Source: Dehalococcoidia bacterium (GTDB lineage: Bacteria; Chloroflexota; Dehalococcoidia; Plut-88900). Taken from it: DNA of 64,000 nt. The notes beneath the pieces were generated by a model. The model was not told where the DNA came from, did no database searches, and saw nothing but the letters and a program-made list of their open reading frames with translations. The stretch is from assembly GCA_965207225.1 (NCBI GenBank), contig CBDBLV010000005.1, positions 1,952,001-2,016,000 of the forward strand, given 5' to 3'. The position numbers were made by a program, and so were the translations under genes. Every line of letters starts with the position of its first letter. The first letter of the stretch is position 1. Shown piece after piece: positions 1-64,000 of this stretch.

Positions 1-147
1 CGGGCAAATGGTGCGCCGAACCGTCCGTTCACGGCGGGAAAGCGCGTCCAAGGGGTGCCAAGCTAGTCTTCTAGCCATACTATATGTCTAACAAGGGCTT
101 CAAACGACCTTACAATAGCCTTCTTGGATTGATCTGGAGGCAAGAGA

Positions 148-1056
148 ATGTCTGACCAAGAGGAACGTGAAATCACTGCCGCTGATTTGCCCATGACTCT
201 TTACTTAAATCAACGGATGACATTCGATCTCCTTGCCACCCTTGAGGGAGGTTTCTCTAACTTTGCAACTGTTCAGACAACATCCTCTGGGGAAACAACA
301 ACAGAGTTGTCTGGAGGAGCGCAGCTCGGCGTCAGCAATGTCTTTGCCTTCCTCGGTATGCAATTGGGCGGCCATGGTTCCCGACAGGCAGGGCAGAAGC
401 TAAGCGAGAGCACTACAGAAAACATTGTTCACACGCCTGTCTCTCTTTTCGCCCGGCTCAGGAAAGAATTGCAGGACCGTGACTTGGTTCGCAGTATGTC
501 GACCTCATTCAATCTTGACGAGTTGCGCCCCAGTGACTTTGTGGAATTTGAAGCGACCCTTCGGCGACATCAATTGATAGTGCAACTTTCGGCGTTCGCT
601 GAACTAATCCCATTGATGGGTGCCTTCGAAGAGTCATCAGGCTCGAAGAGTCCGCGTCAACGCAGGCAAGATAAGAGCACGGCATCGCAGACTCTTAAGC
701 AAGTCAACTCGTTGTTGAGCGCATTAACAAGCGGTGAGTCGCGGGACCTCGTGTCTAGGATTGGTGAAACCAATGTAGTCATCACTACTGAACAGCAGTA
801 CTTCAATGATCCCACGATGAACGACATCATCGATGGAACCTTCCATGTATTCGGTAAGGCTACTCGTGTCATTCCAAGGGGCGATGATGCAACCATAAGC
901 CTTCTCAGAAAGGCCCCACTAGGGCAGTTCAAAGCCATTCTGCCAGCTATTGCTGAAGCAACGAGTCAGCTTGAGAGTCTGGGTCCTTCAGGGGATACAA
1001 CCACTGAGATTAAAGGTCCGGCAATCCAAGTCATGCCTATTGCCATTTTCTCCTGA
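148..1056 (+). CDS. Hypothetical protein, DUF6414-like; cargo of A1
   Basis: 302-aa ORF, GGAGG RBS, N-terminal YLN..MTFDLLA.LEGG pattern; lower GC than backbone. Confidence 0.55.
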   Translation: MSDQEEREITAADLPMTLYLNQRMTFDLLATLEGGFSNFATVQTTSSGETTTELSGGAQLGVSNVFAFLGMQLGGHGSRQAGQKLSESTTENIVHTPVSLFARLRKELQDRDLVRSMSTSFNLDELRPSDFVEFEATLRRHQLIVQLSAFAELIPLMGAFEESSGSKSPRQRRQDKSTASQTLKQVNSLLSALTSGESRDLVSRIGETNVVITTEQQYFNDPTMNDIIDGTFHVFGKATRVIPRGDDATISLLRKAPLGQFKAILPAIAEATSQLESLGPSGDTTTEIKGPAIQVMPIAIFS

Positions 1057-1202
1057 ACCCTGAAATCCGCTTGCCAATGTCACTTGTTGCGATCAACGTA
1101 ACAATTCGGCCGCCAATTGTTGGGACGACTGATGCTGTCCCATGCACCGGCACTGTCATGCGATGGTTGCCTACCGTGCAGGTTCTTTCCTACGTTAGAT
1201 AC

Positions 1203-2939
1203 ATGGCACTCTCTGACCGACAACTGCTAGACGCCCTGAGCCGGATGCCCTTCGTCGAATCGACGGATCTGGCGCTCATCCTGGGCGAGCCCCACGCCAC
1301 CGTCCACCGCAGGCTGTCCGAGCTGCTGGCCGACGGCCTCGCGGGGAAGGCCACCCACGGCACCGTCCACCTGCCCTCGAGCGGGAGATACTTCATCACC
1401 GCCAACGGCATCCAGGAGGCCGCCGACTTCCTGGGTTTCGACACGCCCTCGGAGTTCGTGCGGGCTTACCCCATGTCCAGGGAGTGGCTCACGCTGCTCA
1501 TACGCCGGATGGACGCCGTGGCCGCCGTCTACCGCCTGGCCGCCGCCATGTCGCCCGGCACGGATTCACATCAGACCCGCGTGGAGTTTCACCGCAAGGG
1601 CCGGTTCGACGCCACCATCACGCTCCACGACGGGCGAGACTTCGGCGTGGTGCGTCAGGGTCTCGGCCTGCGCAGGCGCTCCCTCCACGACCGGCTGCGT
1701 GCCCTAGCCCACTACGACGCCGGCCGCCGCCCGGACATCGTGCTCATCCTGGTTCCTAGTGTCTGGGAGCGGCGGCGGACGGGGAGGTTCTGCGAGGGGG
1801 TGTACCTGACGGACTTCTTCATCGCCGTGGAGTCCCGGTGGGCACTGGAACGGCGGGACCGCCGGGTCTGGCAGGAGACCACGGGGCTGTCCGGGCATTC
1901 GTACCTGACGCTGGAGCGGGTGATCTCCCGGGGCACGCCGGGCAGGAGACGACGACCCCTCACGGCGTCGCCGGAGCGGAAGCGAGCTTCCCTGCCCGAC
2001 CCCGAACGCATGGTGGGGGATTCGCCCGCCTTCGGTATCAGCCCCGCCGAGAAGCGGACGCTGGACCTGATCACCGACCACCCCATGATCCCCCGGGAGC
2101 ACCTGGCGACCTGGCTCGGCGTCTCGGAGGGAAGAATCAGTCAGATGATGCGCAGCCTCGTGAAGACTTGGGGCCTGATCGAACGTCACGGCAAACGGGG
2201 CGAGGTTCGCTACACGCTGTCCGACGAGGGGATACGCTACGTGACCCACCGGGACCGGGCCGAGCTGCCCACCACGCGGGGTATCTGGAGCACGGAGCTG
2301 ACCACGGACAAGGAGGGACGCAGGCGTCACGCGGGACACCGCATCGAGACGTGGGAGCGGCAGACGAAGCACGCCGACGGCATCACTTGGTTCCTGTCGA
2401 AGCTTGCGGCCGAGGCCAGGGAGAACCCCGACAGCGATCTGGTGTGGGTTGTGCCCACGGCCAGGTCCGACCGGGCCTACAACTGGGGCCGCTCCGCCAT
2501 CGCCCCCGACGCCGTGGGGCAGCTGGTCGCCGGGGGCCATCCCGTGCCCTTCTACCTTGAGCACGAGCTCAGAGTCCGCCACCCCAGGGGAGTCATGGCA
2601 CGCCTAAGTCCCTACGAGGACTACTACTGGTCGAACGAGCACAAAGAAGACCAGCCGCCGTACCCGGTCACGCTGTTCGTCGTGGACACCGAGGAGGTGG
2701 AGGAGACCTACGTGAGCACCGCAGGCCGGATGCACCGGATGTCGCTGCCCGTCCTGGTATCCTGCATCCCTGTGCTTAGCACCACGGGGATACTGGGGGA
2801 GTCCTGGCGCCCCCTGTGGGCGCCGTCCTCCCCCCGGCTGAGGCTGTCCCAGCTGCGTGATTACGTGTACGACCCGCTGTACCACCGGATGCGTCCCACC
2901 CGTCCTGTAGAGGCGTCCAATAGGAGGGGACATAGATAG
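1203..2939 (+). CDS. Replication-relaxation (Replic_Relax/MOBC-like) protein with duplicated wHTH modules
   Basis: Two wHTH-like segments; C-terminal PD...FYLEHEL...RL..Y PD-(D/E)xK-type motif; start taken at ATG 1203 by alignment with the copy at 27284. Confidence 0.7.
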   Translation: MALSDRQLLDALSRMPFVESTDLALILGEPHATVHRRLSELLADGLAGKATHGTVHLPSSGRYFITANGIQEAADFLGFDTPSEFVRAYPMSREWLTLLIRRMDAVAAVYRLAAAMSPGTDSHQTRVEFHRKGRFDATITLHDGRDFGVVRQGLGLRRRSLHDRLRALAHYDAGRRPDIVLILVPSVWERRRTGRFCEGVYLTDFFIAVESRWALERRDRRVWQETTGLSGHSYLTLERVISRGTPGRRRRPLTASPERKRASLPDPERMVGDSPAFGISPAEKRTLDLITDHPMIPREHLATWLGVSEGRISQMMRSLVKTWGLIERHGKRGEVRYTLSDEGIRYVTHRDRAELPTTRGIWSTELTTDKEGRRRHAGHRIETWERQTKHADGITWFLSKLAAEARENPDSDLVWVVPTARSDRAYNWGRSAIAPDAVGQLVAGGHPVPFYLEHELRVRHPRGVMARLSPYEDYYWSNEHKEDQPPYPVTLFVVDTEEVEETYVSTAGRMHRMSLPVLVSCIPVLSTTGILGESWRPLWAPSSPRLRLSQLRDYVYDPLYHRMRPTRPVEASNRRGHR

Positions 2940-3028
2940 CGTCGATGCAACGCTATCCGCCCTCCCTGCGGTCTGGGAGCCGCAAAACGGTGCAAGTTGT
3001 ACCTCCGGCAGGGTCTCGAAATACGCCA

Positions 3029-3440
3029 GACCGGTCATATTCCTCTGTTTCAGCTACGAAAGGGGCTGCACAGACCTCGACCGGTCAACGGCCAAATGTA
3101 CAAGTTGGGGAGAAGCTGTGCTAAAGTTGGGGAGCTCGCCGAAGACGCCAAAGTTGCACTTTTACCACCCTGACCGGTCAGCATTTTGAACGGGATGTAG
3201 GTAGGGACGCGGCTGTGAAGCGTCTTTGAGGAGCAAAATCGGCGTATTGGCGGCGTCTGCGGCCCATGCTGGCCCACCGGATATTGCAGGAATTGAGGTG
3301 GGGGTGCATGACGCGAAAAGGGGTGATGGGCAGGAGCGGACATTTCGGGCCAGCCACGTTCGGATTCATGCAACATTTCGGGGTTTGGGCCGAAAATGGT
3401 GACCGGTCGCTGTCAAGGACCGGTTCCACCGAAAATTGCA
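3029..3440 (+). promoter_or_regulatory. Conserved non-coding cis region (candidate oriT/ori)
   Basis: Four GACCGGTC palindromes (3029, 3079, 3172, 3401) and TTGAGGTGGGGGTGCATGACGCG at 3293-3315; motifs recur in the other elements. Confidence 0.55.
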
Positions 3441-3469
3441 GAAGCGGCCCACCCCGATAGAAGGCGAAT

Positions 3470-3907
3470 ATGACATCTCGGAAGCTGACGGAGAGATCGA
3501 GGGCCGGAGACGGCAAGCCCGACCAGAAGTGGGTCGTGGAGTACCTCGTACAGCGGGAGGGTCAGCGCAGGACGGCGGCCCTCCTGGGGGTGAACCGGAA
3601 GACGGTGGCGCTGGCGCTGGGCCGTGAGCGGCTGACGGGGAGGATGGCCCTGGCCGTGCAGCGGTTCATGGCCGGCCTGGACGATCCCGACGGGGAACTG
3701 GCGACGCCCCTGGACAGGCTGGAGGCGAGGATGCGGCGTGTGATCAAGGCCGTGGATGATCTCAGGGAGCGCGTGGATGACCTGACGGAGCGCGTGGAGG
3801 CCCTAGAGGCGGTGCAGCAGGAGCCCGATACCGAGGGCCGGGGGCTGGGCCTGTTCGACTGGTGGCGGCGGCGCAGGCCGCAGGGTGAGAACGAGAGACA
3901 TGGCTGA
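3470..3907 (+). CDS. HTH + coiled-coil protein
   Basis: GQRRTAALLGVNRKTV HTH-like segment then heptad repeat; identical copy at 31798, homologue at 62839-63696. Confidence 0.65.
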   Translation: MTSRKLTERSRAGDGKPDQKWVVEYLVQREGQRRTAALLGVNRKTVALALGRERLTGRMALAVQRFMAGLDDPDGELATPLDRLEARMRRVIKAVDDLRERVDDLTERVEALEAVQQEPDTEGRGLGLFDWWRRRRPQGENERHG

Positions 3908-4334
3908 GCGGGTGCGCTGGATTACGAAGGCGGAGGCGGCGCGGGAGATGGAGGTCTCCATTTCGACGCTGGACCGGATGATACGGCGTGGAGAGGTCGA
4001 GGTGCGCAGGGAGGGCCGGAGGGTCTACGTGGAGATGGAGGGGCCGGAGCGGGTGAGCGACGAGGAGCTGCTGCGTCGGGCTATTGGGCGGGAGGACAGG
4101 CTTCAACGGAGGCTGGTGAAGCTGGACCAACGGGCGCAGGCGTTGGAGCGGGAGCGGGACGAGGCCGTGTACGCCGCATCCGCCGACCGGCAGGCGCTAG
4201 AGGAGGTGGAGGAGGCGTATCAGAAGGAGCGGGCCGCCCGGAGAAGGATGAGGCGGTTGGCCGTCAGGCTTGGGTTGGCCGTGGTCGTGTTGCTAGCCGT
4301 CGTGGGCCTGCTCGTGTGGCGGCTGGTGGCATAG
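3900..4334 (+). CDS. Excisionase-like (MerR-type HTH) protein with coiled coil and C-terminal transmembrane helix
   Basis: ITKAEAAREMEVSISTLDRMIRRGEV motif; hydrophobic C-terminus LGLAVVVLLAVVGLLVW. Confidence 0.7.
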   Translation: MAERVRWITKAEAAREMEVSISTLDRMIRRGEVEVRREGRRVYVEMEGPERVSDEELLRRAIGREDRLQRRLVKLDQRAQALERERDEAVYAASADRQALEEVEEAYQKERAARRRMRRLAVRLGLAVVVLLAVVGLLVWRLVA

Positions 4335-4344
4335 GGTATAGCGC

Positions 4345-7023
4345 ATGGCCGGAGATGACATCGGACACCAGATACGCATCGCCGCCGAGAGCACTAGGCT
4401 CTACCGCCTATTCGCTGTTGGACCGACGCGTGTGTCGCTGACCGACGAAACGCTCACCTTCGAGGGACGCCTGGGTGGAGCATCCGACGAGGTGCCCGTC
4501 GGAGCCATCGACTCAATCACGGTCTCACCATCGTTGTTGTGGCATCGGCTGACCATACAGTTGGGAGATGGGACCGAGCGGTCAGTTGGAGGACTTGACG
4601 AGAGCAGAGCTGCACGGGTCCGGGACGCGGTGTTGGCGAGCACCGTCGAGGTCGCCAAGGCTTTGAGCCCTGAATTGAAGTGGCTCGATGAGCAGGTTCG
4701 ACAACACTTCGCCGCCGACCGCTACGCCCGATACAGCGACTGCCGGAAGCTTCACGAGTCTCTAGCGCCGGTTCTACGGCAATGCAAGGCACTCACCCGT
4801 GGACGCCTGAACCAAGAAGCGTCAGAGACGGCGGAGCGGCTTTCGCCCCTAGAATCGGTTGCGGGGTTCGAGGCGGCAAGAAGGCGTGCGAACAGCCTGT
4901 TCATTTCCAACGCCAAGCCCTCCGTACAGCAAGCCGCATCCGAGACGCTGGGTAACCCTCTCACGGATGAACAGGCCGAAGCCGTCGCCACCGACGAGGA
5001 CGCGACCCTTGTGCTGGCGGGCGCGGGAACGGGCAAGACCGCGGTCATCGTCGGCAAGGTCGCCCATGTCGTTCACAATTTGGGTGTTCGCCCGAACGAG
5101 GTGCTGGTCCTGGCATTCAACCGCAAGGCGGCCGATGAGATACGGGGACGGCTCAAGGGCGACCTCTCCGCAGCGCACGTCCACACCTTCCACAGCTTCG
5201 GTCGCCGCGTCATAGCCGAGTCCGAGTCCGCTCCCACCATATCGAAGCTGGCCGAGGACGAACTGGCGCTGAGGCGCGCAGTTGACAACATCATCGGCGA
5301 GCTACTCAACGACCTGGAGCAGTCGAGGGCTGTGATCGACTTCATCGTCTACCACCACGCGCCCTACAGATCGGCCTTCGAGTTCGACACCCTTGACCAG
5401 TACGAGGAGTACGTCCGCGAAGTCGATTTGCGGACCCTGAGCGGGGATCTGGTCAAGAGTTTCGAGGAACTGTCCATCGCGAACTACCTGACGGAACACG
5501 GCGTCGAGTTCCGGTACGAAGACCTGTACGAGACAGCGACGGCGACGAACCAACACAGGCAGTACCAGCCGGATTTCTTCCTGCCCGGCCACGACATCTA
5601 CATCGAGCACTTCGCACTCAACGAACATGGACGCCCTCCCCCCGGCTGGAGAGGGTACGTGGAGGGCGTCGAGTGGAAGAGGAACATCCACCGTCAACAC
5701 GGCTCGACGCTGGTGGAGACCTACAGCTGGCAACACCGGCGGGGCATCCTGCTTGAGACGCTGCGCAAGCGCCTCGAAGAGGCAGGGGTTAGCTTCGAGC
5801 AGGTACCTCGCCAAACCCTGGTGCGGCAACTCGGCCAGGAGCAGACGTCGTCGCTGGCGGGGCTGCTGGCGACCTTCCTGAATCACGTAAAGACCGGCGG
5901 CCTCTCGCCCGAGACGCTTCGCGCCCGCGCTCGCGAGAGCGGGGGCCGTTGGCGCAATGAGAGCTTCCTTGCCGTTTTCGAGCAGGTGCGCAACCGCTAC
6001 CAGAAGCTGCTCTCGGACCAAGGGGAGCTGGACTTCCACGACCTCATCAACGTCGCCGCAGGGCATATCCGTGAGGGCCGATGGAAGTCTCAGTATCGTT
6101 ACGTTCTGGTGGATGAGTTCCAGGACATATCCGCAGGTAGGAAGGCGTTCATACACGCCCTCCGGGACCAGGACGTGGCCTACTTCCTGGTGGGCGACGA
6201 CTGGCAGTCGATCTACAGGTTCGCGGGGAGCGACGTCGGTCTCCTGCGCGACTGCGGAGACCTGCTCGGCCACGTGGAGGAGCGAACGCTGAGCCTGACC
6301 TTCCGGTTCGCCGACGGCATACTCGGCCCCTCGACCGAGTTTGTGAAGCGGAACCCGGAGCAGACCCAGAGACCCTTGCTGTCCGCCAGCGGAGCGGAGG
6401 ACGAGGGCGTCACCATCGTCGCCGACGCCAGTCCCGCTGGCGGCGTTGCTCGGGCGTTGCAGGACATCGAGGCAAGGGCGCAGGGTGAGCCTCGCAGCGT
6501 CCTTGCGCTGGGGCGCTACCGGCAGGGCCGCGAGGTGGTCCAGTCGATTCGGCGGAGCAGGTCGCTACGAGTGGAGTTCAGCACGGTTCATGGAGCGAAG
6601 GGCCGCGAGGCCGACTACGTGATCCTGCTCGACCTCAACGACGGTCGTTATGGGTTCCCTTCGAAGGTGGAGGACGATCCGCTGCTGGAGCTCGTGCTGC
6701 CCCCGGTCTCGGGGGGAGCTTATCCATTTGCGGAGGAGCGGCGGCTCTTCTACGTGGCGATGACCCGGGCGCGGAACGGCGCATACCTGGTGACCGACCC
6801 TGTGCGGCCATCCCAGTTTGTGACGGAACTGTTAAGGGAATCCGACGACCTGCGGCAGATCGGCGAACTCGCGACGAAGTGTCCGCGTTGCGGCAGGGGC
6901 GTGCTCCAGGTGATCAATGGCAGGCGCGGCCGCTTCTGGGGCTGCACTGGGTACCGGTCCACGCCGCCATGCCGATACACCAAGGACATTGAGGGAGAAA
7001 CCGCCCATAGAGGGCGGGAATAG
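4345..7023 (+). CDS. UvrD/helicase IV-like SF1 helicase with internal PD-(D/E)xK-like insert and C-terminal topoisomerase-type Zn ribbon
   Basis: AGAGTGKT, VDEFQD, GDDWQSIY.F, STVHGAKGRE, EERRLFYVAMTRA; insert KS.EE..IAN...PDF...IEHF; CPRC...GC...C. Confidence 0.9.
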   Translation: MAGDDIGHQIRIAAESTRLYRLFAVGPTRVSLTDETLTFEGRLGGASDEVPVGAIDSITVSPSLLWHRLTIQLGDGTERSVGGLDESRAARVRDAVLASTVEVAKALSPELKWLDEQVRQHFAADRYARYSDCRKLHESLAPVLRQCKALTRGRLNQEASETAERLSPLESVAGFEAARRRANSLFISNAKPSVQQAASETLGNPLTDEQAEAVATDEDATLVLAGAGTGKTAVIVGKVAHVVHNLGVRPNEVLVLAFNRKAADEIRGRLKGDLSAAHVHTFHSFGRRVIAESESAPTISKLAEDELALRRAVDNIIGELLNDLEQSRAVIDFIVYHHAPYRSAFEFDTLDQYEEYVREVDLRTLSGDLVKSFEELSIANYLTEHGVEFRYEDLYETATATNQHRQYQPDFFLPGHDIYIEHFALNEHGRPPPGWRGYVEGVEWKRNIHRQHGSTLVETYSWQHRRGILLETLRKRLEEAGVSFEQVPRQTLVRQLGQEQTSSLAGLLATFLNHVKTGGLSPETLRARARESGGRWRNESFLAVFEQVRNRYQKLLSDQGELDFHDLINVAAGHIREGRWKSQYRYVLVDEFQDISAGRKAFIHALRDQDVAYFLVGDDWQSIYRFAGSDVGLLRDCGDLLGHVEERTLSLTFRFADGILGPSTEFVKRNPEQTQRPLLSASGAEDEGVTIVADASPAGGVARALQDIEARAQGEPRSVLALGRYRQGREVVQSIRRSRSLRVEFSTVHGAKGREADYVILLDLNDGRYGFPSKVEDDPLLELVLPPVSGGAYPFAEERRLFYVAMTRARNGAYLVTDPVRPSQFVTELLRESDDLRQIGELATKCPRCGRGVLQVINGRRGRFWGCTGYRSTPPCRYTKDIEGETAHRGRE

Positions 7024-7202
7024 CGGGGCTGAGAGAAGCCGCCGCCTGACACTTCGACTCTCCCTCGTCGTCCTGAATGACGGATTTACAGGCTCTCAAC
7101 CGCTGCCAGGGTTGTCGTGAATCGGTTGCGTCAAGGTATCCTATGGCCTACAATGGGGATGGAATGCAACTTCCCCCACACGGGGGTCTACGGAGGGTTG
7201 AG

Positions 7203-8051
7203 ATGATACGACAGCGATTGGGTCTATTGGCCGTGCTAGCAGCTGTTGCGGTAATGGGGCTGGCTGTAGCCTGCACCGACGATTCGTCCGCCGTCGAGGA
7301 CGCGATGATGGAAGAGTTGAGCGCCATTAGCGCAACGACGGACCAGCTATCCCAATCGTTGGCACAGGCGCAGTCTGCGGCTGCTGATTCTGACGGAGGC
7401 ATACTGGTGACCGGGGAAGGCCGTCTCAGCGTGGAGCCGGACCTGGCGGTGCTCAACATTGGTATTGAGGCGCAGTCAGAGACGGTCTCTCAGGCGAGAA
7501 CCGATGCGGCTCAGGCAAAGTCGAGGGTTGTGGCAGCCGTCAAGACGCGGGGCCTGTCCGACAAAGACATTCAGACCACGTCGTTCAACATTAGACCGGA
7601 GTACCGGTACGAGGAGATCGAACGAGACGGCAGCTACGTGAGTGAGCGGAAGCTCGTCGGCTATGTCGTCAGCAACTTTGCAATGATCAAGATACGCGAC
7701 CTGGACGCCGTCGGTCCGATCATCGACGATGTGGCGGAGGCCGGGGGAGACCTTGCCAGGATCAACGGAATCAGCTTCACCGTGGAGGACCCGAAGCCCT
7801 TCATGGAGGAACTCCGGAGGGAGGCATTCGAGGAGGCGAAAGCCAAGGCGGAGCAGCTTGCGGGCCTAGCAGGCGTGACGCTTGGCCATGCCCTGTCGAT
7901 AAGCGAGTCCGCCGCGGCGGACGGCTTGCCTGGCTCCGATCTTGATTTCCTGCGCCAGATAGCTGCCTACGACTACGAGAGCAGCCCCATCAGCGGTGGG
8001 GAGACGGAGCTTCGTCTGACGGTCAGAGTACGGTTTGCCCTGGAGCCGTAG
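7203..8051 (+). CDS. SIMPL domain (DUF541) lipoprotein
   Basis: Lipobox LAVAC; VTGEG...EPDLA, A..KAEQLA...G..LG....ISE pattern. Confidence 0.85.
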   Translation: MIRQRLGLLAVLAAVAVMGLAVACTDDSSAVEDAMMEELSAISATTDQLSQSLAQAQSAAADSDGGILVTGEGRLSVEPDLAVLNIGIEAQSETVSQARTDAAQAKSRVVAAVKTRGLSDKDIQTTSFNIRPEYRYEEIERDGSYVSERKLVGYVVSNFAMIKIRDLDAVGPIIDDVAEAGGDLARINGISFTVEDPKPFMEELRREAFEEAKAKAEQLAGLAGVTLGHALSISESAAADGLPGSDLDFLRQIAAYDYESSPISGGETELRLTVRVRFALEP

Positions 8052-8390
8052 ATGAACGCAATGGAAGCAAGGACGGCGGCAATGACAAGGACGAAGACCA
8101 AGCGATGGGACCCGTCGGAGCATCTGGAAACCGCAGAGGAGATGGCAGCCTACCTGAGCGCCGCCTTCGAAGAGGACGACGTGCGGCTGATCCTGGCAAC
8201 GCTGGGGGACATCGCCCGCGTCCGGAGGATGGCGGTGGTGGCGCAGGAGACGGGGCTGGGCAGGGAGAGCCTCTACAAGTCGCTGTCCGCCGACGGCAAC
8301 CCGGAGTTCGTCACCATCTTGAAGGTGATGCGCGCCGTGGGACTCAGACTTCAGGTCGCAGTGGTGCCTGGAGCGAACGACGCCGCCTGA
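8052..8390 (+). CDS. Addiction-module antidote protein (HI1420-like XRE antitoxin), no cognate toxin adjacent
   Basis: WD..EHLET.E.MAAYL..., LGDIAR, TGLGRESLYKSLS.DGNP.F.TI motif. Confidence 0.85.
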   Translation: MNAMEARTAAMTRTKTKRWDPSEHLETAEEMAAYLSAAFEEDDVRLILATLGDIARVRRMAVVAQETGLGRESLYKSLSADGNPEFVTILKVMRAVGLRLQVAVVPGANDAA

Positions 8391-8449
8391 GAGCGTCGCA
8401 GTGACGGACGACACGACTGAGGGAACAGACGATTCCAGAGGAGGACGAC

Positions 8450-10114
8450 ATGAAGAAGCAGCACCTACAGCCCCTGACGCCGGCGGCCCTCTACGCCAGG
8501 GTGTCCAGCGACCGCCAAGACGTGGATCTGTCCGTGGCCGCACAGCTTAGGGCGCTCAAAGAGTACGCCAAGGCCAACGGCTACTCCGTGGCCAGGGAGT
8601 ACGTGGACGAGGCCGAGAGCGGCCGGGTCGCCGACCGGCCCCAGTTCCGGGAGATGATCGCAGAAGGCTCCAAGCCCCAGGCTCCTTTTGAGGTGATTTT
8701 GGTCTGGAAGTTTTCAAGGTTCACCCGCAAGCGGGAGCACGCCGTGGCCTTCAAGGCTCAGCTGCGGCGCAAGGGCATCCGCGTGGTGTCCATCACCGAG
8801 CAGGCCGAGGACAACGCCACCGGCAGGCTGCTTGAGGGCATCATCGAGAGCGTGGACGAATACTACAGCGAAAATTTGGCGCAGGAGGTCGTCCGGGGGA
8901 TGCGGGAGGCGGCTTCGAGAGGCTTCTTCCTGGGCTCCAAGGCCCCCTTCGGCTACCGGAAGATCAAGGTGCAGGACGGGGCGAAGGAGCGCCCCTCGCT
9001 GGAGGTTGACCCTGCCACGGCTCCTGTAGTGAAGGAGATATTCGAGAAGTCTCTGAGCGGCCACGGTCTGAAGGAGCTGTGCAAGGAACTGAACGACCGG
9101 GGCGTCACCAACCGGGGGAAGCGCTGGTACAAGGGCGGTCTCCACTACGTGCTGCGGAACGAGGCGTACACCGGAACAGCCGTGTGGGGGCTCAAAGGCA
9201 AGGGAGAGAAGGCCCAGGACCCGGTGAGGGTTGAGGGAGCGTGGCCCGCGCTGATTTCACGGGAGCTGTTCGAGGAGGTCCAGCAGGCGATGAGCGAGCG
9301 CGCCCCGAAGGTGCAGAGGCCCGCCAGGGTGGGAAGCCCGTATCTGTTGAGCGGGCTGCTGAAGTGTGGGGTGTGCGGCAGGCTCTACTCGGCCCAGGGA
9401 GCCAAGAGCGGCCAGTTCGCCTACTACATCTGCGGGACGCTGTTCCGGGAGGGAGCGGGGACGTGCAGCGCCCGCTACCTGAACGCTTCCAGGGTGGAGG
9501 AGTTCGTGGTGGAGAAGATCAGGGAGCGCATCCTCACCGAGGAGACCATCGTGGAGCTGGTGCAGCTTGTGGCGGAGGAGATCGACGCGATGGCCGGTGA
9601 GCTTGCAGGGAGGCTGGAGTCTGTGGAGGCGGAGCTGTCCGACGTGCAGAGGCGTCTGGGGAAGCTCTACGAAGCCATCGAGACGAGCGACCTGACGCTG
9701 GAGGTGCTGTCGCCCCGCATCATGTCCCTGCGGCACCGTGAGGAGCAGTTGGAGGCTGCCAGAGAGGACGCCGAGACCCAGCTTGAGCAGCGGAGAGTCG
9801 ATCTGCCCGACACCGAGGAGATCGCGCGGTACGTGGCGGACTTCCGGGAGTTCCTGAAGGAGGGAACGATACCGGAGCGCAAGGCCCTCATCCGCAACTT
9901 CGTTGAGGGCATCGAGGTGGTGGGAGACGAGGCGACGCTGACGTACACGGTCCCCATGCCGAGCGACGGCGTGACCCGCGAATCGGCGTCGGTTCTTGAT
10001 TTCGTCCAGTCCAGCCCACCATACTTGACGGTAGACAGAACCGGAGCGTGGAGAGCCACCTCCTCAGCGTCCCTTCCCCCTATCGGAGCATCCTCTGGCA
10101 TCGGGATGCTGTAG
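8450..10114 (+). CDS. Large serine recombinase type A, copy 1 (body 8450-10015; last 32 aa are read-through across J1)
   Basis: YARVSS catalytic motif, recombinase domain, LLSGLLKCGVCG/YYIC Zn ribbon, coiled coil. Confidence 0.95.
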   Translation: MKKQHLQPLTPAALYARVSSDRQDVDLSVAAQLRALKEYAKANGYSVAREYVDEAESGRVADRPQFREMIAEGSKPQAPFEVILVWKFSRFTRKREHAVAFKAQLRRKGIRVVSITEQAEDNATGRLLEGIIESVDEYYSENLAQEVVRGMREAASRGFFLGSKAPFGYRKIKVQDGAKERPSLEVDPATAPVVKEIFEKSLSGHGLKELCKELNDRGVTNRGKRWYKGGLHYVLRNEAYTGTAVWGLKGKGEKAQDPVRVEGAWPALISRELFEEVQQAMSERAPKVQRPARVGSPYLLSGLLKCGVCGRLYSAQGAKSGQFAYYICGTLFREGAGTCSARYLNASRVEEFVVEKIRERILTEETIVELVQLVAEEIDAMAGELAGRLESVEAELSDVQRRLGKLYEAIETSDLTLEVLSPRIMSLRHREEQLEAAREDAETQLEQRRVDLPDTEEIARYVADFREFLKEGTIPERKALIRNFVEGIEVVGDEATLTYTVPMPSDGVTRESASVLDFVQSSPPYLTVDRTGAWRATSSASLPPIGASSGIGML

Positions 10115-11601
10115 CGCAGCAGGGCGTTGCCCGGCATCACCACGATCTCCTTCACGAAGCTCTCGATGAAGGCCCTACGCTCGGTGAGCTCGCTCTCGTT
10201 GAGGAACACGCTCAGGTCCCGGGCGTAGGCCGTGATGGTCTCCACGTCGTCCAGCACCTCCCTGCGCTGCGAGAGCATCGCCCTGGCCTCGACCGCCGAT
10301 GCCTCCAGCTTCTCCTGCCGCTCCCTGTGGTCCCGGATGCGGGGCTTGAAGTCCTCGATGTCCAGGTCGGTGGTCTCCGCGAGGTCGTAGAGCCGTCCCA
10401 GCCTGCGCTTCACGTCCTCAAGCTCCGACTCGACGGTCTGAAGCTTCTGGCGCTGCTCCCTGGCGATGCCGTCCATCTCCTCGTCCACCAGCTTCACCAG
10501 TTCCCGGATGTTGGACTCGGTGAGCACGTTCTCCCTGATCTTCCCCACCACCATCTCCTCGAAGCGCCGTGCGTTGAGCCTGGGGGTTTCGCAGGCGTCC
10601 CTGCCACGCTTCATGATGGACTGGCAGACGTAGTAGGCGTACTTCCCGCTCTTGGCGTCCTGGCCGCTGAGTGCCCCGTCGCACGTCCGGCACCGGACCA
10701 TCCCGCTCAGCAGGTAGGTGCTCCCCACACGTCGGGGGTGCGTCTTCCTGGGAGCACGGGAGCGCATCCGCTTGTTCACCCTCTTGAACTGGGCCTTTGA
10801 GATGATGCCGGGGAACGCCTTGTCTACCCTTACCGGTTCATCCTTGCTCTTCCCGCCGACGCCCCAGAGGAGGGTTCCGGTGTAGGCTTCGTTGCGGAGG
10901 ATGATGTGGACGCCGTTCTTGGACCATAGCCTGCCCGTGGGGTTGGCGATGCCCTCGGCGTTGAGGGTCTGTGTGATGTCCAGGATGCCCCGGCCCGACT
11001 CGGCCATGGAGAAGATGCGCTGGACCACGGGAGCCGTGGCGGGATCGGGTTCCAAGGTGGGCCGCTTCTTGGCCCCGTCCTGCACCATGAGCTTGGCGTA
11101 GCCGTAGGGCACCCTGCTGGCGACCCAGAAGCCTCGTGATGCCGCCTCCCGCATACCCCGCCGAACCTCCTCGGCAAGATTTTCGCTGTAGAATTCGTCG
11201 ACGGACTCGATGATGGCCTCCATGAGCCTGCCGGTGGCGGAGTCGTCGGCGTGTTCGGTGATGGACACCACCCGGACGCCCTTGCGCCGCAGCATGGACT
11301 TGAAGGCGACGGCGTGCTCCCGCTTGCGGGTGAAGCGACTAAATTTCCAGACCAAAATCTCCGTGAACGGTGCCTCGGGCTTGCTGGCCTCGTCCAGCAT
11401 CTTGCGGAACTCCGGCCTGTCGGCGATCCGGCCGCTCTCGGCCTCGTCGATGTACTCCCTCGCCACGACGTAGCCGTTCTTGTCTGCGTAGTCACGCAAT
11501 GCCCGCAGTTGGGCGGCCACGGACAGGTCCACGTCCTGCCGGTCGCTGGACACCCTGGCGTAGAGGGCGACGGGAGTCGGGGTCTCTGTGCGGTTACTCA
11601 T
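9667..11601 (-). CDS. Large serine recombinase type B (body 11601-10018; remainder is read-through antisense to LSR A)
   Basis: YARVSS motif, LLSGMVRCRTC/YYVC Zn ribbon; clear paralogue of LSR A. Confidence 0.95.
   Translation of the reverse strand: MSNRTETPTPVALYARVSSDRQDVDLSVAAQLRALRDYADKNGYVVAREYIDEAESGRIADRPEFRKMLDEASKPEAPFTEILVWKFSRFTRKREHAVAFKSMLRRKGVRVVSITEHADDSATGRLMEAIIESVDEFYSENLAEEVRRGMREAASRGFWVASRVPYGYAKLMVQDGAKKRPTLEPDPATAPVVQRIFSMAESGRGILDITQTLNAEGIANPTGRLWSKNGVHIILRNEAYTGTLLWGVGGKSKDEPVRVDKAFPGIISKAQFKRVNKRMRSRAPRKTHPRRVGSTYLLSGMVRCRTCDGALSGQDAKSGKYAYYVCQSIMKRGRDACETPRLNARRFEEMVVGKIRENVLTESNIRELVKLVDEEMDGIAREQRQKLQTVESELEDVKRRLGRLYDLAETTDLDIEDFKPRIRDHRERQEKLEASAVEARAMLSQRREVLDDVETITAYARDLSVFLNESELTERRAFIESFVKEIVVMPGNALLRYSIPMPEDAPIGGRDAEEVALHAPVLSTVKYGGLDWTKSRTDADSRVTPSLGMGTVYVSVASSPTTSMPSTKLRMRALRSGIVPSFRNSRKSATYRAISSVSGRSTLRCSSWVSASSLAASNCSSRCRRDMMRGDSTSSVRSLVSMAS
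9990..10043. other. att junction J1 (A body arm | CC | B body arm)
   Basis: cggttcttgatttcgtccagtccagc CC accatacttgacggtagacagaaccg; dyad matches CGGTTCT, CGTC and AGT around CC 10016-10017. Confidence 0.85.
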
Positions 11602-11619
11602 GCTCGTCCTCCTCGTGGT

Positions 11620-11826
11620 TCATTCCTCTTCGTTCCTACGTGAGCGCCGTCGCTGCATCCGCTCCTCTATGCGCCACTCCCGCTCCTCCATGTAAAGGCG
11701 GATGGCCTCGCGGAGCAACTCACTCACGGTGCGCTGCTCATCTATCGCTACATCCCGTAGGTGTTGGGCCGTCCCCGGCGGCAGCGAGAAGGTGATGGTG
11801 TCGGTGTTCCTGGATTTGGTGGGCAT
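11620..11826 (-). CDS. CopG/ribbon-helix-helix regulator directly upstream of LSR B
   Basis: TITFSLP...L...A..E.RTVSELLREAIRLY RHH pattern; AAGGA RBS. Confidence 0.8.
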   Translation of the reverse strand: MPTKSRNTDTITFSLPPGTAQHLRDVAIDEQRTVSELLREAIRLYMEEREWRIEERMQRRRSRRNEEE

Positions 11827-12019
11827 AGGTCCTTTCGCCTGTCTATCGCACTGAGTCTTACTCTACACTATCGTCCAACTGGCATTCAACCTCCGACCCG
11901 AGGCGGGGGCGTCCGGGGGACCCCATCCAGGGTCTTCGAAAATCAAGGCGGTCGGCGCAGTCCAGGGGGTGTACACGAGTTTAGGTTTTGTCGGTGATGC
12001 ATCAAACGGGTCGTGGGCA

Positions 12020-12660
12020 AGCTGGAACTGGGGCAAATCGGCCTCCTATAGGGATAATCAGTGAACACTTTGATGAAAGTCCCAAGTTCGGTTGGAAATG
12101 ACAGAAAGGTGCTTGAGGTGGGGGTGCATGACGCGGTGCCATAGTGTCCCCCCATGACAAAACGGAGCAAAAGAGGCGCTTGAGGTGGGGGTGCGTGACG
12201 TCGACCGGATCGGCATATGGAGGCGGTTTTTCGTATCCCTGAAGACTATGGCGCATCCGTGATCCGGGGCATGCTGTGGTGACCGGTCAGCCCGTCGAGA
12301 GCGTCCAACAGGTCGAGAAGGTGATGGTCGGCGGTCCCGCCGGTTCTGCAACGAATTGTACTTTTGGGAGCTGTTGGGGGCTGACACGGTGAGTGAGGGG
12401 AATGCCCTTTTGTCCCCTACAGGAAGTCCTGGGAACGGCTCGGTGGGGAAGTTGGAACATGCTCCCGTGGCACGTTGCGGCTGAGTCGGGGTGCTCCGGG
12501 TCGGGCGGCTGTAGGCAGTGACCGTAGCTGGAGAGCTATGGTGGCGGGCGTGCATGACGCAGCGGCGAGAACGGCCTGACCGGTCGGTTCTGCAACGGAT
12601 TGTACTTCTGAGCGCGTAAGGGGAGATATGTGACCGGTCATGTATGCAAGTTGTCCCAGC
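12020..12660 (+). promoter_or_regulatory. Conserved non-coding cis region of B1
   Basis: TTGAGGTGGGGGTGCRTGACG at 12113 and 12180 (67 bp apart); GACCGGTC at 12281, 12578, 12632; 26-bp direct repeats at 12341 and 12585. Confidence 0.6.
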
Positions 12661-12710
12661 AAGGCTGCTGGGACAACCCCTATTGGAAGGGTTCGGAACG
12701 GAAACGGCGG

Positions 12711-14816
12711 TCATTCTGTCCTCTGATACGTCACGGAAAGCGGCCTTCTGTGGAGGGAATACGGCGGCGGGAGTATCCAGGCGTCACCCAGGATGCCATG
12801 CTCGGCAAGAGCCTCGACGTTGGAGGTGACGATGGGCACATCGTCCTCTGCGTCGGCGATGTTGAGGAAGGCCGTCTCGGAGGCGGAGGACTCGAAGACG
12901 AACAGCACATGGGGCAGGTGTCCCTTATGGTCTCGCTTTGCCCAACCGCTCATGAAGTAGCGGCGGTAGGACCTCAGGCGTTTGGGGATGCGCTTCGGCG
13001 TGGTGGCTCTCCGCTCGAACTCCAGCAGGAAGGGACGCCATCTGCCGTGGTACTCCAGGGTGAACGATGCGTCGGGGTGGATGACGTAGGTGGTCTCGTC
13101 GTAGCGGTAGCCGATGCTGGAGCGGTGTGTCGGCAGCAGGTCCCACATGTCGTAGTCCTGGGATTTGGCGACCTCGGCGGAGAGGGTCGAGACGAAGCCG
13201 ACCACACCGGCGTGGTGGCGCAGTTGGGACTTCAGGGCGCGCAGGGCCGTCCCTGCGTAGACCGAAGGGTTGGAGTGTGCAGGTTCGGGGCTCCATCTGT
13301 CGAGGGTGAGGCCCACGGCGGCCCGGTCACGGCGGGCCAGGTGCGTCAGCCCCTCGTCGGTGAGCATGAGCAGGGAGTCGTCCTCTCGCACGAGATCGTG
13401 CTCACGGAGGGAGCGGAGCACCTGGTTGACCCGGCGCAGGGTGACGCCGCCCATTAGTCCCCCGAGCTGCTCGCGGGTGCACAGGGGCCATGCGGAGAGC
13501 AGGTCCAGGGCGTCCTTCCCGGCGCCGGTAAGCTTTGTCGAGAGAGCAGACGTAAGCTGCTGAGTAGGCTCCGGCATGGCGGCCTTCACTCTGGAGGAGT
13601 AGAGGTCTTCGAGATCGGGCCTCGGGTTGTCGCGGAAGAACGAATGGGACGAGTCCAGCAGGCGCTCCATCCAAGCCAGGATTTCCGCCAGGGATGTGTC
13701 GGGGTCGATGAGCACGGGAGGGTCCTCCCCCAGGCCGCTGCCGCACTGCTGCCAGACAGCGCCGGTGTGGTCTCCGGCCAGAAGCGCTCCTTCGGTCGCA
13801 ACGAAGGTCCTGCGGTGCTCCGATGGGTCTCCCAATGAGCGAATGGCCCTGCGGGTGGCCTGGTCCGCGTGGGTCAGCACCAGGGTGGCGAAGGGCCTCT
13901 CCCGGCTGGGGAGACGCTCGACGCTTCTGAGGCGGTAGCGCAGGTTGGACGTGGGCAGGGCCGCCCCCTGGCGGACGATGCCGATGGAGCGGCCGCCCGA
14001 CAGGGTGATGAGCGTGTCGTAGGGGCCGCTGCGGTAGTGGTCGACACGCACGGTGTCTTTGTGGGGGTCTGCGTCGGCGATCATGGCGGCGACGCGGTGG
14101 AGGACGGCCACCGCGTCCATGCGCTCGGCCAGCAGCCGGAACCACTGCCTCGACACCGGATACTCGGTGAGGAAGTGGTCCGTGCCGTGCTCGATCCTCC
14201 CTCCGGCGACGATGCCCTGCTTTGTGGGGAAGTACCGTCGTTGGGGGCGGGAGCCGAGCACGCTCAGATGGTGTGGCACGGAGTCCACGAGGCCCCGCCT
14301 GGCGAGCTTGTCGAGGCGTTCTCGCAGGGTGGAGGCGGGAATGCGTCCGAACCGGGCCAACTCCTCCACGGTAGCCAGGGGTGTTGCGCACAGCAACCGC
14401 AGGGCGTCCTCAAGGGCTTCGGACAGGCGGATGGAGCCGGACGCCGAGCCATTCGCTCGCCGCCGGGTCGCCTCCCAGAGACGCGCCTCGACGATCAGAC
14501 CCTCCCTGACCGTCTCCACTTCCTTGACGGTTCGGCCCACGCTGTTCATGAGCGCGCGGGGAATGGCTCGTCCCGTGTGGCCTTGATTGAGGAAGCGCCA
14601 CAGGGTGTGGCGGGACACGCCGAGGTCCCTGGCCGCTCGGTCGCGTCCATGCCACGTAGCGTAGGTGCGTACGTAGTCCCGGACCGCCCCATCGAGGTCC
14701 GCTCCGGCCTGCGCTGCGCCGTTCGACGCTTGTGTTCGTGGATTCGTGACTGCCAATCCGATGCTCCAGCTTGCTGATGTCCCAACATCCCATCTTGAAC
14801 GGGAAATTGCTCGCAT
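12711..14816 (-). CDS. Replication-relaxation (Replic_Relax/MOBC-like) protein, divergent paralogue with extra N-terminal HTH
   Basis: HPDASF...FLLEFERRA...RL..Y motif; shares YP.SR.W..LL..RMDAVA with the 1203 protein; start uncertain. Confidence 0.75.
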   Translation of the reverse strand: MRAISRSRWDVGTSASWSIGLAVTNPRTQASNGAAQAGADLDGAVRDYVRTYATWHGRDRAARDLGVSRHTLWRFLNQGHTGRAIPRALMNSVGRTVKEVETVREGLIVEARLWEATRRRANGSASGSIRLSEALEDALRLLCATPLATVEELARFGRIPASTLRERLDKLARRGLVDSVPHHLSVLGSRPQRRYFPTKQGIVAGGRIEHGTDHFLTEYPVSRQWFRLLAERMDAVAVLHRVAAMIADADPHKDTVRVDHYRSGPYDTLITLSGGRSIGIVRQGAALPTSNLRYRLRSVERLPSRERPFATLVLTHADQATRRAIRSLGDPSEHRRTFVATEGALLAGDHTGAVWQQCGSGLGEDPPVLIDPDTSLAEILAWMERLLDSSHSFFRDNPRPDLEDLYSSRVKAAMPEPTQQLTSALSTKLTGAGKDALDLLSAWPLCTREQLGGLMGGVTLRRVNQVLRSLREHDLVREDDSLLMLTDEGLTHLARRDRAAVGLTLDRWSPEPAHSNPSVYAGTALRALKSQLRHHAGVVGFVSTLSAEVAKSQDYDMWDLLPTHRSSIGYRYDETTYVIHPDASFTLEYHGRWRPFLLEFERRATTPKRIPKRLRSYRRYFMSGWAKRDHKGHLPHVLFVFESSASETAFLNIADAEDDVPIVTSNVEALAEHGILGDAWILPPPYSLHRRPLSVTYQRTE

Positions 14817-15087
14817 GTAATGCCTTGCAAGCCATTGTTATGGAATGGGTTTTGTGGTAGCGGCCGAGGTCACGGAGGATGTTCACGCTCTCTCAAAGGG
14901 CGCGGGACTCCACTCCGACCGATCCGCCGACCTTGTCTTGGCTTTCCTTGATGGTTGCCGGACAGGGGGCCTCCAATTAAGTCTGGGAATGTTGAGAGGG
15001 CTTGCCAACGCCCTATAACGGGTGTCATGCGCGTCACCTCTAGGCCACCGGATTCCGGTGCCTGCACGAAGTGGTTGAGAAAGCGAC

Positions 15088-15300
15088 TCATCCGCTAGCC
15101 TCCTCTTCTAGCGGTGCCTCTGACGATGCCGAGACGGCTTGGGTGGCTTCCCGTCGTAGGTGGGCGCGGACGATCATCCTGGCCAGGATTCGCAGCCCGC
15201 ATCGCAGTTGCTCCTGCTGCCCAGCCGTGTACGCCACCGCCGATCCGTTCGCGGACGTGGCGGCGCACTCTGACGGTCTCTTTCTATCGGCCCTACTCAT
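15088..15300 (-). CDS. Small hypothetical protein
   Basis: 70-aa ORF with AGGAG RBS, basic helix GLRILARMIVRAHLRR, upstream of the relaxase on the same strand. Confidence 0.55.
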   Translation of the reverse strand: MSRADRKRPSECAATSANGSAVAYTAGQQEQLRCGLRILARMIVRAHLRREATQAVSASSEAPLEEEASG

Positions 15301-15734
15301 CCCGCTCCTCCGTTGTCGGTCTCGGCGGGATTGCAGATTGGCCTCTCCGCCGTCAATGCCGGATATCCGGCGTCCTGAGACCAGTCTGAGGGCCTGAGAG
15401 AGCGAGCGTTATCCCTCGGAGGGGACTACATCGATGTAGTGGGCCTTGCAAGCCCCTTGATGTATCAGCCCCGTGATGGGCCACACGCCTGTGGAGGCCT
15501 ACGTGATGTCAGTGGGCCTTTCACAGGGGAAGTAAACTCGTGCAAGTTGCAGATTCATGCTGGCTCAAAGCTGGAATCGGAAGGGCACGTCTCTCTACCG
15601 GACCAAGACAGCGAACATTTTGTGTCAGCGGCCGGTTGCGAACGGATTCGCAAACCTACCGTAACGGAAACGACGGAGCTTACAGGCGGGGAAATCGGTA
15701 ACCCCAATGCGATCGTGCTAGTCGCGCGGCTGGC

Positions 15735-15976
15735 TCATGTCCTCTTCCAGCGATACCGCAGAGTGTACCCAGGAACACAATCTACTACTAAGAGGCCTCT
15801 CTTCTTGAGAAACTGCTGGGCGTTCTGAACGTCATGCTTCCAGTTCCCCTGACACCATTGAGGTACGCGGGCGTATATACTAGGGGGTATAGATCCTCCG
15901 TTAACAAGCCGTCCTTATGCCTAGTCAGGCTTAGGACATCCAGAACCGCTTTGCGGAATGCCTCGTTCCTTGTCAT
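15735..15976 (-). pseudogene. Frameshifted small winged-helix-like protein (~79 aa)
   Basis: Removing one TA from TATATA at 15874-15879 joins MTRNEAFRKAVLDVL...DLYPLVY to ARVPQWCQGNWKHDVQNAQQFLKKRGLL...*. Confidence 0.5.
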
Positions 15977-16074
15977 GTCACCCCCCAAGCCGGTAGCGGC
16001 GATTGATCCGCCTCGCCATTCGAACAGTGTAAGTGATGCAACTGAGATCGGCTATGACCCCTTGCTTCATGCGT

Positions 16075-16587
16075 CTAGCTGTGCTGGTGTGGACACTTGG
16101 TGTAACCTGGTACCGAGTAGACTCCCGCTGGAATGCTGATCTGCTTGCCGACATTGATGTATGGATTGCTCCGCATGGCTTTTTCATCGTTGATGACGAA
16201 GTAGCCATTGGTGTCAAAGAACACCGCCGGGAAACTATCAGGCTTCTGGTACGGTATGCCAGTTTTCGAGAAGTACCCTTTCGCGCAGTTGAGGCCATGT
16301 TCCCTCAAGAGTCGAGGTCCGATTCGTTGGTGAGTGCGTCCCTGTGATTGAGGACCATGAACCGCATTCTCAGGCGTGTTGCGTAAAGTTGGACTATCCT
16401 CCCTAGGTGGCGTAGTGCCCGAGTGTCGCGATTGGTCCAATCCCAACACGATCCTCAGGACGCGGTTCGGAGTACCAGGAGAAAAGAGAGCCAATCCTTC
16501 TTCGGCAGCTCGCTTGGCCAATATCTGTTCAACCTCTCCATCTACTTGGATCGAGATCTCCACTTGCAACCTCCTTGGCATAGGCAT
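16075..16587 (-). CDS. Hypothetical protein with RHH-like N-terminus
   Basis: ISIQVDGEV..IL...TPNRVLRIVLGL, linker, compact C-terminal domain; start uncertain (16587 or 16650). Confidence 0.6.
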   Translation of the reverse strand: MPMPRRLQVEISIQVDGEVEQILAKRAAEEGLALFSPGTPNRVLRIVLGLDQSRHSGTTPPREDSPTLRNTPENAVHGPQSQGRTHQRIGPRLLREHGLNCAKGYFSKTGIPYQKPDSFPAVFFDTNGYFVINDEKAMRSNPYINVGKQISIPAGVYSVPGYTKCPHQHS

Positions 16588-16753
16588 GGTTTTACCATAC
16601 CATGCTGTGGGCCAACGAGTCAAGCTCCGCGCCGTTGGTTCACTTAGCACTGGGTTGATCCTAAGCGGTGCCGGGCGATCGGTGAGTCTGTCATCTTCCG
16701 TCGGTGGCGGGATCGAGGAGAGAGGGAACCCTGCTAGGCTGTGAACAGGTGTA

Positions 16754-16787
16754 TTGACTATGTTTCCGTGTTTTCCATATTATGGAA
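16754..16787 (+). promoter_or_regulatory. Sigma70-like promoter with overlapping palindromic operator for the TA operon
   Basis: TTGACT-N18-TATTAT; dyad TTCCATATTATGGAA at 16773-16787. Confidence 0.6.
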
Positions 16788-16816
16788 CCGAGTAGCCATC
16801 TAGGGGAGGGCCAGCG

Positions 16817-17119
16817 ATGACCACCAAGAAGAAGAGACTCACCCTTGACTTGGACCCCACCTTTCAGCGGCGGCTGAAAGCCATCTCCGCGCTCAAGGGC
16901 GTCAGCATGCGGGGGTACTGCCAAGCCGCCATCGATCGGGAATTGACAAGGGACGAAGCCAACGGCCTAGGCGATCTGTTGGTTGACAAGCCGGACCACG
17001 AGATGTTCGCAGAGCTCCAGCAGGAGATATTCGGGGACAAGACACTACCTGGGAACTCAGCCGACCTGATAAGAGAGGCCCGCGAGATTAGAGAGGCCGA
17101 GATGGAGCGATGGGCATGA
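16817..17119 (+). CDS. Putative antitoxin (RHH-like)
   Basis: KRLTLDL...RRLK..SA..G.SM; ATGA overlap with PIN gene. Confidence 0.75.
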   Translation: MTTKKKRLTLDLDPTFQRRLKAISALKGVSMRGYCQAAIDRELTRDEANGLGDLLVDKPDHEMFAELQQEIFGDKTLPGNSADLIREAREIREAEMERWA

Positions 17120-17580
17120 GCGGGCTTGTCGTCGTCGATGCGAGCTTGGCTGTCAAGTGGTTGGTGAGGGAGGAGCACACCGACCAGGCTCTGGCGATTC
17201 TCCGGGCGTGGCATGACGATGAGGTAACCCTGGCCGCTCCTTACCTGCTAGCTTTCGAGGTCGCCAACTCTCTCCATCGTAAAGTGGTTCGGGGCCAGTT
17301 GAGTGTCGGAGACAGCACCCGAATGATCCAACGACTGCTCAGCTCGAGGCTTGAGTTGCATCAGACTGACGGGCTTTACGCGAGAGCCCTAGAGTTGGCA
17401 AGCGAACTCCAGCAAGGGGCAGTCTATGACGCCCACTACTTGGCGCTTGCCGAGGAATTTGGCTGTGAGTTGTGGACTGCCGACCAGAGGTTCTACAAAG
17501 CAGCAAGTCAGGAAGTCAACATCGTCCGCTGCCTAGGAAATCCCGGCAATCCACCTACTGGCGAAGGCCGGGGACCGTAA
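17116..17580 (+). CDS. vapC: PIN-domain (VapC-like) toxin
   Basis: VVDASLAVKW...E, EVAN, YDAHYLALA, LWTAD motifs. Confidence 0.9.
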   Translation: MSGLVVVDASLAVKWLVREEHTDQALAILRAWHDDEVTLAAPYLLAFEVANSLHRKVVRGQLSVGDSTRMIQRLLSSRLELHQTDGLYARALELASELQQGAVYDAHYLALAEEFGCELWTADQRFYKAASQEVNIVRCLGNPGNPPTGEGRGP

Positions 17581-18353
17581 TGGCCATCAGAACGGAGATA
17601 CTACCGTCGCCATCGTCGTTGGCCTTCTTGAGGCGTTGCTTTCGGTTCGTCAGCGTGGAGTGGCCCCATGCTGAACGCGAGCGGTTGCCTGATGAGGGCT
17701 TCGAACAGCGGTTCCGCGAAAGTTGCGTCCAGAATCTGGATGGATGGATTATCTCGGAGCAGCGCGAATTCCACCTTGGGGCAGGGCTAATTACCGCGTC
17801 AGGCGTATCTCATGAGATAGACATCGTGGCCCGGTGGTCAAACGCAACCACTATATTGGAGGCAAAGAATCTCGGCGGTATGCCTGGCAAGAACGACATC
17901 ATTGTCTTCTTCGCCAAGATCATTGATTATCTGCTTGCAAACCCTGAGCTAGCTCTGTACGACCTTTGTTTAGCATTCATGTCTAGGAATTCGTTCGAAT
18001 CAAGTGCACTGGCCACCTGTTTAGGTCTCGGAATACATCCGGTCTCATCGGACATACGCCCACTTCCAGTCCTAGTGGATAATGCGATTCGCATGGAATC
18101 GGAAATACGGAGTGGGTTGGCTGTGCCGAGTGAAACGCTTGAACGATTTGAGGATTTGTGCGCCTCGCTCAACAATTTAGGTTCCAGACTACACGAGGTC
18201 TGGCCTGACAATCGATTTGGTTATCTGTCTGAGGATAGCATTCTCGTTAAGGCAGTCACTCCGTTGCCCTCGCATGAATTGGCCAGCCAACTTCGGCAAG
18301 TCAACAGCGACTGTATCGAACTTATCAATACATTCAGGTCTGTATCCTCCTGA
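17580..18353 (+). CDS. Mrr-like PD-(D/E)xK restriction-endonuclease-fold protein
   Basis: GFE...SG.SHEIDIV...ILEAK...K.DI..F.AK..D signature. Confidence 0.75.
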   Translation: MAIRTEILPSPSSLAFLRRCFRFVSVEWPHAERERLPDEGFEQRFRESCVQNLDGWIISEQREFHLGAGLITASGVSHEIDIVARWSNATTILEAKNLGGMPGKNDIIVFFAKIIDYLLANPELALYDLCLAFMSRNSFESSALATCLGLGIHPVSSDIRPLPVLVDNAIRMESEIRSGLAVPSETLERFEDLCASLNNLGSRLHEVWPDNRFGYLSEDSILVKAVTPLPSHELASQLRQVNSDCIELINTFRSVSS

Positions 18354-18374
18354 GGTATAAAGGAGTATTTGACT

Positions 18375-19466
18375 ATGAATATAAGCAGCTACAACATCAC
18401 TGAAGTCGGATATCACTACATAGGCTTGCGTGTGCTTGATGGTATGGGAACCTCAGCCCAGCGCAGCCAGCAAGTGGAAGTCATATCCAGAAACGTCCGG
18501 AAATTTGTGAGCGACAGAGCTTTGCGTCTCATGCTGCCAGATCCCAGGGGAACATTCCTCACGGTAGGCCAAAAGATCTGTGAGGAACTGGTTCACTTCC
18601 GATTTGCCCTCTCGGAACGTGGCGGCCCTTACGAATTGACTACCACTGGCCGGGATGTTCTCGGTTTACTGAAAGAACAGCGGTACCTAGAGCTCCGTAA
18701 AGTGATGGCTTCTGTCCACTTAAGAACCTACGCCAATCTGCGTGCTATAGTACAGGCCCATCTTGATGGTGGAGCGATCTGGCAGCCCGTCGTGAGCTCC
18801 GTCCATGTCGACCAGCCGGGATATTTGCAGGGACTGCTTGAGCCTACTTTCGAGCGAGATGCGTCTGCCGCACTGGCTAAGGCCCTTGATCAGAACGCGT
18901 TGCCACCTCCCAAAAAGATAGAGGACATCTTACGTGCCAAAGTCATCACACATACGATGCCTGCGCAACGTATGAGGGTGGCCCTTTTCCGAGCCATCTG
19001 TGACCGCTTGGTTAGTCTCAGGCTGCTCAACAAAGCGCGCGCCGTCCGCCAGAAGTGCGAATTCGAAAAGACTTATTCGCCTTGTGTGGTGCAACATCCG
19101 ATGAAACCCTGGTATTCGCCTTTGCAAATACCGCTGAATAATGGCGAGGCGTACCGGATATTTGTGTCCGAACCAGAGGCAACCGATCCCAATTACCAAG
19201 ATGCCCTGTTGTCTGGGATTGACCAAGCTCTCTCTGAGATGTCTCCAATAGGAGGGTACTACGACATTCCAGACCTCCGTGACATTGTGTGCGAATACCT
19301 GATGATCCCGGAAGCCGCTTTTGACGACGGCCTGAATTGCTTGCTTGACCGACAGCCAGCAGTTTTGTCGGTGGGCTTACAGTACGACAAGATTACTGCT
19401 AGGCGGAGACCTCTCGTCCGAGGCCGTCAAAACGCTCAGCTGCACAACTTGATAAGGAGAATCTGA
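18375..19466 (+). CDS. Hypothetical protein with probable winged-helix domains
   Basis: EL...F.....YELTTTG wing pattern; C-terminal IPDLRD.VC..L.I....FD; TGATG coupling to the ATPase. Confidence 0.65.
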   Translation: MNISSYNITEVGYHYIGLRVLDGMGTSAQRSQQVEVISRNVRKFVSDRALRLMLPDPRGTFLTVGQKICEELVHFRFALSERGGPYELTTTGRDVLGLLKEQRYLELRKVMASVHLRTYANLRAIVQAHLDGGAIWQPVVSSVHVDQPGYLQGLLEPTFERDASAALAKALDQNALPPPKKIEDILRAKVITHTMPAQRMRVALFRAICDRLVSLRLLNKARAVRQKCEFEKTYSPCVVQHPMKPWYSPLQIPLNNGEAYRIFVSEPEATDPNYQDALLSGIDQALSEMSPIGGYYDIPDLRDIVCEYLMIPEAAFDDGLNCLLDRQPAVLSVGLQYDKITARRRPLVRGRQNAQLHNLIRRI

Positions 19467-20821
19467 TGCTCAATCTCCCCAGAAGACAAACTGCTCCGAT
19501 TCCGTCTCCATATGGACGGTTGGGACTCACCGACTTACCTTTCCCGTCTGAGCCGCTGTTGGACCCATATAGCAACGACCCTCGTCGTAATGGTTCCATC
19601 TACGCCCAATCTCCGGTGAAAGATGCCATCGAGAAATTCGACCAATTGCTTATCCGCCCCAATGACTTTCTGAACCGCGCGAAGATCGCGTCACTGTGGG
19701 CTGCTGGAGATAGCATAAGCGGTCGCGGAATGGGGAAGACCGCTCTGTTGCGATTCTTTCAGCAACGGATTAACTCGGATTGGGGCCTAACTCAGTTTGA
19801 GGGGCAGTTCTCAGCAGCGGTCATCTATGTGGCGTTTCCAGACCAGGTGGACCGCCGATGGATGGAGCAACTGGCGTGGGCTGCTCTTGTGGACACTTGC
19901 CAGAACGGGGTCCTAGATGTGGCAAGGGCTGCTCTACGCCGTGAATTCCTTACCGATGATCAAGTGATGTCTGTGATCGACGATAACGGAAACACTGACT
20001 GGGGCAGGCTGCTCAACGATGCTGTTCTCGCAGACAACGGCATACCTACCGGTGAGTTGGATCATAGTTTAGAGGCTCAATTGCTCAATGACGGAGTGGA
20101 GAGAGGACCAGCACGAGCTTTGGCAGCGGGCACATTTGAGGAGTTCCTACGCAACTTACGCAGAGACGGAAATCTTCGCCCTTACTACATCCCGCGCGAT
20201 ACAAAGGGTCTGGACTATTCCCGCGCGCTCTTCTTCAACGACATCGTACGTTATCTCCGTTCTGCTGGTTTTGCGGGAGGCTACCTGTTCGTAGACGACA
20301 TCGAGAACTTGACCGACCAGATGGCGCGTAGACATCGAGTCGAATTTGCCAAGGAGTTTGGTCTCTGCACGGTGCGCCCGGGGTACGCAAACACTGAGTA
20401 CGGGTTCTTCTCATGTGTGCTAACCACTCATCAGCAGTCCGTGGCGGGGATATCTCAAGCTTGGAGTGAAGCTGGTTTAGCAGCAATGGCTCGCCTAGAT
20501 CCAGGTGCGCCCACGTCAGTAGAACTCCCATTGCCGACGCCAGATCAAGCCAGGGCTATCATCATTGCACACTTGGACCACTTCCGCGTCAACGATGAAG
20601 ACAATGGGACCATAAGGCCCTTCACTGAAGACGGATTGCAAGCTCTGGTTGGGGTTAGCCAGCATCCCCGTATGCTGCTGGCTAACGGAGCACATATTGT
20701 AATGCAAGCCGTACAAGGCGACTCAACCGATATAGACGATACCTTGGTACAGGAGGCGTTGAGCGGTATGGCAACTTCCTCTGGCCCAGACTATACGGAA
20801 GGACTCGAGGGAGTTCTATGA
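19466..20821 (+). CDS. P-loop AAA+-type ATPase
   Basis: GRGMGKT Walker A, YLFVDDIEN Walker B, N-terminal Y..LGL...PF, C-terminal PFT..G...HPR. Confidence 0.8.
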   Translation: MLNLPRRQTAPIPSPYGRLGLTDLPFPSEPLLDPYSNDPRRNGSIYAQSPVKDAIEKFDQLLIRPNDFLNRAKIASLWAAGDSISGRGMGKTALLRFFQQRINSDWGLTQFEGQFSAAVIYVAFPDQVDRRWMEQLAWAALVDTCQNGVLDVARAALRREFLTDDQVMSVIDDNGNTDWGRLLNDAVLADNGIPTGELDHSLEAQLLNDGVERGPARALAAGTFEEFLRNLRRDGNLRPYYIPRDTKGLDYSRALFFNDIVRYLRSAGFAGGYLFVDDIENLTDQMARRHRVEFAKEFGLCTVRPGYANTEYGFFSCVLTTHQQSVAGISQAWSEAGLAAMARLDPGAPTSVELPLPTPDQARAIIIAHLDHFRVNDEDNGTIRPFTEDGLQALVGVSQHPRMLLANGAHIVMQAVQGDSTDIDDTLVQEALSGMATSSGPDYTEGLEGVL

Positions 20822-20959
20822 TTCCCTAGGCTCCCTATCCATTGTGAAGGAAACGTGGGAGTAACTGACAATCATCAAATAGCACAGCCACGAGAGCTTG
20901 GGGCGTTGAATCCAAGCTTGATTTCCTACAACATGGGTGGGGCGGCTAACTGGACGAGT

Positions 20960-21013
20960 TCACAATCCCATCCAAAGCTCGAAAACAGTTCTGCCTACCG
21001 TCAACTTAGGCCC
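20960..21013 (-). other. Detached 3' tail of LSR B gene (GPKLTVGRTVFELWMGL*)
   Basis: In frame with ...VLSTVKYG of LSR B when joined at the core; stop at 20960-20962. Confidence 0.8.
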
Positions 21014-21039
21014 ACCAGACTTGATAAAATCAAGAACCT
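20986..21039. other. att junction J2 (B tail arm | CC | A tail arm)
   Basis: cagttctgcctaccgtcaacttaggc CC accagacttgataaaatcaagaacct; left arm mirrors J1 right arm, right arm mirrors J1/J3 left arm. Confidence 0.85.
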
Positions 21040-21068
21040 TCAGCCTGTGCTTCAAGCTGGAGGTGTAA
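21012..21068 (+). other. Detached 3' tail of LSR A gene (PPDLIKSRTFSLCFKLEV*)
   Basis: In frame with ...VLDFVQSG/S of LSR A when joined at CC; TAA at 21066-21068. Confidence 0.8.
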
Positions 21069-21081
21069 GGACGGGCTCAGG

Positions 21082-23577
21082 GTGTCGGTAGGTACACGGT
21101 CACGGAAGAGAATCCGCCACGTGATATTGGTCGGCCTTGTAGTGATCCTGGCGGCAGGTTGTGACGAGTCGTCCACGCCGACCGATACCTCCACACCGGT
21201 ACCTTCAGCGACGCCAACGCCGGTACCCTCGGCAACGCCAACACCCACGCCGACCGACACCTCCACGCCGGTACCTGTGGCCACGAACACACCCACGCCG
21301 ACCGATACCTCCACACCGGTACCTTCAGCGACGCCAACGCCGGTACCCTCGGCAACGCCAACACCCACGCCGACCGACACCTCCACGCCGGTACCTGTGG
21401 CCACGAACACACCCACGCCGACCGATACCTCCACACCGGTACCTTCAGCGACGCCAACGCCGGTACCCTCGGCAACGCCAACACCCACGCCGACCAACAC
21501 CTCCACGCCGGTACCTGTGGCCACGAACACACCCACGCCGATTCCTACTACCACACCGGTACCCACGTCTACTCCCGTTCCGACGCCAACCACCACGCCA
21601 GTGCCTCCTACTGCCAAGTTGCCACCCAGCCCAATAGCGGGTTTGGAGCGCGGCGGGTGGCTGGAAGAGTACAGGCCGACATTGGCCGACCAGATCAAGG
21701 CGCTGTCCTGGGTCTCAGACGGCGTTCACGATACGGAGCGCGAGGCTGCTGAAGCCTTGATTGCTATTGCCGTGTGGCATCGCGACGTGTTTTTCAATCT
21801 GACGAGTAAGCGATGGGTCCAGAGCCTCATCAACACACACGAGGCCGCCGCCATTCACGAGATTTACTCAATTGCCAATTACGCCCCCGCACTAGCAGAC
21901 GCTGTGCTGGAGAAACCATGGGTGCAGGATGACATCACCCGGGACGAAGCCGTGGTAATTGACCGTCTGGAAAGCACCGTAAGAGCCGAGGACGAGTTCC
22001 TGCAAGAGCAGGTGATTCGCAAGGTCGTCGAAATCCTGGACATGCCATTCTTAGACACAGTTGAGAGTGCCGACGCTTCGGCGGTACGCGCACTGGAGAG
22101 TTATGAGGACGCAGGGTCGGCTGAGTTTCTGGAGCTTATGAACCACCCCACACTCAGTGACGGCATTGACGATGAAGAGGCAAAAACTGTTGCCTTGCTG
22201 GGCGGTACCAACAGGTATAAGCCGGAACTGGTGCCTGTCCTGCTGGACGGGACCAGCGTCTTCAAGGAGGAACGCATCATCAACCTACCCCACTCTGGTG
22301 AAGTGTTGCTGGCAATCATCCGGTTCCACGACCACACAGGGCCCAACATGGATTACCTGGAACACGCGGTGCGGCACCATGAGGGTTTCATGGGCGAGCC
22401 GCTGCCGACCAACTACGTGGCATGGTACTTTGTGGACTACACTTCCAGCGGATGGCACGAGGGTACTCACATAGCATCCAATCCGGAGCGCGACCCCGCC
22501 CTCGGTGAGTATTGGCGCGCGCCGAGGCACGCGGCCCATGAAACAGGCCATTACTACTGGACGGCTTCTCAGGCATGGATTGACGAAGGTGCAGCGGATA
22601 TGCTCGTCATACTCTCCGAGAATGCACGCGCCGGGCGACCACTGGTTCACAACCGGGAGCAATGCACGTTGTTCAACACCATCAGTGAGGTTGCCGATGC
22701 AGAAAAAGGCAGCGACGCGTATGACTGCTCCTACCGGTTGGGACAGCGACTGTTCCTTGACCTGTACCATGTCTTCGGTGAAGCAACTTTCCGGCAGGCA
22801 TTCCGTAGCCTCTACTTGAAACGATTACGTGATGACCCCACCGACGATTGCGAAGGCACCCAGCTGGGCATTTGCCACGTGGAATCGACCTTCAAGTCTG
22901 GTGTGTCGGACGAGGTCGTTGCAAAGGTTGACAAGGTCATCGGCCACTGGTTCTATGGAAGAACGGGTACCCACGATGGGGACCGGGCGGTCTTGGCGGC
23001 GTTGCACAGCGAGATGGGAGGGAGCAACTGGACCAACAACGCCAACTGGCTGAGCGACGCCCATATCGGGGAGTGGCATGGCGTTGCTACCGATGCCGAC
23101 GGGCGTGTCATTGAACTGAATCTCGAAGGCAATGCCTTGTCGGGCCAGATCCCGCCGGAATTGGGCAATCTTGCCAACTTGAGGGAACTTCTGCTCGGTT
23201 ACAACCAATTGCGTGGACCGATACCGCCGGAATTGGGCAGCCTCATCCAATTGACCCGTTTGGAATTGGACCACAACAGTCTCACCGGGGCAATACCGTC
23301 CTCCCTGAGCAGCCTCACCCAATTGACCCGTTTGGAATTGAACGACAACGCTCTGACAGGAAATATACCTTCCTCATTTGGAAACCTCACTCACCTAACC
23401 CGATTTGAACTCGATGGCAATAGTTTGTCCGGGGATATACACCCTTCTCTGGGCAACTTAACAGCGTTAAGGTTCCTGAGGCTGGCCGACGGAAACCGCT
23501 TTTCAGGTTGCATACCTTTGAGGTTGCATACCGTAGCGGACAAGGACCTAGCTAACTTGGGTTTGACAACTTGCTGA
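21082..23577 (+). CDS. Lipoprotein: Pro/Thr linker, HExxH zinc-metallopeptidase-like domain, C-terminal plant-type LRRs
   Basis: Lipobox LAAGC; AAHETGHYYW...WIDEGAA; L..N.L.G.IP..LG.L..L repeats. Confidence 0.85.
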   Translation: MSVGTRSRKRIRHVILVGLVVILAAGCDESSTPTDTSTPVPSATPTPVPSATPTPTPTDTSTPVPVATNTPTPTDTSTPVPSATPTPVPSATPTPTPTDTSTPVPVATNTPTPTDTSTPVPSATPTPVPSATPTPTPTNTSTPVPVATNTPTPIPTTTPVPTSTPVPTPTTTPVPPTAKLPPSPIAGLERGGWLEEYRPTLADQIKALSWVSDGVHDTEREAAEALIAIAVWHRDVFFNLTSKRWVQSLINTHEAAAIHEIYSIANYAPALADAVLEKPWVQDDITRDEAVVIDRLESTVRAEDEFLQEQVIRKVVEILDMPFLDTVESADASAVRALESYEDAGSAEFLELMNHPTLSDGIDDEEAKTVALLGGTNRYKPELVPVLLDGTSVFKEERIINLPHSGEVLLAIIRFHDHTGPNMDYLEHAVRHHEGFMGEPLPTNYVAWYFVDYTSSGWHEGTHIASNPERDPALGEYWRAPRHAAHETGHYYWTASQAWIDEGAADMLVILSENARAGRPLVHNREQCTLFNTISEVADAEKGSDAYDCSYRLGQRLFLDLYHVFGEATFRQAFRSLYLKRLRDDPTDDCEGTQLGICHVESTFKSGVSDEVVAKVDKVIGHWFYGRTGTHDGDRAVLAALHSEMGGSNWTNNANWLSDAHIGEWHGVATDADGRVIELNLEGNALSGQIPPELGNLANLRELLLGYNQLRGPIPPELGSLIQLTRLELDHNSLTGAIPSSLSSLTQLTRLELNDNALTGNIPSSFGNLTHLTRFELDGNSLSGDIHPSLGNLTALRFLRLADGNRFSGCIPLRLHTVADKDLANLGLTTC
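21173..21540 (+). repeat. Three tandem 120-bp coding repeats (PT-rich linker)
   Basis: Lines at 21181, 21301 and 21421 identical; one substitution in the third unit. Confidence 0.95.
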
Positions 23578-24091
23578 ATTAGCAGCCTATCGTGGATTGA
23601 CTTGAAGCCTGTCGGGACAATACCGCAGGGAAAAATAACAAAGTACGTCACGTCGAGACTCTAATCATCAGGGGAGGTTGAGGGCGAGTTGGCTAGTAGG
23701 CTCCTGGGGACGGGCTTCGACGCTGAAACCTGCCAAGCTCTATCGTTTATGCCTTACGCTCTTCGCAAGCCTAGACCTGATTCTCATACGGAGAAGTTTC
23801 GTACTAAGAGCACTACAACGCATACAGCTAGTACACCACTAGACAAGTACGCAATCCAATCGTCGTCGGCGTGTAGCCAGCTCCACTGAAACCCAAGTGC
23901 CCTCTCGCAGTAGTGTAAGCACGCCTTCCAGGACCAGAGCAGTGATCGCGATGCCAAGCAAGCCGACGCACAGCCGTTCCAATGCGTCCATCAGCGTACA
24001 CCTTGTTCGCTCACGATGCCTCTATCCGTGATGAGAAAGCTAAATGGGTCGATGGCCTGACTTGGGTAACTCATTGATGGTGTGTTCGATG

Positions 24092-24598
24092 TCAGCTTGG
24101 GCTTGTCCTCGACGATTTTGTATTCGTATTTGTCATCGTCCGGCCCCAATTGGTCTCGACCCCCGGTTGCCAATTCTCTTGGCTCTCTTGCACTTGAACA
24201 TTCTCCCCGAGTTCCTCAGAGATGCGCTTCACCCCGGACTCGATCTCGCACGCCCAAATGACCCTCCACTTCCATCCAAGACTATCCAGAGCAGAGCGTG
24301 CCTGAGCATCCCTTTTCGCATTTCTTTCGATCTTCGTCGTCCAGTAATCCGTGTTGCTCTTGGGCATCCTTGATCTCTTGCATCCATGCCAGTGCCAGAA
24401 GCACCCATGGACAAACAACGCGACTCGATGGCGAGGGAAGACCAAGTCAGGACAGCCGGGGAGATCAGCACGGTGGAGTCGAAAGCGATGTCCCGCCCTA
24501 TGAAGAGCCTTTCTCACTTCCATCTCGGGTCTAGTGTCCCGTGACTTCACCTTGGCCATAATCGCGCTTCGCTCGCGGCTGTCTATCTGATCGGCCAA
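24092..24598 (-). CDS. vsr: Very short patch repair endonuclease
   Basis: RS.IM..VKS.DT.PE, LPG.PD, FVHGCFWH.H, W..KI.RN..RD, W.CE. Confidence 0.95.
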   Translation of the reverse strand: MADQIDSRERSAIMAKVKSRDTRPEMEVRKALHRAGHRFRLHRADLPGCPDLVFPRHRVALFVHGCFWHWHGCKRSRMPKSNTDYWTTKIERNAKRDAQARSALDSLGWKWRVIWACEIESGVKRISEELGENVQVQESQENWQPGVETNWGRTMTNTNTKSSRTSPS

Positions 24599-24610
24599 GA
24601 GTTAAGCCCC

Positions 24611-25567
24611 TTAGAGATTCTCGGGTACCCTTATCAGCAAAGACCTGTCGGCTTCCACGGCCTCCACACGTCTGTTGTACTGCTCCAACAATGTCTTGAA
24701 GCCTTCGGCCAATCCTCCTTTGCCGAATCCTCCTAGTTCTTCAAGATTCTGACCAACGAACGACTCGATAGCGAGAATCCCTACCCTATCTTGTACCTCA
24801 ATAGCCTCCGCCATCTGGCGAGCCGCTTGAAGCCTCGTATCGAGCACCAGGAGCATGGGCCGATAGCCATTCCGGATATTCTCCTCGCATTTGTTCAAGA
24901 CCGGCGGCATCGGCGCAACCGTTACGTGAAAGGCTGTGTCGCCCACCACAAAATCCCCTGGCCGCCCGAGTTGCCTGTCAGCGGTCGTGTAAGAGAAATT
25001 CTCTATCTCCAAATCAGGGTATCGAACCGCGAGCTTGGCCCCAACCAAGTGCTGGGCGACTGCGCCTCCCTTAGAGCCCGCAGCTGCCAAAATATCGGCT
25101 ACAATCTGCGGCGATGGCTTATTCAGATTCACCTCAACCTCAATTGCTTGCTGGTCAAGATAGTCCTTCACCCGCCCCACCAGCCAAGCTTGTAGAGAAT
25201 CGATGACCTGCCCGCGGTCTGACTCGGAGAGATCAACCAACGCCGCCGTCTCATTCAGTACCGCCGCAATGCCTTCAGCAGCAGGAACCGTAGCCCTTGT
25301 GGTTCTTCCTCCCTCGCTGGTGAACCGTCTATCCTCGCCGTGCCTGCTAAGTATCAACTGGATGAGGGAACCACTTGTTCGCACTTGATTCCCAGGCGTT
25401 ATGTAATTGCTCCTACTCAGCGGGTAAGCGCCTCTCATCCGTTCCAAGACAGCCAGACCGGCGCATATAACGTAGGTGTTTGGTTCTACACTAGGAGATG
25501 GCCTGTGACCGTCGAACCACGACCTAAGTGTGACAAGTGCCTCACTGTAAGCTCGTTGGCCAGTCAT
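24611..25567 (-). CDS. DUF4928-like putative restriction endonuclease
   Basis: GAVAQHLVGAKL...AD...R.GDF..GD..FHVT.AP; lies between C5 MTase and vsr. Confidence 0.7.
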   Translation of the reverse strand: MTGQRAYSEALVTLRSWFDGHRPSPSVEPNTYVICAGLAVLERMRGAYPLSRSNYITPGNQVRTSGSLIQLILSRHGEDRRFTSEGGRTTRATVPAAEGIAAVLNETAALVDLSESDRGQVIDSLQAWLVGRVKDYLDQQAIEVEVNLNKPSPQIVADILAAAGSKGGAVAQHLVGAKLAVRYPDLEIENFSYTTADRQLGRPGDFVVGDTAFHVTVAPMPPVLNKCEENIRNGYRPMLLVLDTRLQAARQMAEAIEVQDRVGILAIESFVGQNLEELGGFGKGGLAEGFKTLLEQYNRRVEAVEADRSLLIRVPENL

Positions 25568-26934
25568 GGCGACACCGACGTCCGTCTGCGAGCGACGGCC
25601 TCAACAGTCTCTCGACTGGACAACCCGGCGCGGCTCCGAGACCCGTTATCCTTGGAGTGCTCATCAGCAGGTAAGTCCCGGCACAATCTCGCCAGATGGA
25701 CAAGTAGCCGATTAGAGAGCCAACGAACCACCGGGACCGCCACGCCGTCGCCAATTGCCCTATAGGCGTCGTTGTACTTTGACGGAAGCCAGAAGGAATC
25801 TGGCACTCCCATAAGGCGCGCAGCCTCCCTTGGTGACAGTAGCCGAGACCTAATGCGGCCGTTGTCCAACACAAGGACGATCTGACGGCTTGAGCCACCC
25901 TGTGGTGTTCTCAGGCATCCCGCGACGCCGTCGAACCTTGCTTCAGCTCTTTGAACTCCCTCCCGTATCCTCTTGTAAACGAAGCCTACCGATTGACCAT
26001 TCTCAATGGCACTTTCCGTCTTCTTCCGATTCACGTCTGTCATCATAGCCAACAGACGCTCCGTCTCATCAGGCTCATGCCATGCCACGCTTGTAGGAGT
26101 CTCTTCAACCATGTCCTCGACGGCAGGAATAGAGCAGGTGGGCTCCGGCAGATTCCACCAACGCCATGATTCTGTGAGCGCCTCCGGCAACTGCTCATAG
26201 GCAGACCTAACGGACTTGGGGAACCATGGAACAGTCTCGTCGGCCTCTTCATTCACCAATAGGGAACAATCAACGCGGGAGTCTATGGCGACTACGAATA
26301 CTCTTGGTCGGGACTGAGGAAGGAATTGGCGAGCGTCGATCACAAGAGGACCGAACTGCATGCCCAGCGTTGCCAGGGACTCACAGAGAATCGGAAAGTC
26401 GTCCCCGTAGAGCATCCCGACGACGTTTTCGATGACTATGAGGGGCGGTCGCTGCCCCCGGTCAAGTGAATCACGCATCAGCCTCCAGAACTCCCAATAG
26501 GTCCCACTGCGCTCTGCCTTCATGCCCCTTCTAGAGCCCGCTAGCGATAAGTCTTGGCAAGGAAAGGACGCCCAAGCCATGTCAGTGTCAACGGGTAGTG
26601 AGTCAGTGGCTACGCTTGCTACGTCGCCCAGCACAAACTCTCCAGCGCCGAATTCGGCCTCATATACTTCCTGCTTTCGAGCGTCAATGTCGTTCGCCCA
26701 TGTGCATGACCAAGAAGGCTCTAGGCCAAGTCGAACAAGTCCAGCTCCTGCAAAGAAGTCCACAAACGTCAGTGGCTCACTGAGCGAGCGGACTGCTGTG
26801 TCCGCCCGATCCTGGTCGGCAGGTATGCCGTTGACTTGATGGGTCGAGTCCATATCAGTACGCGGCCCGTTCATTCGCTGCTCACCGATCATCTTTATCT
26901 TTCCTTTGCTTTCGGTGACAACGCCAGGGGACAT
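25564..26934 (-). CDS. dcm: DNA (cytosine-5)-methyltransferase
   Basis: FFAGAG, SFPCQD, IENV, PQSRPRVF, GDGV motifs; start uncertain. Confidence 0.95.
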   Translation of the reverse strand: MSPGVVTESKGKIKMIGEQRMNGPRTDMDSTHQVNGIPADQDRADTAVRSLSEPLTFVDFFAGAGLVRLGLEPSWSCTWANDIDARKQEVYEAEFGAGEFVLGDVASVATDSLPVDTDMAWASFPCQDLSLAGSRRGMKAERSGTYWEFWRLMRDSLDRGQRPPLIVIENVVGMLYGDDFPILCESLATLGMQFGPLVIDARQFLPQSRPRVFVVAIDSRVDCSLLVNEEADETVPWFPKSVRSAYEQLPEALTESWRWWNLPEPTCSIPAVEDMVEETPTSVAWHEPDETERLLAMMTDVNRKKTESAIENGQSVGFVYKRIREGVQRAEARFDGVAGCLRTPQGGSSRQIVLVLDNGRIRSRLLSPREAARLMGVPDSFWLPSKYNDAYRAIGDGVAVPVVRWLSNRLLVHLARLCRDLPADEHSKDNGSRSRAGLSSRETVEAVARRRTSVSP

Positions 26935-26961
26935 TCGACTTCGAATGAATGTCCAGCCACG

Positions 26962-27162
26962 TCATAGCAACCTACGCTTCGCGCCGGGCCGAGGATCGTA
27001 GGTGTTTGAGAACACATCCAAGACCTCCCGACGTATGAGCCAAGTGTTGCGGAGCTTCTCAGCAGGCAAGTCGCCCTGCCGACACAGACGCTTGACGGTC
27101 TCTGGATGCACCTGAAGTCGGCGCGCAGCTTCAATGGCGGTAAGATAGTTTTCGAGGGTCAT
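26962..27162 (-). CDS. Small HTH (excisionase/MerR-type) regulator heading the methylase operon
   Basis: YLT..EAA..L.VHPETV.R....G.LPA.K....W.I. Confidence 0.85.
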   Translation of the reverse strand: MTLENYLTAIEAARRLQVHPETVKRLCRQGDLPAEKLRNTWLIRREVLDVFSNTYDPRPGAKRRLL

Positions 27163-27183
27163 TCAGTTACCGATCCATCAGGA

Positions 27184-27204
27184 TATTGTTGTGTCGCAAC
27201 AATA
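27184..27204. promoter_or_regulatory. Palindromic operator between divergent HTH and relaxase genes
   Basis: TATTGTTG-N5-CAACAATA perfect dyad. Confidence 0.55.
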
Positions 27205-27283
27205 CCCAAGTCGCTGTGGCGCGTCAATAGGCGCTGCCACGCGCCCGTTGCCCGCTGCCCTTGGCCTTCGTTACGCTCAACGC

Positions 27284-29020
27284 ATGTCTTTATCCGACCA
27301 CCATCTGCTCGACACTCTCAGCCGGATGCCGTTTGTCGAATCGACGGAGCTGGCGCTCATCCTAGGCGAGCCCCACGCCACCGTCCACCGCAGGCTGTCC
27401 GAGCTGCTGGCCGACGGCCTCGCGGGGAAGGCCACCCACGGCACCGTCCACCTGCCCTCGAGCGGGAGGTATTTCATCACCGCCAAGGGCATCGGCGAGA
27501 CCGCCGAGGTCCTGGGTTTCGACACGCCCTCGGAGTTCGTGCGGGCTTACCCCATGTCCAGGGAGTGGCTGACGCTGCTCCTGCGCAGGATGGACTCGGT
27601 GGTCGCCGTCTACCGCCTGGCCGCCACCATGTCTCCCGGCTACGACGGGCGCAAGTCCCGCGTGGAGTTCCACCGCAGGGGACGCTTCGACGCCACCATC
27701 ACCCTCCACGACGGGCGAGACTTCGGCATCGTGCGCCAGGGCCTGGCCCTGCGCAGGCGTTCCCTCCACGACCGGCTGCGTACCCTAGCCCACTACGACG
27801 CCGGCCGCCGCCCGGACATCGTGCTCATCCTGGTTCCTAGTGTCTGGGAGCGGCGGCGGACGGGGAGGTTCTGCGAGGGGGTGTACCTGACGGACTTCTT
27901 CATCGCCGTGGAGTCCCGGTGGGCACTGGAACGGCGGGACCGCCGGGTCTGGCAGGAGACCACGGGGCTGTCCGGGCATTCGTACCTGACGCTGGAGCGG
28001 GTGATCTCCCGGGGCACGCCGGGCAGAAGACGAAGGCCCCTCACGGCGTCGCCGGAGCGGAAGCGAGCTTCCCTGCCCGACCCTGAACGCATGGTGGGGG
28101 ATTCGCCCGCCTTCGGTATCAGCCCCGCCGAGAAGCGGACGCTGGACCTGATCACCGACCACCCCATGATCCCCCGGGAGCACCTGGCGACCTGGCTGGG
28201 CGTCTCCGAGGGAAGGGTCAGCCAGATGATACGCAGCCTCGTGAAGACCTGGGGCCTCATCGAACGTCACGGCAAACGGGGCGAGGTGCGCTACACCCTG
28301 TCCGACGAGGGCATTCGCTACGTCACCCACCGGGACCGGGCCGAGCTTCCCACCACGCGGGGCATCTGGAGCACGGAGCTCACCACGGACAAGGAGGGAC
28401 GGCTACGACACACAGGCCACCGCATCGAGACGTGGGCGAGGCAGACGAAGCACGCCGACGGCATCACCTGGTTCCTCTCGAAGATGGCAGCCGAGGCCCG
28501 TGCCGACCCCGACAGCGCGCTGGTGTGGGTGGTGCCCACCGCCAGGTCCGACCGGGCCTACAACTGGGGCCGCTCCGCCATCGCCCCCGACGCCGTGGGG
28601 CAGCTGGTCGCCGGGGGCCATCCCGTGCCCTTCTACCTTGAACACGAGCTCAGAGCCCGCCACCCCAGGGGAGTCATGGCCCGCCTGGACCCCTACGAAG
28701 ACTACTACTGGTCGAATGAGCACAAAGAGGACCTGCCGCCGTACCCCGTCACCCTGTTCGTCGTGGACACCGAGGAGGTCGAGGAGACCTACCTCATTAC
28801 CGCCGGCCGGATGCACCGGATGTCGCTGCCCGTCCTGGCGTCCTGCACGCCCGTGTTGTCCACCACTGGGGTACTGGGGGAGTCCTGGCGCCCCCTGTGG
28901 GCGCCGTCCTCCCCCCGGCTGAGGCTGTCCCATCTGAGTGATTACGTCTACGACCCGCTGTACCACCGGATGCGTCCGACTCCTCCTGTAGGGGCGTCCA
29001 ATAGGAGGGGACATAGATAG
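27284..29020 (+). CDS. Replication-relaxation (Replic_Relax/MOBC-like) protein, copy 2
   Basis: Highly similar to 1203-2939. Confidence 0.7.
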   Translation: MSLSDHHLLDTLSRMPFVESTELALILGEPHATVHRRLSELLADGLAGKATHGTVHLPSSGRYFITAKGIGETAEVLGFDTPSEFVRAYPMSREWLTLLLRRMDSVVAVYRLAATMSPGYDGRKSRVEFHRRGRFDATITLHDGRDFGIVRQGLALRRRSLHDRLRTLAHYDAGRRPDIVLILVPSVWERRRTGRFCEGVYLTDFFIAVESRWALERRDRRVWQETTGLSGHSYLTLERVISRGTPGRRRRPLTASPERKRASLPDPERMVGDSPAFGISPAEKRTLDLITDHPMIPREHLATWLGVSEGRVSQMIRSLVKTWGLIERHGKRGEVRYTLSDEGIRYVTHRDRAELPTTRGIWSTELTTDKEGRLRHTGHRIETWARQTKHADGITWFLSKMAAEARADPDSALVWVVPTARSDRAYNWGRSAIAPDAVGQLVAGGHPVPFYLEHELRARHPRGVMARLDPYEDYYWSNEHKEDLPPYPVTLFVVDTEEVEETYLITAGRMHRMSLPVLASCTPVLSTTGVLGESWRPLWAPSSPRLRLSHLSDYVYDPLYHRMRPTPPVGASNRRGHR

Positions 29021-29201
29021 CGTCGATGCAACGCCATCTGCCCTCCCTGCTGTCTGGGGGCCGCAAAACGGTACAAGTTGTACATCTGGCGGGCTCCTGT
29101 GTCAATGCTAAGTTAGATTTGACCCTTTTCCGCTAAGTTAGAACTGACCCACCTTGTCGTTAAGTCGCCTCCTTTCTGGCAAGCAAGAGTGCCTGTTGGA
29201 T

Positions 29202-30005
29202 TTAGACGTCGCCGGAGCTAGCGGCTTCAGGCGATGTCGATAGCAGTTGATGGGAGGCGAAGAGTCCGGCCTGCCTCTTGCCTTTAAGCCGGTAGCTCTC
29301 GCCTCGGATGTTGAGGACGTGGCTGTGGTGCAGCAGCCGGTCCAGGATGGCCGAGGCGATGACGGTATCGCCCAGAAGCTCACCCCACTCGGCGAAGCCC
29401 TTGTTGGAGGTGAGGATGATGCTGCCCCGCTCATAGCGAGCCGACACCAGGGTGAAGAAGGCGGTGGAGGCGTCCCGGTCGTAAGGCCAGATGCCGAACT
29501 CGTCCACGATGAGTAGCTTGGGCGACAGGTAGACCCGCATGCGCCGTTGGAGGTTGTTCTCCACCCTGGCCTTCCTCAGGTCCTCCATCAGGTCGTAGGC
29601 TCGGACGAAGTAGGCCCCCTGGCTCTTCTCGATGGCCTTGAGCGCTAGGGCCACCGCCAGATGGGTCTTGCCCACACCTGGCGGTCCCAGGAGCAGCAGG
29701 TTGGTGGCTTCAGCGACGAAGGACAGGCCGGCCAGTTCCCGCACCTGTCGCTCGTCGATGGAGGGCTGGAACGAGAAGTCGAACTGCTCCAAGGTCCGGT
29801 GGAAGGGGAGGTGAGCCAGCTTCGTCCTGGTGGACATGTACCGCTCCTTCCGGGCGGCCACTTCCACGCCGAGTAGCTCTGCCAGCATCTCGGGGTAGGT
29901 CAGTTTCTTGGTGGCCGCAGCGTCCAGGGAGTTGTCCAGGGCTTCGACGGCCTGCTTGAGGCCCAGCGTCTCCAGGTGCTGGCGAGCCTGTTCCAGCGCG
30001 ATCAT
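29202..30005 (-). CDS. istB: IS21 helper ATPase
   Basis: GPPGVGKTHLA, LLIVDEFG, RYE.GSIILTSN, AILDRLLHH, GESYR. Confidence 0.97.
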   Translation of the reverse strand: MIALEQARQHLETLGLKQAVEALDNSLDAAATKKLTYPEMLAELLGVEVAARKERYMSTRTKLAHLPFHRTLEQFDFSFQPSIDERQVRELAGLSFVAEATNLLLLGPPGVGKTHLAVALALKAIEKSQGAYFVRAYDLMEDLRKARVENNLQRRMRVYLSPKLLIVDEFGIWPYDRDASTAFFTLVSARYERGSIILTSNKGFAEWGELLGDTVIASAILDRLLHHSHVLNIRGESYRLKGKRQAGLFASHQLLSTSPEAASSGDV

Positions 30006-31237
30006 CGCCCACCTCCCACCGCTGCCAACTCGTACACCTCCAGGGAGCGGCGCTCCACTTGGCCCACAGGGATCTGCACCGCCACGGCTTCCTTACGAGG
30101 ACGATCATCGCCGCCGGGCAGTCCGTCCCACTGGCCCGGCAGTGTGAGGCGCTGACCGGTCCGCTGGGCTTGGGGATGCACCGCCAGCCGCACGTCGCCC
30201 GACCAGACCTCCACCGTACCGGCCCGCACACCCACCTGGACCGTCGAACCCGCCCAGCTCCAGGGCACGCCGTAGCGAGACCTCTCCCAGTGGACGTAGC
30301 CGTCCCTGGCCACCTTCCGCTCCTCCCGCATGTAGGGCGCAAGGCCCGAACGCGGCGGCAGGCTGCCCAGGTGGGCGAGCTCCTCAGCCAGCATCTCTCG
30401 GGGGACCCGGTGCGTCGTCCCATGGACTCGCCGATTGGCCACCGCATCGCACCACTCCAGGGCCTGGCGGTTCATGTCTGCGTCGTCGGTGAAGCGGACA
30501 CCGGGCCACAGGTTGCCCCGGACGTACTTCACGCCGCTCTCCACCTTGCCCTTCGTCTGCGCTCGGTAGGGTCGGCACAGACGGAGGTCGAAGCCCATTC
30601 GCAGTGAGAAGTCCAGCATCCGGCTGTTCCACTCCGGCCTGCCCTCCCTGTCACGCCCCAGGACCACCACCTTGGCGTTGTCGTACAGGCAGCGGCGGGG
30701 AACACCACCGAAGTACTCGAAGGCGTTCAGATGGCACCTGATGAAGGTCGCCACGTCGGCGCGCCGGACGAACTCCACGTAGATGGTCCGAGACCAGCTC
30801 AGCACCATCACGAAGGCCCAGACCCGGTGCTTGCGCCCGTCCTCTCCGACATAGGCGAAGCTGCCCCAGTCCACCTGTGCCTGCTCGCCTGGCGCCGTCT
30901 CGAACCGCACCGTCGCACGGGGCTGACGCGGCCGACGCCGAGGCCGCACGTAGTTGGTCAGCGTCGGATAGCTGCCGTCGTAGCCCAACTCCCGGATCTC
31001 CCGCAGCAGCACCACGCAGTTGTCCACTCCCGCCGACAGCCGACCATCTATGTGACCCTTGTATGGGTCCAGCTTCGACCCCTGCTTCTCTCGCCGCTTG
31101 GCCTTGGGCACCTCGTCGGAGCGCACGTACTTGCGCACGGTGTTCCGGGAAATCCCCAACTCCCTCGATATCCCTCGGATCGAGCTTCCATCGCCCTTCA
31201 ACTCGTATAACTCTCTCACTAACCCACCTCCTATCAT
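30002..31237 (-). CDS. istA: IS21 DDE transposase
   Basis: N-terminal HTH, RFET.PGEQAQVDWG, YDN.K, KGKVE, N.R.H.T. Confidence 0.97.
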   Translation of the reverse strand: MIGGGLVRELYELKGDGSSIRGISRELGISRNTVRKYVRSDEVPKAKRREKQGSKLDPYKGHIDGRLSAGVDNCVVLLREIRELGYDGSYPTLTNYVRPRRRPRQPRATVRFETAPGEQAQVDWGSFAYVGEDGRKHRVWAFVMVLSWSRTIYVEFVRRADVATFIRCHLNAFEYFGGVPRRCLYDNAKVVVLGRDREGRPEWNSRMLDFSLRMGFDLRLCRPYRAQTKGKVESGVKYVRGNLWPGVRFTDDADMNRQALEWCDAVANRRVHGTTHRVPREMLAEELAHLGSLPPRSGLAPYMREERKVARDGYVHWERSRYGVPWSWAGSTVQVGVRAGTVEVWSGDVRLAVHPQAQRTGQRLTLPGQWDGLPGGDDRPRKEAVAVQIPVGQVERRSLEVYELAAVGGGR

Positions 31238-31359
31238 TTGACTTGCTGCACCTCCTAATCGGTTTCCCGACGAAGATGCGTCCGCTATCGGGGTGGGTCA
31301 ATTCCAAATTAGCGCTACTGGGTCAGTTTAGAGTTAGCACTAACACCTGAAATACCCAA

Positions 31360-31770
31360 GACCGGTCATATTCCCCTAATTCAACTACAAAAGGGGCTGC
31401 AACGTCCTCGACCGGTCAACGGTAAAAAAAGCAAGTTGGGGAGAAGCTGTGATAAAGTTAGGGCGCTCTCCGGAGACGCCGGAATTGCACTTTTACCACC
31501 CTGACCGGTCAGCCGATCATGGGGGATGTAGGTACGGATGCGGGTCTGAAGCGTCTATGAGGAGCAAAACCGTCGCTTCGGCGGCGTCCGCGGCCCATGC
31601 TGGACCACCGGATATTGCAGGAATTGAGGTGGGGGTGCATGACGCGAAATAGGATGGGTAGGAGCGGACATTTCGGGCCACGCAGGTTTGTATTTGTGCA
31701 ACATTTCGGGGGTTTGGCCGAAAATGGTGACCGGTCGCTGTCAAGGACCGGTTCCACCGAAAATTGCAGA
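31360..31770 (+). promoter_or_regulatory. Conserved cis region of A2
   Basis: GACCGGTC at 31360, 31410, 31503, 31729; TTGAGGTGGGGGTGCATGACGCG at 31624-31646. Confidence 0.55.
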
Positions 31771-31797
31771 AGCGGCCCACCCCGATAGAAGGCGAAT

Positions 31798-32235
31798 ATG
31801 ACATCTCGGAAGCTGACGGAGAGATCGAGGGCCGGAGACGGCAAGCCCGACCAGAAGTGGGTCGTGGAGTACCTCGTACAGCGGGAGGGTCAGCGCAGGA
31901 CGGCGGCCCTCCTGGGGGTGAACCGGAAGACGGTGGCGCTGGCGCTGGGCCGTGAGCGGCTGACGGGGAGGATGGCCCTGGCCGTGCAGCGGTTCATGGC
32001 CGGCCTGGACGATCCCGACGGGGAACTGGCGACGCCCCTGGACAGGCTGGAGGCGAGGATGCGGCGTGTGATCAAGGCCGTGGATGATCTCAGGGAGCGC
32101 GTGGATGACCTGACGGAGCGCGTGGAGGCCCTAGAGGCGGTGCAGCAGGAGCCCGATACCGAGGGCCGGGGGCTGGGCCTGTTCGACTGGTGGCGGCGGC
32201 GCAGGCCGCAGGGTGAGAACGAGAGACATGGCTGA
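31798..32235 (+). CDS. HTH + coiled-coil protein, copy 2
   Basis: Translation identical to 3470-3907. Confidence 0.65.
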   Translation: MTSRKLTERSRAGDGKPDQKWVVEYLVQREGQRRTAALLGVNRKTVALALGRERLTGRMALAVQRFMAGLDDPDGELATPLDRLEARMRRVIKAVDDLRERVDDLTERVEALEAVQQEPDTEGRGLGLFDWWRRRRPQGENERHG

Positions 32236-32662
32236 GCGGGTGCGCTGGATTACGAAGGCGGAGGCGGCGCGGGAGATGGAGGTCTCCATTTCGACGCTGG
32301 ACCGGATGATACGGCGTGGAGAGGTCGAGGTGCGCAGGGAGGGCCGGAGGGTCTACGTGGAGATGGAGGGGCCGGAGCGGGTGAGCGACGAGGAGCTGCT
32401 GCGTCGGGCTATTGGGCGGGAGGACAGGCTTCAACGGAGGCTGGTGAAGCTGGACCAACGGGCGCAGGCGTTGGAGCGGGAGCGGGACGAGGCCGTGTAC
32501 GCCGCATCCGCCGACCGGCAGGCGCTAGAGGAGGTGGAGGAGGCGTATCAGAAGGAGCGGGCCGCCCGGAGAAGGATGAGGCGGTTGGCCGTCAGGCTTG
32601 GGTTGGCCGTGGTCGTGTTGCTAGCCGTCGTGGGCCTGCTCGTGTGGCGGCTGGTGGCATAG
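32228..32662 (+). CDS. Excisionase-like HTH/coiled-coil/TM protein, copy 2
   Basis: Translation identical to 3900-4334. Confidence 0.7.
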   Translation: MAERVRWITKAEAAREMEVSISTLDRMIRRGEVEVRREGRRVYVEMEGPERVSDEELLRRAIGREDRLQRRLVKLDQRAQALERERDEAVYAASADRQALEEVEEAYQKERAARRRMRRLAVRLGLAVVVLLAVVGLLVWRLVA

Positions 32663-32672
32663 GGTATAGCGC

Positions 32673-35351
32673 ATGGCCGGAGATGACATCGGACACCAGA
32701 TACGCATCGCCGCCGAGAGCACTAGGCTCTACCGCCTATTCGCTGTTGGACCGACGCGTGTGTCGCTGACCGACGAAACGCTCACCTTCGAGGGACGCCT
32801 GGGTGGAGCATCCGACGAGGTGCCCGTCGGAGCCATCGACTCAATCACGGTCTCACCATCGTTGTTGTGGCATCGGCTGACCATACAGTTGGGAGATGGG
32901 ACCGAGCGGTCAGTTGGAGGACTTGACGAGAGCAGAGCTGCACGGGTCCGGGACGCGGTGTTGGCGAGCACCGTCGAGGTCGCCAAGGCTTTGAGCCCTG
33001 AATTGAAGTGGCTCGATGAGCAGGTTCGACAACACTTCGCCGCCGACCGCTACGCCCGATACAGCGACTGCCGGAAGCTTCACGAGTCTCTAGCGCCGGT
33101 TCTACGGCAATGCAAGGCACTCACCCGTGGACGCCTGAACCAAGAAGCGTCAGAGACGGCGGAGCGGCTTTCGCCCCTAGAATCGGTTGCGGGGTTCGAG
33201 GCGGCAAGAAGGCGTGCGAACAGCCTGTTCATTTCCAACGCCAAGCCCTCCGTACAGCAAGCCGCATCCGAGACGCTGGGTAACCCTCTCACGGATGAAC
33301 AGGCCGAAGCCGTCGCCACCGACGAGGACGCGACCCTTGTGCTGGCGGGCGCGGGAACGGGCAAGACCGCGGTCATCGTCGGCAAGGTCGCCCATGTCGT
33401 TCACAATTTGGGTGTTCGCCCGAACGAGGTGCTGGTCCTGGCATTCAACCGCAAGGCGGCCGATGAGATACGGGGACGGCTCAAGGGCGACCTCTCCGCA
33501 GCGCACGTCCACACCTTCCACAGCTTCGGTCGCCGCGTCATAGCCGAGTCCGAGTCCGCTCCCACCATATCGAAGCTGGCCGAGGACGAACTGGCGCTGA
33601 GGCGCGCAGTTGACAACATCATCGGCGAGCTACTCAACGACCTGGAGCAGTCGAGGGCTGTGATCGACTTCATCGTCTACCACCACGCGCCCTACAGATC
33701 GGCCTTCGAGTTCGACACCCTTGACCAGTACGAGGAGTACGTCCGCGAAGTCGATTTGCGGACCCTGAGCGGGGATCTGGTCAAGAGTTTCGAGGAACTG
33801 TCCATCGCGAACTACCTGACGGAACACGGCGTCGAGTTCCGGTACGAAGACCTGTACGAGACAGCGACGGCGACGAACCAACACAGGCAGTACCAGCCGG
33901 ATTTCTTCCTGCCCGGCCACGACATCTACATCGAGCACTTCGCACTCAACGAACATGGACGCCCTCCCCCCGGCTGGAGAGGGTACGTGGAGGGCGTCGA
34001 GTGGAAGAGGAACATCCACCGTCAACACGGCTCGACGCTGGTGGAGACCTACAGCTGGCAACACCGGCGGGGCATCCTGCTTGAGACGCTGCGCAAGCGC
34101 CTCGAAGAGGCAGGGGTTAGCTTCGAGCAGGTACCTCGCCAAACCCTGGTGCGGCAACTCGGCCAGGAGCAGACGTCGTCGCTGGCGGGGCTGCTGGCGA
34201 CCTTCCTGAATCACGCCAAGAGCGGCGGCCTCTCGTCCGAGACGCTTCGCAGCCGAGCCCGTGAGAGAGGAGACCGCCGGCGCAACGGTAGCTTCCTTGC
34301 CGTTTTCGAGCAGGTGCGCGACCGCTACCAGAAGCTGCTCTCGGACCAAGGGGAGCTGGACTTCCACGACCTCATCAACGTCGCCGCAGGGCATATCCGT
34401 GAGGGCCGATGGAAGTCTCAGTATCGTTACGTTCTGGTGGATGAGTTCCAGGACATATCCGCAGGTAGGATGGCGCTCATACACGCCCTCCGGGGCCAGG
34501 ACGTAGCCTACTTCCTGGTGGGAGACGACTGGCAGTCGATCTACAGGTTCGCGGGGAGCGACGTCGGTCTCCTGCGGGATTGCGGCGACCTGCTCGGCCA
34601 CGTGGAGGAGCGGACGCTGAGCCGGACCTTCCGGTTCGCCGACGGCATACTCGGCCCCTCGACCGAGTTTGTGAAGCGGAACCCGGAGCAGACCCAGAGA
34701 CCCTTGCTGTCCGCCAGCGGAGCGGAGGACGAGGGCGTCACCATCGTCGCCGACGCCAGTCCCGCTGGCGGCGTTGCTCGGGCGTTGCAGGACATCGAGG
34801 CAAGGGCGCAGGGTGAGCCTCGCAGCGTCCTTGCGCTGGGGCGCTACCGGCAGGGCCGCGAGGTGGTCCAGTCGATTCGGCGGAGCAGGTCGCTACGAGT
34901 GGAGTTCAGCACGGTTCATGGAGCGAAGGGCCGCGAGGCCGACTACGTGATCCTGCTCGACCTCAACGACGGTCGTTATGGGTTCCCTTCGAAGGTGGAG
35001 GACGATCCGCTGCTGGAGCTCGTGCTGCCCCCGGTCTCGGGGGGAGCTTATCCATTTGCGGAGGAGAGGCGTCTCTTCTACGTGGCGATGACCCGGGCGC
35101 GGAACGGCGCATACCTGGTGACCGACCCTGTGCGGCCATCCCAGTTTGTGACGGAACTGTTAAGGGAATCCGACGACCTGCGGCAGATCGGCGAACTCGC
35201 GACGAAGTGTCCGCGTTGCGGCAGGGGCGTGCTCCAGGTGATCAATGGCAGGCGCGGCCGCTTCTGGGGCTGCACTGGGTACCGGTCCACGCCGCCATGC
35301 CGATACACCAAGGACATTGAGGGAGAAACCGCCCATAGAGGGCGGGAATAG
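32673..35351 (+). CDS. UvrD/helicase IV-like helicase, copy 2
   Basis: Same as 4345-7023 apart from a cluster of substitutions around residues 515-650. Confidence 0.9.
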   Translation: MAGDDIGHQIRIAAESTRLYRLFAVGPTRVSLTDETLTFEGRLGGASDEVPVGAIDSITVSPSLLWHRLTIQLGDGTERSVGGLDESRAARVRDAVLASTVEVAKALSPELKWLDEQVRQHFAADRYARYSDCRKLHESLAPVLRQCKALTRGRLNQEASETAERLSPLESVAGFEAARRRANSLFISNAKPSVQQAASETLGNPLTDEQAEAVATDEDATLVLAGAGTGKTAVIVGKVAHVVHNLGVRPNEVLVLAFNRKAADEIRGRLKGDLSAAHVHTFHSFGRRVIAESESAPTISKLAEDELALRRAVDNIIGELLNDLEQSRAVIDFIVYHHAPYRSAFEFDTLDQYEEYVREVDLRTLSGDLVKSFEELSIANYLTEHGVEFRYEDLYETATATNQHRQYQPDFFLPGHDIYIEHFALNEHGRPPPGWRGYVEGVEWKRNIHRQHGSTLVETYSWQHRRGILLETLRKRLEEAGVSFEQVPRQTLVRQLGQEQTSSLAGLLATFLNHAKSGGLSSETLRSRARERGDRRRNGSFLAVFEQVRDRYQKLLSDQGELDFHDLINVAAGHIREGRWKSQYRYVLVDEFQDISAGRMALIHALRGQDVAYFLVGDDWQSIYRFAGSDVGLLRDCGDLLGHVEERTLSRTFRFADGILGPSTEFVKRNPEQTQRPLLSASGAEDEGVTIVADASPAGGVARALQDIEARAQGEPRSVLALGRYRQGREVVQSIRRSRSLRVEFSTVHGAKGREADYVILLDLNDGRYGFPSKVEDDPLLELVLPPVSGGAYPFAEERRLFYVAMTRARNGAYLVTDPVRPSQFVTELLRESDDLRQIGELATKCPRCGRGVLQVINGRRGRFWGCTGYRSTPPCRYTKDIEGETAHRGRE

Positions 35352-35533
35352 CCGGGAAGAGGAACCCGCCTTCTTCCGACACTTTGGACTCTCCTTTAGC
35401 GTCCTGCCCGCACGATTTGCAGGCCCTCTAGCGATGCCGTAGTGTCGGATGTCCCTTGCGCCCTAGGTATCCTATGGCCTACAATTGGGGAGGTGGGCAA
35501 ACTCCACCAAACCGATGACCACGGGGGGTTGAG

Positions 35534-36373
35534 ATGATAAGAAGGCGTTTGAGCCTATTGGCCCTATTCGCGATAGTCACCGCGATGCTGGCTGTAGCCT
35601 GCACTGACGATTCGTCCGACTTCGAGGAAGCGGTGATGCAAGAGTTGACCGTCATTAGCGCGACGACGGACCAGCTATCCCAATCGTCGGAACAGGCGCA
35701 GTCTGCGTCTGCTGATGGGGGCATCCTGGTGACCGGCGAGGGACACCTCAGCGTGGAGCCGGACTTGGCGATGGTGTACATCGGCATCGAGGCTCAGTCA
35801 GAGACGGTCTCTCAGGCCAGGACCGATGCTGCTGAGGCAATGTCGAGGGTTGCGGCAGCCGTCAGGGCGCGGGGCCTGTCTGACGCGGACATTCAGACCG
35901 TATCGTTCGATATCAGGCCGGAGTACCGGTACGAGGAGATCGAACAGGATGGCAGCTATGTGGCGAGGCGGAAGTTCGTCGGCTACGTCGTCAGCAACTT
36001 TGCCTCAATCAAGGTGCGCGACCTGGACGCCGTCGGACCCGTCATCGACGATGTGGCGGAGGCCGGAGGCGATCTCGCCAGAATCGATGGGGTCAGTTTC
36101 ACGGTGGAGGACCCGAACCCCTTCATGGAGGAACTCAGAAGGGAGGCTTTTGAGGAGGCGAAGGCCAAGGCCGAGCAGCTTGCGGACTTGGCTGGCGTCA
36201 GACTGGGGCAGGCCCAGTCCATTAGCGAGTCAGTCGCATCGGACGGACTGACTGGCACCACTTTTGGATTGCGCGAATTCACATTCGTAGACTCTGAAAG
36301 CTTCACCCCCATCAGCGGCGGGGAGACGGAGCTTCGTCTGACGGTCATAGCCCAGTTTGACATAGAGCCGTAG
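35534..36373 (+). CDS. SIMPL domain (DUF541) lipoprotein, divergent allele
   Basis: Lipobox LAVAC; homologous to 7203-8051 with many substitutions. Confidence 0.85.
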   Translation: MIRRRLSLLALFAIVTAMLAVACTDDSSDFEEAVMQELTVISATTDQLSQSSEQAQSASADGGILVTGEGHLSVEPDLAMVYIGIEAQSETVSQARTDAAEAMSRVAAAVRARGLSDADIQTVSFDIRPEYRYEEIEQDGSYVARRKFVGYVVSNFASIKVRDLDAVGPVIDDVAEAGGDLARIDGVSFTVEDPNPFMEELRREAFEEAKAKAEQLADLAGVRLGQAQSISESVASDGLTGTTFGLREFTFVDSESFTPISGGETELRLTVIAQFDIEP

Positions 36374-36712
36374 ATGGACGTGGCAGACGCAAGGACGGCG
36401 GCAATGGCAAGGACGACGACCAAGCAATGGGATCCGGCGAAGCATCTGGAAACCGCAGAGGAGATGGCAGCCTACCTGAGCGCCGCCTTCGAAGAGGACG
36501 ACGTGCGGTTGATCCTGGCAACGCTGGGGGACATCGCCCGCGTCCGGAGGATGGCGGTGGTGGCGCAGGAGACGGGGCTGGGCAGGGAGAGCCTCTACAA
36601 GTCGCTGTCCGCCGACGGCAACCCGGAGTTCGTCACCATCTTGAAGGTGATGCGCGCCGTGGGACTCAGACTTCAGGTCGCAGTGGTGCCTGGAGCGAAC
36701 GACGCCGCCTGA
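36374..36712 (+). CDS. HI1420-like antidote protein, copy 2
   Basis: Same as 8052-8390 except the N-terminus. Confidence 0.85.
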   Translation: MDVADARTAAMARTTTKQWDPAKHLETAEEMAAYLSAAFEEDDVRLILATLGDIARVRRMAVVAQETGLGRESLYKSLSADGNPEFVTILKVMRAVGLRLQVAVVPGANDAA

Positions 36713-36771
36713 GAGCGTCGCAGTGACGGACGACACGACTGAGGGAACAGACGATTCCAGAGGAGGACGAC

Positions 36772-39700
36772 ATGAAGAAGCAGCACCTACAGCCCCTGAC
36801 GCCGGCGGCCCTCTACGCCAGGGTGTCCAGCGACCGCCAAGACGTGGATCTGTCCGTGGCCGCACAGCTTAGGGCGCTCAAAGAGTACGCCAAGGCCAAC
36901 GGCTACTCCGTGGCCAGGGAGTACGTGGACGAGGCCGAGAGCGGCCGGGTCGCCGACCGGCCCCAGTTCCGGGAGATGATCGCAGAAGGCTCCAAGCCCC
37001 AGGCTCCTTTTGAGGTGATTTTGGTCTGGAAGTTTTCAAGGTTCACCCGCAAGCGGGAGCACGCCGTGGCCTTCAAGGCTCAGCTGCGGCGCAAGGGCAT
37101 CCGCGTGGTGTCCATCACCGAGCAGGCCGAGGACAACGCCACCGGCAGGCTGCTTGAGGGCATCATCGAGAGCGTGGACGAATACTACAGCGAAAATTTG
37201 GCGCAGGAGGTCGTCCGGGGGATGCGGGAGGCGGCTTCGAGAGGCTTCTTCCTGGGCTCCAAGGCCCCCTTCGGCTACCGGAAGATCAAGGTGCAGGACG
37301 GGGCGAAGGAGCGCCCCTCGCTGGAGGTTGACCCTGCCACGGCTCCTGTAGTGAAGGAGATATTCGAGAAGTCTCTGAGCGGCCACGGTCTGAAGGAGCT
37401 GTGCAAGGAACTGAACGACCGGGGCGTCACCAACCGGGGGAAGCGCTGGTACAAGGGCGGTCTCCACTACGTGCTGCGGAACGAGGCGTACACCGGAACA
37501 GCCGTGTGGGGGCTCAAAGGCAAGGGAGAGAAGGCCCAGGACCCGGTGAGGGTTGAGGGAGCGTGGCCCGCGCTGATTTCACGGGAGCTGTTCGAGGAGG
37601 TCCAGCAGGCGATGAGCGAGCGCGCCCCGAAGGTGCAGAGGCCCGCCAGGGTGGGAAGCCCGTATCTGTTGAGCGGGCTGCTGAAGTGTGGGGTGTGCGG
37701 CAGGCTCTACTCGGCCCAGGGAGCCAAGAGCGGCCAGTTCGCCTACTACATCTGCGGGACGCTGTTCCGGGAGGGAGCGGGGACGTGCAGCGCCCGCTAC
37801 CTGAACGCTTCCAGGGTGGAGGAGTTCGTGGTGGAGAAGATCAGGGAGCGCATCCTCACCGAGGAGACCATCGTGGAGCTGGTGCAGCTTGTGGCGGAGG
37901 AGATCGACGCGATGGCCGGTGAGCTTGCAGGGAGGCTGGAGTCTGTGGAGGCGGAGCTGTCCGACGTGCAGAGGCGTCTGGGGAAGCTCTACGAAGCCAT
38001 CGAGACGAGCGACCTGACGCTGGAGGTGCTGTCGCCCCGCATCATGTCCCTGCGGCACCGTGAGGAGCAGTTGGAGGCTGCCAGAGAGGACGCCGAGACC
38101 CAGCTTGAGCAGCGGAGAGTCGATCTGCCCGACACCGAGGAGATCGCGCGGTACGTGGCGGACTTCCGGGAGTTCCTGAAGGAGGGAACGATACCGGAGC
38201 GCAAGGCCCTCATCCGCAACTTCGTTGAGGGCATCGAGGTGGTGGGAGACGAGGCGACGCTGACGTACACGGTGCCCATGCCCAGGGACGGGGTGACCAA
38301 GGAGTCGGCCTCGGTTCTTGATTTCGTCCAGTCCGGCCCAGTGAGTGAGACTGGACGCTGGATGAGAGTTGAATTAGTCGGAGAAGTAATCGCCGGGACC
38401 TTTGAGAGGGGAATCAGCCAATATCCGAACATAGGAGATACGGTTCATCTGGCAGTTGAGGAACACTTGCACCGAATCTACGATATCCGAGGCCAAGGAT
38501 ACGTTGTAATTGGCACTCTCGCCAGTGCCGAAAGCATTTCTGCGAAAGTTGCGCTTGATGAGCTGGTAACACGGCATTCCGCTATTCTCGGCTCAACTGG
38601 TTCCGGCAAGTCCACGACTGTAGCCAGCCTACTACGAGCAATTACGGCATTCGGTCCAGACAGCAACGCATATCCGAACGCCCGGATTCTAATGCTCGAT
38701 ATACATGGGGAATATTCGACTCCTCTCGCCGATGTATCTAAGGTATTCAGCGTTGAACCCCAGCACGGGGAGGAAAAGCTGTTCGTTCCCTACTGGGCAC
38801 TCGACACTGAGGACTTGCTAGACTTTCTGACCGGGAGGCTGGAAGGGAACAGAGAAACGGCATTTACCGACAAGATATTTGAATTGAAATCTGCATCGCA
38901 CTCCGCCCAATTGTTTCCTGGTGTTCAATCCGGCTCAATAACTGTTGACACGCCTTTACCATTCAGTTTGAAGCGACTGTGGCATGAACTTATTGACTTT
39001 GAGATCGCAACATTTGAGGGGAAAGATCGCGACGAGTCTACTCGGCAAGATCCTGGAGACCCTAATACGCTCACACCCCCGAGATATAAACCTCATGCCA
39101 TGGGTGCAACAGGTCCATTCCTAAACCAGCAAGCGTTCGGCATACAACGTCCTCTGAACCTCTTACGTTCCCGACTGCTTGATCGTCGCTATGACTTCTT
39201 GTTGCGCCCCGGGCCGTGGGAACCCGACCTTGATGGTACGGCTGAAAGGGATCTTGATTCACTACTGTCTGACTGGCTTGGAGGTGACAAGCCCATTACT
39301 ATTCTCGATCTGTCTGCAGTGCCTAGCAGCGTGCTTGAGCGTCTGATTGGATCAATTCTGAAGATCATTTATGAGGCTCTGTTTTGGAGTAGAGAGAAGA
39401 CAGAAGGTGGCATTCAGCGTCCTTTGCTTATTGTAATGGAGGAGGCTCATAGGTATCTCTCAGATATATCAGAAGGTACAGCGTCAGATATGGTTCAAAG
39501 GATCGTAAAGGAGGGAAGAAAGTACGGTGTAGGTGCAATGATAGTTAGCCAGCGACCCTCTGAAGTGAACGAGACCATACTTTCGCAATGTGGCACCTTT
39601 TTTGCGCTGCGCCTCTCAAATCCATCTGATCGCGATAGGGTCCGGGGGACACTGCCAGACGGTCTTGTCGGCCTCTTAGATGTGCTACCGATTCTCCGTA

Positions 39701-39945
39701 CGGGAGAAGCTATCGTCACTGGCGAAGCGGCTAAACTGCCCATGCGCTGTCGTGTAAGCCTTCCGGCTAAAGAGAACAGGCCACGTAGCGAAGACCCGGA
39801 AGTGAGTCGTAGTTGGAACCTACCGAGACGTAAAGAGGGTTACGAAAGGGTCGTGGCTTCATGGCGTGCTCAGAGCCCTCTAGCAGTTGCTAATCTCCTA
39901 AACATCAGCCGAACTCCGGTCGAAGATGAGTCTGATCAGGAATGA
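36772..39945 (+). CDS. LSR type A body (36772-38337) read through in frame into 5'-truncated HerA/DUF87 ATPase
   Basis: First 522 aa match LSR A; remaining 535 aa carry HerA motifs; abrupt GC drop at ~38340. Confidence 0.9.
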   Translation: MKKQHLQPLTPAALYARVSSDRQDVDLSVAAQLRALKEYAKANGYSVAREYVDEAESGRVADRPQFREMIAEGSKPQAPFEVILVWKFSRFTRKREHAVAFKAQLRRKGIRVVSITEQAEDNATGRLLEGIIESVDEYYSENLAQEVVRGMREAASRGFFLGSKAPFGYRKIKVQDGAKERPSLEVDPATAPVVKEIFEKSLSGHGLKELCKELNDRGVTNRGKRWYKGGLHYVLRNEAYTGTAVWGLKGKGEKAQDPVRVEGAWPALISRELFEEVQQAMSERAPKVQRPARVGSPYLLSGLLKCGVCGRLYSAQGAKSGQFAYYICGTLFREGAGTCSARYLNASRVEEFVVEKIRERILTEETIVELVQLVAEEIDAMAGELAGRLESVEAELSDVQRRLGKLYEAIETSDLTLEVLSPRIMSLRHREEQLEAAREDAETQLEQRRVDLPDTEEIARYVADFREFLKEGTIPERKALIRNFVEGIEVVGDEATLTYTVPMPRDGVTKESASVLDFVQSGPVSETGRWMRVELVGEVIAGTFERGISQYPNIGDTVHLAVEEHLHRIYDIRGQGYVVIGTLASAESISAKVALDELVTRHSAILGSTGSGKSTTVASLLRAITAFGPDSNAYPNARILMLDIHGEYSTPLADVSKVFSVEPQHGEEKLFVPYWALDTEDLLDFLTGRLEGNRETAFTDKIFELKSASHSAQLFPGVQSGSITVDTPLPFSLKRLWHELIDFEIATFEGKDRDESTRQDPGDPNTLTPPRYKPHAMGATGPFLNQQAFGIQRPLNLLRSRLLDRRYDFLLRPGPWEPDLDGTAERDLDSLLSDWLGGDKPITILDLSAVPSSVLERLIGSILKIIYEALFWSREKTEGGIQRPLLIVMEEAHRYLSDISEGTASDMVQRIVKEGRKYGVGAMIVSQRPSEVNETILSQCGTFFALRLSNPSDRDRVRGTLPDGLVGLLDVLPILRTGEAIVTGEAAKLPMRCRVSLPAKENRPRSEDPEVSRSWNLPRRKEGYERVVASWRAQSPLAVANLLNISRTPVEDESDQE
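38312..38365. other. att junction J3 (A body arm | CC | herA target arm)
   Basis: cggttcttgatttcgtccagtccggc CC agtgagtg...; homology to A1 stops at the core. Confidence 0.85.
38338..39945 (+). pseudogene. herA: 3' part of interrupted HerA-family ATPase gene
   Basis: Partial HAS-barrel (VELVGE...FERGISQYP.IGD.V), H.AILGSTGSGKS, DIHGEY, EEAH, KEGRKYG, SQRPS. Confidence 0.85.
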
Positions 39946-39954
39946 AGGAACGTC

Positions 39955-40167
39955 ATGGATAGGCGTCAAGTAGCATCATCAAACGTGCGCACAATTGGAT
40001 ACGATGAACAGACCCAAACGCTTGAGGTCGAGTTCGTGAGTGGTTGGGTATACCAATACTATGGTGTTCCTCAACACATGTATGAGCAAATGATGCAAGC
40101 ATCATCCAAAGGGAAGTTCCTGAATCTCTATATCAAGAATGCTTTCCCTTATTCGCGGGTTGGATAG
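39955..40167 (+). CDS. KTSC domain protein
   Basis: V.SSN...IGYD....LEVEF..G..YQY.GVP...Y...M.A.SKG.F. Confidence 0.95.
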   Translation: MDRRQVASSNVRTIGYDEQTQTLEVEFVSGWVYQYYGVPQHMYEQMMQASSKGKFLNLYIKNAFPYSRVG

Positions 40168-40173
40168 AGGGGT

Positions 40174-43072
40174 ATGCAATTGACTGACATGGCGAATGTC
40201 ATCAGCCGCAAGAAACTCATAGAGGTCGCTCTCCCGTTGGACGCCATCAACGCGGCGTCGGCGCGAGAAAAGTCCATCCGACATGGGCACCCTAGCACCT
40301 TGCACCTGTGGTGGGCGCGGCGACCTCTGGCGGCAGCCCGGGCAGTGCTGTTCGCCCAGATGATTGATGACCCATCCTCACGCCCTGAGTTGTTTCCCAC
40401 CGAGGACTCCCAAGCCAAGGAGCGGAAACGGCTGTTCGGTATTATCGAGGAGTTGGTGAAATGGGAGAACACTACCAACGAGACGGTCCTGGAAGCGGCG
40501 CGTGAGGAGATTCGCAAGAAGTTGGCGGCGGACCTGCGAAGACAACATAGGCAACCCTAGGGCAGTGGAATTGTTCGACCCCGTAAAACTTCCTGCTTTT
40601 CACGATCCATTCGCCGGAGGGGGCGCGATACCCCTCGAGGCCCAGCGCCTAGGCATGGAAGCCTACGCCAGCGACCTGAACCCGGTTGCGGTGCTCATCA
40701 ACAAGGCTATGATCGAGATTCCGTCCAAGTTTTCAGGTAAACCGCCAGTAAACCCGGATGCCCGGAAGGGCTGGGGCTCCGTAGGTGCGCAATGGAAGGG
40801 CGCGGCGGGCCTGGCTGAGGACGTTCGCTACTACGGCAAGTGGATGCGCGACGAGGCGGAGAAGCGCATTAGCTACCTGTATCCCAAGATTGAGATCACG
40901 GCGGAGATGGCGCAGGAGCACCCTGACCTAAAGTCATACGTGGGCCGCAAGCTCACTGTCATCGCGTGGCTCTGGGCGCGGACTGTCAAGAGCCCAAACC
41001 CGGCCTTCGCCAACGTGGATGTACCCTTAGCCTCCACCTTCGTGCTTTCGACCAAGAAGGGCAAGGAAGCCTACGTGAAGCCGATGATTGAGGACGGCGG
41101 CTACCGATTCACGGTCAAAGCGGGCAAGCCGCAGGAAAGGGCCATGAACGGCACCAAGCTGGCTAGGGGCGCAAACTTCCAATGCTTGATGTCTAAGACA
41201 CCAATAGCAGCCGACTACATCAAAGCTGAAGGCAGGGCTGGGCGCATGGGCGCTAAGCTGATGGCAATCGTCGCCGAGGGTGACCGCAGACGGGTTTACT
41301 TGGCACCCACACCAGAGCATGAATCAATCATTCAGAGTGCGGAGCCCACGTGGATGCCCGATGTCGAAATCTCTCCAGACAGACGTTCAATGTGCACGCC
41401 GCTCTATGGGCATACACACTTTAAACACCTCTTTACTGACCGTCAGTTGGTGGTCCTCACTACCTTCTCCGACTTGGTGGCGGAAGCACGGGAGTGCGTC
41501 CAACGCGATGCCGTAGCGGCGGGTATGCTGGGTGAGGACAGGTCCCTGCAGGACGGGGGGGAGGGGGCGAGAGCGTACGCCGAGGCTGTGGGGGTGTATT
41601 TGGGATTTCTCGTTGACCAATTAACAAATCACTCGTCGACGATTTGCGGTTGGCATGTCAATAACACACAGTTGCGTAATACTTTCGCAAGACAGGCAAT
41701 CCCTATGACATGGGACTATGCCGAAAGTAATCCACTTTGTAATTCTACAGGTAGCTTTAACAACTTGTGTGAGCGTCAAATCAAGGGATTCACAACTCTA
41801 GGAAACGGCGCATGCGGTACAGCTTCTCAGTTAGATGCAGGTCAGAATGAGATGTCTGTGGGGAAGGTCGTTTCCACAGATCCACCCTACTACGACAACA
41901 TCGGTTACGCCGACCTCTCTGACTTCTTCTACGTCTGGTTACGACGCTCAGTCAGGCCAACATTCCCCGACCTTTTCGCCACGCTAGCCGTACCGAAAGT
42001 GGAGGAACTGGTGGCCATCCCATACAGGCATGGCAGCAAGGAACGGGCAGAAGCATTCTTCTTGGATGGCATGACCCTAGCGATGGAGCGCTTGGCTGAC
42101 CAGTCCCATCACGCGTTTCCCGTGACTGTTTACTACGCCTTCAAACAGTCGGAGAGCCGAGGCGATGCCGGGGTTGCCAGTACTGGCTGGGAGATTTTTC
42201 TCGGAGCGATGATCCATGCCGGCTTCGCCGTCACAGGCACGTGGCCAATGCGAACAGAGCTTGGGAATCGCATGATCGGCATCGACTCCAATGCCTTGGC
42301 CTCCAGCATCGTCATCGTTTGCCGTCCACGCCCAGTCGATGCGCCTGTTGCCACTCGTCGGGAGTTCGTTGACGCACTGAAGTCCGAGTTGCCGGAAGCA
42401 CTGCGTCAGATGCAGCAAGGCAACATCGCCCCTGTGGATTTGGCCCAGGCCGCCATCGGGCCGGGCATGGCAGTCTTCTCCCGCTACGCCCACGTCCTGA
42501 ACGCTAGCGGCGATGCGCTTGTCGTGCGCGAGGCCCTTTCCCTCATCAACCAAACTCTTGACGAAGTGCTCGCTGAGCAGGAGGCCGACTTCGACGCCGA
42601 CACCCGGTGGGCGCTGGCCTGGTTCGAGCAGTCGGGGTTCGATGGTGGCGATTACGGCGTGGCTGAGACGTTGTCCACGGCAAAGAACACCAGCGTCGCG
42701 GGCATGATGGAGGCCGGGATACTACATTCGGGCGGGGGCAAAGTCCGCCTGCTCCGGCCTCACGAGTTGCCTGAAGACTGGGTTCCGGATAGCGACCGGA
42801 TCATCGTATGGGAGGCCGTACACCATTTGGTCCGCGTGCATGACAAGGAAGGCGAGGACGCAGCCGCCTCGCTTATGAGCAAACTTGGCCCAGAAGCCGA
42901 GGCGGCTCGCGAATTGGCCTACCGCCTCTATCGCATCTGCGACCAGAAGAACCGGTCTCAAGAGGCCATTGGCTACAATGCGCTCGTGCAGAGTTGGCCG
43001 GAGGTCGCGCGTCTTGCCCATCAAGTTGTCCGCCCCACGCAGGGGAGAATGGGGTTGCCCGATGACCGCTGA
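40174..43072 (+). pseudogene. DUF1156 adenine DNA methyltransferase, split by a +1 frameshift near 40519
   Basis: [24 protein letters not shown] in frame 1; DPFAGGG and TDPPYYDN in frame 2; removing one A restores EIRKSWRR. Confidence 0.85.
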
Positions 43073-43379
43073 AACGATCATCTCAACAATGGTGGAACGC
43101 ATCGTCGGACGGTTCCAGCCGTCTCGCGTCGTGCTCTTTGGTTCCTATGCCCGTGGCACCGCCATAGAGTCGAGCGACGTGGACCTGCTCGTTGTCATGG
43201 GGAACGGGACGGACAAGCGCCGTACGGCAGTGGAGATACGGCGGTCGCTGGGAGATCTCCCCGTCAGCAAGGACATCGTCGTTGCCACTCCGGACGAGAT
43301 CACGAGCAGGGGTGGCGTTGTGGGAACCGTGCTCCACGCGGCGCTGCGGGAAGGGAGGGTCGTCTATGAACGACCCTAA
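43062..43379 (+). CDS. Minimal nucleotidyltransferase (MNT) antitoxin
   Basis: LFGSYARG....SDVDLLV. Confidence 0.9.
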   Translation: MTAETIISTMVERIVGRFQPSRVVLFGSYARGTAIESSDVDLLVVMGNGTDKRRTAVEIRRSLGDLPVSKDIVVATPDEITSRGGVVGTVLHAALREGRVVYERP

Positions 43380-43782
43380 CCCTGTGATGGAGGAAGCGCG
43401 ACGCTGGCTGCGGTTCTCCGAGGAGGACCTGAGTGTGGCGGCGCGACTCATGTTGGGCGCTCCCACCGCTCCCCGGCACGTTTGCTGGCTTTCGCAGCAG
43501 GCAGCGGAAAAGTCGCTGAAAGCAGCCTTGATACTGGAGGAGGTCGATTTTGCGTTCACTCACGACCTGGACGCCCTTCGCAACCTCCTGCCGGACGATT
43601 GGACTGTGCGGGATACGCACGCTGATCTGGCTGAGTTGACGGAGTGGGCAGTCGAAACCAGGTATCCCGGCGATTGGCCGGAACCCAACGATGACGATGC
43701 GATTCGGGCAATGTCTCAGGCCCGCGCCCTCTACGGCTCCATCGTGGCGGAGTTCAGGAAGCGCGGAATACTCACTGCGTAG
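43366..43782 (+). CDS. HEPN domain protein
   Basis: W...EEDL..A, QQAAEK.LKA, THDL..L, RYP. Confidence 0.9.
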   Translation: MNDPNPVMEEARRWLRFSEEDLSVAARLMLGAPTAPRHVCWLSQQAAEKSLKAALILEEVDFAFTHDLDALRNLLPDDWTVRDTHADLAELTEWAVETRYPGDWPEPNDDDAIRAMSQARALYGSIVAEFRKRGILTA

Positions 43783-43800
43783 GGCCGAAGGAGGAGGTGT

Positions 43801-47202
<3,402 letters not shown>

Positions 47203-47508
47203 ATGTGCTTCGCTGACAAGGTCGAGCCAACCTGCTCCCGCGGCTGTCTCCTTGGGTAGCACAGGGAGAACCTAGGGTGGCCATCCCGAATCGTCGGCGT
47301 CGTGGTGGTCGAGGCGCGGAGGTACGAAGTGTGGTACCGCGAGTCTCTCCAAAGCTGCGGACGTATTGAAGTACTAATCTAGGCCGGGCAGCCATGCTCC
47401 CTCTTACGAAGGATGACACCTGCCGTGTCCATGGCGAGGGACAGGCAAGCGGGTCATCCGCTGTACCCGGACGGCGGGGATGCTGGCCGTCACTCGATGA
47501 TCTGCACC

Positions 47509-48063
47509 TTACGGCTTGGCGGCATTGGTCTGGCCGGCAGCTGCGGCCCAGGCCAGTGCGGTGAGCATCCGCCCCGGGTTCAGTATCTGCCAGACGACTC
47601 CGTTGTCGACGAAGTACCCGTTGGCGAAGACGAGAGCGCCCAGCGCGGCAGAGACCACCGCGCCCGCGCGCCCCGCAGCATGGCCGGAGCGCCATAGAGC
47701 CACGGCCGCCACGCTGGAGGAACCGATGAACAGCGGGTTCACCGTGCGCCACACGTTGCCCCAATGGTCGTCGAACAGGTCACTATAACCGTTGGCGAGC
47801 ACCACCAGGGCTAGTATGCCCAGCGCGAGGCTGCGCACCCAGGGGACATAGCGTGTGCTGGCCCAGACCCACCAGACGCCGGCGAACCCCATTAGCAGCG
47901 GGCCGATCTGCCACAGCTTCCAGGGCCAGTAGGGAACGGACATATGCTCCGGGTCGACGAGGACTGTCCTCTCTGTCCAGGCAAAGATGGCCAGGGCGAC
48001 AAAGGCCGAAGCTGCCACGGCAGGGATCGGACCAAGATCTCTAGGGGCTATTAGCTTGAACAT
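47509..48063 (-). CDS. Hypothetical integral membrane protein
   Basis: About six hydrophobic segments; internal repeat ANGY...W...NP. Confidence 0.7.
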   Translation of the reverse strand: MFKLIAPRDLGPIPAVAASAFVALAIFAWTERTVLVDPEHMSVPYWPWKLWQIGPLLMGFAGVWWVWASTRYVPWVRSLALGILALVVLANGYSDLFDDHWGNVWRTVNPLFIGSSSVAAVALWRSGHAAGRAGAVVSAALGALVFANGYFVDNGVVWQILNPGRMLTALAWAAAAGQTNAAKP

Positions 48064-48264
48064 AAGCCGGGTCTGCTCCTACGTGCGGTTGGCATTACAT
48101 CTCCGATTCTAGGAGTGGCTCTCCCTTCTCGCGATACCATATCAGTTTCTACACTCCTTGAAACAGTTCTTCCGAGGGGGTATTGACACCGTAGCTGATA
48201 CATGGTTTCATCTGGAGTTCTGTATCATTGGAAATCGCAAGAATCAAATTGAGAGGAAGGATCC

Positions 48265-49434
48265 ATGAGCAATCGGAACGAGGGACGGAGGCTGGATGAG
48301 ACGCCGGAAGGGTCGCAGCTCCACGAAGTCGCAATCGTGGGTGCGGGGGCGGCCGGGCTGGGATGCGCGGTTGCCCTCAAGGAGTTTGGCGTCGACGACG
48401 ACATCATCATCCTCGACCGCCATGAGGTCGGCGCCTCGTTCCGGCGGTGGCCGCAGGAGATGCGCTTCATCACTCCGTCGTTCACTTCTAACTCGTTTGG
48501 GTTGCTCGACCTCAATGCGATCGTCCCCGGTACATCGCCCGCGTACACGCTCGACCGCGAACACCCCAGCGGAGTCGCTTACGCGATGTACCTCGACAAT
48601 GTCGCCAAATACTACGAGCTCCAGGTGAAGCCTGGCATAGATGTCTGCTCCGTCGCAGTCGAGGATAACGGAACATTCACGCTCACGACGACCGACCAGC
48701 CGGTGCGGGCAAAACATGTCATCTGGGCGGCCGGGGAATTCCAGTACCCGAACCGCAATTCGTTTGTGGGTGCAGAATCCTGCTGCCATTCGTCCGATGT
48801 CCGAACATGGCAGGATCTCGAAGGTGACCGTTTCACGGTGATTGGCGGCTACGAGAGCGCCGCAGACGCGGCCGTCTCGCTGGTGCAGTTGGAGAAGGAT
48901 GTGACCGTGCTGGCGCGGGATGCGACATGGAACAGTGACCACCCGGATCCCAGCGTCTCCCTCACCCCGTTTTCCCGCGAGCGTCTGGAATGGGCCCATT
49001 CCACGGGCTCCGTGAACCTCGTCGGCGGTGTCGACATCACATCGGCGCGTGTGGATGGTGACACGTGGGTCGTACAGGCCTCGGACGGCCGCGAGTGGGC
49101 GAGCGAGACACGCCCGATTCTCGCCACCGGCTTCATGGGGTCCCTCAGCCGCCTCGACGGCTTGATCGAGTACGATGAGGACGGCGCCCCCGTCGTCACG
49201 GAAGAGGCAGACGAATCCACGCTTGCGCCTGGCCTGTTCATCTCCGGCCCGGTACTCGAGCACCGGGGCGTGAACTTCTGCTTCATCTACAAGTTCCGCC
49301 AGCGCTTCGCTATCGTCGCCGATGCGATCGCACAGCGCCTCGGAAAGGACACCACGGAAGCCGTGGCGGCCCGCCGAGCGGCGGGGATGTACCTGGACGA
49401 CCTCTCTTGCTGCGAGGAGTCCTGTGCGTGCTGA
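48265..49434 (+). CDS. NAD(P)/FAD-dependent oxidoreductase with Cys-rich C-terminus
   Basis: IVGAGAAG, IGGYESA, ATGF, FCFIYKFRQRF, LDDLSCCEESCAC. Confidence 0.9.
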   Translation: MSNRNEGRRLDETPEGSQLHEVAIVGAGAAGLGCAVALKEFGVDDDIIILDRHEVGASFRRWPQEMRFITPSFTSNSFGLLDLNAIVPGTSPAYTLDREHPSGVAYAMYLDNVAKYYELQVKPGIDVCSVAVEDNGTFTLTTTDQPVRAKHVIWAAGEFQYPNRNSFVGAESCCHSSDVRTWQDLEGDRFTVIGGYESAADAAVSLVQLEKDVTVLARDATWNSDHPDPSVSLTPFSRERLEWAHSTGSVNLVGGVDITSARVDGDTWVVQASDGREWASETRPILATGFMGSLSRLDGLIEYDEDGAPVVTEEADESTLAPGLFISGPVLEHRGVNFCFIYKFRQRFAIVADAIAQRLGKDTTEAVAARRAAGMYLDDLSCCEESCAC

Positions 49435-50558
49435 CCGACATGGCTTCGATGTCGCGGCGCGGATTCTTCGACCACGCGGTCGCAGGTCCCACGATAGCGG
49501 TCGTCCTCCTGATCCTACCCGCTCTGCTCGCCGTTTTCGGCGCCAACCAGGCGGCAGCCTGGCTTGATCCGCTGGCCGTGGCGAGCACGACACCCCTAGC
49601 TGAGAGGATAGAAGGCTGGCCGGGACCGCTCGAGGCTGTGCTCGCCGGTGACTACGGACTGCTCACGATGGGGCCGTTACTGTTCGTGTGGGCTGTCCCC
49701 ACGGTGCTGGTCTACTCGGTGCTGATCAGCGTCTACAGCGCGAGCGGCCTCGCCGACCGGATCGGGGCGGTGCTCCATCCCGTGTTGCGGCCGGTCGGCC
49801 TGCACGGGCGCGACGTGACACGAGTGCTGATGGGCTTCGGCTGCAACGTCCCGGCGATCGTCTCGACACGCTCCTGCTCTGCCTGCACCCGGCCGACGAC
49901 CGTCGGCGCGATTTCCTTTGGGTCCGCCTGCTCGTACCAGCTCGGCGCGACGCTCGCGGTTTTTGCCGCCGCCGGCAAGAGCAGTCTCGTTGTGCCGTAC
50001 CTAGCGCTGCTCGTCGCGGCGACGCTCGTCTACACGCGCCTCATCAGTCAGCCTGCCGCGCGGTCGACACTCAACACACTGCTCATCGAACCGCGCACCT
50101 TCCTCACCCGGCCGTCCTTCGCGGCAGTCGGGGCGGAGGCACAAGGGACGGTTTGGGCATTTTTCCGCACGGCGCTACCGACCTTCTTCGCGATCGCTAT
50201 GGTTGCCTCGCTCCTCAACTGGTCGGGCGCGCTCGATGCAGCTGGGGGCTTGCTGGCGCCGGCGATGGCCGTTTTCGCACTGCCGGCGGAAGTGGCAATG
50301 CCGACCATGCTCGCCGCTGTCCGAAAGGACGGCATACTGCTCTTGGCCGAGGCCGGCACCGTCGCTTCGTTGAGCGCGACCCAGCTGCTGGTTGCAACAT
50401 TCCTCGCCGGAACGGTGCTGCCATGCCTAGTCACCGTGTTCACGATCGGGCGCGAACTCGGGCTACGGTTCGCGGGCAGGCTCATCGTACAGCAGTCCGC
50501 CTTCGCCGTCACGGTCGCCGCCACGGTCGGCTGGGCCTCAGCTGCGTTCAGCGGGTGA
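49428..50558 (+). CDS. FeoB-like membrane protein (Gate domains) lacking the GTPase domain
   Basis: SG...RI......L..VGL.G......MGFGCNVPA...TR, RKDG, PC..T...I.RE. Confidence 0.8.
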   Translation: MLTDMASMSRRGFFDHAVAGPTIAVVLLILPALLAVFGANQAAAWLDPLAVASTTPLAERIEGWPGPLEAVLAGDYGLLTMGPLLFVWAVPTVLVYSVLISVYSASGLADRIGAVLHPVLRPVGLHGRDVTRVLMGFGCNVPAIVSTRSCSACTRPTTVGAISFGSACSYQLGATLAVFAAAGKSSLVVPYLALLVAATLVYTRLISQPAARSTLNTLLIEPRTFLTRPSFAAVGAEAQGTVWAFFRTALPTFFAIAMVASLLNWSGALDAAGGLLAPAMAVFALPAEVAMPTMLAAVRKDGILLLAEAGTVASLSATQLLVATFLAGTVLPCLVTVFTIGRELGLRFAGRLIVQQSAFAVTVAATVGWASAAFSG

Positions 50559-50641
50559 CGATCCACATACCCTCTCTGCCGCAACGCGTGGGCCTATTTC
50601 TTGCTGGTGATGTGGCTCCTGCCAGCCTGGAGAATCGCCCC

Positions 50642-50671
50642 TTGACATGCAATCTTGTGGTTGCGTATTGT
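50642..50671 (+). promoter_or_regulatory. Promoter with ArsR-type operator dyad
   Basis: TTGACA-N18-TATTGT enclosing the GCAA...TTGC dyad. Confidence 0.6.
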
Positions 50672-50679
50672 ATGCGCAC

Positions 50680-50952
50680 ATGCACAAAGACTTGGTCTTC
50701 AAGGCGCTCGCGGACCCGACACGGAGGTTGATGCTGGACGAGCTCTCGGAGCGCAAGGAGCAGACGCTTTACGAGCTCACGGCGCGCCTGATCATGCGGC
50801 ATGAAGTCGCCATCTCCCGACAGGCCCTGGCCAAGCACATCGATCTCCTGGAACAGGCAGGGCTCGTAAGCTCGGAGAAGCGCGGCAAGTACCGGATGCT
50901 CGTCTTCAACGATGAGCCCCTGAGGGCTGTCATGGACCGATGGCTCAAGTGA
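50680..50952 (+). CDS. ArsR/SmtB family regulator
   Basis: VFKALADPTRR..L..L, SRQA..KH...LE.AGLV. Confidence 0.92.
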   Translation: MHKDLVFKALADPTRRLMLDELSERKEQTLYELTARLIMRHEVAISRQALAKHIDLLEQAGLVSSEKRGKYRMLVFNDEPLRAVMDRWLK

Positions 50953-50979
50953 CACTATGAAAAGAAGAGGAGGCCAGAT

Positions 50980-51363
50980 ATGCGCATTACACTGACGGGC
51001 GTCTTCGTAAGTGACCAGGACGAAGCTCTGAGGTTCTACACGGAGACCCTCGGCTTTGTGAAGAAGCATGACGTCCCTGTGGGGGAGTTCAAGTGGCTCA
51101 CCGTCGTCTCGCCCGATGACCTAGATGGGACCGAGCTTCTGCTCGAACCAAATGAAAACCCGGTAGCACAAGAATATCAGAAAGGGCTATTTGACCAAGG
51201 CATCCCAGCGGCGTCCTTTAGCGTTACGGACGTCCGCGCGGAGTATGAGAAACTGAAGTCGCTGGGCGTGGCTTTTACGATGGAGCCAACAGAATTGCCC
51301 AACGTCACCATTGCGGTCTTCGACGACACCTGCGGCAACCTGATCCAGATAATGCAGACGTAA
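50980..51363 (+). CDS. VOC/glyoxalase family protein
   Basis: V.DQ..AL.FYTE.LGF, WLTV, FDDTCGNLIQI. Confidence 0.92.
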   Translation: MRITLTGVFVSDQDEALRFYTETLGFVKKHDVPVGEFKWLTVVSPDDLDGTELLLEPNENPVAQEYQKGLFDQGIPAASFSVTDVRAEYEKLKSLGVAFTMEPTELPNVTIAVFDDTCGNLIQIMQT

Positions 51364-51400
51364 CTACGATCGACCAGAATACCCTGTTGGGACGCGGGTG

Positions 51401-51454
51401 CAGTCCAGCCTGTCCAGGCACTTGGTGGGCCTATTTTGACGGTAGACAGAACCG
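51401..51454 (-). other. att junction J4 (B-type tail arm | CC | target arm)
   Basis: Minus strand cggttctgtctaccgtcaaaataggc CC accaagtg...; shares TTGACGGTAGACAGAACCG with J1. Confidence 0.8.
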
Positions 51455-51483
51455 TCTTCGAATTGAGGCTGGGCAGTCTGTAA
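51427..51483 (+). other. Detached 3' tail of a B-type LSR (GPILTVDRTVFELRLGSL*)
   Basis: Same frame relative to the core as the B1 tail; homologous peptide with synonymous codon changes. Confidence 0.75.
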
Positions 51484-51597
51484 ACCCACCGAAACGATGT
51501 TGCGTGGTCTCTCTTGGGCTGCCTACCAGCGTTGCGCCTATCGTGGCTTCCAGCATATTCAATGGGGCGCACGCATTCACAATCCCAGCATTTTGCG

Positions 51598-52020
51598 TCA
51601 CTCGTGACTGCCTCTCAGCAGGGCGACGAATCCAGCCTGCTCAAAGTCTCGGTCGTAGGCGAGCGCCTCAGTCAGGTCACGTTCTTCCATTATGAGGAAG
51701 CTCGCGCAGTCCGTTAGGCTCCAGGTCTGATCCTGGCGTGCCTCGTATCGTCCCACCGCTGTCCAAAACTGGTCCTCAGTAAGCCAGACAACCTCAATGC
51801 TTGGTCTGCCACGAAGACTCTTCGCCCATTCAGTTGCACGCTGTCGCATGTACTCGCCACGGGTCGATGCGAAATTGAGTACCTCGACCACAACCATATG
51901 GGTCGTGACCAGTTGGTCCGCGATGGATTCTGAGCTCAAGTCGAGTGCGCGGGCGTGAAGGTCGTCTCGGTTGTCGAGTAGTGCGATCCAATATCCACTG
52001 TCAGCGAACACCACACGCAT
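51598..52020 (-). CDS. vapC: PIN-domain (VapC-like) toxin
   Basis: FADSGYWIAL...D..H, V..E, SLTDCASF..M, D.DF.QAGF. Confidence 0.92.
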   Translation of the reverse strand: MRVVFADSGYWIALLDNRDDLHARALDLSSESIADQLVTTHMVVVEVLNFASTRGEYMRQRATEWAKSLRGRPSIEVVWLTEDQFWTAVGRYEARQDQTWSLTDCASFLIMEERDLTEALAYDRDFEQAGFVALLRGSHE

Positions 52021-52304
52021 TACGGTTCCTTCTTCGGATGACCGTACATGTAGTGTTTGTAGTTGACAGAGCCATCGGTGGGTCGGTCTCGTCCGTCATC
52101 CGGGTACTTCTCAATGAGGTGCCTGGCCAACATTGACATGTCTCCGATAGCATTCGCGCCCTTCGCCGCGGCTTGAACGGGAATCTCCTCAATCACCAGG
52201 GCCACTTCCGCTCCCTCGGCAATGTCCAAGGGCTCCAGGGGCGTGAGAACGCCGTTGGAGTACTTGGCCTTCACGTTCGCAATCATGACGCTCCCCTCTG
52301 ACAT
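52020..52304 (-). CDS. AF2212/DUF104-like antitoxin
   Basis: A.Y.NGVL.PLEPL...EG.EV; C-terminal D.S.N..HY.YG. Confidence 0.85.
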   Translation of the reverse strand: MSEGSVMIANVKAKYSNGVLTPLEPLDIAEGAEVALVIEEIPVQAAAKGANAIGDMSMLARHLIEKYPDDGRDRPTDGSVNYKHYMYGHPKKEP

Positions 52305-52424
52305 GGCTACGGCCTTCGGGCAACTCTCAGCGTCCTATGTGTGCTCAAGACCGTTCTGCCCTCATCATACTCCTGATGGCTGCTGATCATCAATGGAAAC
52401 GCTGCCTTTTCTTGGTCGGCGCTA

Positions 52425-52454
52425 TTGACAACATCCGCTTCGGTGGTTTAAGGT
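52425..52454 (+). promoter_or_regulatory. Sigma70-like promoter upstream of adhesin operon
   Basis: TTGACA-N18-TAAGGT in an AT-rich segment. Confidence 0.45.
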
Positions 52455-52778
52455 AATAGGTGGATAGTAATGATACTATATCTCAATTATCAACGTAATG
52501 GTGGCCTTGCCCACTGTCCGTGTCGAGACCGTACCTCGTCAATTGGACGCATACGAAGCTCAATACCAATGATCCGAACGTACTCCACGGTTGGCGACGA
52601 CGGGAACAATGATACTAAGACTCAACACGATGGCGGAAACGATAGCTGACGATTGTGATATCAGTCGTCCCGCACGGAGCAAAACCAGTGTAGAAACACG
52701 CACCCGTCTTGGGCGCGAGGCAAAGAACAACGAACCAACTCGATCTAGATTTCGAAAGCAAGGAAGCTAGGAGAATCG

Positions 52779-54413
52779 ATGAACAGCTTTACCAACGCAT
52801 CAATGCCCCTGAAACTCTTCGGCGTCGTCTTGGCGCTGGCCCTAGTAGCGGTGGCCGCCCTGTTGGTCACCCCCACCTCGGCGCAAAGCCCGGACAACAC
52901 CTACGACGACCCGCAGCCTTGTGGGTTCGGCCAAGGCGCATCCACTGCATTCCAGGCCGAACCGCACGAGAAGACCACCGGCCACTACGCACTCTTTGAC
53001 GCCTACTGGGAGGATACGGGGCCGGATCAGGCGCAGACCCCAGGGCTGGACCCTGACCAAACCCCTGACAACACCGGCATCCTGCACACCAACGAGTGCC
53101 CGCCGCTGTTGACCACCGAAACGCAAGACCTCCAAACCGTAACCACCCTGACCGACTCCGGCGTCGACATCGACGAGCTCATAATCCACGTCGAGAACTC
53201 GCGTCAGGCGACTGTGGTGGAGGGCAATCCGGATGATTTCAGCACCCACCATTTGCGTTTGGACCAGTACCCAGGGGTTCGTGACCACGCCAATGTTGGT
53301 GAAAAGGTCTGGTGGCTGCGGCTGGACGACCCCGACCTCAGCGGGGACCAGAAATCCGACCTCACCCTCGGATTCTCGACGCACCGATTCGACAAGAAGT
53401 ACTGGACCAAGGTTAGCTACGAGTTCAGGCTCTTGCGCAACCCCGGCATTGCCCCGAGCGAGCATCCCCACCTCCTCGCCTACCGGGCGCGCCAGTCGGG
53501 TGTGCCCGGCGCGACCAAGGTCTGGGACAGCGCTGAGGCAGGCATCGCATCCATGGAGATGGCGCCCGGCGAACTCATCAATGACCTACAGTGGGTCTTC
53601 ACCAAGCCCGGGACCTACGAAATATCTGCTCAACCCGTGGGGTACGTGCGCAACAAAAACCCTCACGCTGAAGGCGATGAGGAGTACGACGCGAACTGGA
53701 AGGCGATCAGTGCAAACGTCACCGAGGCCGGCGAGGTGAAAAAGTACGTCATCCACGTGGGGCCTCTCGTCGAGGTGGAGCCGCCACTATTGGGCGTCAG
53801 CCGCAGCGTGCCGGAAAACTCCCCGGCCGGGACCAACGTCGGCGACCCGTTCCTGGTCTACTCGGAAGCGAGTGATCTGGGGTACAGCCTCTCCGGCGTC
53901 GGCCACGAAAACTTCGTAGCAACGGCCACGACCGACGCGGACCCCTACGGCGTCCAAATCAAGGTGGCCGAGGGGGCCAGCCTGGACTACGAGACCAAGG
54001 CCACCTATGACCTCACCTTGGGAGTGACAAACAAGATCGACCACGAGAGCAATCCCGACCCCACCGTAGACGACACCCTGGTGGTGCGGATCAGTTTGGA
54101 CGACGTCGCCCCCACCGTGAGCCTTGCAGTCGATAATGCCAGCCCGGCGGTGGGTGACACGGTGACCTTTAGGGCGGTGTTCCAACACTTCGAAGAAGTG
54201 GGAGAGTATCTGTATGATTTCGACAGTCTGTCGAATTCCGATACCCTCACTGGGCGGGTTACCACCAACAACGCCATTGTGTACACCACCACCCGAAATA
54301 GCGCCCTAACGGAAACTTTCACCTTCAGTGCCACTTACGACGTTGATGATGATGGCTCGAACCGACGTGTCATTCACGCCGAGAATGTCACCGTCACCTG
54401 GGGCAACCCGTAG
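52779..54413 (+). CDS. Secreted protein with cadherin-like domain
   Basis: Signal peptide; WVFTKPGTY motif; V.ENS..GT.VG...YSL...LDYE....Y.L cadherin pattern. Confidence 0.8.
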   Translation: MNSFTNASMPLKLFGVVLALALVAVAALLVTPTSAQSPDNTYDDPQPCGFGQGASTAFQAEPHEKTTGHYALFDAYWEDTGPDQAQTPGLDPDQTPDNTGILHTNECPPLLTTETQDLQTVTTLTDSGVDIDELIIHVENSRQATVVEGNPDDFSTHHLRLDQYPGVRDHANVGEKVWWLRLDDPDLSGDQKSDLTLGFSTHRFDKKYWTKVSYEFRLLRNPGIAPSEHPHLLAYRARQSGVPGATKVWDSAEAGIASMEMAPGELINDLQWVFTKPGTYEISAQPVGYVRNKNPHAEGDEEYDANWKAISANVTEAGEVKKYVIHVGPLVEVEPPLLGVSRSVPENSPAGTNVGDPFLVYSEASDLGYSLSGVGHENFVATATTDADPYGVQIKVAEGASLDYETKATYDLTLGVTNKIDHESNPDPTVDDTLVVRISLDDVAPTVSLAVDNASPAVGDTVTFRAVFQHFEEVGEYLYDFDSLSNSDTLTGRVTTNNAIVYTTTRNSALTETFTFSATYDVDDDGSNRRVIHAENVTVTWGNP

Positions 54414-54419
54414 TATCGG

Positions 54420-57400
54420 ATGGCGGTTGCTGTGGCCCTTAGGCTTGTAACGCTGTGCCTGTTTGCAGCGCTGGTCGCCATCGCGACCAGCGCTGCCGAG
54501 CCCGCTTTTGCTGCCCCCTCGCCCCCGGCGAGCAGCATCTCCCTGGACAGTCTGCCGAAGCCAAGAGGAACCTCAAATGCCTGGTGGGAGCTCTTCGTGC
54601 GCAACGATCCAGTCCCCGGTCACCCACCGGCGGCGGCTTATGATGTAGTCGTTCGCATTACCGCCACGGCCAATGGTCAGGAGTACAAGCAGCACACAAC
54701 TGTTAGCAACCCTTCATCCGGGTACATTGACCGGGACCGTGGAGTGTGGGTCATCCCCTTTATACCACCGGGGGGCAGCGCTGACGTGATCATTCAGCCC
54801 GCAGCATTCTTTCCTCGATTCAATCAGGATACACCAGTCCGCCTGCACGCTGAATTGGTTTCACATCGTTACCTCGCCAGCGAAGCAGGCAGCCAAGGGA
54901 GTATTGAAACCGAGGATTGGTACATTAGGGCTGCGAATGCTTATCTTTTTGCATGGCCAGGTGCAGAAGTAGGCGTAAGAGTTCGCAGCCTTAACAACAG
55001 GGTTCCAGCGTTAGGTACGCAGACCACGTTTGATGTTCGTGCGATTAATGTACCCTACAATGACCCAGACCCAAGAGTTCTAATAGTACCAAGCAAGCAG
55101 ATTGGCAAAGTATGGGATGTGAAGATCAAGATCGATCTTTCGCCGGGGTTGTCTTTAGCTCCCGGATGGACTGCGCCGACCGGCACATCCTTTGACGCCG
55201 AAAGCGGTATCTGGAATGTGGGGTTAATTAGTGGCGCAAATACCGGTACGACAATGTCTTTGCCGGTACTCCTCGCCGCGGATAACGTTCCCTTGGAGCA
55301 GCGGTGCCTGACGGCGACGGTGGTGAGCTCCACACCCGACTTCGAGCTGGACCCGGGGGTGCTGGTGAACGACTTCTCCACCGAGTGCCTGGGCGAAGAT
55401 CCGATATTGAACGAGGGCGATATTGCTGTTTTCAAGTACGTTTCCTGCGTTGGCCGCACATCTTACCCCTGCACCAGCGATGACACACTGGAATTGGTGG
55501 CAAAGCATGAAGCGGCATTCTGGCAGCCTGAAGATGTCATTGTCCAAGTCAGGGACGTCCAGGGAAGGGTTGAGGCGGGATGGAGCACCGGCAAGACGGC
55601 AAGGCACCTTGCTTCTGTTCCTTCGATCCCTGGTGTTGGTGTCATCTTCGAAGTCATTGATAGCGGGTACAACGCATACACTTTTGCAATTAGCGACGTG
55701 GTGCCAAAACAACGGCCCGGCAAATTTACAGTTGTGGCCGGCAACCAAGGAAACATTACCATCTTGGACGCCGACACAATGCTGTCCGCGGGACCGTACA
55801 ACCTTAATGAACCAATTCCCGCATTAGTAGTTTTCGGCACTTTGGGCACATATAAGGTAAAGATAACCGTTGGGGCTACCAAGTCGGGGACGGCGTACAC
55901 CGACAGCGGCGTCTACACCTTCCACGTGGGGCCGATAGCGGAGCTTGCGGTGCGGGACGGCGGTCGCAGCCCACTGGCGGCGCCGGACCAGCAAGCCTAC
56001 ACCATCCTCGCGGCCAACAACGGACCAGACGCGGCCTCGGCTGTGGTGGTAACCCTCACAGGCGTACCCCAGGGCGCGGAGGCCATCGTCAGTGGCAGCA
56101 CCAAGCGCGTGGACGACGAAGACGTCAGCGGCAGCGATGGAAGGTACGCGCAGGGCGACTGCGTAGACGGATTCTGCGAAGCCACCTGGACCATCGGAAA
56201 GATGTCCGTTTCCTCTGGCAGGACCTCCATCGGCAAGATGCCCTTCCCCACGCTGACCCTGATCGCCCCGGACGGCGCGTCCACGTCGGGCATTGAGGCC
56301 AGCATCGAAAGCACCGAGCCCTACTCGGTTACCATCGACGGCACGGTCCACTCCACCGCCTACTTCGACTACATCGATGAGAACAACAGCGCTCACATCG
56401 CTGCCCGGGCCGGAGCCGGCGGGCCAGTGCCGGGAACGCCACAGGACCTGCAAGCGCAGTTCTACACCGTTCCATTCACGACCGCCCTCGTGTGGTGGAC
56501 CGAGCTTGAGTCGGTGAACAGCTTCCCTGTGTCCCGCTACGAGGTGTTCACGGAGCGGCCGAATGGTGGAGCCTGCCAGGCGCCGAGTACGGACCAAGCG
56601 GGAGAGCGGCTCACGGGAACGACGTACGCGGACCGCCGTGCGAAGGAGGGCGAGCTCACGTGCTACTACGTGCGGGCAGTGAATACTCATAAAGTTCCCG
56701 GCTACTGGGCGGGGCCGGTGATGGCGACCGGCGACAGCCCGGACCAGCCGCGGCTGTCGGTGCAGGGAGGCGATCCAGTCGACGAGGGCGACGCCGCCCA
56801 ATTCACGGTCAGCGCCTCCCCGGCCCCCGCCGCCGGAGACAGTCTCACCTTTGGCTACACGGTGATCCAGCGTGGCGACTACGTAGCCGACAGAGAGTTG
56901 GGCCAGAAGCATGCAACCATAGGCAACAGCGGCCGCGCCACCATAACCGTCCTCACCGTGGGGAACGATACCGACGACGCCGACGGGGAGATATTCGTCA
57001 CCCTGAACAACGGCGAGGGCTACACGGCGTCTTCGGCCCGGTCGGCCAGCGTCGTGGTGAGGGACGACGACAATCCCGAGGTGTCCTTCGCCGACGACCC
57101 GGCCACGGCCACCGTGAGCGAGGGAGATGGCACTTACGACGTGGTGGTCAACCTGGTTCCGGCGCCCCATGCCGCCACCAGCATCAACTACCAGATCGGG
57201 GGCGTCGCCGAGGCCGGCGAGGATTTCATGATCGGCGGCCTGAGCAACGGCTTTGGGTCGGTCTGGGTCGGGCCCGGGCAAAGCAGCGTTCCCATCCGGG
57301 TGCGGCTGAGCGACGACGGCACGAGCGAGGATGATGAGTGGGTGGACATCTACCTGCGCGCGGGAGAGAACTACGACGTGGGAACTCCGTCCCGCTACAC

Positions 57401-59225
57401 GCTGACCATCACCGACAATGACGGCCCCGGGGCGCAGTTCGCCCGGGCCGATAGCGAGGTTGGCGAGTCCGACGGGAGCGTGGGCGTCACCGTCAACCTG
57501 GTCCCGGCGCCCACCGAGGACGTGACCATCAACTACACCGTTGGCGGCGGCACGGCTCAGAGCGGCGACTACAGCATCGAAGGCTTAACCGGCTCTTCCG
57601 GGTCGGTGACGGTCTCCGCCGGGATCACCAGCGTCGACATCCCTGTAACCATCAACAGCGACAACGACTCCGAGCGCGACGAGACGGTGGTGCTGACGCT
57701 GGGGAACGGCTCGGACTACACCGTCGGGACGACTCGGACGCACACGCTGACCATCCTGGACGACGACCGGACGCGGGCGGAGTTTGCCTCCGCTGAATCC
57801 ACCGTCGTCGAGGCGGACACCCCGCACCCCGTGCAGGTCAATCTCCGCCCCGCCGCGCCCGCGGGCGGCCTGACCCTGAGCTATGACGTGAGAAGCACGG
57901 CCACGCGCAACCGGGACTACCGCGTCCCCAACACGATGCGGGTTTCGGAAGGCGCTACCAGTGTTGACATTCTGGTGGAGATCATCCACAACGGCGAAAG
58001 CGAGCCGGACGAGACGGTGGAGCTGACGCTGCGGGTCGGCTCGGGAAACAACGTGGGCGAAGAAAGCGTGCATACGCTGACCATCACGGACAACAACCTG
58101 CCTATGGTCGCCTTTGAGACGGCGGAGGCCAGCGTGAGTGAGACGGGCCGCACGCACCGGGCGGTCATCACCCTGGACCCGGCGCCCCACGAGGATCTCA
58201 CCATCGGCTACACCGTTGGTGGCACGTCCACGGAGGGAGTGCACGGCCAGCACGGCCCAGGCGACGACTTCACCATCAGCAACTCCGGGACGGTCACGGT
58301 CCCGCGCGGGCGGAACCAGGTCTTCGTGCCGATAACCATCGTCAACGACTCAGACGCCGAGGGCGACGAGACTCTGACGCTGACGTTGACCGGCGGCGAC
58401 GGCTACGCCCTCGATACGTCGGCGAACATCTACAAGCTGACCATCCTGGACGACGACGCGCCGGAGGTATCGTTCACGGCGGCCTCGGGCGAGCCGGACG
58501 AGGGCGCCGGCACGCACGTGGTGCGGGTCAGGCTGGACGGGCAGACGGACAATCCGGTGACAGTGGGCGTCAGCGTCAGCTTCCCGCCCAATATCGGCTC
58601 TGACAACACCGATGATGACCACAGCGCCATTCCCGGCAGCGTTACGATTCCGGCGGGGACGCTTGAAACCGAGATTACGGTGACCATCACCGACGACAAC
58701 CTCAACGAGGCCGACGAGGTGGTCGTCCTGACTCTGGAGCCCGGCACGGGGTACTCCCTGTCGCAGGACAAGCCCACGGAGTACACGCTGACCATCGTGG
58801 ACAACGACGCGGACGAGAACACCCCGGTGGCCAGTCGCGACCATCCCCATGCCCACGGGCAGGGCTCGACACAATTTGAAGTCTACGAAGGCCATACGCG
58901 GATCCCGACGTGGTACGTGACCGGGAACTTCGCGGGGGATGTGATCTTCCAGTACGTCGGCGGAACGGCGACCCTGGACGAGGACTTCCGCTTGTTCCGC
59001 ATACAGGGTCAGATCGAGAAGGTGGGCGACACCTTCACGGTCCGGTCCCTTGAGTCCCCCCACGACTCCGACAGGGAAGCGGGCCTCCGTTGGGCCAGGT
59101 TCACGTTCGACCCGATACGAGACCAGGAGCGGGAAGGCGGCGAGACGGTTATCCTCCGGGTGTTGAACGGCCCAGGCTACACCGTCGAGGAGCCCACCGA
59201 GCTCACCATCACCATCATTGACTAG
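54420..59225 (+). CDS. Large surface protein: DUF11-like, FN3-like and about six Calx-beta repeats
   Basis: Signal peptide; NNGPDAA..V.V; YYVRAVN; repeated V.F...V.E...GTA....D...D...E.DE...L.L..G.GY...LTI.D.D. Confidence 0.85.
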   Translation: MAVAVALRLVTLCLFAALVAIATSAAEPAFAAPSPPASSISLDSLPKPRGTSNAWWELFVRNDPVPGHPPAAAYDVVVRITATANGQEYKQHTTVSNPSSGYIDRDRGVWVIPFIPPGGSADVIIQPAAFFPRFNQDTPVRLHAELVSHRYLASEAGSQGSIETEDWYIRAANAYLFAWPGAEVGVRVRSLNNRVPALGTQTTFDVRAINVPYNDPDPRVLIVPSKQIGKVWDVKIKIDLSPGLSLAPGWTAPTGTSFDAESGIWNVGLISGANTGTTMSLPVLLAADNVPLEQRCLTATVVSSTPDFELDPGVLVNDFSTECLGEDPILNEGDIAVFKYVSCVGRTSYPCTSDDTLELVAKHEAAFWQPEDVIVQVRDVQGRVEAGWSTGKTARHLASVPSIPGVGVIFEVIDSGYNAYTFAISDVVPKQRPGKFTVVAGNQGNITILDADTMLSAGPYNLNEPIPALVVFGTLGTYKVKITVGATKSGTAYTDSGVYTFHVGPIAELAVRDGGRSPLAAPDQQAYTILAANNGPDAASAVVVTLTGVPQGAEAIVSGSTKRVDDEDVSGSDGRYAQGDCVDGFCEATWTIGKMSVSSGRTSIGKMPFPTLTLIAPDGASTSGIEASIESTEPYSVTIDGTVHSTAYFDYIDENNSAHIAARAGAGGPVPGTPQDLQAQFYTVPFTTALVWWTELESVNSFPVSRYEVFTERPNGGACQAPSTDQAGERLTGTTYADRRAKEGELTCYYVRAVNTHKVPGYWAGPVMATGDSPDQPRLSVQGGDPVDEGDAAQFTVSASPAPAAGDSLTFGYTVIQRGDYVADRELGQKHATIGNSGRATITVLTVGNDTDDADGEIFVTLNNGEGYTASSARSASVVVRDDDNPEVSFADDPATATVSEGDGTYDVVVNLVPAPHAATSINYQIGGVAEAGEDFMIGGLSNGFGSVWVGPGQSSVPIRVRLSDDGTSEDDEWVDIYLRAGENYDVGTPSRYTLTITDNDGPGAQFARADSEVGESDGSVGVTVNLVPAPTEDVTINYTVGGGTAQSGDYSIEGLTGSSGSVTVSAGITSVDIPVTINSDNDSERDETVVLTLGNGSDYTVGTTRTHTLTILDDDRTRAEFASAESTVVEADTPHPVQVNLRPAAPAGGLTLSYDVRSTATRNRDYRVPNTMRVSEGATSVDILVEIIHNGESEPDETVELTLRVGSGNNVGEESVHTLTITDNNLPMVAFETAEASVSETGRTHRAVITLDPAPHEDLTIGYTVGGTSTEGVHGQHGPGDDFTISNSGTVTVPRGRNQVFVPITIVNDSDAEGDETLTLTLTGGDGYALDTSANIYKLTILDDDAPEVSFTAASGEPDEGAGTHVVRVRLDGQTDNPVTVGVSVSFPPNIGSDNTDDDHSAIPGSVTIPAGTLETEITVTITDDNLNEADEVVVLTLEPGTGYSLSQDKPTEYTLTIVDNDADENTPVASRDHPHAHGQGSTQFEVYEGHTRIPTWYVTGNFAGDVIFQYVGGTATLDEDFRLFRIQGQIEKVGDTFTVRSLESPHDSDREAGLRWARFTFDPIRDQEREGGETVILRVLNGPGYTVEEPTELTITIID

Positions 59226-59355
59226 AAGCAACCGGCCGGCGTCCCCACGGGGCCATGGGCTGAAGGCGGCAGTTCGGCTGCCGACCATTGGACGCCAACG
59301 CGCCGGTGCTGATGCGGACTTGGTGAAACGCAAAGAGAGCGGGATACATGCCGGT

Positions 59356-59394
59356 AGAGAGGGAGGCCATCCAATTCGGATAGCCTCCCTCTCT
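59356..59394. terminator. Hairpin between convergent genes (probable bidirectional terminator)
   Basis: AGAGAGGGAGGC...GCCTCCCTCTCT 12-bp stem plus inner ATCC/GGAT. Confidence 0.75.
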
Positions 59395-59399
59395 TGTAC

Positions 59400-60557
59400 C
59401 TAAGCGGTCGCCGCCCCCGGCCGCATCAACAGTGCGGAGTAGCCCGGCGCCACCACGTGATCCACGGACACCTTCCCTGCGCCGTCGTACCCAGCGCGGA
59501 AGGCGTACTCCACCTCGGCTCCCCAGGGCACGCGCCCGCCGACGCGCACCGCACCGCCCCTGGCCGTGCCGTCTCTACCGCGAGCGCCGTGCACCACCAT
59601 GCCGCTGCGCTCCCCCTTCTTCCAGCCCAGCACCTTCATGGCCACGGGCATCACCCGCTCTTCCCCCTGCCTCCGCTGGAACAGCGCTCCGTGCAGCTTC
59701 TTGAGTACCGTAGCCGACGGGTTGCGCTGGCCGTTCATGATCTGGGAGAGGTGGCCGGAGCTGATGCCCGCCCGGCGCGCCACCTCGTTCTGGCTGACGT
59801 CGAGCTCCTCCATCCGCTCCCAGATGAACTGCCGGTCTACGTCGGGGCACTGGGCGGACTCGACCTTCGCACGTCCCTCAAGCACGGCCTCGACCCTGGC
59901 CTGGAGCTTCACCCCCATGTTTCTGTGGCCGCGTGACACCTGCGACAAGTACCCGGCGGACACTCCCACCTTCTCGGCCAGCTCCCTCATGGTTAGTCCG
60001 AGGGCCCGGGCGGTCTCCCGGATGAAGCTGCTGGCCTCACTCTCGATCACGTCACCCTGGCGGTTGGCGCACTGTGCGGGGGCGACCCTGGCCGGAGCGT
60101 TCAGGACCGACTCGATGCTGGCCTGCACCTTGGGTCCCATGTTCCTGCGGCCACGGGCCACCTGCGTCAGGTAGCCGTAGCTCACCCCCGACCGGTCGGA
60201 CAGTTCCAGCATGGTGATTCCTATCTCGCGTGCGCGCTCCCGGATGAAGGTACTTTCTGCATCTACCTCGCGGGTCTGTCGGTAGACGATCCCCTGCCCA
60301 GGGACCTCTCCCAGCACGGCCATCGCCTTCTCCCGCAGGTTGGGGGTCCAGGGCTTCTTGCCTGTGCCGACCTGGGACAGGTGGCTTGCGCTGACGCCCA
60401 TCAGGGCCGCAAGCTCCTTCAAGGTGAGGCCGCGCTTGCGGGCCGCCGCCCTGAGCTCGCTCTCGGGCCTGCCCCTGCGCTCGGCGGGCGCCGCCGCATC
60501 CGTCGTGGTTGCCGTGTCCTTGGTCCGATTGGTCCTCGTCGTGGTTGCCGTCGTCAT
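59400..60557 (-). CDS. Protein with four tandem XRE-type HTH domains
   Basis: Four repeats of G.T..ELA...GVS..YLSQV..G.R; AAGGAG RBS. Confidence 0.88.
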   Translation of the reverse strand: MTTATTTRTNRTKDTATTTDAAAPAERRGRPESELRAAARKRGLTLKELAALMGVSASHLSQVGTGKKPWTPNLREKAMAVLGEVPGQGIVYRQTREVDAESTFIRERAREIGITMLELSDRSGVSYGYLTQVARGRRNMGPKVQASIESVLNAPARVAPAQCANRQGDVIESEASSFIRETARALGLTMRELAEKVGVSAGYLSQVSRGHRNMGVKLQARVEAVLEGRAKVESAQCPDVDRQFIWERMEELDVSQNEVARRAGISSGHLSQIMNGQRNPSATVLKKLHGALFQRRQGEERVMPVAMKVLGWKKGERSGMVVHGARGRDGTARGGAVRVGGRVPWGAEVEYAFRAGYDGAGKVSVDHVVAPGYSALLMRPGAATA

Positions 60558-61015
60558 GTCGCTTCTCCTTTCAATGAAGAAGCGGGACGGCCCACCACCC
60601 CCGTGGGGTGGAGACAGTCCCGCTCGAATTGGTTGTCCCGAATGGCCGGGACTGTCTCCGTGGGTGGATTGGTTGCTGTGGCTGATGGCCGGCTGCGGCG
60701 TCCTCCGTATCGCTGTACTGGGCAGGCTCTACGTGGGGAAGCCGTGTGCGGGCAATGTCAATGCCCGTCGTGAATTGGGCATAGTTCCTCCTGGGTGGGT
60801 TAGTGGATGGGTGGTGCGGGACTGGGTCCCGCAAGCAAGGGGCGGAGCGGTCAGGCTCCGGCGTGGCAAACGATGTGGAGAGTCGGAACGAGGGGAGCGC
60901 TAGCTAGCGGCGCACTCGGCCCAAGCAAGCAGGTGTAAGAAGGCAGCGCGTCCTCGCCCGGGTTGCAAGAACAACCGCGCCGCCGATGCGACCGAGGAGG
61001 GTGCGGAGAGCCGGG

Positions 61016-61522
61016 TCAAGGGCAAGCCTTCGCTAGAGCCTGCCTCGTACTCGATACGAGAGGCTGGAGGCCCCGGAGGCTGCGCTCCGAGACCAGCTTG
61101 CCGGGCCGCCAGCGCATCCCCAGGACCGCAGCCACCTCCAGCGTCCCGTCGCCGTGGGGAACCAGCGCTGAGGCTCTGCCTACGCCCTGGCTGTAGAGCA
61201 CCGCGCCCCGGCCGCTGAAGCGCCGCCTGACCATCTGCTTCCACTCGGAGAAGGCCCACCGAGCCTCCCTCGGCGTCGCCTGCGCCACGTTCGCACTGCC
61301 CAGCGCCGCCAGCGCCCCGTCCACGTCCCCCGCCTGCCTGAGCCGTCGGGCCTCGTGGATGGAGCGGGTTGCGCTCCGCTCAACCGGCTGAGTCTCCGTC
61401 TCCCCCGTGAATCCCATCGCCGCGAACACCCGGTCCACCAGCTCCTCCAGGCTGCGCCGGGGCCGCATCGTCTCTGTGGTCTCCATCGTCCGATTGCCTA
61501 TTGCTGCCGTTGCCGTCGTCAT
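61016..61522 (-). CDS. Hypothetical protein
   Basis: AGGAGGT RBS before MTTATAA; 168 aa. Confidence 0.65.
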   Translation of the reverse strand: MTTATAAIGNRTMETTETMRPRRSLEELVDRVFAAMGFTGETETQPVERSATRSIHEARRLRQAGDVDGALAALGSANVAQATPREARWAFSEWKQMVRRRFSGRGAVLYSQGVGRASALVPHGDGTLEVAAVLGMRWRPGKLVSERSLRGLQPLVSSTRQALAKACP

Positions 61523-61655
61523 CGTGCACCTCCTACGTGCCTGTGTTTGTGTTGCCTTGAATCCGTTGCGCCCGCTTTCGGGCAAAGAAGTAGGGGCCGC
61601 CCTCGGAGAGAGCGACCCCTGCGTGTTGTGATGGGTTGTGAGAAGCCCGAAGCCG

Positions 61656-62171
61656 TCAGCGACGGAACCTCCGCGCCGAACGACGGGGCATGAACCGCCT
61701 GAGCAGCAGCCAGCCGATGCCCAGACCGAACAGGTTCAGGAAGAACAGCTCCAGGTCGAGGGTGAGCAGCGGCGCGGCGACGACCAGGGCGACGACCCCG
61801 GCCACCACGACCTTCTTCCGCTTCCACCAGGGTTTCTTGGCCTCAGCCCCAACCGCCGCATCCCTGACCGGCTCGCAGGCCGTCCAGATCGGCAGACCGG
61901 TGAGGGCCTCAAGCTCGGTGACTATCACGCCGCGACCGCAGCCCCGTGTGTGGCACCGTACGTCGATGCCGTTGCCGTCGGGTCGCTGCCGAAACGCCAG
62001 CCCGTCGGACTTCCCGCCGTGGCACACCGCCGTGCTGGTCCAGAACCACCCGTTGTGGAAACTCACGCGATGCGCCAGCAGGTCTGCGATCCGCGCCGCG
62101 CTGGGTCCGACGTACTGCTCCGCCATGCTCGTACCTCCTTCTCCGTTGTCCTGTGCCCTTGATTCGTCCAT
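61656..62171 (-). CDS. Hypothetical protein: primase-type Zn-binding-like motif plus two C-terminal TM helices
   Basis: CHGG...L.F......I.VRCH..GC....I...L; hydrophobic C-terminus; start 62171 or 62126. Confidence 0.65.
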   Translation of the reverse strand: MDESRAQDNGEGGTSMAEQYVGPSAARIADLLAHRVSFHNGWFWTSTAVCHGGKSDGLAFRQRPDGNGIDVRCHTRGCGRGVIVTELEALTGLPIWTACEPVRDAAVGAEAKKPWWKRKKVVVAGVVALVVAAPLLTLDLELFFLNLFGLGIGWLLLRRFMPRRSARRFRR

Positions 62172-62838
62172 GTGCGATACCCCCTTGTGTGTTGTGTGCC
62201 GTTGACTCCGTTCCTAAGACGCACCCGGACCGCCAGCGATGCAAACGCATGGGAGACCGGGGTGAAAGAAGACGCAGCTCGCCCAAGGTGAAGTCGGTCA
62301 GTGGGGAAGAGTTGCGAGACGTGAAGCGGCCAGCCTGCTCGGAGCGGCAGACCGGCGCGTGTCGTAGCTGCGGTGTAGCCGCGTGCCAGCCATCCCGCAG
62401 ACGTGTCGAACTGGCCGAGGCGACAGGCGCACTTCGACCAGTTTGCCGGGGACGAGGCGCTCATGCGCACCCGTCCTCCTTGGCCCAACGGATGAGGCGA
62501 TCAACCCCAGCCGTCAGACCTATGCCCAGCGGGTGAAGGATCAACGTCAAACTTCAACCGCCGGACTGAGCCGGGGACGGAGGCCCTTGCGTCAACTCCG
62601 TCGAATCGGCCCGCGCTGGTTGCGAAGGACCAACGTCAAACTCCGCATTGCCAGCATTCCCTCTTGGGCGAAGCCCGTGCAACAGGGATCACGCACCCAG
62701 GTTTCTATGGTCGGAAACCTTGGAGAAAGCCAAACAGTGGGGTCATTATCGCAGGTCTCCGACGCCGAAAAGACCCCACGCATGCCCCCACCCTGAGAAT
62801 TGCTCTGGGGTTCACTCCCGCATCGGCAACGCCGGGCG

Positions 62839-63696
62839 CTACTGCGAGGGCCGCCGCCACCTCAGAGTGAGCGCCCGCCACACCTTGGTCACGACCTCGC
62901 GCCTGGCCCGCGCTCTCCGCGTGTCGAAGAGGGCCTTCCTGCGCCAGCTGACCTGGCCGCTGCGGTCGAGGCCGTGCAGGGGCTGCTTCTCCGGGGGGAG
63001 CGTCATCCCGTGCTCCTCCAGCAATGCAAGCTCCATCTCCAGCAGCCGCTCCCGCTCCACCAGCCAATCAAGGCCCTTCCCGTCGTTGGGGTGAGACTCC
63101 TTCAACGCCCGCCACCGGACGATCAGGGACCAGGCGTCTCCGAAGACCTCCTCGTCGTCATCGGCGGGCTCAAGGGTCACCAGATCGGGGTACTCGCGCC
63201 GCATCGAGGACTTTGACGCAGGACTTCCTTCGCTCACTGACCCTGCATCCTCTCCTTTATCAGCGCTCTGCTCCGAGGGACCGGCGCCGGCGTGACCGGC
63301 CCCGGTCGTCTTCGGACTCACTGTGCCCTCCTTTGCGAGAGCCTCCACCGCGCCTTCCACCCTGGACAGCCGCCTGCGCGCCTCCTTGCCCAGCGACTCC
63401 ATCCCGCTCTCCAACTCCCCCAGGCGCTCCTCCAGGGCGTCGTTGCGCTCTCGCTGACGGGCCGCCGCAGAACCCACGCCCTCCTGCAAGGCCCGCTCCA
63501 GGGACTCCCGCATCCGCCGCGACAGCCTCCCCGTCCTGGCGCTCTCGGCCACCGTGCGCTGGTCGATCTCCAACACCCGCGCCGCGCCCTTGTATCCCCG
63601 CTCCCGCACCAGCTCTTGCAGCAACGTCATGAGCCTCATGTGGTACATGTTCTCCACGTCTCTGCTGTCCTCGATGCCGTGTTCGGTCGTCTTCAT
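62839..63696 (-). CDS. HTH + coiled-coil protein, longer homologue of 3470-3907
   Basis: G..GAARVL.ID.RTV......G.L..RM...L.R then LE.RL..LE; AAGGAGG RBS. Confidence 0.75.
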   Translation of the reverse strand: MKTTEHGIEDSRDVENMYHMRLMTLLQELVRERGYKGAARVLEIDQRTVAESARTGRLSRRMRESLERALQEGVGSAAARQRERNDALEERLGELESGMESLGKEARRRLSRVEGAVEALAKEGTVSPKTTGAGHAGAGPSEQSADKGEDAGSVSEGSPASKSSMRREYPDLVTLEPADDDEEVFGDAWSLIVRWRALKESHPNDGKGLDWLVERERLLEMELALLEEHGMTLPPEKQPLHGLDRSGQVSWRRKALFDTRRARARREVVTKVWRALTLRWRRPSQ

Positions 63697-63773
63697 GGCA
63701 ATTTCCTCCTTCTCCGAAAACTCGTTCCAGCTATGAATTCCGCCAAGTCCGTGATTCGCCCGATCTCTCGCCT

Positions 63774-64000
63774 CGCGTAACGCACCCCCACCTCAAGCGG
63801 ACTTTTCGGCCGTTTTTGTCATCGGGCCGTCGATTTTGGCCGCGTCATGCACCCCCACCTCAAGCCTCTTTTTGTCATTGGAGACCGGACTCCGCCCTTT
63901 CATCAGATTGCTCACCGTTCACCTCCTGTAGAGGGGGTTTTGCCCCTGATTTAGCTACGAAATCACGACTTTGACCACTCAGTCACAAAAGTCCATTTCC
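63774..64000 (-). promoter_or_regulatory. Conserved cis region of B2
   Basis: Reverse-complement TTGAGGTGGGGGTGC motifs at 63774-63796 and 63841-63863, 67 bp apart as in B1. Confidence 0.65.

Follow-up and report, generated by a model that had tools for sequence, protein, structure and literature searches.

Three self-contained mobile elements that carry one large serine recombinase each lie end to end on a shared two-base crossover within a broken defence gene of a Dehalococcoidia bacterium

Tandem arrays of integrative elements are already in print as a concept, both as site-specific accretion and as tandem ssrA islands, the latter in the bacterial class to which the genome considered here belongs (PMC3146451, PMC5704250). 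The ssrA islands of Dehalococcoides, which from their published description are the closest known case to the locus reported below, occur in tandem, with each island bounded by a repeat of the tmRNA 3'-end (McMurdie et al., 2011; PMC3146451). At the island edge is dsiB, which codes for a large serine recombinase (LSR) of ~540 residues and overlaps attL; in the authors' suggestion, it may be that only the circle holds the complete integrase (PMC3146451). It is part of a six-gene module comprising DsiB, DsiA, a RecF-like protein, ParB, Mom with a pseudo-tRNA and a large protein with an RNAP domain (PMC3146451). In the accretion of ICEs, IMEs and CIMEs described by the Guedon group, tandems are formed by functional elements whose integrases are similar in specificity while being distantly related, and the cases documented in that account mostly involve tyrosine integrases, the ends of tRNA or protein-coding genes, and Firmicutes (PMC5704250). 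A further kind of cassette, SCC, carries ccrA plus ccrB, or ccrC, and is found at the 3' end of rlmH/orfX. The Ccr recombinases are relaxed in their choice of site pairs. Among the publications listed by literature searches, none was specific to elements of the kind described here in marine or sponge Dehalococcoidia.

The window, i.e. the whole stretch of 64,000 nucleotides that we analysed, contains three self-contained mobile elements, A1, B1 and A2, placed end to end around a single shared CC crossover within a broken defence gene (Table 1). The units abut without any spacer, as the preliminary description had stated. They are followed further to the right by a fourth, partial unit, B2, the integrase of which would lie beyond the window. 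The two A elements are homologous in two stretches: positions 3018-10018 correspond to 31349-38340 at 95% identity and 1212-3015 to 27293-29096 at 92%, with the homology stopping precisely at the GCCCA of J1 and J3. Three of the ORFs in B1 have no family match in a Pfam domain search.

Table 1. Positions of the elements, their junctions (J1 to J4) and the disrupted locus in the window
Feature	Position	Strand	Remarks
Element A1, right part	1..10017	+	A2 homology stops at 10018; left end beyond window; genes also include DUF6414 and a small HTH_17 protein
A1 Replic_Relax	1071-2939
A1 UvrD/GajB-like helicase	4345-7023
A1 SIMPL	7077-8051
A1 LSR	8450..10114	+	Pfam Resolvase, Recombinase and Zn_ribbon_recom
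J1	9991..10042	.	CC core 10016-17 between the integrase-proximal arms of A (left) and B (right)
B1 LSR	9667..11601	-	Pfam Resolvase, Recombinase and Zn_ribbon_recom
Element B1	10018..21013	-	11.0 kb; genes also include a 218-aa ORF and small ORFs
B1 Replic_Relax	12711-14816
B1 PIN protein	17110-17580
J2	20960..21068	.	CC core 21012-13 between the distal arms of B (left) and A (right)
Element A2	21014..38339	+	17.3 kb; genes also include helicase and SIMPL
A2 LRR protein	21082-23577		cargo
A2 Vsr	24092-24598		cargo, type II restriction-modification set
A2 REase	24611-25567		same set
A2 C5 methylase	25564-26934		same set
A2 Replic_Relax	27191-29020
IS21-family insertion	29097..31348	-	A2 only
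istB	29202-30005
istA	30002-31237
A2 LSR	36772..38340	+	99% identical to A1 LSR
J3	38313..38365	.	A integrase-proximal arm, CC core (38338-39), herA interior from codon 77
herA remnant	38341..39945	+	corresponds to codons 77-610 in a family of 610 aa; alignment with a 610-aa homologue begins at nt 38341 (its residue 77)
hmaB, place of the split	~40500-40560		Hma-like locus, which also includes KTSC
hmaC	43801-47202		Hma-like locus
J4	51424..51483	+	core GG 51427-28 (plus strand), inverted B-type distal arm, conserved tail ORF (GGPILTVDRTVFELRLGSL, then stop)
Element B2, partial	51429..64000	+	inverted relative to B1; 12030-12200 matches 63946-63776 inverted; PIN/AF2212 pair, 544-aa protein, 1601-aa Calx-beta protein, triple-HTH protein

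All three integrase ORFs combine PF00239, PF07508 and PF13408, the domain set of large serine recombinases, and the YARVSSDRQ motif is conserved in the LSR alignment; sequence matches to the PDB (3guv, 3bvp of TP901-1 and 3g13) are limited to catalytic domains. The preliminary description had distinguished two integrase families, which proved to be wrong: the A and B integrases are 58% identical and form sister clades within one LSR family (the A clade with 80 rows and support of 97, the B clade with 16 rows and support of 87), whose 8-bp core (GGCCCACC or its complement) is flipped, being oppositely oriented with respect to the integrase gene in A and B. Likewise, the head-to-tail stacking that it proposed describes the polarity of the att sites correctly, whereas the integrase genes themselves converge tail to tail at J1.

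The reading frames of the integrases run across the junctions. The A1 LSR draws 523 codons from its own element (to 10018) and its final 32 codons from B1 DNA, the B1 LSR has 527 element-encoded codons (11601-10021) followed by 117 codons running antisense through the end of the A1 integrase, and the A2 LSR ORF, having no stop at the junction, continues in frame into herA up to 39945 (1057 codons in total). Without B1, the reading frame of the A1 integrase would reach a stop after 540 codons, which is also the length reconstituted on an A2 circle, while the B1 circle yields 545 codons. Thus, the claim that removal of B1 would return the A1 integrase its tail holds. Since the attP lies inside the 3' end of each element's own integrase gene, integration swaps a conserved tail of 17-21 residues. 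At J2 both tails are encoded, that of B on the minus strand (20960-21016) and that of A on the plus strand (21012-21068; PPDLIKSRTFSLCFKLEV, then stop). This tail is conserved across relatives: all 10 A distal ends encode PP(D/N)(L/W)xKSRTF... with a stop after 17-21 codons, and all 11 B/C-type distal ends encode either ..T.xRT.FE.W.. or ..RTFRWEV.. with a stop after ~17-19 codons (a 12th row of the B/C-type set, the J1 proximal arm, falls outside this count). The tail may matter for integrase activity.

The arms flanking the cores show the organization of LSR attachment sites. The 12-nt arm GGTTCTTGATTT occurs on the plus strand at 9991 and 38313 and in reverse-complement form at 21027, i.e. 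three matches against 0.15 expected, a number reached in none of 100 shuffles. As found, the junctions have dyad symmetry at only 18, 14 and 8 of 30 nt; when the halves are re-paired (J1-left with J2-right, J3-left with J2-right, and J2-left with J1-right), each combination gives 20 of 30, so that re-pairing restores two quasi-palindromic attP sites, including the A-type site predicted earlier for the removal of B1. The A and B arms have in common the outermost GTTC, the GAC at +10..12 and the gc-CC-acca frame and differ in the middle, in agreement with the preliminary description. All half-sites contain (G/T)GAC at +9..12; beyond it, the target-type half-sites (tRNA T-loops, or T-flanks) have CGAACC at +14..19 whereas the element arms have AGAACC at +20..25, an outward shift of 6 bp. 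The att sites of LSRs are quasi-palindromes of ~50 bp with a 2-bp crossover, in which the outer motif of attP is displaced outwards compared to attB, reportedly a rule noted by Rutherford and Van Duyne, and the sites seen here agree with this. All four half-sites present at J1 and J2 are of the element type (P-type), a make-up that may point to a relaxed choice of partners.

On its right side the array breaks herA exactly at codon 77. The gene, whose relatives are mostly 610 aa among the 120 matches listed, opens an Hma-like defence locus that has decayed. No copy of the herA 5' part turned up elsewhere in the window or in the related loci, and the latter have no herA homologues. The window covers the right side of the array, and its left end lies outside, which is why neither a tRNA nor herA codons 1-76 are seen; ARAGORN, and Rfam at gathering score, detected no tRNA or tmRNA in the window. 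Many A-type elements are flanked on the right by a mirrored T-loop motif, which was considered as a real tRNA on the opposite strand and rejected as such: ARAGORN and Rfam find none there, the 5' T-stem strand, read by eye, is not complementary, and the core would require a tRNA starting with CC. The motif therefore belongs to no tRNA. An intact palindromic target (T-loop, N8, CC, N8, mirrored T-loop) has no strict match in the loci and a single loose, irrelevant one. Ends resembling ssrA (..CAGCTCCACCA) are restricted to the left flanks of A-type elements at two loci (L004 and L020), and there without a tmRNA gene; a search for tmRNA left of the element in L004 found nothing, and that in a third locus (L061) gave a sub-threshold match of T-arm plus acceptor to a tmRNA model (E = 0.026, 13.9 bits versus a gathering score of 84).

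We then compared the neighbours of such elements in related genomes. At 79 A-type junctions, the adjoining sequence is a convergent LSR in 25 cases, a T-flank in 19, a contig end in 2 and something else in 33, and in no case an A distal arm. The tails of the LSR proteins themselves were classified with custom regular expressions on the protein rather than the DNA, which left 16 of 120 A-type and 23 of 120 B-type tails in the class 'other'. Among the 120 closest A-LSR clusters, the tail runs into an antisense LSR in 33, a B-like distal arm plus tail in 33, a T-flank in 27, the element's own distal arm in 6 and a contig end in 5, so that about two thirds of these proteins run into the end of another element. 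Among the 120 closest B-LSR clusters it runs into an antisense tRNA T-arm in ~46, an antisense A-LSR in 37, an own-type tail in 8, another B-like LSR in 2 and a contig end in 4. The absence of A beside A among the genome junctions is hence not absolute, as 6 of the 120 tails (7 by eye) have their own A distal arm in frame, with three of these cases coming from contigs 430-596 kb long. To the left of 10 A distal arms we found B distal arms (3), C distal arms (3), ..CAGCTCCACCA (2), a tRNA/tmRNA-like fragment (1) and one other sequence. J1-type junctions recur at 24 other genome loci and J2-type junctions in two (L019 and L054). One locus (L014) has a B-type LSR fragment adjoining an intact tRNA-Val with the 3' end ..CCGCCCACCA. 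Flanks initially taken for decayed B elements, with a B-like arm and no integrase, were reassigned, as they carry a B-like distal arm plus tail; in one case (L003) this leads into a B2-like element pointing in the same direction as the A element. Stacking is thus common in marine Dehalococcoidia. The diversity of the neighbours of A-type ends bears out the proposal of an expandable array of autonomous units, and the frequencies with which B-type integrases abut A-type integrase ends and tRNA genes largely support the idea that these elements serve each other as landing pads.

Compared with the described systems, the locus shares with the Dehalococcoides islands, as far as these are described in PMC3146451, the bacterial class, the tandem units, an LSR 3' end lying over the att site and a stop codon outside the island; the orientation of the B-type, with the integrase converging on the tRNA, is that of DsiB. 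It differs in that the window has no DsiA small recombinase, RecF-like, ParB, Mom or embedded pseudo-tRNA, its 64 ORFs including only three with a Resolvase domain and none coding for ParB or Mom. The shared identity is 7-8 bp here versus the 20-bp repeat of the islands (PMC3146451). Where those islands use the single ssrA, the sites entered here comprise many tRNAs, the ends of integrase genes and one protein gene; the array stops on its right side in herA and the window has no tmRNA, which fits neither a single-copy ssrA nor a 20-bp direct repeat. Neither two clades of mirror polarity nor integrase genes overlapping tail to tail figure in the description of those islands drawn on here (PMC3146451). 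SCC/SCCmec elements (in part as described in PMC3146451) resemble the array in being cassettes moved by LSRs (Ccr) that stand in tandem at one site with short core repeats; unlike them, each unit here has a single LSR, whose ORF contains the attP, rather than a ccrA/ccrB pair or ccrC, and in place of rlmH the elements use tRNA-like ends, the ends of integrase genes and herA. As in the accretion of ICEs, IMEs and CIMEs, functional elements share a site in tandem (PMC5704250), with the difference that LSRs, mirror orientation and stacking of two thirds of the copies are seen here. The likeness to integrons put forward earlier extends to an expandable row of cargo gained by site-specific recombination and fails for the function: there is no platform integrase (IntI, with no Phage_integrase match among the 64 window ORFs), attI, attC or common promoter (Pc), and the autonomous units of 11-17 kb have their own LSRs.

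In our view, the window probably contains autonomous integrative elements that have accreted into an array, share the CC crossover and have their integrase tail replaced upon integration. Each element would consist of a Replic_Relax protein, cargo and one LSR, and the shared dinucleotide would lie inside the motif GCCCACCA, a tRNA or tmRNA 3' end. As attP straddles the end of the integrase gene, the gene on the excised circle would code for a complete integrase of 540 or 545 aa that carries the conserved tail, and integration would exchange that tail for whatever sequence adjoins. The flipped core would make A and B insert in opposite orientations, leaving their integrase genes tail to tail. 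B-type elements would normally enter tRNA 3' ends, and the A-type arm, a look-alike of the tRNA T-arm with 6 extra bases, would be used almost as often as tRNAs. A1, B1 and A2 would then have been built up within herA by repeated entries beside resident elements. A point against this model is that any route to J1 and J2 needs attP x attP recombination, or recombination of attP with an attL/attR-like site. To our knowledge, well-studied LSRs do neither without a directionality factor, and none was identified in this analysis. Under the model, these LSRs would hence take half-sites derived from other elements (P-type) as partners. Also weighing against it, no circular form or empty site was observed, the left end of the array lies outside the window, and the mirrored T-loop motif beside many A-type elements is part of no tRNA.

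Simple accretion at a host site has a real, if minority, chance of being the whole explanation. Here, newcomers would enter between a host half-site (a tRNA end, or in this case the herA 5' part) and the array in the order A2, B1, A1, with the resident arm remaining passive and no cross-recognition involved. This route, described for tandems of integrative elements (PMC5704250), would yield exactly J1 and J2, and B-type LSRs do sit at real tRNA genes in ~46 of 120 clusters. It would still require a hybrid target made of a host half and a foreign element-type half, the array's left end lies outside the window, and it predicts same-type neighbours to be as frequent as mixed ones, against 0 of 79 junctions and 6 (7 by eye) of 120 tails compared with ~70 mixed. 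Less likely is the route implied by the preliminary description, in which A1 and A2 first stood in direct tandem, for instance after an incoming A circle had recombined homologously with a resident A, and B1 then integrated into the intact attP_A between them. The symmetric A-type site and 540-codon integrase left by removal of B1 agree with this, as do the A arm pairs intact in those 6 (7 by eye) protein tails and the 100%-identical blocks of A1 and A2 (2.25 and 1.5 kb), which are expected after recombination between them and could also reflect gene conversion, or an effect of assembly or polishing. It needs attP x attP recombination, A-A junctions are absent from the 79 in genomes, and stepwise accretion gives the same end state.

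Two further explanations are highly improbable. That A and B are co-inherited halves of a composite two-recombinase element, as ccrA and ccrB in SCC, might account for the frequency of convergent LSR pairs (25 of 79), yet 54 of the 79 A-type junctions have no abutting LSR, the partner arms are of several types, near-identical A integrases have different neighbours, B-type LSRs occur alone at tRNA genes and the A1/A2 homology ends at the core; A and B are thus no fixed unit, and the A arm is a frequent docking place. Chimeric assembly joins at the repeated integrase sequence, for which the identical blocks offer an opening, are opposed by the position of the junction sequences outside these blocks, the resumption of the herA frame to the base at J3 and the recurrence of J1- and J2-type junctions in independent assemblies (14 of the 24 J1-type loci come from records with the title 'chromosome: 1'). 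If the identity of the blocks stems from assembly or polishing, this would not create the junctions, though it could swap which A backbone is joined at each.

Returning to the accretion array, we extend it, as a minority possibility, to a reading in which integrase 3' ends act as decoy tRNA ends. An integrated element would plant a new docking site that the sister clade uses about as often as tRNAs; as each integrase would use its sister's attL/attR and not its own, arrays would grow mainly by mixing types, for which the counts of neighbours (~70 mixed versus 7 same-type) might speak. The enzymes would have to join two element-type sites, unlike textbook serine integrases, and the conserved C-terminal tail, which is encoded in full only where attP is intact, would be a switch between the circle-encoded and the integrated integrase.

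Taken together, the locus shows how genome islands are assembled in an abundant, uncultured lineage associated with the sea and with sponges, with serine integrases stacking units of 11-17 kb whose cargo includes restriction-modification, toxin-antitoxin, helicase and surface-protein genes. The family is a natural series of closely related integrases with a readable attP/attB grammar, flipped polarity, many tRNA targets and an apparently relaxed choice of partners, all of which are properties sought by engineers of serine integrases. It also allows the old proposal about dsiB of Dehalococcoides to be tested directly, namely that an integrase crossing its attP is complete only on the excised circle.

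The elements A1, B1 and A2 abut one another and each encodes its own large serine recombinase (LSR). All three integrases possess Resolvase, Recombinase and Zn_ribbon_recom domains; those of A1 and A2 are 99% identical, compared to 58% between A and B. Both element types combine a Replic_Relax gene with variable cargo. Self-comparison of the window showed A1 and A2 to be homologous (3018-10018 matches 31349-38340 at 95%, and 1212-3015 matches 27293-29096 at 92%), with an extra 2.25 kb in A2. Their similarity is mosaic, with 100%-identical blocks at 3518-5767 (2.25 kb) and 8261-9760 (1.5 kb) amid segments of 68-97% identity; this could reflect gene conversion between the copies or an effect of assembly or polishing. 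The A2 LRR-protein gene carries 24/48-nt tandem repeats and 72-nt LRR repeats (21173-21600, 23143-23436).

Features of the array in the window, with the T-flank also in related loci of the genome scan (L numbers)
Feature	Position	Content
J1 (A1 to B1)	10016-17	core CC
J2 (B1 to A2)	21012-13	core CC
J3 (A2 to herA)	38338-39	core CC
J4 (opens B2)	51427-28	core GG, then inverted B-type distal arm and tail ORF, 51424-83
GGTTCTTGATTT arm	9991 (+), 38313 (+), 21027 (-)	
A2 cargo		LRR protein; type II restriction-modification set (Vsr, REase, C5 methylase)
IS21-family insertion in A2	29097-31348	
Common to A1 and A2		UvrD/GajB-like helicase, SIMPL protein
B1 cargo		PIN protein; several ORFs without family match
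hmaB methylase frames	40174-40560, 40502-43072	two, overlapping
T-flank	38340-38360; about 11567-11590 in L017, L019, L009, L024 and others	CC, A, N7, GGACTCGAAC (mirrored tRNA T-loop), right of many A-type elements

The junctions claimed in the preliminary description are present: CC cores lie at J1-J3, the GGTTCTTGATTT arm occurs three times against 0.15 expected (a number reached in 0 of 100 shuffles), and the A1/A2 homology ends at the GCCCA of J1 and of J3 in the window self-comparison. Its proposal that removal of B1 would leave an A-type site and restore the tail of the A1 integrase likewise holds. Excision-like pairing yields 20 of 30 symmetric positions for each of J1-left with J2-right, J3-left with J2-right and J2-left with J1-right, as against 18, 14 and 8 of 30 for J1, J2 and J3 unpaired, as present in the window. 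Without B1 the A1 integrase frame ends at 540 codons, the length obtained from the predicted A2 circle; for the predicted B1 circle, the B1 integrase frame has 545 codons. As integrated, the A1 integrase ORF extends 32 codons into B1, that of B1 runs for 117 codons antisense across the A1 integrase, and that of A2 has no stop at the junction and stays in frame to 39945. Neither a circle nor an empty site was seen for these elements.

To the right, homology to herA starts exactly at nt 38341, corresponding to residue 77 of the 610-aa homologue P0002, and codons 1-76 were not found within the window; therefore the array interrupts, or has truncated, herA. Most herA relatives, among the 120 matches listed, have 610 aa and 80-83% identity. 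The break at codon 77 creates an in-frame integrase-HerA ORF of 1057 codons. Since herA is broken and hmaB is split, the Hma-like defence locus (38341-47202) looks inactivated. Further on, beyond the range given by the preliminary description, the GG core of J4, the inverted B distal arm with its tail ORF and a mirror of the integrase-adjacent part of B1 (63776-63946) together mark a fourth, inverted unit, B2, extending past the window end. About 65 nt separate its start from an upstream ORF that appears complete and, judged from its translation by eye, looks glyoxalase-type. A B2-like element lies after an A integrase in L003 (11567-20828), and its cargo spacing is that of window 51429-60665, with an HTH protein 8 kb from the end. 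Its core has CC polarity as against GG in the window B2; thus, core orientation seems to flip between close relatives.

A single genome scan, in which at least 386 matches were confirmed, provided 80 loci. Of these, 79 are titled Dehalococcoidia, Chloroflexota/Chloroflexi or related (SAR202, Tepidiformaceae, Spongiisocius), and the odd locus, L033, is a contig of 2.8 kb with the title Gemmatimonadaceae. The names of some isolates suggest that they came from sponges. In a FastTree phylogeny of 100 LSRs with four distant LSRs as the outgroup, the A-polarity (80; support 97) and B-polarity (16; support 87) enzymes are sister to each other. A larger sample came from the protein database, where we classed the read-through tails of the best 120 clusters of each type, A and B.

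Right neighbours of A-type junctions and read-through tails; classes assigned by custom patterns made for this analysis
Set	Neighbour	Count	Remark
A-type junctions	abutting convergent LSR	25/79	
A-type junctions	T-flank	19/79	3 more missed by pattern
A-type junctions	A distal arm	0/79	
A-type junctions	contig end	2/79	
A-type junctions	other	33/79	8 resemble B-like arms
A-type tails	antisense of convergent LSR	33/120	3 more by eye
A-type tails	B-like distal arm with tail	33/120	1 more by eye
A-type tails	T-flank	27/120	
A-type tails	A distal arm	6/120	1 more by eye
A-type tails	contig end	5/120	
A-type tails	other	16/120	includes the 3 + 1 + 1 reassigned by eye
B-type tails	antisense of A-type integrase end	37/120	
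B-type tails	antisense of tRNA T-arms, many kinds	46/120	
B-type tails	own-type tail	8/120	5 more by eye
B-type tails	another B-like LSR	2/120	
B-type tails	contig end	4/120	
B-type tails	other	23/120	

Comparison of related genomes supports the earlier view of the elements as autonomous units: neighbours differ between close A integrases. Convergent pairs occur in 24 loci (14 of them in records titled 'chromosome: 1'), and J2-type junctions, in which B and A distal arms meet, recur in L019 and L054. C-type and A distal arms meet in L005, L015 and L019. Of the other A left ends, those in L004 and L020 abut ..CAGCTCCACCA and that in L061 abuts a T-arm fragment resembling a tRNA or tmRNA, while the neighbour in L017 is of another kind. 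A B-type fragment in L014 abuts an intact tRNA-Val with the end ..CCGCCCACCA.

Several loci display further rearrangements. A distant LSR type (25-27% identical) in L004 (12940-13120) and L056 (12860-13040) has its end right at the conserved ILVWKFSRFTRKREHA codons (near residue 82) of a B-like integrase gene that is truncated; it looks like an element inserting into the integrase genes of other elements. Some cores are separated by very short scars: in L054 (11564-11653), only 87 nt, comprising a T-flank plus a tailed B distal arm, separate two A-type elements, and L013 (16825-16928) has a pair of distal-arm scars spaced by about 100 nt. The A-type integrases of L020, L058 and L065 (10001-11569) each contain an in-frame stop, and the B-type integrase of L039 (11575-14820) is interrupted at codon 274 by about 1.7 kb. 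In L061 (12001-16088), the stretch from an A-type element to the following A distal arm holds a tRNA-Ser and three genes for tyrosine integrases; hence, islands of other kinds can also form part of the arrays.

When scored from the core outwards, every half-site has (G/T)GAC at +9..12. The element arms, whether proximal (at the integrase end) or distal, A or B, have AGAACC or AGTACC at +20..25, and the tRNA ends and the T-flank have CGAACC at +14..19. An outer motif displaced outwards by 6 bp in this way is reportedly what distinguishes attP from attB in serine integrases, according to Rutherford and Van Duyne. Read on its opposite strand, the A proximal arm resembles a tRNA T-arm lengthened by 6 bases; translated, it gives WT[KS]RT where antisense tRNA gives WTRT. 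For the 8-bp core, the A integrase frame (..GPP..) has GGCCCACC and the B frame (..GGP..) has the complement, GGTGGGCC; accordingly, the two clades share one design in mirror form. Conserved short tails are encoded at the distal ends, namely PP(D/N)(L/W)xKSRTF.L.F.L.. with a stop after 17-21 codons in 10/10 A ends, and ..T.xRT.FE.W.. or ..RTFRWEV.. with a stop after about 17-19 codons in 11/11 B/C-type ends. Thus, the complete integrase is encoded only across an intact attP.

The T-flank, found at 19-22 of the 79 A-type junctions and in 27 of the 120 protein tails of the best A-type clusters, matches the pattern expected of a right half-site of the target type. Ordinary metabolic genes adjoin it in many loci. 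That it is part of a tRNA was ruled out, no tRNA being found at these flanks.

The closest known case is that of the multiple tandem islands downstream of ssrA in Dehalococcoides, whose authors propose that the island integrase may attain full function only when carried on the circle (McMurdie et al., 2011; PMC3146451); to that extent, the concept is already known. The present elements differ from what is described there in having a Replic_Relax backbone, in marine Dehalococcoidia, rather than the Dsi module. In the available portions of the literature searched, we found no description of sister clades of mirror polarity whose integrase genes overlap tail to tail, of a tRNA-mimic arm with a 6-bp shift, of the high share of stacked copies and mixed-neighbour bias, or of a Replic_Relax element backbone in marine Dehalococcoidia.

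The preliminary description is thus confirmed in what it observed and supported in part in its interpretation. Its integron analogy has to be abandoned, as every defining feature of integrons is lacking here; use of the A arm as a frequent target of B-type elements (37/120 tails) is supported. Site-specific accretion is the best reading of the array. The normal target of B-type elements would be tRNA 3' ends, and the A arm, within the last codons of the A integrase, would serve as a second target, used to a similar extent. In turn, A-type elements follow distal arms of the B and C types, and mixed neighbours outnumber same-type ones by about 10:1. A1-B1-A2 can be reached by insertion of B into an A-A junction, by host-proximal growth or by distal growth, with identical junctions for all three. 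To our knowledge, textbook serine integrases refuse an element-type half-site in the target without a directionality factor. Relaxed partner choice is known of Ccr. It is also reported for TndX (PMC5704250). Because every route to the array needs an element-type half-site in the target, we infer that these LSRs would likewise be relaxed in their choice of partners.

Follow-up and report, generated by a model that had tools for sequence, protein, structure and literature searches.

The main finding of this work is that the 64,000-nucleotide stretch of DNA from a Dehalococcoidia bacterium analysed here (the window) very probably, at roughly 80%, carries part of a tandem array of elements that hold attP inside their own recombinase gene and are inserted at tRNA 3' ends. 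The split-gene reading of these integrases is supported by the anatomy of the elements, its recurrence, the matching of element ends by type and the peptide-level selection on B-type tails. The elements would be small (11-20 kb), integrative and plasmid-like, each mobilised by one large serine recombinase (LSR) with attP within the last ~20 codons of its gene, an imperfect dyad of ~54 bp around GGCC/CACCA that would correspond to the end of a tRNA acceptor stem followed by A73 and CCA. Integration at the 3' end of a tRNA gene, with the crossover probably at the CC of tRNA positions 71-72, would part a body of ~522-528 codons from a tail of 17-19 codons, and the tail would be displaced to the other end of the element, 11-20 kb off. 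Since the element supplies CACCA, the tRNA would remain whole, and the integrated body would continue into its neighbour, which may be antisense tRNA, another integrase or flanking DNA. Two classes sharing one core would exist: A-type, in which gene and tRNA run in the same direction and the tail lies beside the tRNA, and B-type, in which the gene converges on the tRNA. We infer the exact crossover position from junction comparison alone, and likewise the order in which the elements arrived.

None of the three LSRs of the window has a stop at the end of its homologous body in ORF reading; they run instead to the core GGCC/CACCA at 10016 and 38338 (Table 1). A Pfam scan of the first two ORFs identified Resolvase, Recombinase and Zn_ribbon_recom domains, and the third body matches the first at 99.6% identity across 521 aa. 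In the scanned LSRs, the resolvase catalytic domain PF00239 was matched with E values of 6e-33 to 9e-33, PF07508 and PF13408 were both matched, and all matches were to serine-recombinase domains. In an alignment of 61 LSR sequences, four Cys and the residues Y14, R16, S18, Q22, R62, R89 and R92 were invariant, the latter including the catalytic Ser and Arg columns, and the AlphaFold2 model displayed long paired helices at 364-412 and 421-446. By their catalytic, Recombinase and zinc-ribbon/coiled-coil features, the window genes are large serine recombinases.

The core GCCCA occurs at 10014-10018, 21010-21014 and 38336-38340, and in reverse complement at 51426-51430; the dyad is centred on the CC that ends at 10016, 21012 and 38338. 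A previous interpretation of this DNA, made from the sequence alone (the sequence-only reading), had placed att sites inside the LSR reading frame, and the bodies without stops that end at the core agree with this. The junctions that it described are confirmed, with two qualifications: att-like sequence at 38338 is confined to the left half, flank and the start of a HerA-like gene forming the right half, and the core at 51427 is inverted with respect to the other three junctions. J1 is the point where an A body meets a B body, J2 a pair of tails placed back to back, and J3 the distal end of the array. Joining the ends in silico reproduced the ORFs previously claimed, of 540 aa for the A or C body with the 21012 tail and 545 aa for the B body with its own tail, and also the more symmetric sites, with 19/27 and 20/27 symmetric positions about the CC, compared with 16 and 13 in the existing J1 and J2. 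The claim that the tail is parked at the far end of the element was likewise supported, as half-sites from the two ends of the same element pair at 18-20 of 27 complementary positions in nine out of nine elements (cross-type pairs, 9-18), and tRNA-body and tRNA-tail junctions recur. Measured from the centre, the outer GGTTC motif is at 26 nt in element half-sites and at 20 nt in the tRNA, a shift of the same direction and of similar size as the 5-bp attP/attB shift described for the LI integrase of a Listeria phage in the available text of PMC3783163.

Table 1. Features of the window, in window coordinates.
Feature	Position	Strand	Description
LSR ORF 1 (A-type)	8450-10114	+	554 aa read-through
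LSR ORF 2 (B-type)	11601-9667	-	644 aa read-through
LSR ORF 3 (A-type)	36772-39945	+	1057 aa read-through
A-type LSR body	8450..10016	+	522 codons to crossover, without own stop
B-type LSR body	10017..11601	-	528 aa; converges on A body, continues to 9667 antisense to A
Third LSR body (A-type, element C)	36772..38338	+	Runs in frame into next gene, giving the 1057-aa ORF
J1 hybrid att site	9990..10043		A left half-site (body end) and B right half-site (reverse complement of B body end); putative crossover CC ends at 10016
J2 hybrid att site	20986..21039		Reverse complement of B tail, and A-type tail; putative crossover ends at 21012
J3	38312..38365		A left half-site and flank; distal array end; HerA-like gene starts at ~38362
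B-type tail	20960..21016	-	18 codons and stop, GGPKLTVGRTVFELWMGL
A-type tail	21015..21068	+	17 codons and stop, PDLIKSRTFSLCFKLEV; left end of element C, cognate to body 36772-38338
B-type tail	51424..51483	+	GGPILTVDRTVFELRLGSL and stop; core inverted relative to J1-J3; left end of second array, opposite strand
A-type element A, right-hand 10 kb	1..10016	+	Replic_Relax, HTH_17, UvrD-type helicase, SIMPL and antidote-like genes, then LSR (names taken from Pfam on homologous genes of element C)
B-type element, 11.0 kb	10017..21012		LSR body left, tail right, Replic_Relax/wHTH protein at 12711-14816, unnamed cargo
A-type element C, 17.3 kb	21013..38338		Tail left, LSR body right

All three tails of the window are in frame and terminated by a stop. 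The tail at 51427 belongs not to the third body but to an element whose cognate-type body is located outside the window, at C5:2030765-2032345 in the genome (window 78765-80345). As the sequence-only reading had claimed, the VFEL codons of the two B tails differ only by synonymous changes. In the seven codons of B tails beyond the dyad, pN/pS was 0.17, versus 0.66 and 7.6 in shifted frames, with no second-position change, and in the five codons of B3 tails it was 0.07, versus 0.79 and 1.54, synonymous change being saturated in both (pS ~0.8); A tails gave 0.56, equal to one shifted frame (0.56), and each of these samples was small, with 7-12 unique sequences related to one another. These values indicate purifying selection on the part of B and B3 tail peptides that lies past the dyad, as the sequence-only reading had suggested for its two B tails; for A tails the signal is weak.

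It might be argued that the overlap of gene and att site is incidental, the working enzyme being the body of ~520 aa and the tail, devoid of protein function, being conserved only as a DNA-binding half-site; the ORF would then cross attP because the site directly follows the last domain. The predicted structure is in agreement with this, since none of the three Pfam domains extends beyond about residue 358 and the conserved beta-hairpin near the C-terminus is complete by ~499, while tail residues 527-546 are disordered in the AlphaFold2 prediction (pLDDT <50), so that the structural check proposed earlier gave no sign of the tail packing on the enzyme. The lack of a frame-specific signal in A tails and the persistence of at least 31 of the 33 integrated bodies of the host genome as open reading frames point the same way, as do the divergent C-termini of DsiB, the LSR of the ssrA-specific genomic islands of Dehalococcoides, and a view of this kind was favoured for the part of dsiB antisense to ssrA, according to the available text (McMurdie et al., 2011, BMC Genomics 12:287, PMC3146451). 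Nevertheless, the explanation seems quite unlikely in view of the pN/pS values of B and B3 tails, of the stop, which most tails have 17-19 codons past the core (21 of 24 tail-pattern matches are conserved-type tails), and of the body/tail hybrids at array junctions, which are in frame in five out of five cases.

[quoted passage not shown] Both the tRNA-gene 3' end as target and the tandem accretion array had been overlooked by the first reading. The left end of element A, with its own tail, lies at C5:1944389, ~7.6 kb before the window; the element directly repeats 27230-38338 with 78-97% identity. Besides the core genes, element C carries an LRR protein, Vsr/DUF4928/C5-methylase and an IS21 insertion as cargo. 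The flank after J3 had no match in the 20 relatives searched, which prevented reconstruction of the tRNA-Met site as it was before insertion. The host genome, of 4 Mb, contains 33 such LSR genes and another array of roughly 95 kb on contig C3. Seven of the 33 bodies adjoin tRNA genes (Ile, Ala, Lys, Val, Gln, Val and Met), 14 form seven convergent A/B pairs, five, the in-frame hybrids mentioned above, are contiguous with a neighbour's tail, and seven adjoin other sequence. The tRNA genes ending in CCACCA are occupied in 6 of 11 cases, versus 1 of 38 of the others, an enrichment with some circularity, given that CACCA is contributed by the element.

The same architecture was found in other genomes, where 6 of 11 homologous loci, with identity down to 49%, end at tRNA genes. 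Among 80 B-type loci elsewhere, 37 end exactly at a tRNA gene, of nine amino-acid kinds, 19 at a convergent LSR, about eight have a contiguous tail and one is at a contig end; of 25 true A-type tails, 12 directly follow a tRNA gene and eight a reversed B-type tail. Overall, tRNA genes of at least nine amino-acid kinds are targeted. A chance origin is excluded because the architecture recurs at 33 LSR genes of the host and in dozens of other genomes. An artefact of assembly in a repeat-rich metagenome-assembled genome could be suspected from the estimated contamination of 8.3%, from a depth in LSR regions that is, in the runs examined, 50- to several hundredfold that of unique cargo, and from the break of run contigs at 21016/21017; the recurrence of these junction types in numerous genomes assembled independently, of which several are single-contig, makes it hardly credible.

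As for the growth of the array, newcomers would most simply enter beside the tRNA, shifting older elements outward. Alternatively, J1 and J2 could derive from a B-type element that entered an intact A-type integrase gene at an A-A tandem junction, with the tRNA-like end of the A gene acting as pseudo-attB; the integrases would then be mutual targets and newcomers would not simply enter beside the tRNA. Like tRNA-Val(gac) at its 3' end, the A body does terminate with TCCAGT, 3 nt and GCCCACCA, the A and C bodies are as similar as a tandem pair would be, and convergent A/B pairs number seven in the host genome and 16 of 80 elsewhere. Yet insertion adjacent to the tRNA yields identical junctions, and the A tails after tRNA genes (12/25) and the B bodies adjoining them (37/80) indicate that neither type needs the other. 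The intact target that such an entry supposes, an A body joined to an A tail, was found nowhere: there were 0 of 13 A-type bodies contiguous with an A-type tail in the host genome, no match in a pattern search, 0 of 14 A-arm sites joining the two in metagenome contigs and no clear case, with two ambiguous ones, among 120 protein clusters. We thus regard this route as unlikely. The search for circle junctions proposed in the sequence-only reading revealed neither an excised circle nor an empty site in the assembled contigs of the sequence-bearing runs; like the absence of an A body joined to an A tail, this speaks against the main reading.

The convergent A and B genes might also represent a fixed two-recombinase module of one composite element, as in CcrA/CcrB or DsiA/DsiB, and it is true that the pair recurs. 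This is very improbable, as each type is found alone at tRNA genes, a body and its matching tail enclose a complete element that carries a Replic_Relax gene of its own, half-sites match within elements (at 20/27 positions in the B-type element 10017..21012) and not across the A/B pair, and both proteins are full-size LSRs, with no small partner among the ORFs scanned.

Although the arrangement had been presented as undescribed for serine integrases, DsiB constitutes a precedent: its ORF always overlaps attL, with a stop only beyond the island, and its authors suggested that DsiB might reach full function only when the element is circular or lies next to another island (McMurdie et al., 2011). 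We reproduced this overlap in genome G025, where a 541-aa DsiB-like LSR overlaps the tmRNA gene by 68 nt. Both systems occur in the same bacterial class, with an LSR of ~540 aa at the island edge converging on a tRNA-like gene end and with tandem arrays (McMurdie et al., 2011), and the window LSR ORFs likewise overlap the att site with no stop inside the element. However, DsiB targets a single gene, the tmRNA gene ssrA, with crossover in the T-loop and a 20-bp repeat (PMC3146451), whereas the window elements would use many ordinary tRNA genes, with a crossover probably at the acceptor/CCA boundary and a shared core of ~9 bp. The DsiB module includes DsiA, ParB, Mom and a tRNA-like locus (PMC3146451); apart from the two LSRs, the 38 window ORFs scanned held no DsiA-like small serine recombinase, ParB, Mom or tRNA-like locus, and carried Replic_Relax, HTH_17 and UvrD-type helicase instead. 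In the available text of McMurdie et al. a conserved displaced tail is neither identified nor tested, while here it lies at the far element ends and shows purifying selection. Further differences here are two orientations of the core and genes that form in-frame hybrids. Compared with that work, the features that look new are the targeting of tRNA genes, a tail under selection, the existence of two core orientations and the scale. The window LSR is 28% identical to DsiB over the first ~347 residues only (E 2e-27), the two belonging to the same superfamily but to different clades.

Split integrase genes are known among tyrosine recombinases. In SSV1-type archaeal integrases, attP lies inside int and integration at a tRNA gene splits the gene to the two ends of the element, as here, but near the gene middle or in the N-terminal part rather than at a short C-terminal tail. 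In the bacterial myxophage Mx8, the C-terminus of IntP was reportedly found by Tojo et al. in 1996 to be altered by integration, attP being in the 3' part of int and the target a tRNA gene; the replaced segment is said to be much longer than ours. SSV1- and Mx8-type enzymes are tyrosine recombinases, in contrast to the exclusively serine-recombinase Pfam matches of the window. In the integration-dependent immunity of mycobacteriophages, attP is inside the repressor gene and recombination removes a C-terminal degradation tag; here too a C-terminal peptide would be dropped and the protein might behave differently when free or integrated, but there it is a repressor gene that is cut, a tyrosine recombinase acts as integrase and the lost peptide serves as a degradation tag. 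Large serine recombinases typically act on short pseudo-palindromic att sites of ~40-50 bp with a 2-bp crossover. To our knowledge, canonical phage large serine integrases have attP outside the int ORF, and their natural targets are idiosyncratic protein-coding or intergenic sites. Integrases such as A118/LI share the domain order of the window LSRs and use short pseudo-palindromic att sites, with half-sites of ~25 bp and an outer motif that in attB is closer to the centre than in attP, a geometry that the putative sites of the window resemble (Rutherford et al., 2013, PMC3783163, in the text available). According to a 2014 survey, in its available text, no serine integrase was then known with a tRNA gene as its target (PMC4383910).

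The full-length protein made from an excised circle may do something that the truncated chromosomal form cannot. We tentatively hypothesize, as a possibility that may well not hold, that these LSRs form a large undescribed clade with a generic landing site, the tRNA T-arm/acceptor/CCA end, whose near-universality would allow entry into many different tRNA genes, and with an in-frame attP acting as sensor of the integration state. The selected C-terminal peptide would then come only from the circle or from a lucky array neighbour, the chromosomal copy would bear a pseudo-tail from antisense tRNA, the forms would differ in activity, stability or direction, the kind of switch that the sequence-only reading had suggested, and arrays would keep making tail-swapped chimeric integrases. 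Serine integrases are the principal means of inserting large DNA in a single step; a clade that recognises many tRNA genes by their conserved 3' end would find landing sites in almost any bacterium, and a C-terminus differing between free and integrated states would be a built-in directionality control. With regard to genome biology, the number of integrase genes in 4 Mb and the two arrays show the extent that such elements can reach, no less than half of the suitable tRNA genes of the host genome being occupied.

The three large serine recombinase (LSR) genes of the window, A, B and C, are each split at an att site. None of them has a stop at the homologous end of the body, the 522-528 or so codons that precede the att core; at 10016 A and B overrun each other tail to tail, and C continues in frame into the HerA-like gene to form an ORF of 1057 aa. 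Two short ORFs with stops, the tails, diverge from a single point at 21012 and a third is found at 51427. Joined in silico, the A or C body and the 21012 tail give 540 aa, the B body and its own tail give 545 aa, and the reconstituted sites are symmetrical at 19/27 and 20/27 positions, compared with 16 and 13 for the junctions J1 (10016) and J2 (21012) as they stand. Since ORFs, in-frame tails, joined lengths and site symmetry were all reproduced, the anatomy given by the sequence-only reading (stopless bodies, in-frame tails, joined ORFs of 540 and 545 aa) proved accurate by ORF listing, Pfam and in-silico joining. The positions of the pieces, their match and the recurrence of the arrangement are shown by these data. 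We regard the feature as real and its reading as a split gene as right. Identity to A is 99.6% for C, over 521 residues, and about 59% for B. The dyads, imperfect inverted repeats of about 54 bp around the core, were also considered as terminators; this was rejected because they do not consist of G+C-rich stems followed by T runs. A false fusion of C with the HerA-like protein is to be expected from gene callers at 36772-39945 (+).

Features of the window and sites of the array to which it belongs (window coordinates, except where C5, the same contig in genome coordinates, is indicated)
Feature	Position	Strand or orientation	Remarks
LSR body A	8450-10114	+	ORF listing and Pfam: Resolvase, Recombinase, Zn_ribbon_recom
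LSR body B	11601-9667	-	ORF listing and Pfam: Resolvase, Recombinase, Zn_ribbon_recom
LSR body C	36772-39945	+	ORF listing; identity to A
831-aa leucine-rich-repeat (LRR) protein	21082-23577	+	element C cargo
Vsr mismatch endonuclease, DUF4928 protein, C5 cytosine methylase	24092-26934	-	element C cargo
IS21-family pair: IstB-like ATPase and transposase (rve, Mu-transposase C-terminal)	29202-31237	-	inside element C
HerA-like ATPase; DUF1156 and large methyltransferase-like protein; HEPN(Swt1)-DUF499 protein	38362-47202	+	within 13 kb after J3
PIN-domain protein and AF2212-like partner, toxin-antitoxin-like	51598-52304	-	just inside element starting at 51427
1601-aa protein, at least 5 Calx-beta domains	54420-59225	+	includes repeat families 56935-59187
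Motif of about 23 nt, copies	3293-3315, 12112-12134, 12179-12201, 31624-31646, 63773-63796, 63841-63863	either strand	
Array site 1	C5:1911999	core orientation	tRNA-Met / B-type body
Array site 2	C5:1925898	core orientation	B tail / B3-type body
Array site 3	C5:1944389	core orientation	B3 tail / A tail
Array site 4 (J1)	C5:1962016	core orientation	A body / B body
Array site 5 (J2)	C5:1973012	core orientation	B tail / A tail
Array site 6 (J3)	C5:1990338	core orientation	A body / flank

The window covers the distal end of a five-element array of 78 kb on C5, in which each element has its body at one end and its tail at the other. In nine elements from three C5 arrays, the left and right half-sites that stand at opposite ends of one element are complementary at 18-20/27 positions; pairs of differing types reach 9-18/27. 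This match indicates that every element carries both halves of one site. Body C is paired with the tail at 21015-21068; the tail of body A precedes the window by 7.6 kb. At 51424-51483 the core of the tail points the other way: this tail ends a second array, which lies on the opposite strand and whose B-type body (C5:2030765-2032345) converges with another A-type body. An intact gene at C5:379129 is followed by the same DNA as this tail. Pairing of body C with the 51427 tail was rejected, since recombination between cores of opposite orientation would invert the DNA and not excise it. A further array of alternating A-type and B-type elements occupies roughly 95 kb (C3:11521-106892); it is apparently cut by the contig start and has one degenerate junction, near C3:41976.

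The sequence GGCC/CACCA, common to all junctions, corresponds to the end of an acceptor stem followed by A73 and CCA, with the dyad centre on CC at tRNA positions 71-72. Across the whole genome (4.03 Mb, 5 contigs), tblastn detected 33 bodies of the family, and seven of them stop exactly at the 3' end of a convergent tRNA gene (Ile, Ala, Lys, Val, Gln, Val, Met), while 14 form seven convergent A/B pairs like that at J1, five are contiguous in frame with the tail of another element and seven adjoin other sequence. Eleven of the 49 tRNA genes end in CCACCA, and six of these 11 are occupied, compared with 1/38 of the remaining tRNA genes, a contrast that is partly circular because the CACCA is supplied by the element itself.

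Of 41 genomes searched, the present one among them, 32 contain relatives of the LSR, and a single genome yields as many as 25 matches; by record titles the hosts are Dehalococcoidia and Chloroflexota, mostly metagenome-assembled genomes, and no integrase relatives were found in the viral contigs searched. In six of 11 loci from other genomes the LSR ends on tRNA-Ala or tRNA-Ile, at identities down to 49%. A search with the B body returned 80 loci, of which 37 end on tRNA genes (Val, Lys, Met, Ile, Ala, Leu, Glu, Gln, Arg), 19 on a convergent LSR, one at a contig end and 23 on other sequence, about eight of the latter being contiguous tails. The pattern of the A tail, searched in 250 further genomes of the class, gave 28 loci from other genomes with 25 true tails: 12 directly after a tRNA gene, eight after a reversed B-type tail and five after something else. 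Both classes thus enter tRNA genes independently, the A-type with its tail against the tRNA and its gene co-directional with it, the B-type with its body converging on the tRNA; read along the gene, the 8-bp core has opposite orientations in the two types.

Repeated insertion beside a tRNA gene would be the simplest history of such arrays. It is also conceivable that the B element of J1/J2 entered an intact A gene, the end of which resembles a tRNA 3' end. In the genome of the window, 9/12 A tails lie beside a B tail and 0/12 beside a tRNA gene. That A-type elements insert only next to B-type tails was rejected, given the A tails found directly behind tRNA genes elsewhere. For a reconstruction of the empty site, the flank of the array was sought by DNA search in 20 relatives; the first 2.2 kb of the 13 kb after J3 had no counterpart there.

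The sequence-only reading knew of no such serine integrase system, but its central idea is already published for a distant relative of the same class. McMurdie et al. (2011; PMC3146451) describe genomic islands in tandem at the Dehalococcoides tmRNA gene, with a 540-residue serine recombinase, DsiB. We reproduced this anatomy in a Dehalococcoides-like genome (G025): a 541-aa LSR there shares 68 nt with the tmRNA gene and has 28% identity to the present family across roughly its first 347 residues. The ssrA island appears as published at 1456-1531 and 3222-5133 of locus L093 (G025:C2:140500-148000), with a tRNA-Gly-like gene some 1.7 kb upstream of where the integrase starts. In our full-text literature search, outside which most subscription journals lie, DsiB was the sole case of an att site within a serine integrase gene, and serine integrases targeting ordinary tRNA genes were not described; the Islander paper states that serine integrases were not known to target tRNA genes (PMC4383910), and our search gave no later contradiction of this. 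The interest for follow-up lies in the tRNA targeting and in the selected tail. Among tyrosine recombinases, parallels are the SSV1-type partitioned integrases, IntP of Mx8 and integration-dependent immunity.

Roughly the first 10 codons of every tail are fixed by the dyad; past it, the evidence on whether the tail is a peptide or just a binding site depends on the tail type. Over the seven codons that follow in B tails (7 unique), pN/pS is 0.17 with pS 0.86 and no second-position changes, against 0.66 and 7.6 in the shifted frames; B3 tails (11 unique) give 0.07 in frame versus 0.79 and 1.54 shifted. The A tails (12 unique) keep the stop position and an alternating hydrophobic pattern, and their pN/pS of 0.56 is no better than that of one shifted frame. 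The earlier proposal of selection on the peptide of the B tails is supported. Although these samples are small (7-12 unique sequences per type) and mutually related, selection on the B-type tail is still, at the level of codon comparison, direct evidence that a full-length protein is made and matters; the 2011 paper lacked such evidence.

Among the 120 protein clusters closest to a full-length B-type homologue, 34 read into a reverse-complement A body, at least 31 into antisense tRNA, and about nine have a true tail, so that the annotated proteins are mostly chimeric read-throughs. Many cluster representatives (P0249-P0363) that share just 30-50% identity with this integrase end in peptides like ...TRTxNPxINSRMLHH that resemble antisense tRNA. 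The tRNA-abutting arrangement may therefore extend far outside Dehalococcoidia; the DNA-level checks of it go down to 49% identity. The 120 clusters closest to the A body included about 27 with a co-oriented B-like tail, about 15 reading into a reverse-complement B body and no clear case of an A tail; in metagenome contigs the exact pattern of A arm, core and A tail had no match, and the A arm alone occurred at 14 sites, with an A tail after none. Such an absence would be expected of a joined form confined to the free circle. The 540-aa A-type protein itself is unobserved and is known here from in-silico joining. Structure prediction with the tail in place (AlphaFold2, on a naturally occurring full-length homologue that has a B3-type tail and shares 94% identity with B) modelled the body well, with a mean pLDDT of 82.7, but left the tail, residues 527-546, below 50.

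By analogy with LSR biology (PMC3783163), two enzyme dimers would bind the attP half-sites of about 26 bp and a tRNA end, and strands would be exchanged at CC. The T-loop GGTTC lies 6 bp nearer the centre in the tRNA end than in attP. From the selection on it, the tail would lend the circle-encoded enzyme some property, perhaps in activity, stability or direction, that the chromosomal form lacks, and we put the probability of some functional difference between the two forms at roughly 0.7. A genuine regulatory switch by gain and loss of the tail is a more tentative proposal that we consider possible but rather doubtful.

The stretch was found in four runs of one sample, as assembled contigs. 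Over 8400-22400, none of these joins 10016 to 21012 in one sense or the other; they stop at the junction (21016/21017), and neither a circle junction nor an empty site was seen in them. Contig depth was 50 to several hundred times higher over the LSR region than over unique cargo, with summed values of about 500-10000 over the integrase genes (8400-11668) vs 3-26 over 14938-20541, which points to a very high abundance of the integrase family in that community.

As for the cargo, the IS21 pair is absent from the matching place in element A; its insertion in element C explains why the repeat offset moves from 26081 to about 28325. The Vsr, DUF4928 and C5-methylase genes look like a restriction-modification module, and the HerA-like, DUF1156 and HEPN-DUF499 cluster, which sits between two arrays of opposite orientation, looks like a defence system. 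The 831-aa LRR protein has N-terminal DNA repeats with 24/48-nt spacing (repeats at 21173-21600 and 23221-23436), two copies being identical over 188 nt. Small conserved genes beside the integrase (an HTH_17 protein at 32213-32662 and ORFs at 36374-36712 and 12058-12714) are candidates for a directionality factor. Finally, a motif (TTGAGGTGGGGGTGCATGACGCG and variants, about 23 nt) occurs once or twice per element and may be an origin or operator.

Follow-up and report, generated by a model that had tools for sequence, protein, structure and literature searches.

How did a Dehalococcoidia bacterium come to carry an integrase and a HerA ATPase in one open reading frame, and does this frame encode a protein in its own right or record a recombination event? 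The frame (36772-39945, plus strand, 1057 aa) lies in a 64-kb stretch of contig CBDBLV010000005.1, hereafter the window; unprefixed positions refer to the window, and coordinates of the whole contig carry the prefix C5.

The chimeric frame and its fusion point

Codons 1-523 of an integrase gene, LSR-A, are fused in frame to codons 77-610 of herA (Table 1). The integrase part contains the Pfam domains Resolvase (PF00239, residues 12-158), Recombinase (PF07508, 188-284) and Zn_ribbon_recom (PF13408, 299-358), each above its cut-off and in the order of a large serine recombinase, and the HerA part contains DUF87/HerA (578-864) and HerA_C (879-983). In the PADLOC HerA model PDLC04105, residues 525-1035 of the chimera correspond to profile positions 80-573 of 576, with about 79 N-terminal positions absent. 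The initial annotation, made from the sequence alone, had described such a 1057-aa integrase-HerA frame with a partial barrel and a HerA ATPase core, and these features were recovered by the ORF, Pfam and PADLOC analyses. Its placement of the end of LSR homology and its remark on a lower GC content of the HerA core are likewise borne out by a window self-comparison that stops at 38340, by the end base shared among all 13 genomic LSR-A copies and by a drop in GC from ~0.64 to ~0.50 at 38300. The in-frame continuation also stands, and only its length of 535 aa requires correction to 534 codons and a stop. This herA 3' part shares ~80-83% identity with 610-aa homologues, and the long run of open codons beyond the junction is no surprise, being the genuine herA frame; the sole element of chance in the fusion is a one-in-three phase match.

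Table 1. Coordinates of the features of the chimeric frame, the element array and the defence locus within the window.
Feature	Position	Strand	Basis and remarks
B-type element between E1 and E2	10018..21011	-	self-comparison, arm map
Element E2 (A-type, ~17.3 kb core to core)	21012..38339	+	arms at C5:1973018 and 1990313; Pfam, PADLOC
IS21-family insertion (IstA-like rve transposase and IstB) in E2	29097..31348	-	gap in E1/E2 alignment; Pfam; absent from E1
LSR-A part of chimera (codons 1-523)	36772..38340	+	Pfam; 13 genomic copies, 83-100% identity, common end base; complete, without own stop codon
P arm (a arm) of attachment site	38313..38337	+	arm scan; inside last LSR-A codons
CC crossover core	38338..38339	+	junction alignments; first two bases of Pro codon 523
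herA codons 77-610 and stop	38341..39945	+	last third of N-terminal beta-barrel, RecA-like core, helix bundle, arm start
KTSC gene, 70 aa	39955..40167	+	matches residues 629-696 of 8wiv_A, E 1.4e-15
HmaB methyltransferase	40174..43072	+	two overlapping frames; PADLOC HmaB profile positions 2-117 and 114-958 on two ORFs
HmaC ATPase, N-terminal HEPN_Swt1 domain	43801..47202	+	Pfam, PADLOC
Distal junction core of inverted element B'	51427..51428	-	arm map; B' from 51429 to beyond the window, C5:2032344

Besides more than 15 related integrases, the genome holds 13 LSR-A copies, all ending at the same base. At least 12 of them are open through codon 523, without an internal stop, so that the frame carries on into the neighbouring DNA (12 read in register); the tails acquired from this DNA measure 3-31 aa in 11 copies (31 aa in E1) and 534 aa in the chimera. 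The identity patch common to attP and attB is CCA (38338-38340), and CC is common to all junctions. Compared with the A-type left (a') arm in reverse complement, the a arm agrees at 21 of 25 bases, forming a palindromic site around CCCA, and this symmetry points to CC as the putative cleavage position. Since the arms of the herA site resemble the attP arms no better than by chance (6/25 and 7/25 matches), herA would be a secondary site at best. LSR-A is likely to be the integrase of a family of 11-18 kb integrative elements.

The frame could also be read as a selected protein that tethers the HerA motor to the recombinase, as suggested by its 1057 open codons and its intact RecA-like core and Walker motifs. 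However, none of the best 150 matches among 1.84 billion representatives spans both halves; all are at most 684 aa long and match one half only, in agreement with the earlier view that the chimera is not a conserved fusion. Among the 12 other LSR-A copies, at least 11 end in short, unrelated tails, the fusion point falls exactly on the CC core of the attachment site, and two-thirds of the beta-barrel that forms the hexamer contacts are lost. A functional fusion is extremely unlikely.

Position of the two herA parts and the element array

According to the initial annotation, a serine-recombinase element had inserted into herA at a CC core, and the 5' end of the gene was to be sought left of the window. 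The interruption is substantiated by both halves and both junctions, and the predicted location proved wrong: the left end of the array is a tRNA-Met gene (C5:1911928-1912002), and a herA 5' piece of 76 codons occupies C5:2043539-2043312 (minus strand), 53 kb further right than the junction. This piece was detected by tblastn with the N-termini of homologues (match C5:2043551-2043300, minus strand, E 5e-36); a profile search of the same genome with PDLC04105 did not detect this 76-codon fragment. Its junction reads ...ATCGGT-CC-ACCAGACTTGAC..., and its immediate neighbour is the left arm of E3, a further A-type element. Once joined, the 76 and 534 residues align over positions 1-610 with 0 gaps to four homologues. 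Deletion rather than recombination was ruled out, as the reciprocal product is present and nothing is gained or lost where the halves join. The halves are inverted relative to each other, and therefore excision of the array cannot rebuild herA as had been supposed; the gene is restorable by re-inversion only.

A single 53-kb inversion via the LSR-A element probably accounts for both the split herA gene and the chimera, the long-range order resting on a 5-contig assembly with 8.3% contamination. The P arm of the attachment site supplies the final 25 bases of the integrase coding sequence that the element retains, and the crossover CC falls inside Pro codon 523, such that the element carries no integrase stop codon and the integrase frame continues, after recombination, into whatever DNA lies to its right. 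The partner site in this case was Pro codon 76 (CCA) of herA, whose identical phase lets the frame proceed through herA codons 77-610, and the reciprocal product consists of herA codons 1-76 followed by the 17-residue tail that the integrase would have in its attP form. The present state would then be an inversion of C5:1990340-2043312. One re-inversion of this segment yields a gapless herA, a colinear HmaA-SIR2-HerA-KTSC-HmaB-HmaC operon and a co-oriented array (tRNA-Met/B0/C/E1/B/E2/E3/B'/flank). Two routes may have produced it: LSR-A could have recombined the attP-like boundary of E2 and E3 with an inverted herA site, which is slightly favoured, or a simple integration may have come first and homologous recombination between A-type copies in inverted orientation second.

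Alternatively, the element or the array could lie between the herA halves in direct orientation, with excision restoring the gene and with the inversion reflecting an assembly swap of the right parts of E2 and E3. The junction-level data fit this arrangement equally: Logan contigs of runs X1 and X3, which begin at 38312, run through the junction with 0 differences, but X1-X3 are one sample, possibly the assembly's own source, and these contigs support only the junction between the a arm and the herA 3' part, not the attached element or the long-range order. Exchanging E2 and E3 within a block of homology would also give a fully consistent genome with the usual alternating A/B pattern, and the number of contigs and the contamination of the assembly leave room for it. 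However, the three blocks shared by E2 and E3 (1.3-1.8 kb, 86-89% identity, longest exact match 80 bp, no 150-nt window above 95%) are too diverged for a typical repeat mis-join, and both herA halves lie on one 2.08-Mb contig. A simple insertion is thus unlikely, and the 53-kb inversion is the preferred explanation.

The arm map of C5:1.90-2.08 Mb comprises the array tRNA-Met/B0/C/E1/B/E2 and the inverted elements E3 and B'. ARAGORN found no tRNA within the 64-kb window; across the genome, five tRNA genes are directly followed by a B-type arm. The LSR-B gene (11601 to 9667) runs antisense across the E1 junction. The cargo of E2 includes an LRR protein, a type II restriction-modification pair, a Replic_Relax/HTH protein, the IS21 insertion, small HTH genes, a UvrD-type helicase, SIMPL and LSR-A. 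An a' arm follows the right end of an A-type element in 0 of 13 cases in the genome, and an A/A tandem junction, a prerequisite of the one-step site-specific route, is seen nowhere else, an absence that speaks for integration and homologous recombination over that route.

Left of the B' core lies a housekeeping-like flank (glyoxalase, oxidoreductase), whose last 830 nt, in the glyoxalase region, have 88% matches in four congeners. The match adjoins a tRNA gene in 3/4 of these loci, but the tRNAs differ (Ala-GGC, Val-TAC, Ala-TGC), and the genome itself contains an 88% paralogue at C5:1851502. As the differing tRNAs and the paralogue blur orthology, the congener flank was discarded as proof of the ancestral order.

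The interrupted defence locus

Directly upstream of the herA 5' fragment, on the same strand, lies a SIR2 gene, the kind of effector partner that the initial annotation had anticipated. Positions 2-188 and 190-391 of PADLOC PDLC04094 are matched in two frames, reflecting an apparent frameshift by a 1-nt deletion in a T5 run, possibly a sequencing error. An intact HmaA of 1180 aa is also encoded upstream of this fragment. KTSC, whose counterpart in fused forms is the C-terminal end of the HerA arm domain, follows herA in 79 of 80 related loci, and SIR2 is present in 79/80 as well. HmaB carries a further apparent frameshift near 40500-40560, for which sequencing error is again possible; its homologue in related locus L027 occupies a single frame. 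The order HmaA-SIR2-HerA-KTSC-HmaB-HmaC on one strand is found in L027 and partly in L093. The only truncated herA among the related loci, in L041, has decayed in a different way, lacks an LSR and was rejected as a second case. The cassette occurs in 0/8 other genomes of the genus, so that there is no orthologous intact locus for comparison.

The SIR2-HerA system of Paenibacillus sp. 453MF (PDB 8WIV/8WLD; PMC11472057) provides a structural reference: SIR2 lies upstream of herA at the present locus, and intact homologues of its HerA match 8wiv_A (E 8e-178, residues 5-603). Here, KTSC is a separate gene and not residues 629-696 of HerA, herA is split after codon 76, SIR2 is apparently frameshifted and the cassette is nested in an Hma operon. 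The chimera lacks HerA residues 1-76, and in an alignment with the Paenibacillus HerA (8WIV), whose beta-barrel has 132 residues, the break falls after residue 81. This barrel (residues 1-132) is described as holding the hexamer together and docking SIR2, and two residues of a tested SIR2-binding quadruple mutant, F39 and Y60, fall in the lost part (PMC11472057). Hma itself is a candidate defence system of helicase HmaA, methylase HmaB and ATPase HmaC, presented by Payne et al. (2021; PMC8565338) as a three-gene operon. All three genes are present here and match the PADLOC models nearly end to end, but they differ from that operon in that SIR2-HerA-KTSC is inserted between hmaA and hmaB, hmaA is on the opposite strand, 53 kb away from hmaB and hmaC, apparently by the inversion, and hmaB is spread over two frames. 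The chimera would be an accidental, non-adaptive by-product that disables SIR2-HerA, and the defence locus is presumably inactivated. As the initial annotation also suggested, the stop-less integrase frame may sustain expression of HerA, KTSC and the genes downstream; RNA runs contained only 0.04-0.08 of the sequence words.

The initial annotation had also raised a reversible defence switch, operating by excision. In a version that fits the inverted halves, LSR-A and a directionality factor would re-invert the 53 kb (attL x attR, inverted) and toggle SIR2-HerA-KTSC and Hma. In its favour, the two reciprocal junctions are precise, neither att arm is damaged, E2 and E3 each retain an open LSR-A gene, and small HTH_17 ORFs in E2 (31798-32662) are candidate excisionase-like genes. 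The proposal is weakened by the apparent frameshifts, as the SIR2 deletion and the HmaB frameshift, if real, would keep re-inversion alone from restoring function. Furthermore, no directionality factor was identified, the cassette is lacking in all eight congeners, and no intact herA allele appeared among the X1-X3 contig rows shown, contigs being prone to drop rare variants. An X5 contig, from another sample, diverges from the LSR sequence at 38334, consistent with a relative whose allele is intact. A reversible switch is decidedly unlikely. Very unlikely is its extended form, a natural 53-kb inversion that rebuilds or breaks the nested SIR2-HerA-KTSC and Hma genes and swaps the native 17-residue integrase tail for 534 residues of HerA; if it were true, the exchange of tails could feed back on the direction of recombination.

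Relation to known elements and implications

Serine-recombinase elements that interrupt a host gene at a precise core include skin and SPbeta of Bacillus, the comK prophage of Listeria and the fdxN element of Anabaena, and such elements excise and thereby restore the host gene. Tandem accretion at one site is known from the SCC arrays of staphylococci. In contrast to the gene-interrupting elements, the halves are inverted here and the integrase itself reads into its target.

The DsiB islands at ssrA of Dehalococcoides, as portrayed by McMurdie et al. (2011; PMC3146451), carry a ~540-aa large serine recombinase at the island edge, the 3' end of whose gene overlaps the att site, with the stop outside the island and sometimes in a neighbouring one. 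These islands stack in tandem behind a tRNA-like gene, CcrB is drawn into the comparison, and the question whether only the circular form encodes a complete enzyme had already been raised by its authors (PMC3146451). Similarly, the LSR-A frame overlaps the att site with its stop outside the element (12/13 copies read open to the junction), and the array stands in tandem behind a tRNA gene (tRNA-Met/B0/C/E1/B/E2); the likeness to DsiB is one of island layout. An integrase gene without its own stop is, by the same account, already described and not new. The present elements differ in their targets, which are ordinary tRNA genes (B-type) or the arms of neighbouring elements (A-type) instead of ssrA, and in their cargo, with Replic_Relax/HTH, HTH_17, UvrD-type helicase and SIMPL in place of the DsiA, RecF-like, ParB and Mom genes of the DsiB islands. 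In addition, one copy here struck a protein-coding defence gene in phase, leaving its halves inverted.

For annotation, the locus serves as a warning that an 'integrase-HerA fusion protein' can be an artefact of an integrase gene without a stop codon. For two related integrase families it defines the attP arms and the core together with several natural junctions at their targets, which is useful for mining serine integrases for genome engineering. The locus would represent natural action of a large serine recombinase at a secondary site in a protein-coding gene, with both reciprocal products kept and a 53-kb inversion as the outcome. Finally, it suggests that where a genome is rich in mobile elements, these can inactivate nested anti-phage systems.

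The integrase-HerA chimera

The in-frame joining of an integrase to HerA described in the initial annotation is confirmed by the ORF call, Pfam, PADLOC and GC content. Residues 12-358 of the chimera contain three large serine recombinase (LSR) domains and residues 578-983 the HerA domains; the best PADLOC HerA model aligns its profile positions 80-573 of 576 with residues 525-1035, and GC falls from ~0.64 to ~0.50 at 38300. Full-length relatives of the HerA part, found in many phyla, are 610 aa long and share ~80-83% identity. The first HerA codon in the chimera, GTG 38341, corresponds to Val77 of this form, so that 76 codons are missing. A phmmer search with the chimera against 1.84 billion representatives returned 73,170 matches at E <= 0.001. 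Among the best 150 of these, all of 684 aa or less, no LSR-HerA fusion occurred, and the best stretch of each lay entirely within the LSR part or entirely within the HerA part, which argues that the chimera is not a conserved fusion. No report of an LSR-HerA chimera was found in the literature searched, which is not proof of absence.

In sequencing runs X1 and X3 the Logan contig begins at 38312 and reads through the junction with 0 differences, and that of X2 starts at 38338; these three runs represent one sample, possibly the assembly's own source, and confirm the junction rather than the long-range order. A 2481-nt contig from another sample (X5) is ~98% identical to herA, with an alignment only from 38334 onward, and its 2079 nt upstream do not fit the LSR, hinting at an intact herA allele in a relative.

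The missing 5' half and the integrases

The missing half of herA, which the profile search did not detect, was located at C5:2043551-2043300 when the N-terminal sequences of five homologues were used as tblastn queries (C5, contig CBDBLV010000005.1, of which the window is 1952001-2016000; minus strand; 75% identity, E 5e-36). A herA 5' end terminating at a CC core, with a SIR2 or nuclease gene upstream, had been expected to the left of the window; the 5' end and a SIR2 gene exist, but beyond its right end. Codons 1-76 end in ...ATCGGT-CCA and are immediately followed by the A-type left arm ACCAGACTTGACAAAATCAAGAACC; the frame runs 17 residues further (PDLTKSRTFQLRFRLEV) before a stop, and this tail would be that of LSR-A, the recombinase of the A-type elements (among them E1, E2 and E3), on the circular element. 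The two parts sum to the full length (76 + 534 = 610 residues), and the rejoined protein aligns with 0 gaps over 1-610 with the homologues P0003, P0045 and P0081 and, equally without gaps, with 14-623 of P0002. These gapless halves and the A-type arm at the break indicate that herA was cut by conservative exchange at the att core, with both reciprocal products preserved. The arms in herA agree with those of attP at only 6/25 and 7/25 positions, making the herA site a secondary one. The first gene of E3 (L017, the region of the 5' fragment, 15134-17257, minus strand) begins directly after the stop of the herA remnant, and its 707-aa product combines fn3, GmrSD_C nuclease and Excalibur domains.

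LSR-A is present in 13 copies in the genome (83-100% identity), all with a common end base. In 12 of the 13, the remaining one having been extracted out of register and left unread, it is open through codon 523 with no stop within the element, and the DNA to the right supplies tails of 3-31 residues in 11 copies and of 534 in the chimera. LSR-A thereby resembles DsiB of Dehalococcoides, whose integrase gene overlaps attL and has its stop outside the island, in islands arranged in tandem behind a tRNA-like gene; the idea that the enzyme is perhaps complete only on the circle has already been raised (PMC3146451). This trait, known from DsiB, is present in LSR-A here. Over its final 25 bases the element agrees at 21/25 positions with the A-type left end read as its reverse complement, and the two form a palindrome around CCCA. 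The symmetry places the crossover dinucleotide at CC (38338-38339), with which Pro codon 523 begins.

E1 and E2 share exactly identical runs of 2500 and 1764 bp amid 92-95% identical DNA, a pattern suggestive of a recent duplication or recent gene conversion involving these copies. The cargo of E2 includes a type II restriction-modification pair (24611-26934), in which a DUF4928 / REase_II enzyme is accompanied by a C5 cytosine methylase. The left end of E2 (21082-23577) codes for a leucine-rich-repeat protein of 831 aa, with tandem DNA repeats inside the gene at 21173-21563.

A second, convergent integrase family, LSR-B of the B-type elements (among them B0, B and B'), is ~70% identical to LSR-A and has similar arms. 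Elements of this type lie directly 3' of the CCA end of five tRNA genes, for Ile, Ala-TGC, Lys-CTT, Val-GAC and Met; together with two further tRNA genes next to arms, these show that the targets of this group of integrases include a wide variety of tRNA genes ending in CCACCA. The convergent LSR-A (8450-10114, plus) and LSR-B (11601-9667, minus) ORFs overlap antisense by 448 nt (9667-10114) across the E1-B junction, where the tail of each is encoded by the back of the other integrase gene.

Coordinates of the main features (window numbering unless a contig or locus is named)
Feature	Position	Strand	Remarks
Chimeric ORF	36772-39945	+	1057 residues
Helicase-SIMPL-LSR module, copy 1 (E1)	3018-10018		95% identical to copy 2
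Helicase-SIMPL-LSR module, copy 2 (E2)	31349-38340		95% identical to copy 1
IS21-family insertion	29097-31348		carried by second copy (E2)
HmaB, two frames	ORFs 40174-40560 and 40502-43072; region 40470-40600		overlapping
SIR2 frame change	L017 18170-18260 (C5:2044170-2044260)	-	
tRNA genes adjoining LSR-B arm	C1:177682, C1:245981, C2:75260, C5:1036504, C5:1911928		n=5
Further tRNA genes next to arms	C5:130428, C5:589542		one C-type arm, one degraded arm

Array layout and inversion

An arm map of C5:1.90-2.08 Mb and a tRNA scan gave the plus-strand order tRNA-Met, B0, a C-type element, E1, B, E2, followed by the herA 3' part, KTSC, HmaB, HmaC and housekeeping-like genes and then, reversed, by B', E3, the herA 5' part, SIR2 and HmaA. 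The initial view that the array interrupts herA holds in that the gene is cut at an att core; the halves, however, lie in inverted orientation, and the present arrangement is an inversion. Flipping back C5:1990340-2043312 (52,973 bp) would co-orient all seven elements behind the tRNA, bring the distal B' arm against a sequence starting CC-ACCAAG, like a tRNA 3' end, and rebuild both herA and a colinear HmaA-SIR2-HerA-KTSC-HmaB-HmaC cassette. A glyoxalase-containing stretch of 830 nt (50600-51430) adjoins the distal end of B'; it has an 88% paralogue at C5:1851502-1852333 and 88% matches in four congeners (L102-L105), in three of them beside different tRNA genes, and is itself possibly a terminal part of a mobile island.

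Two routes with an equal number of events could have produced the inversion. LSR-A would have recombined the tandem E2-E3 junction, the equivalent of attP, with an inverted herA site on the same chromosome; alternatively, an A-type element would have entered herA first, the segment then being flipped when this element recombined homologously with an inverted A-type copy in the array. The three blocks of 1.3-1.8 kb shared by E2 and E3 show only 86-89% identity, with a longest exact match of 80 bp and 0 windows of 150 nt above 95%, which speaks for direct action of LSR-A; the same divergence makes an exchange of the two elements by the assembler improbable. The homologous route is favored by the lack of any other A-A junction, as the left (a') arm follows 0/13 A-type right ends; a conserved LSR-B arm comes next in 7 of these and a diverged one in an eighth. 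Direct recombination by LSR-A is slightly favored, although the data do not decide. Serine-recombinase elements interrupting genes are known from Bacillus, Listeria and Anabaena; for a natural LSR inversion splitting a defence operon, the literature searched yielded no report, which does not prove absence.

The interrupted defence cassette

Among 80 related loci, SIR2 lies upstream of herA in 79, KTSC downstream in 79, and both in 78, the exceptions being L026, which is cut by a contig end, and L041, with a degraded gene. The latter (Longimicrobiales MAG, 5383-7489), with herA in two ORFs and no SIR2 upstream, was rejected as a second LSR case: there the cassette decayed independently, without the involvement of an LSR. 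The order HmaA-SIR2-HerA-KTSC-HmaB-HmaC on a single strand recurs in L027 and in part in L093 (2/80); Hma has been put forward as a candidate system of three genes (PMC8565338). The cassette was found in 0/8 congeners.

Intact homologues of the HerA part match Paenibacillus sp. 453MF HerA (PDB 8WIV) with E 8e-178, and in the alignment the herA break follows residue 81 of that protein. Its beta-barrel comprises residues 1-132 and packs against the neighbouring subunit, helix alpha-1 of SIR2 is clamped by two such barrels, and neither SIR2 binding nor phage defence is retained in the F39A/Y60A/I100G/Q110A mutant (PMC11472057). The first two mutated positions (F39 and Y60) fall in the part missing from the chimera, where 523 foreign residues stand instead. 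We infer that SIR2-HerA is inactive here. The stand-alone KTSC (39955-40167; 70 aa) matches residues 629-696 of Paenibacillus HerA and is thus the end of the arm domain, separated from the rest of HerA; in some relatives (P0043, P0114, P0118 and P0120) it is fused to HerA.

HmaA (1180 aa) is intact, and HmaC has an N-terminal Swt1-like HEPN domain (43801-44170) before a DUF499 ATPase. The frame of SIR2 shifts at a T5 run for which the relatives point to T6 instead, and HmaB, which by locus coordinates is a single frame in L027, is split; either genuine decay or sequencing error could account for these changes, in SIR2 a pseudogene or a homopolymer error. The chimera itself is probably a by-product of the exchange, and the worth of the case lies in a well-resolved natural example and a caveat for annotation.
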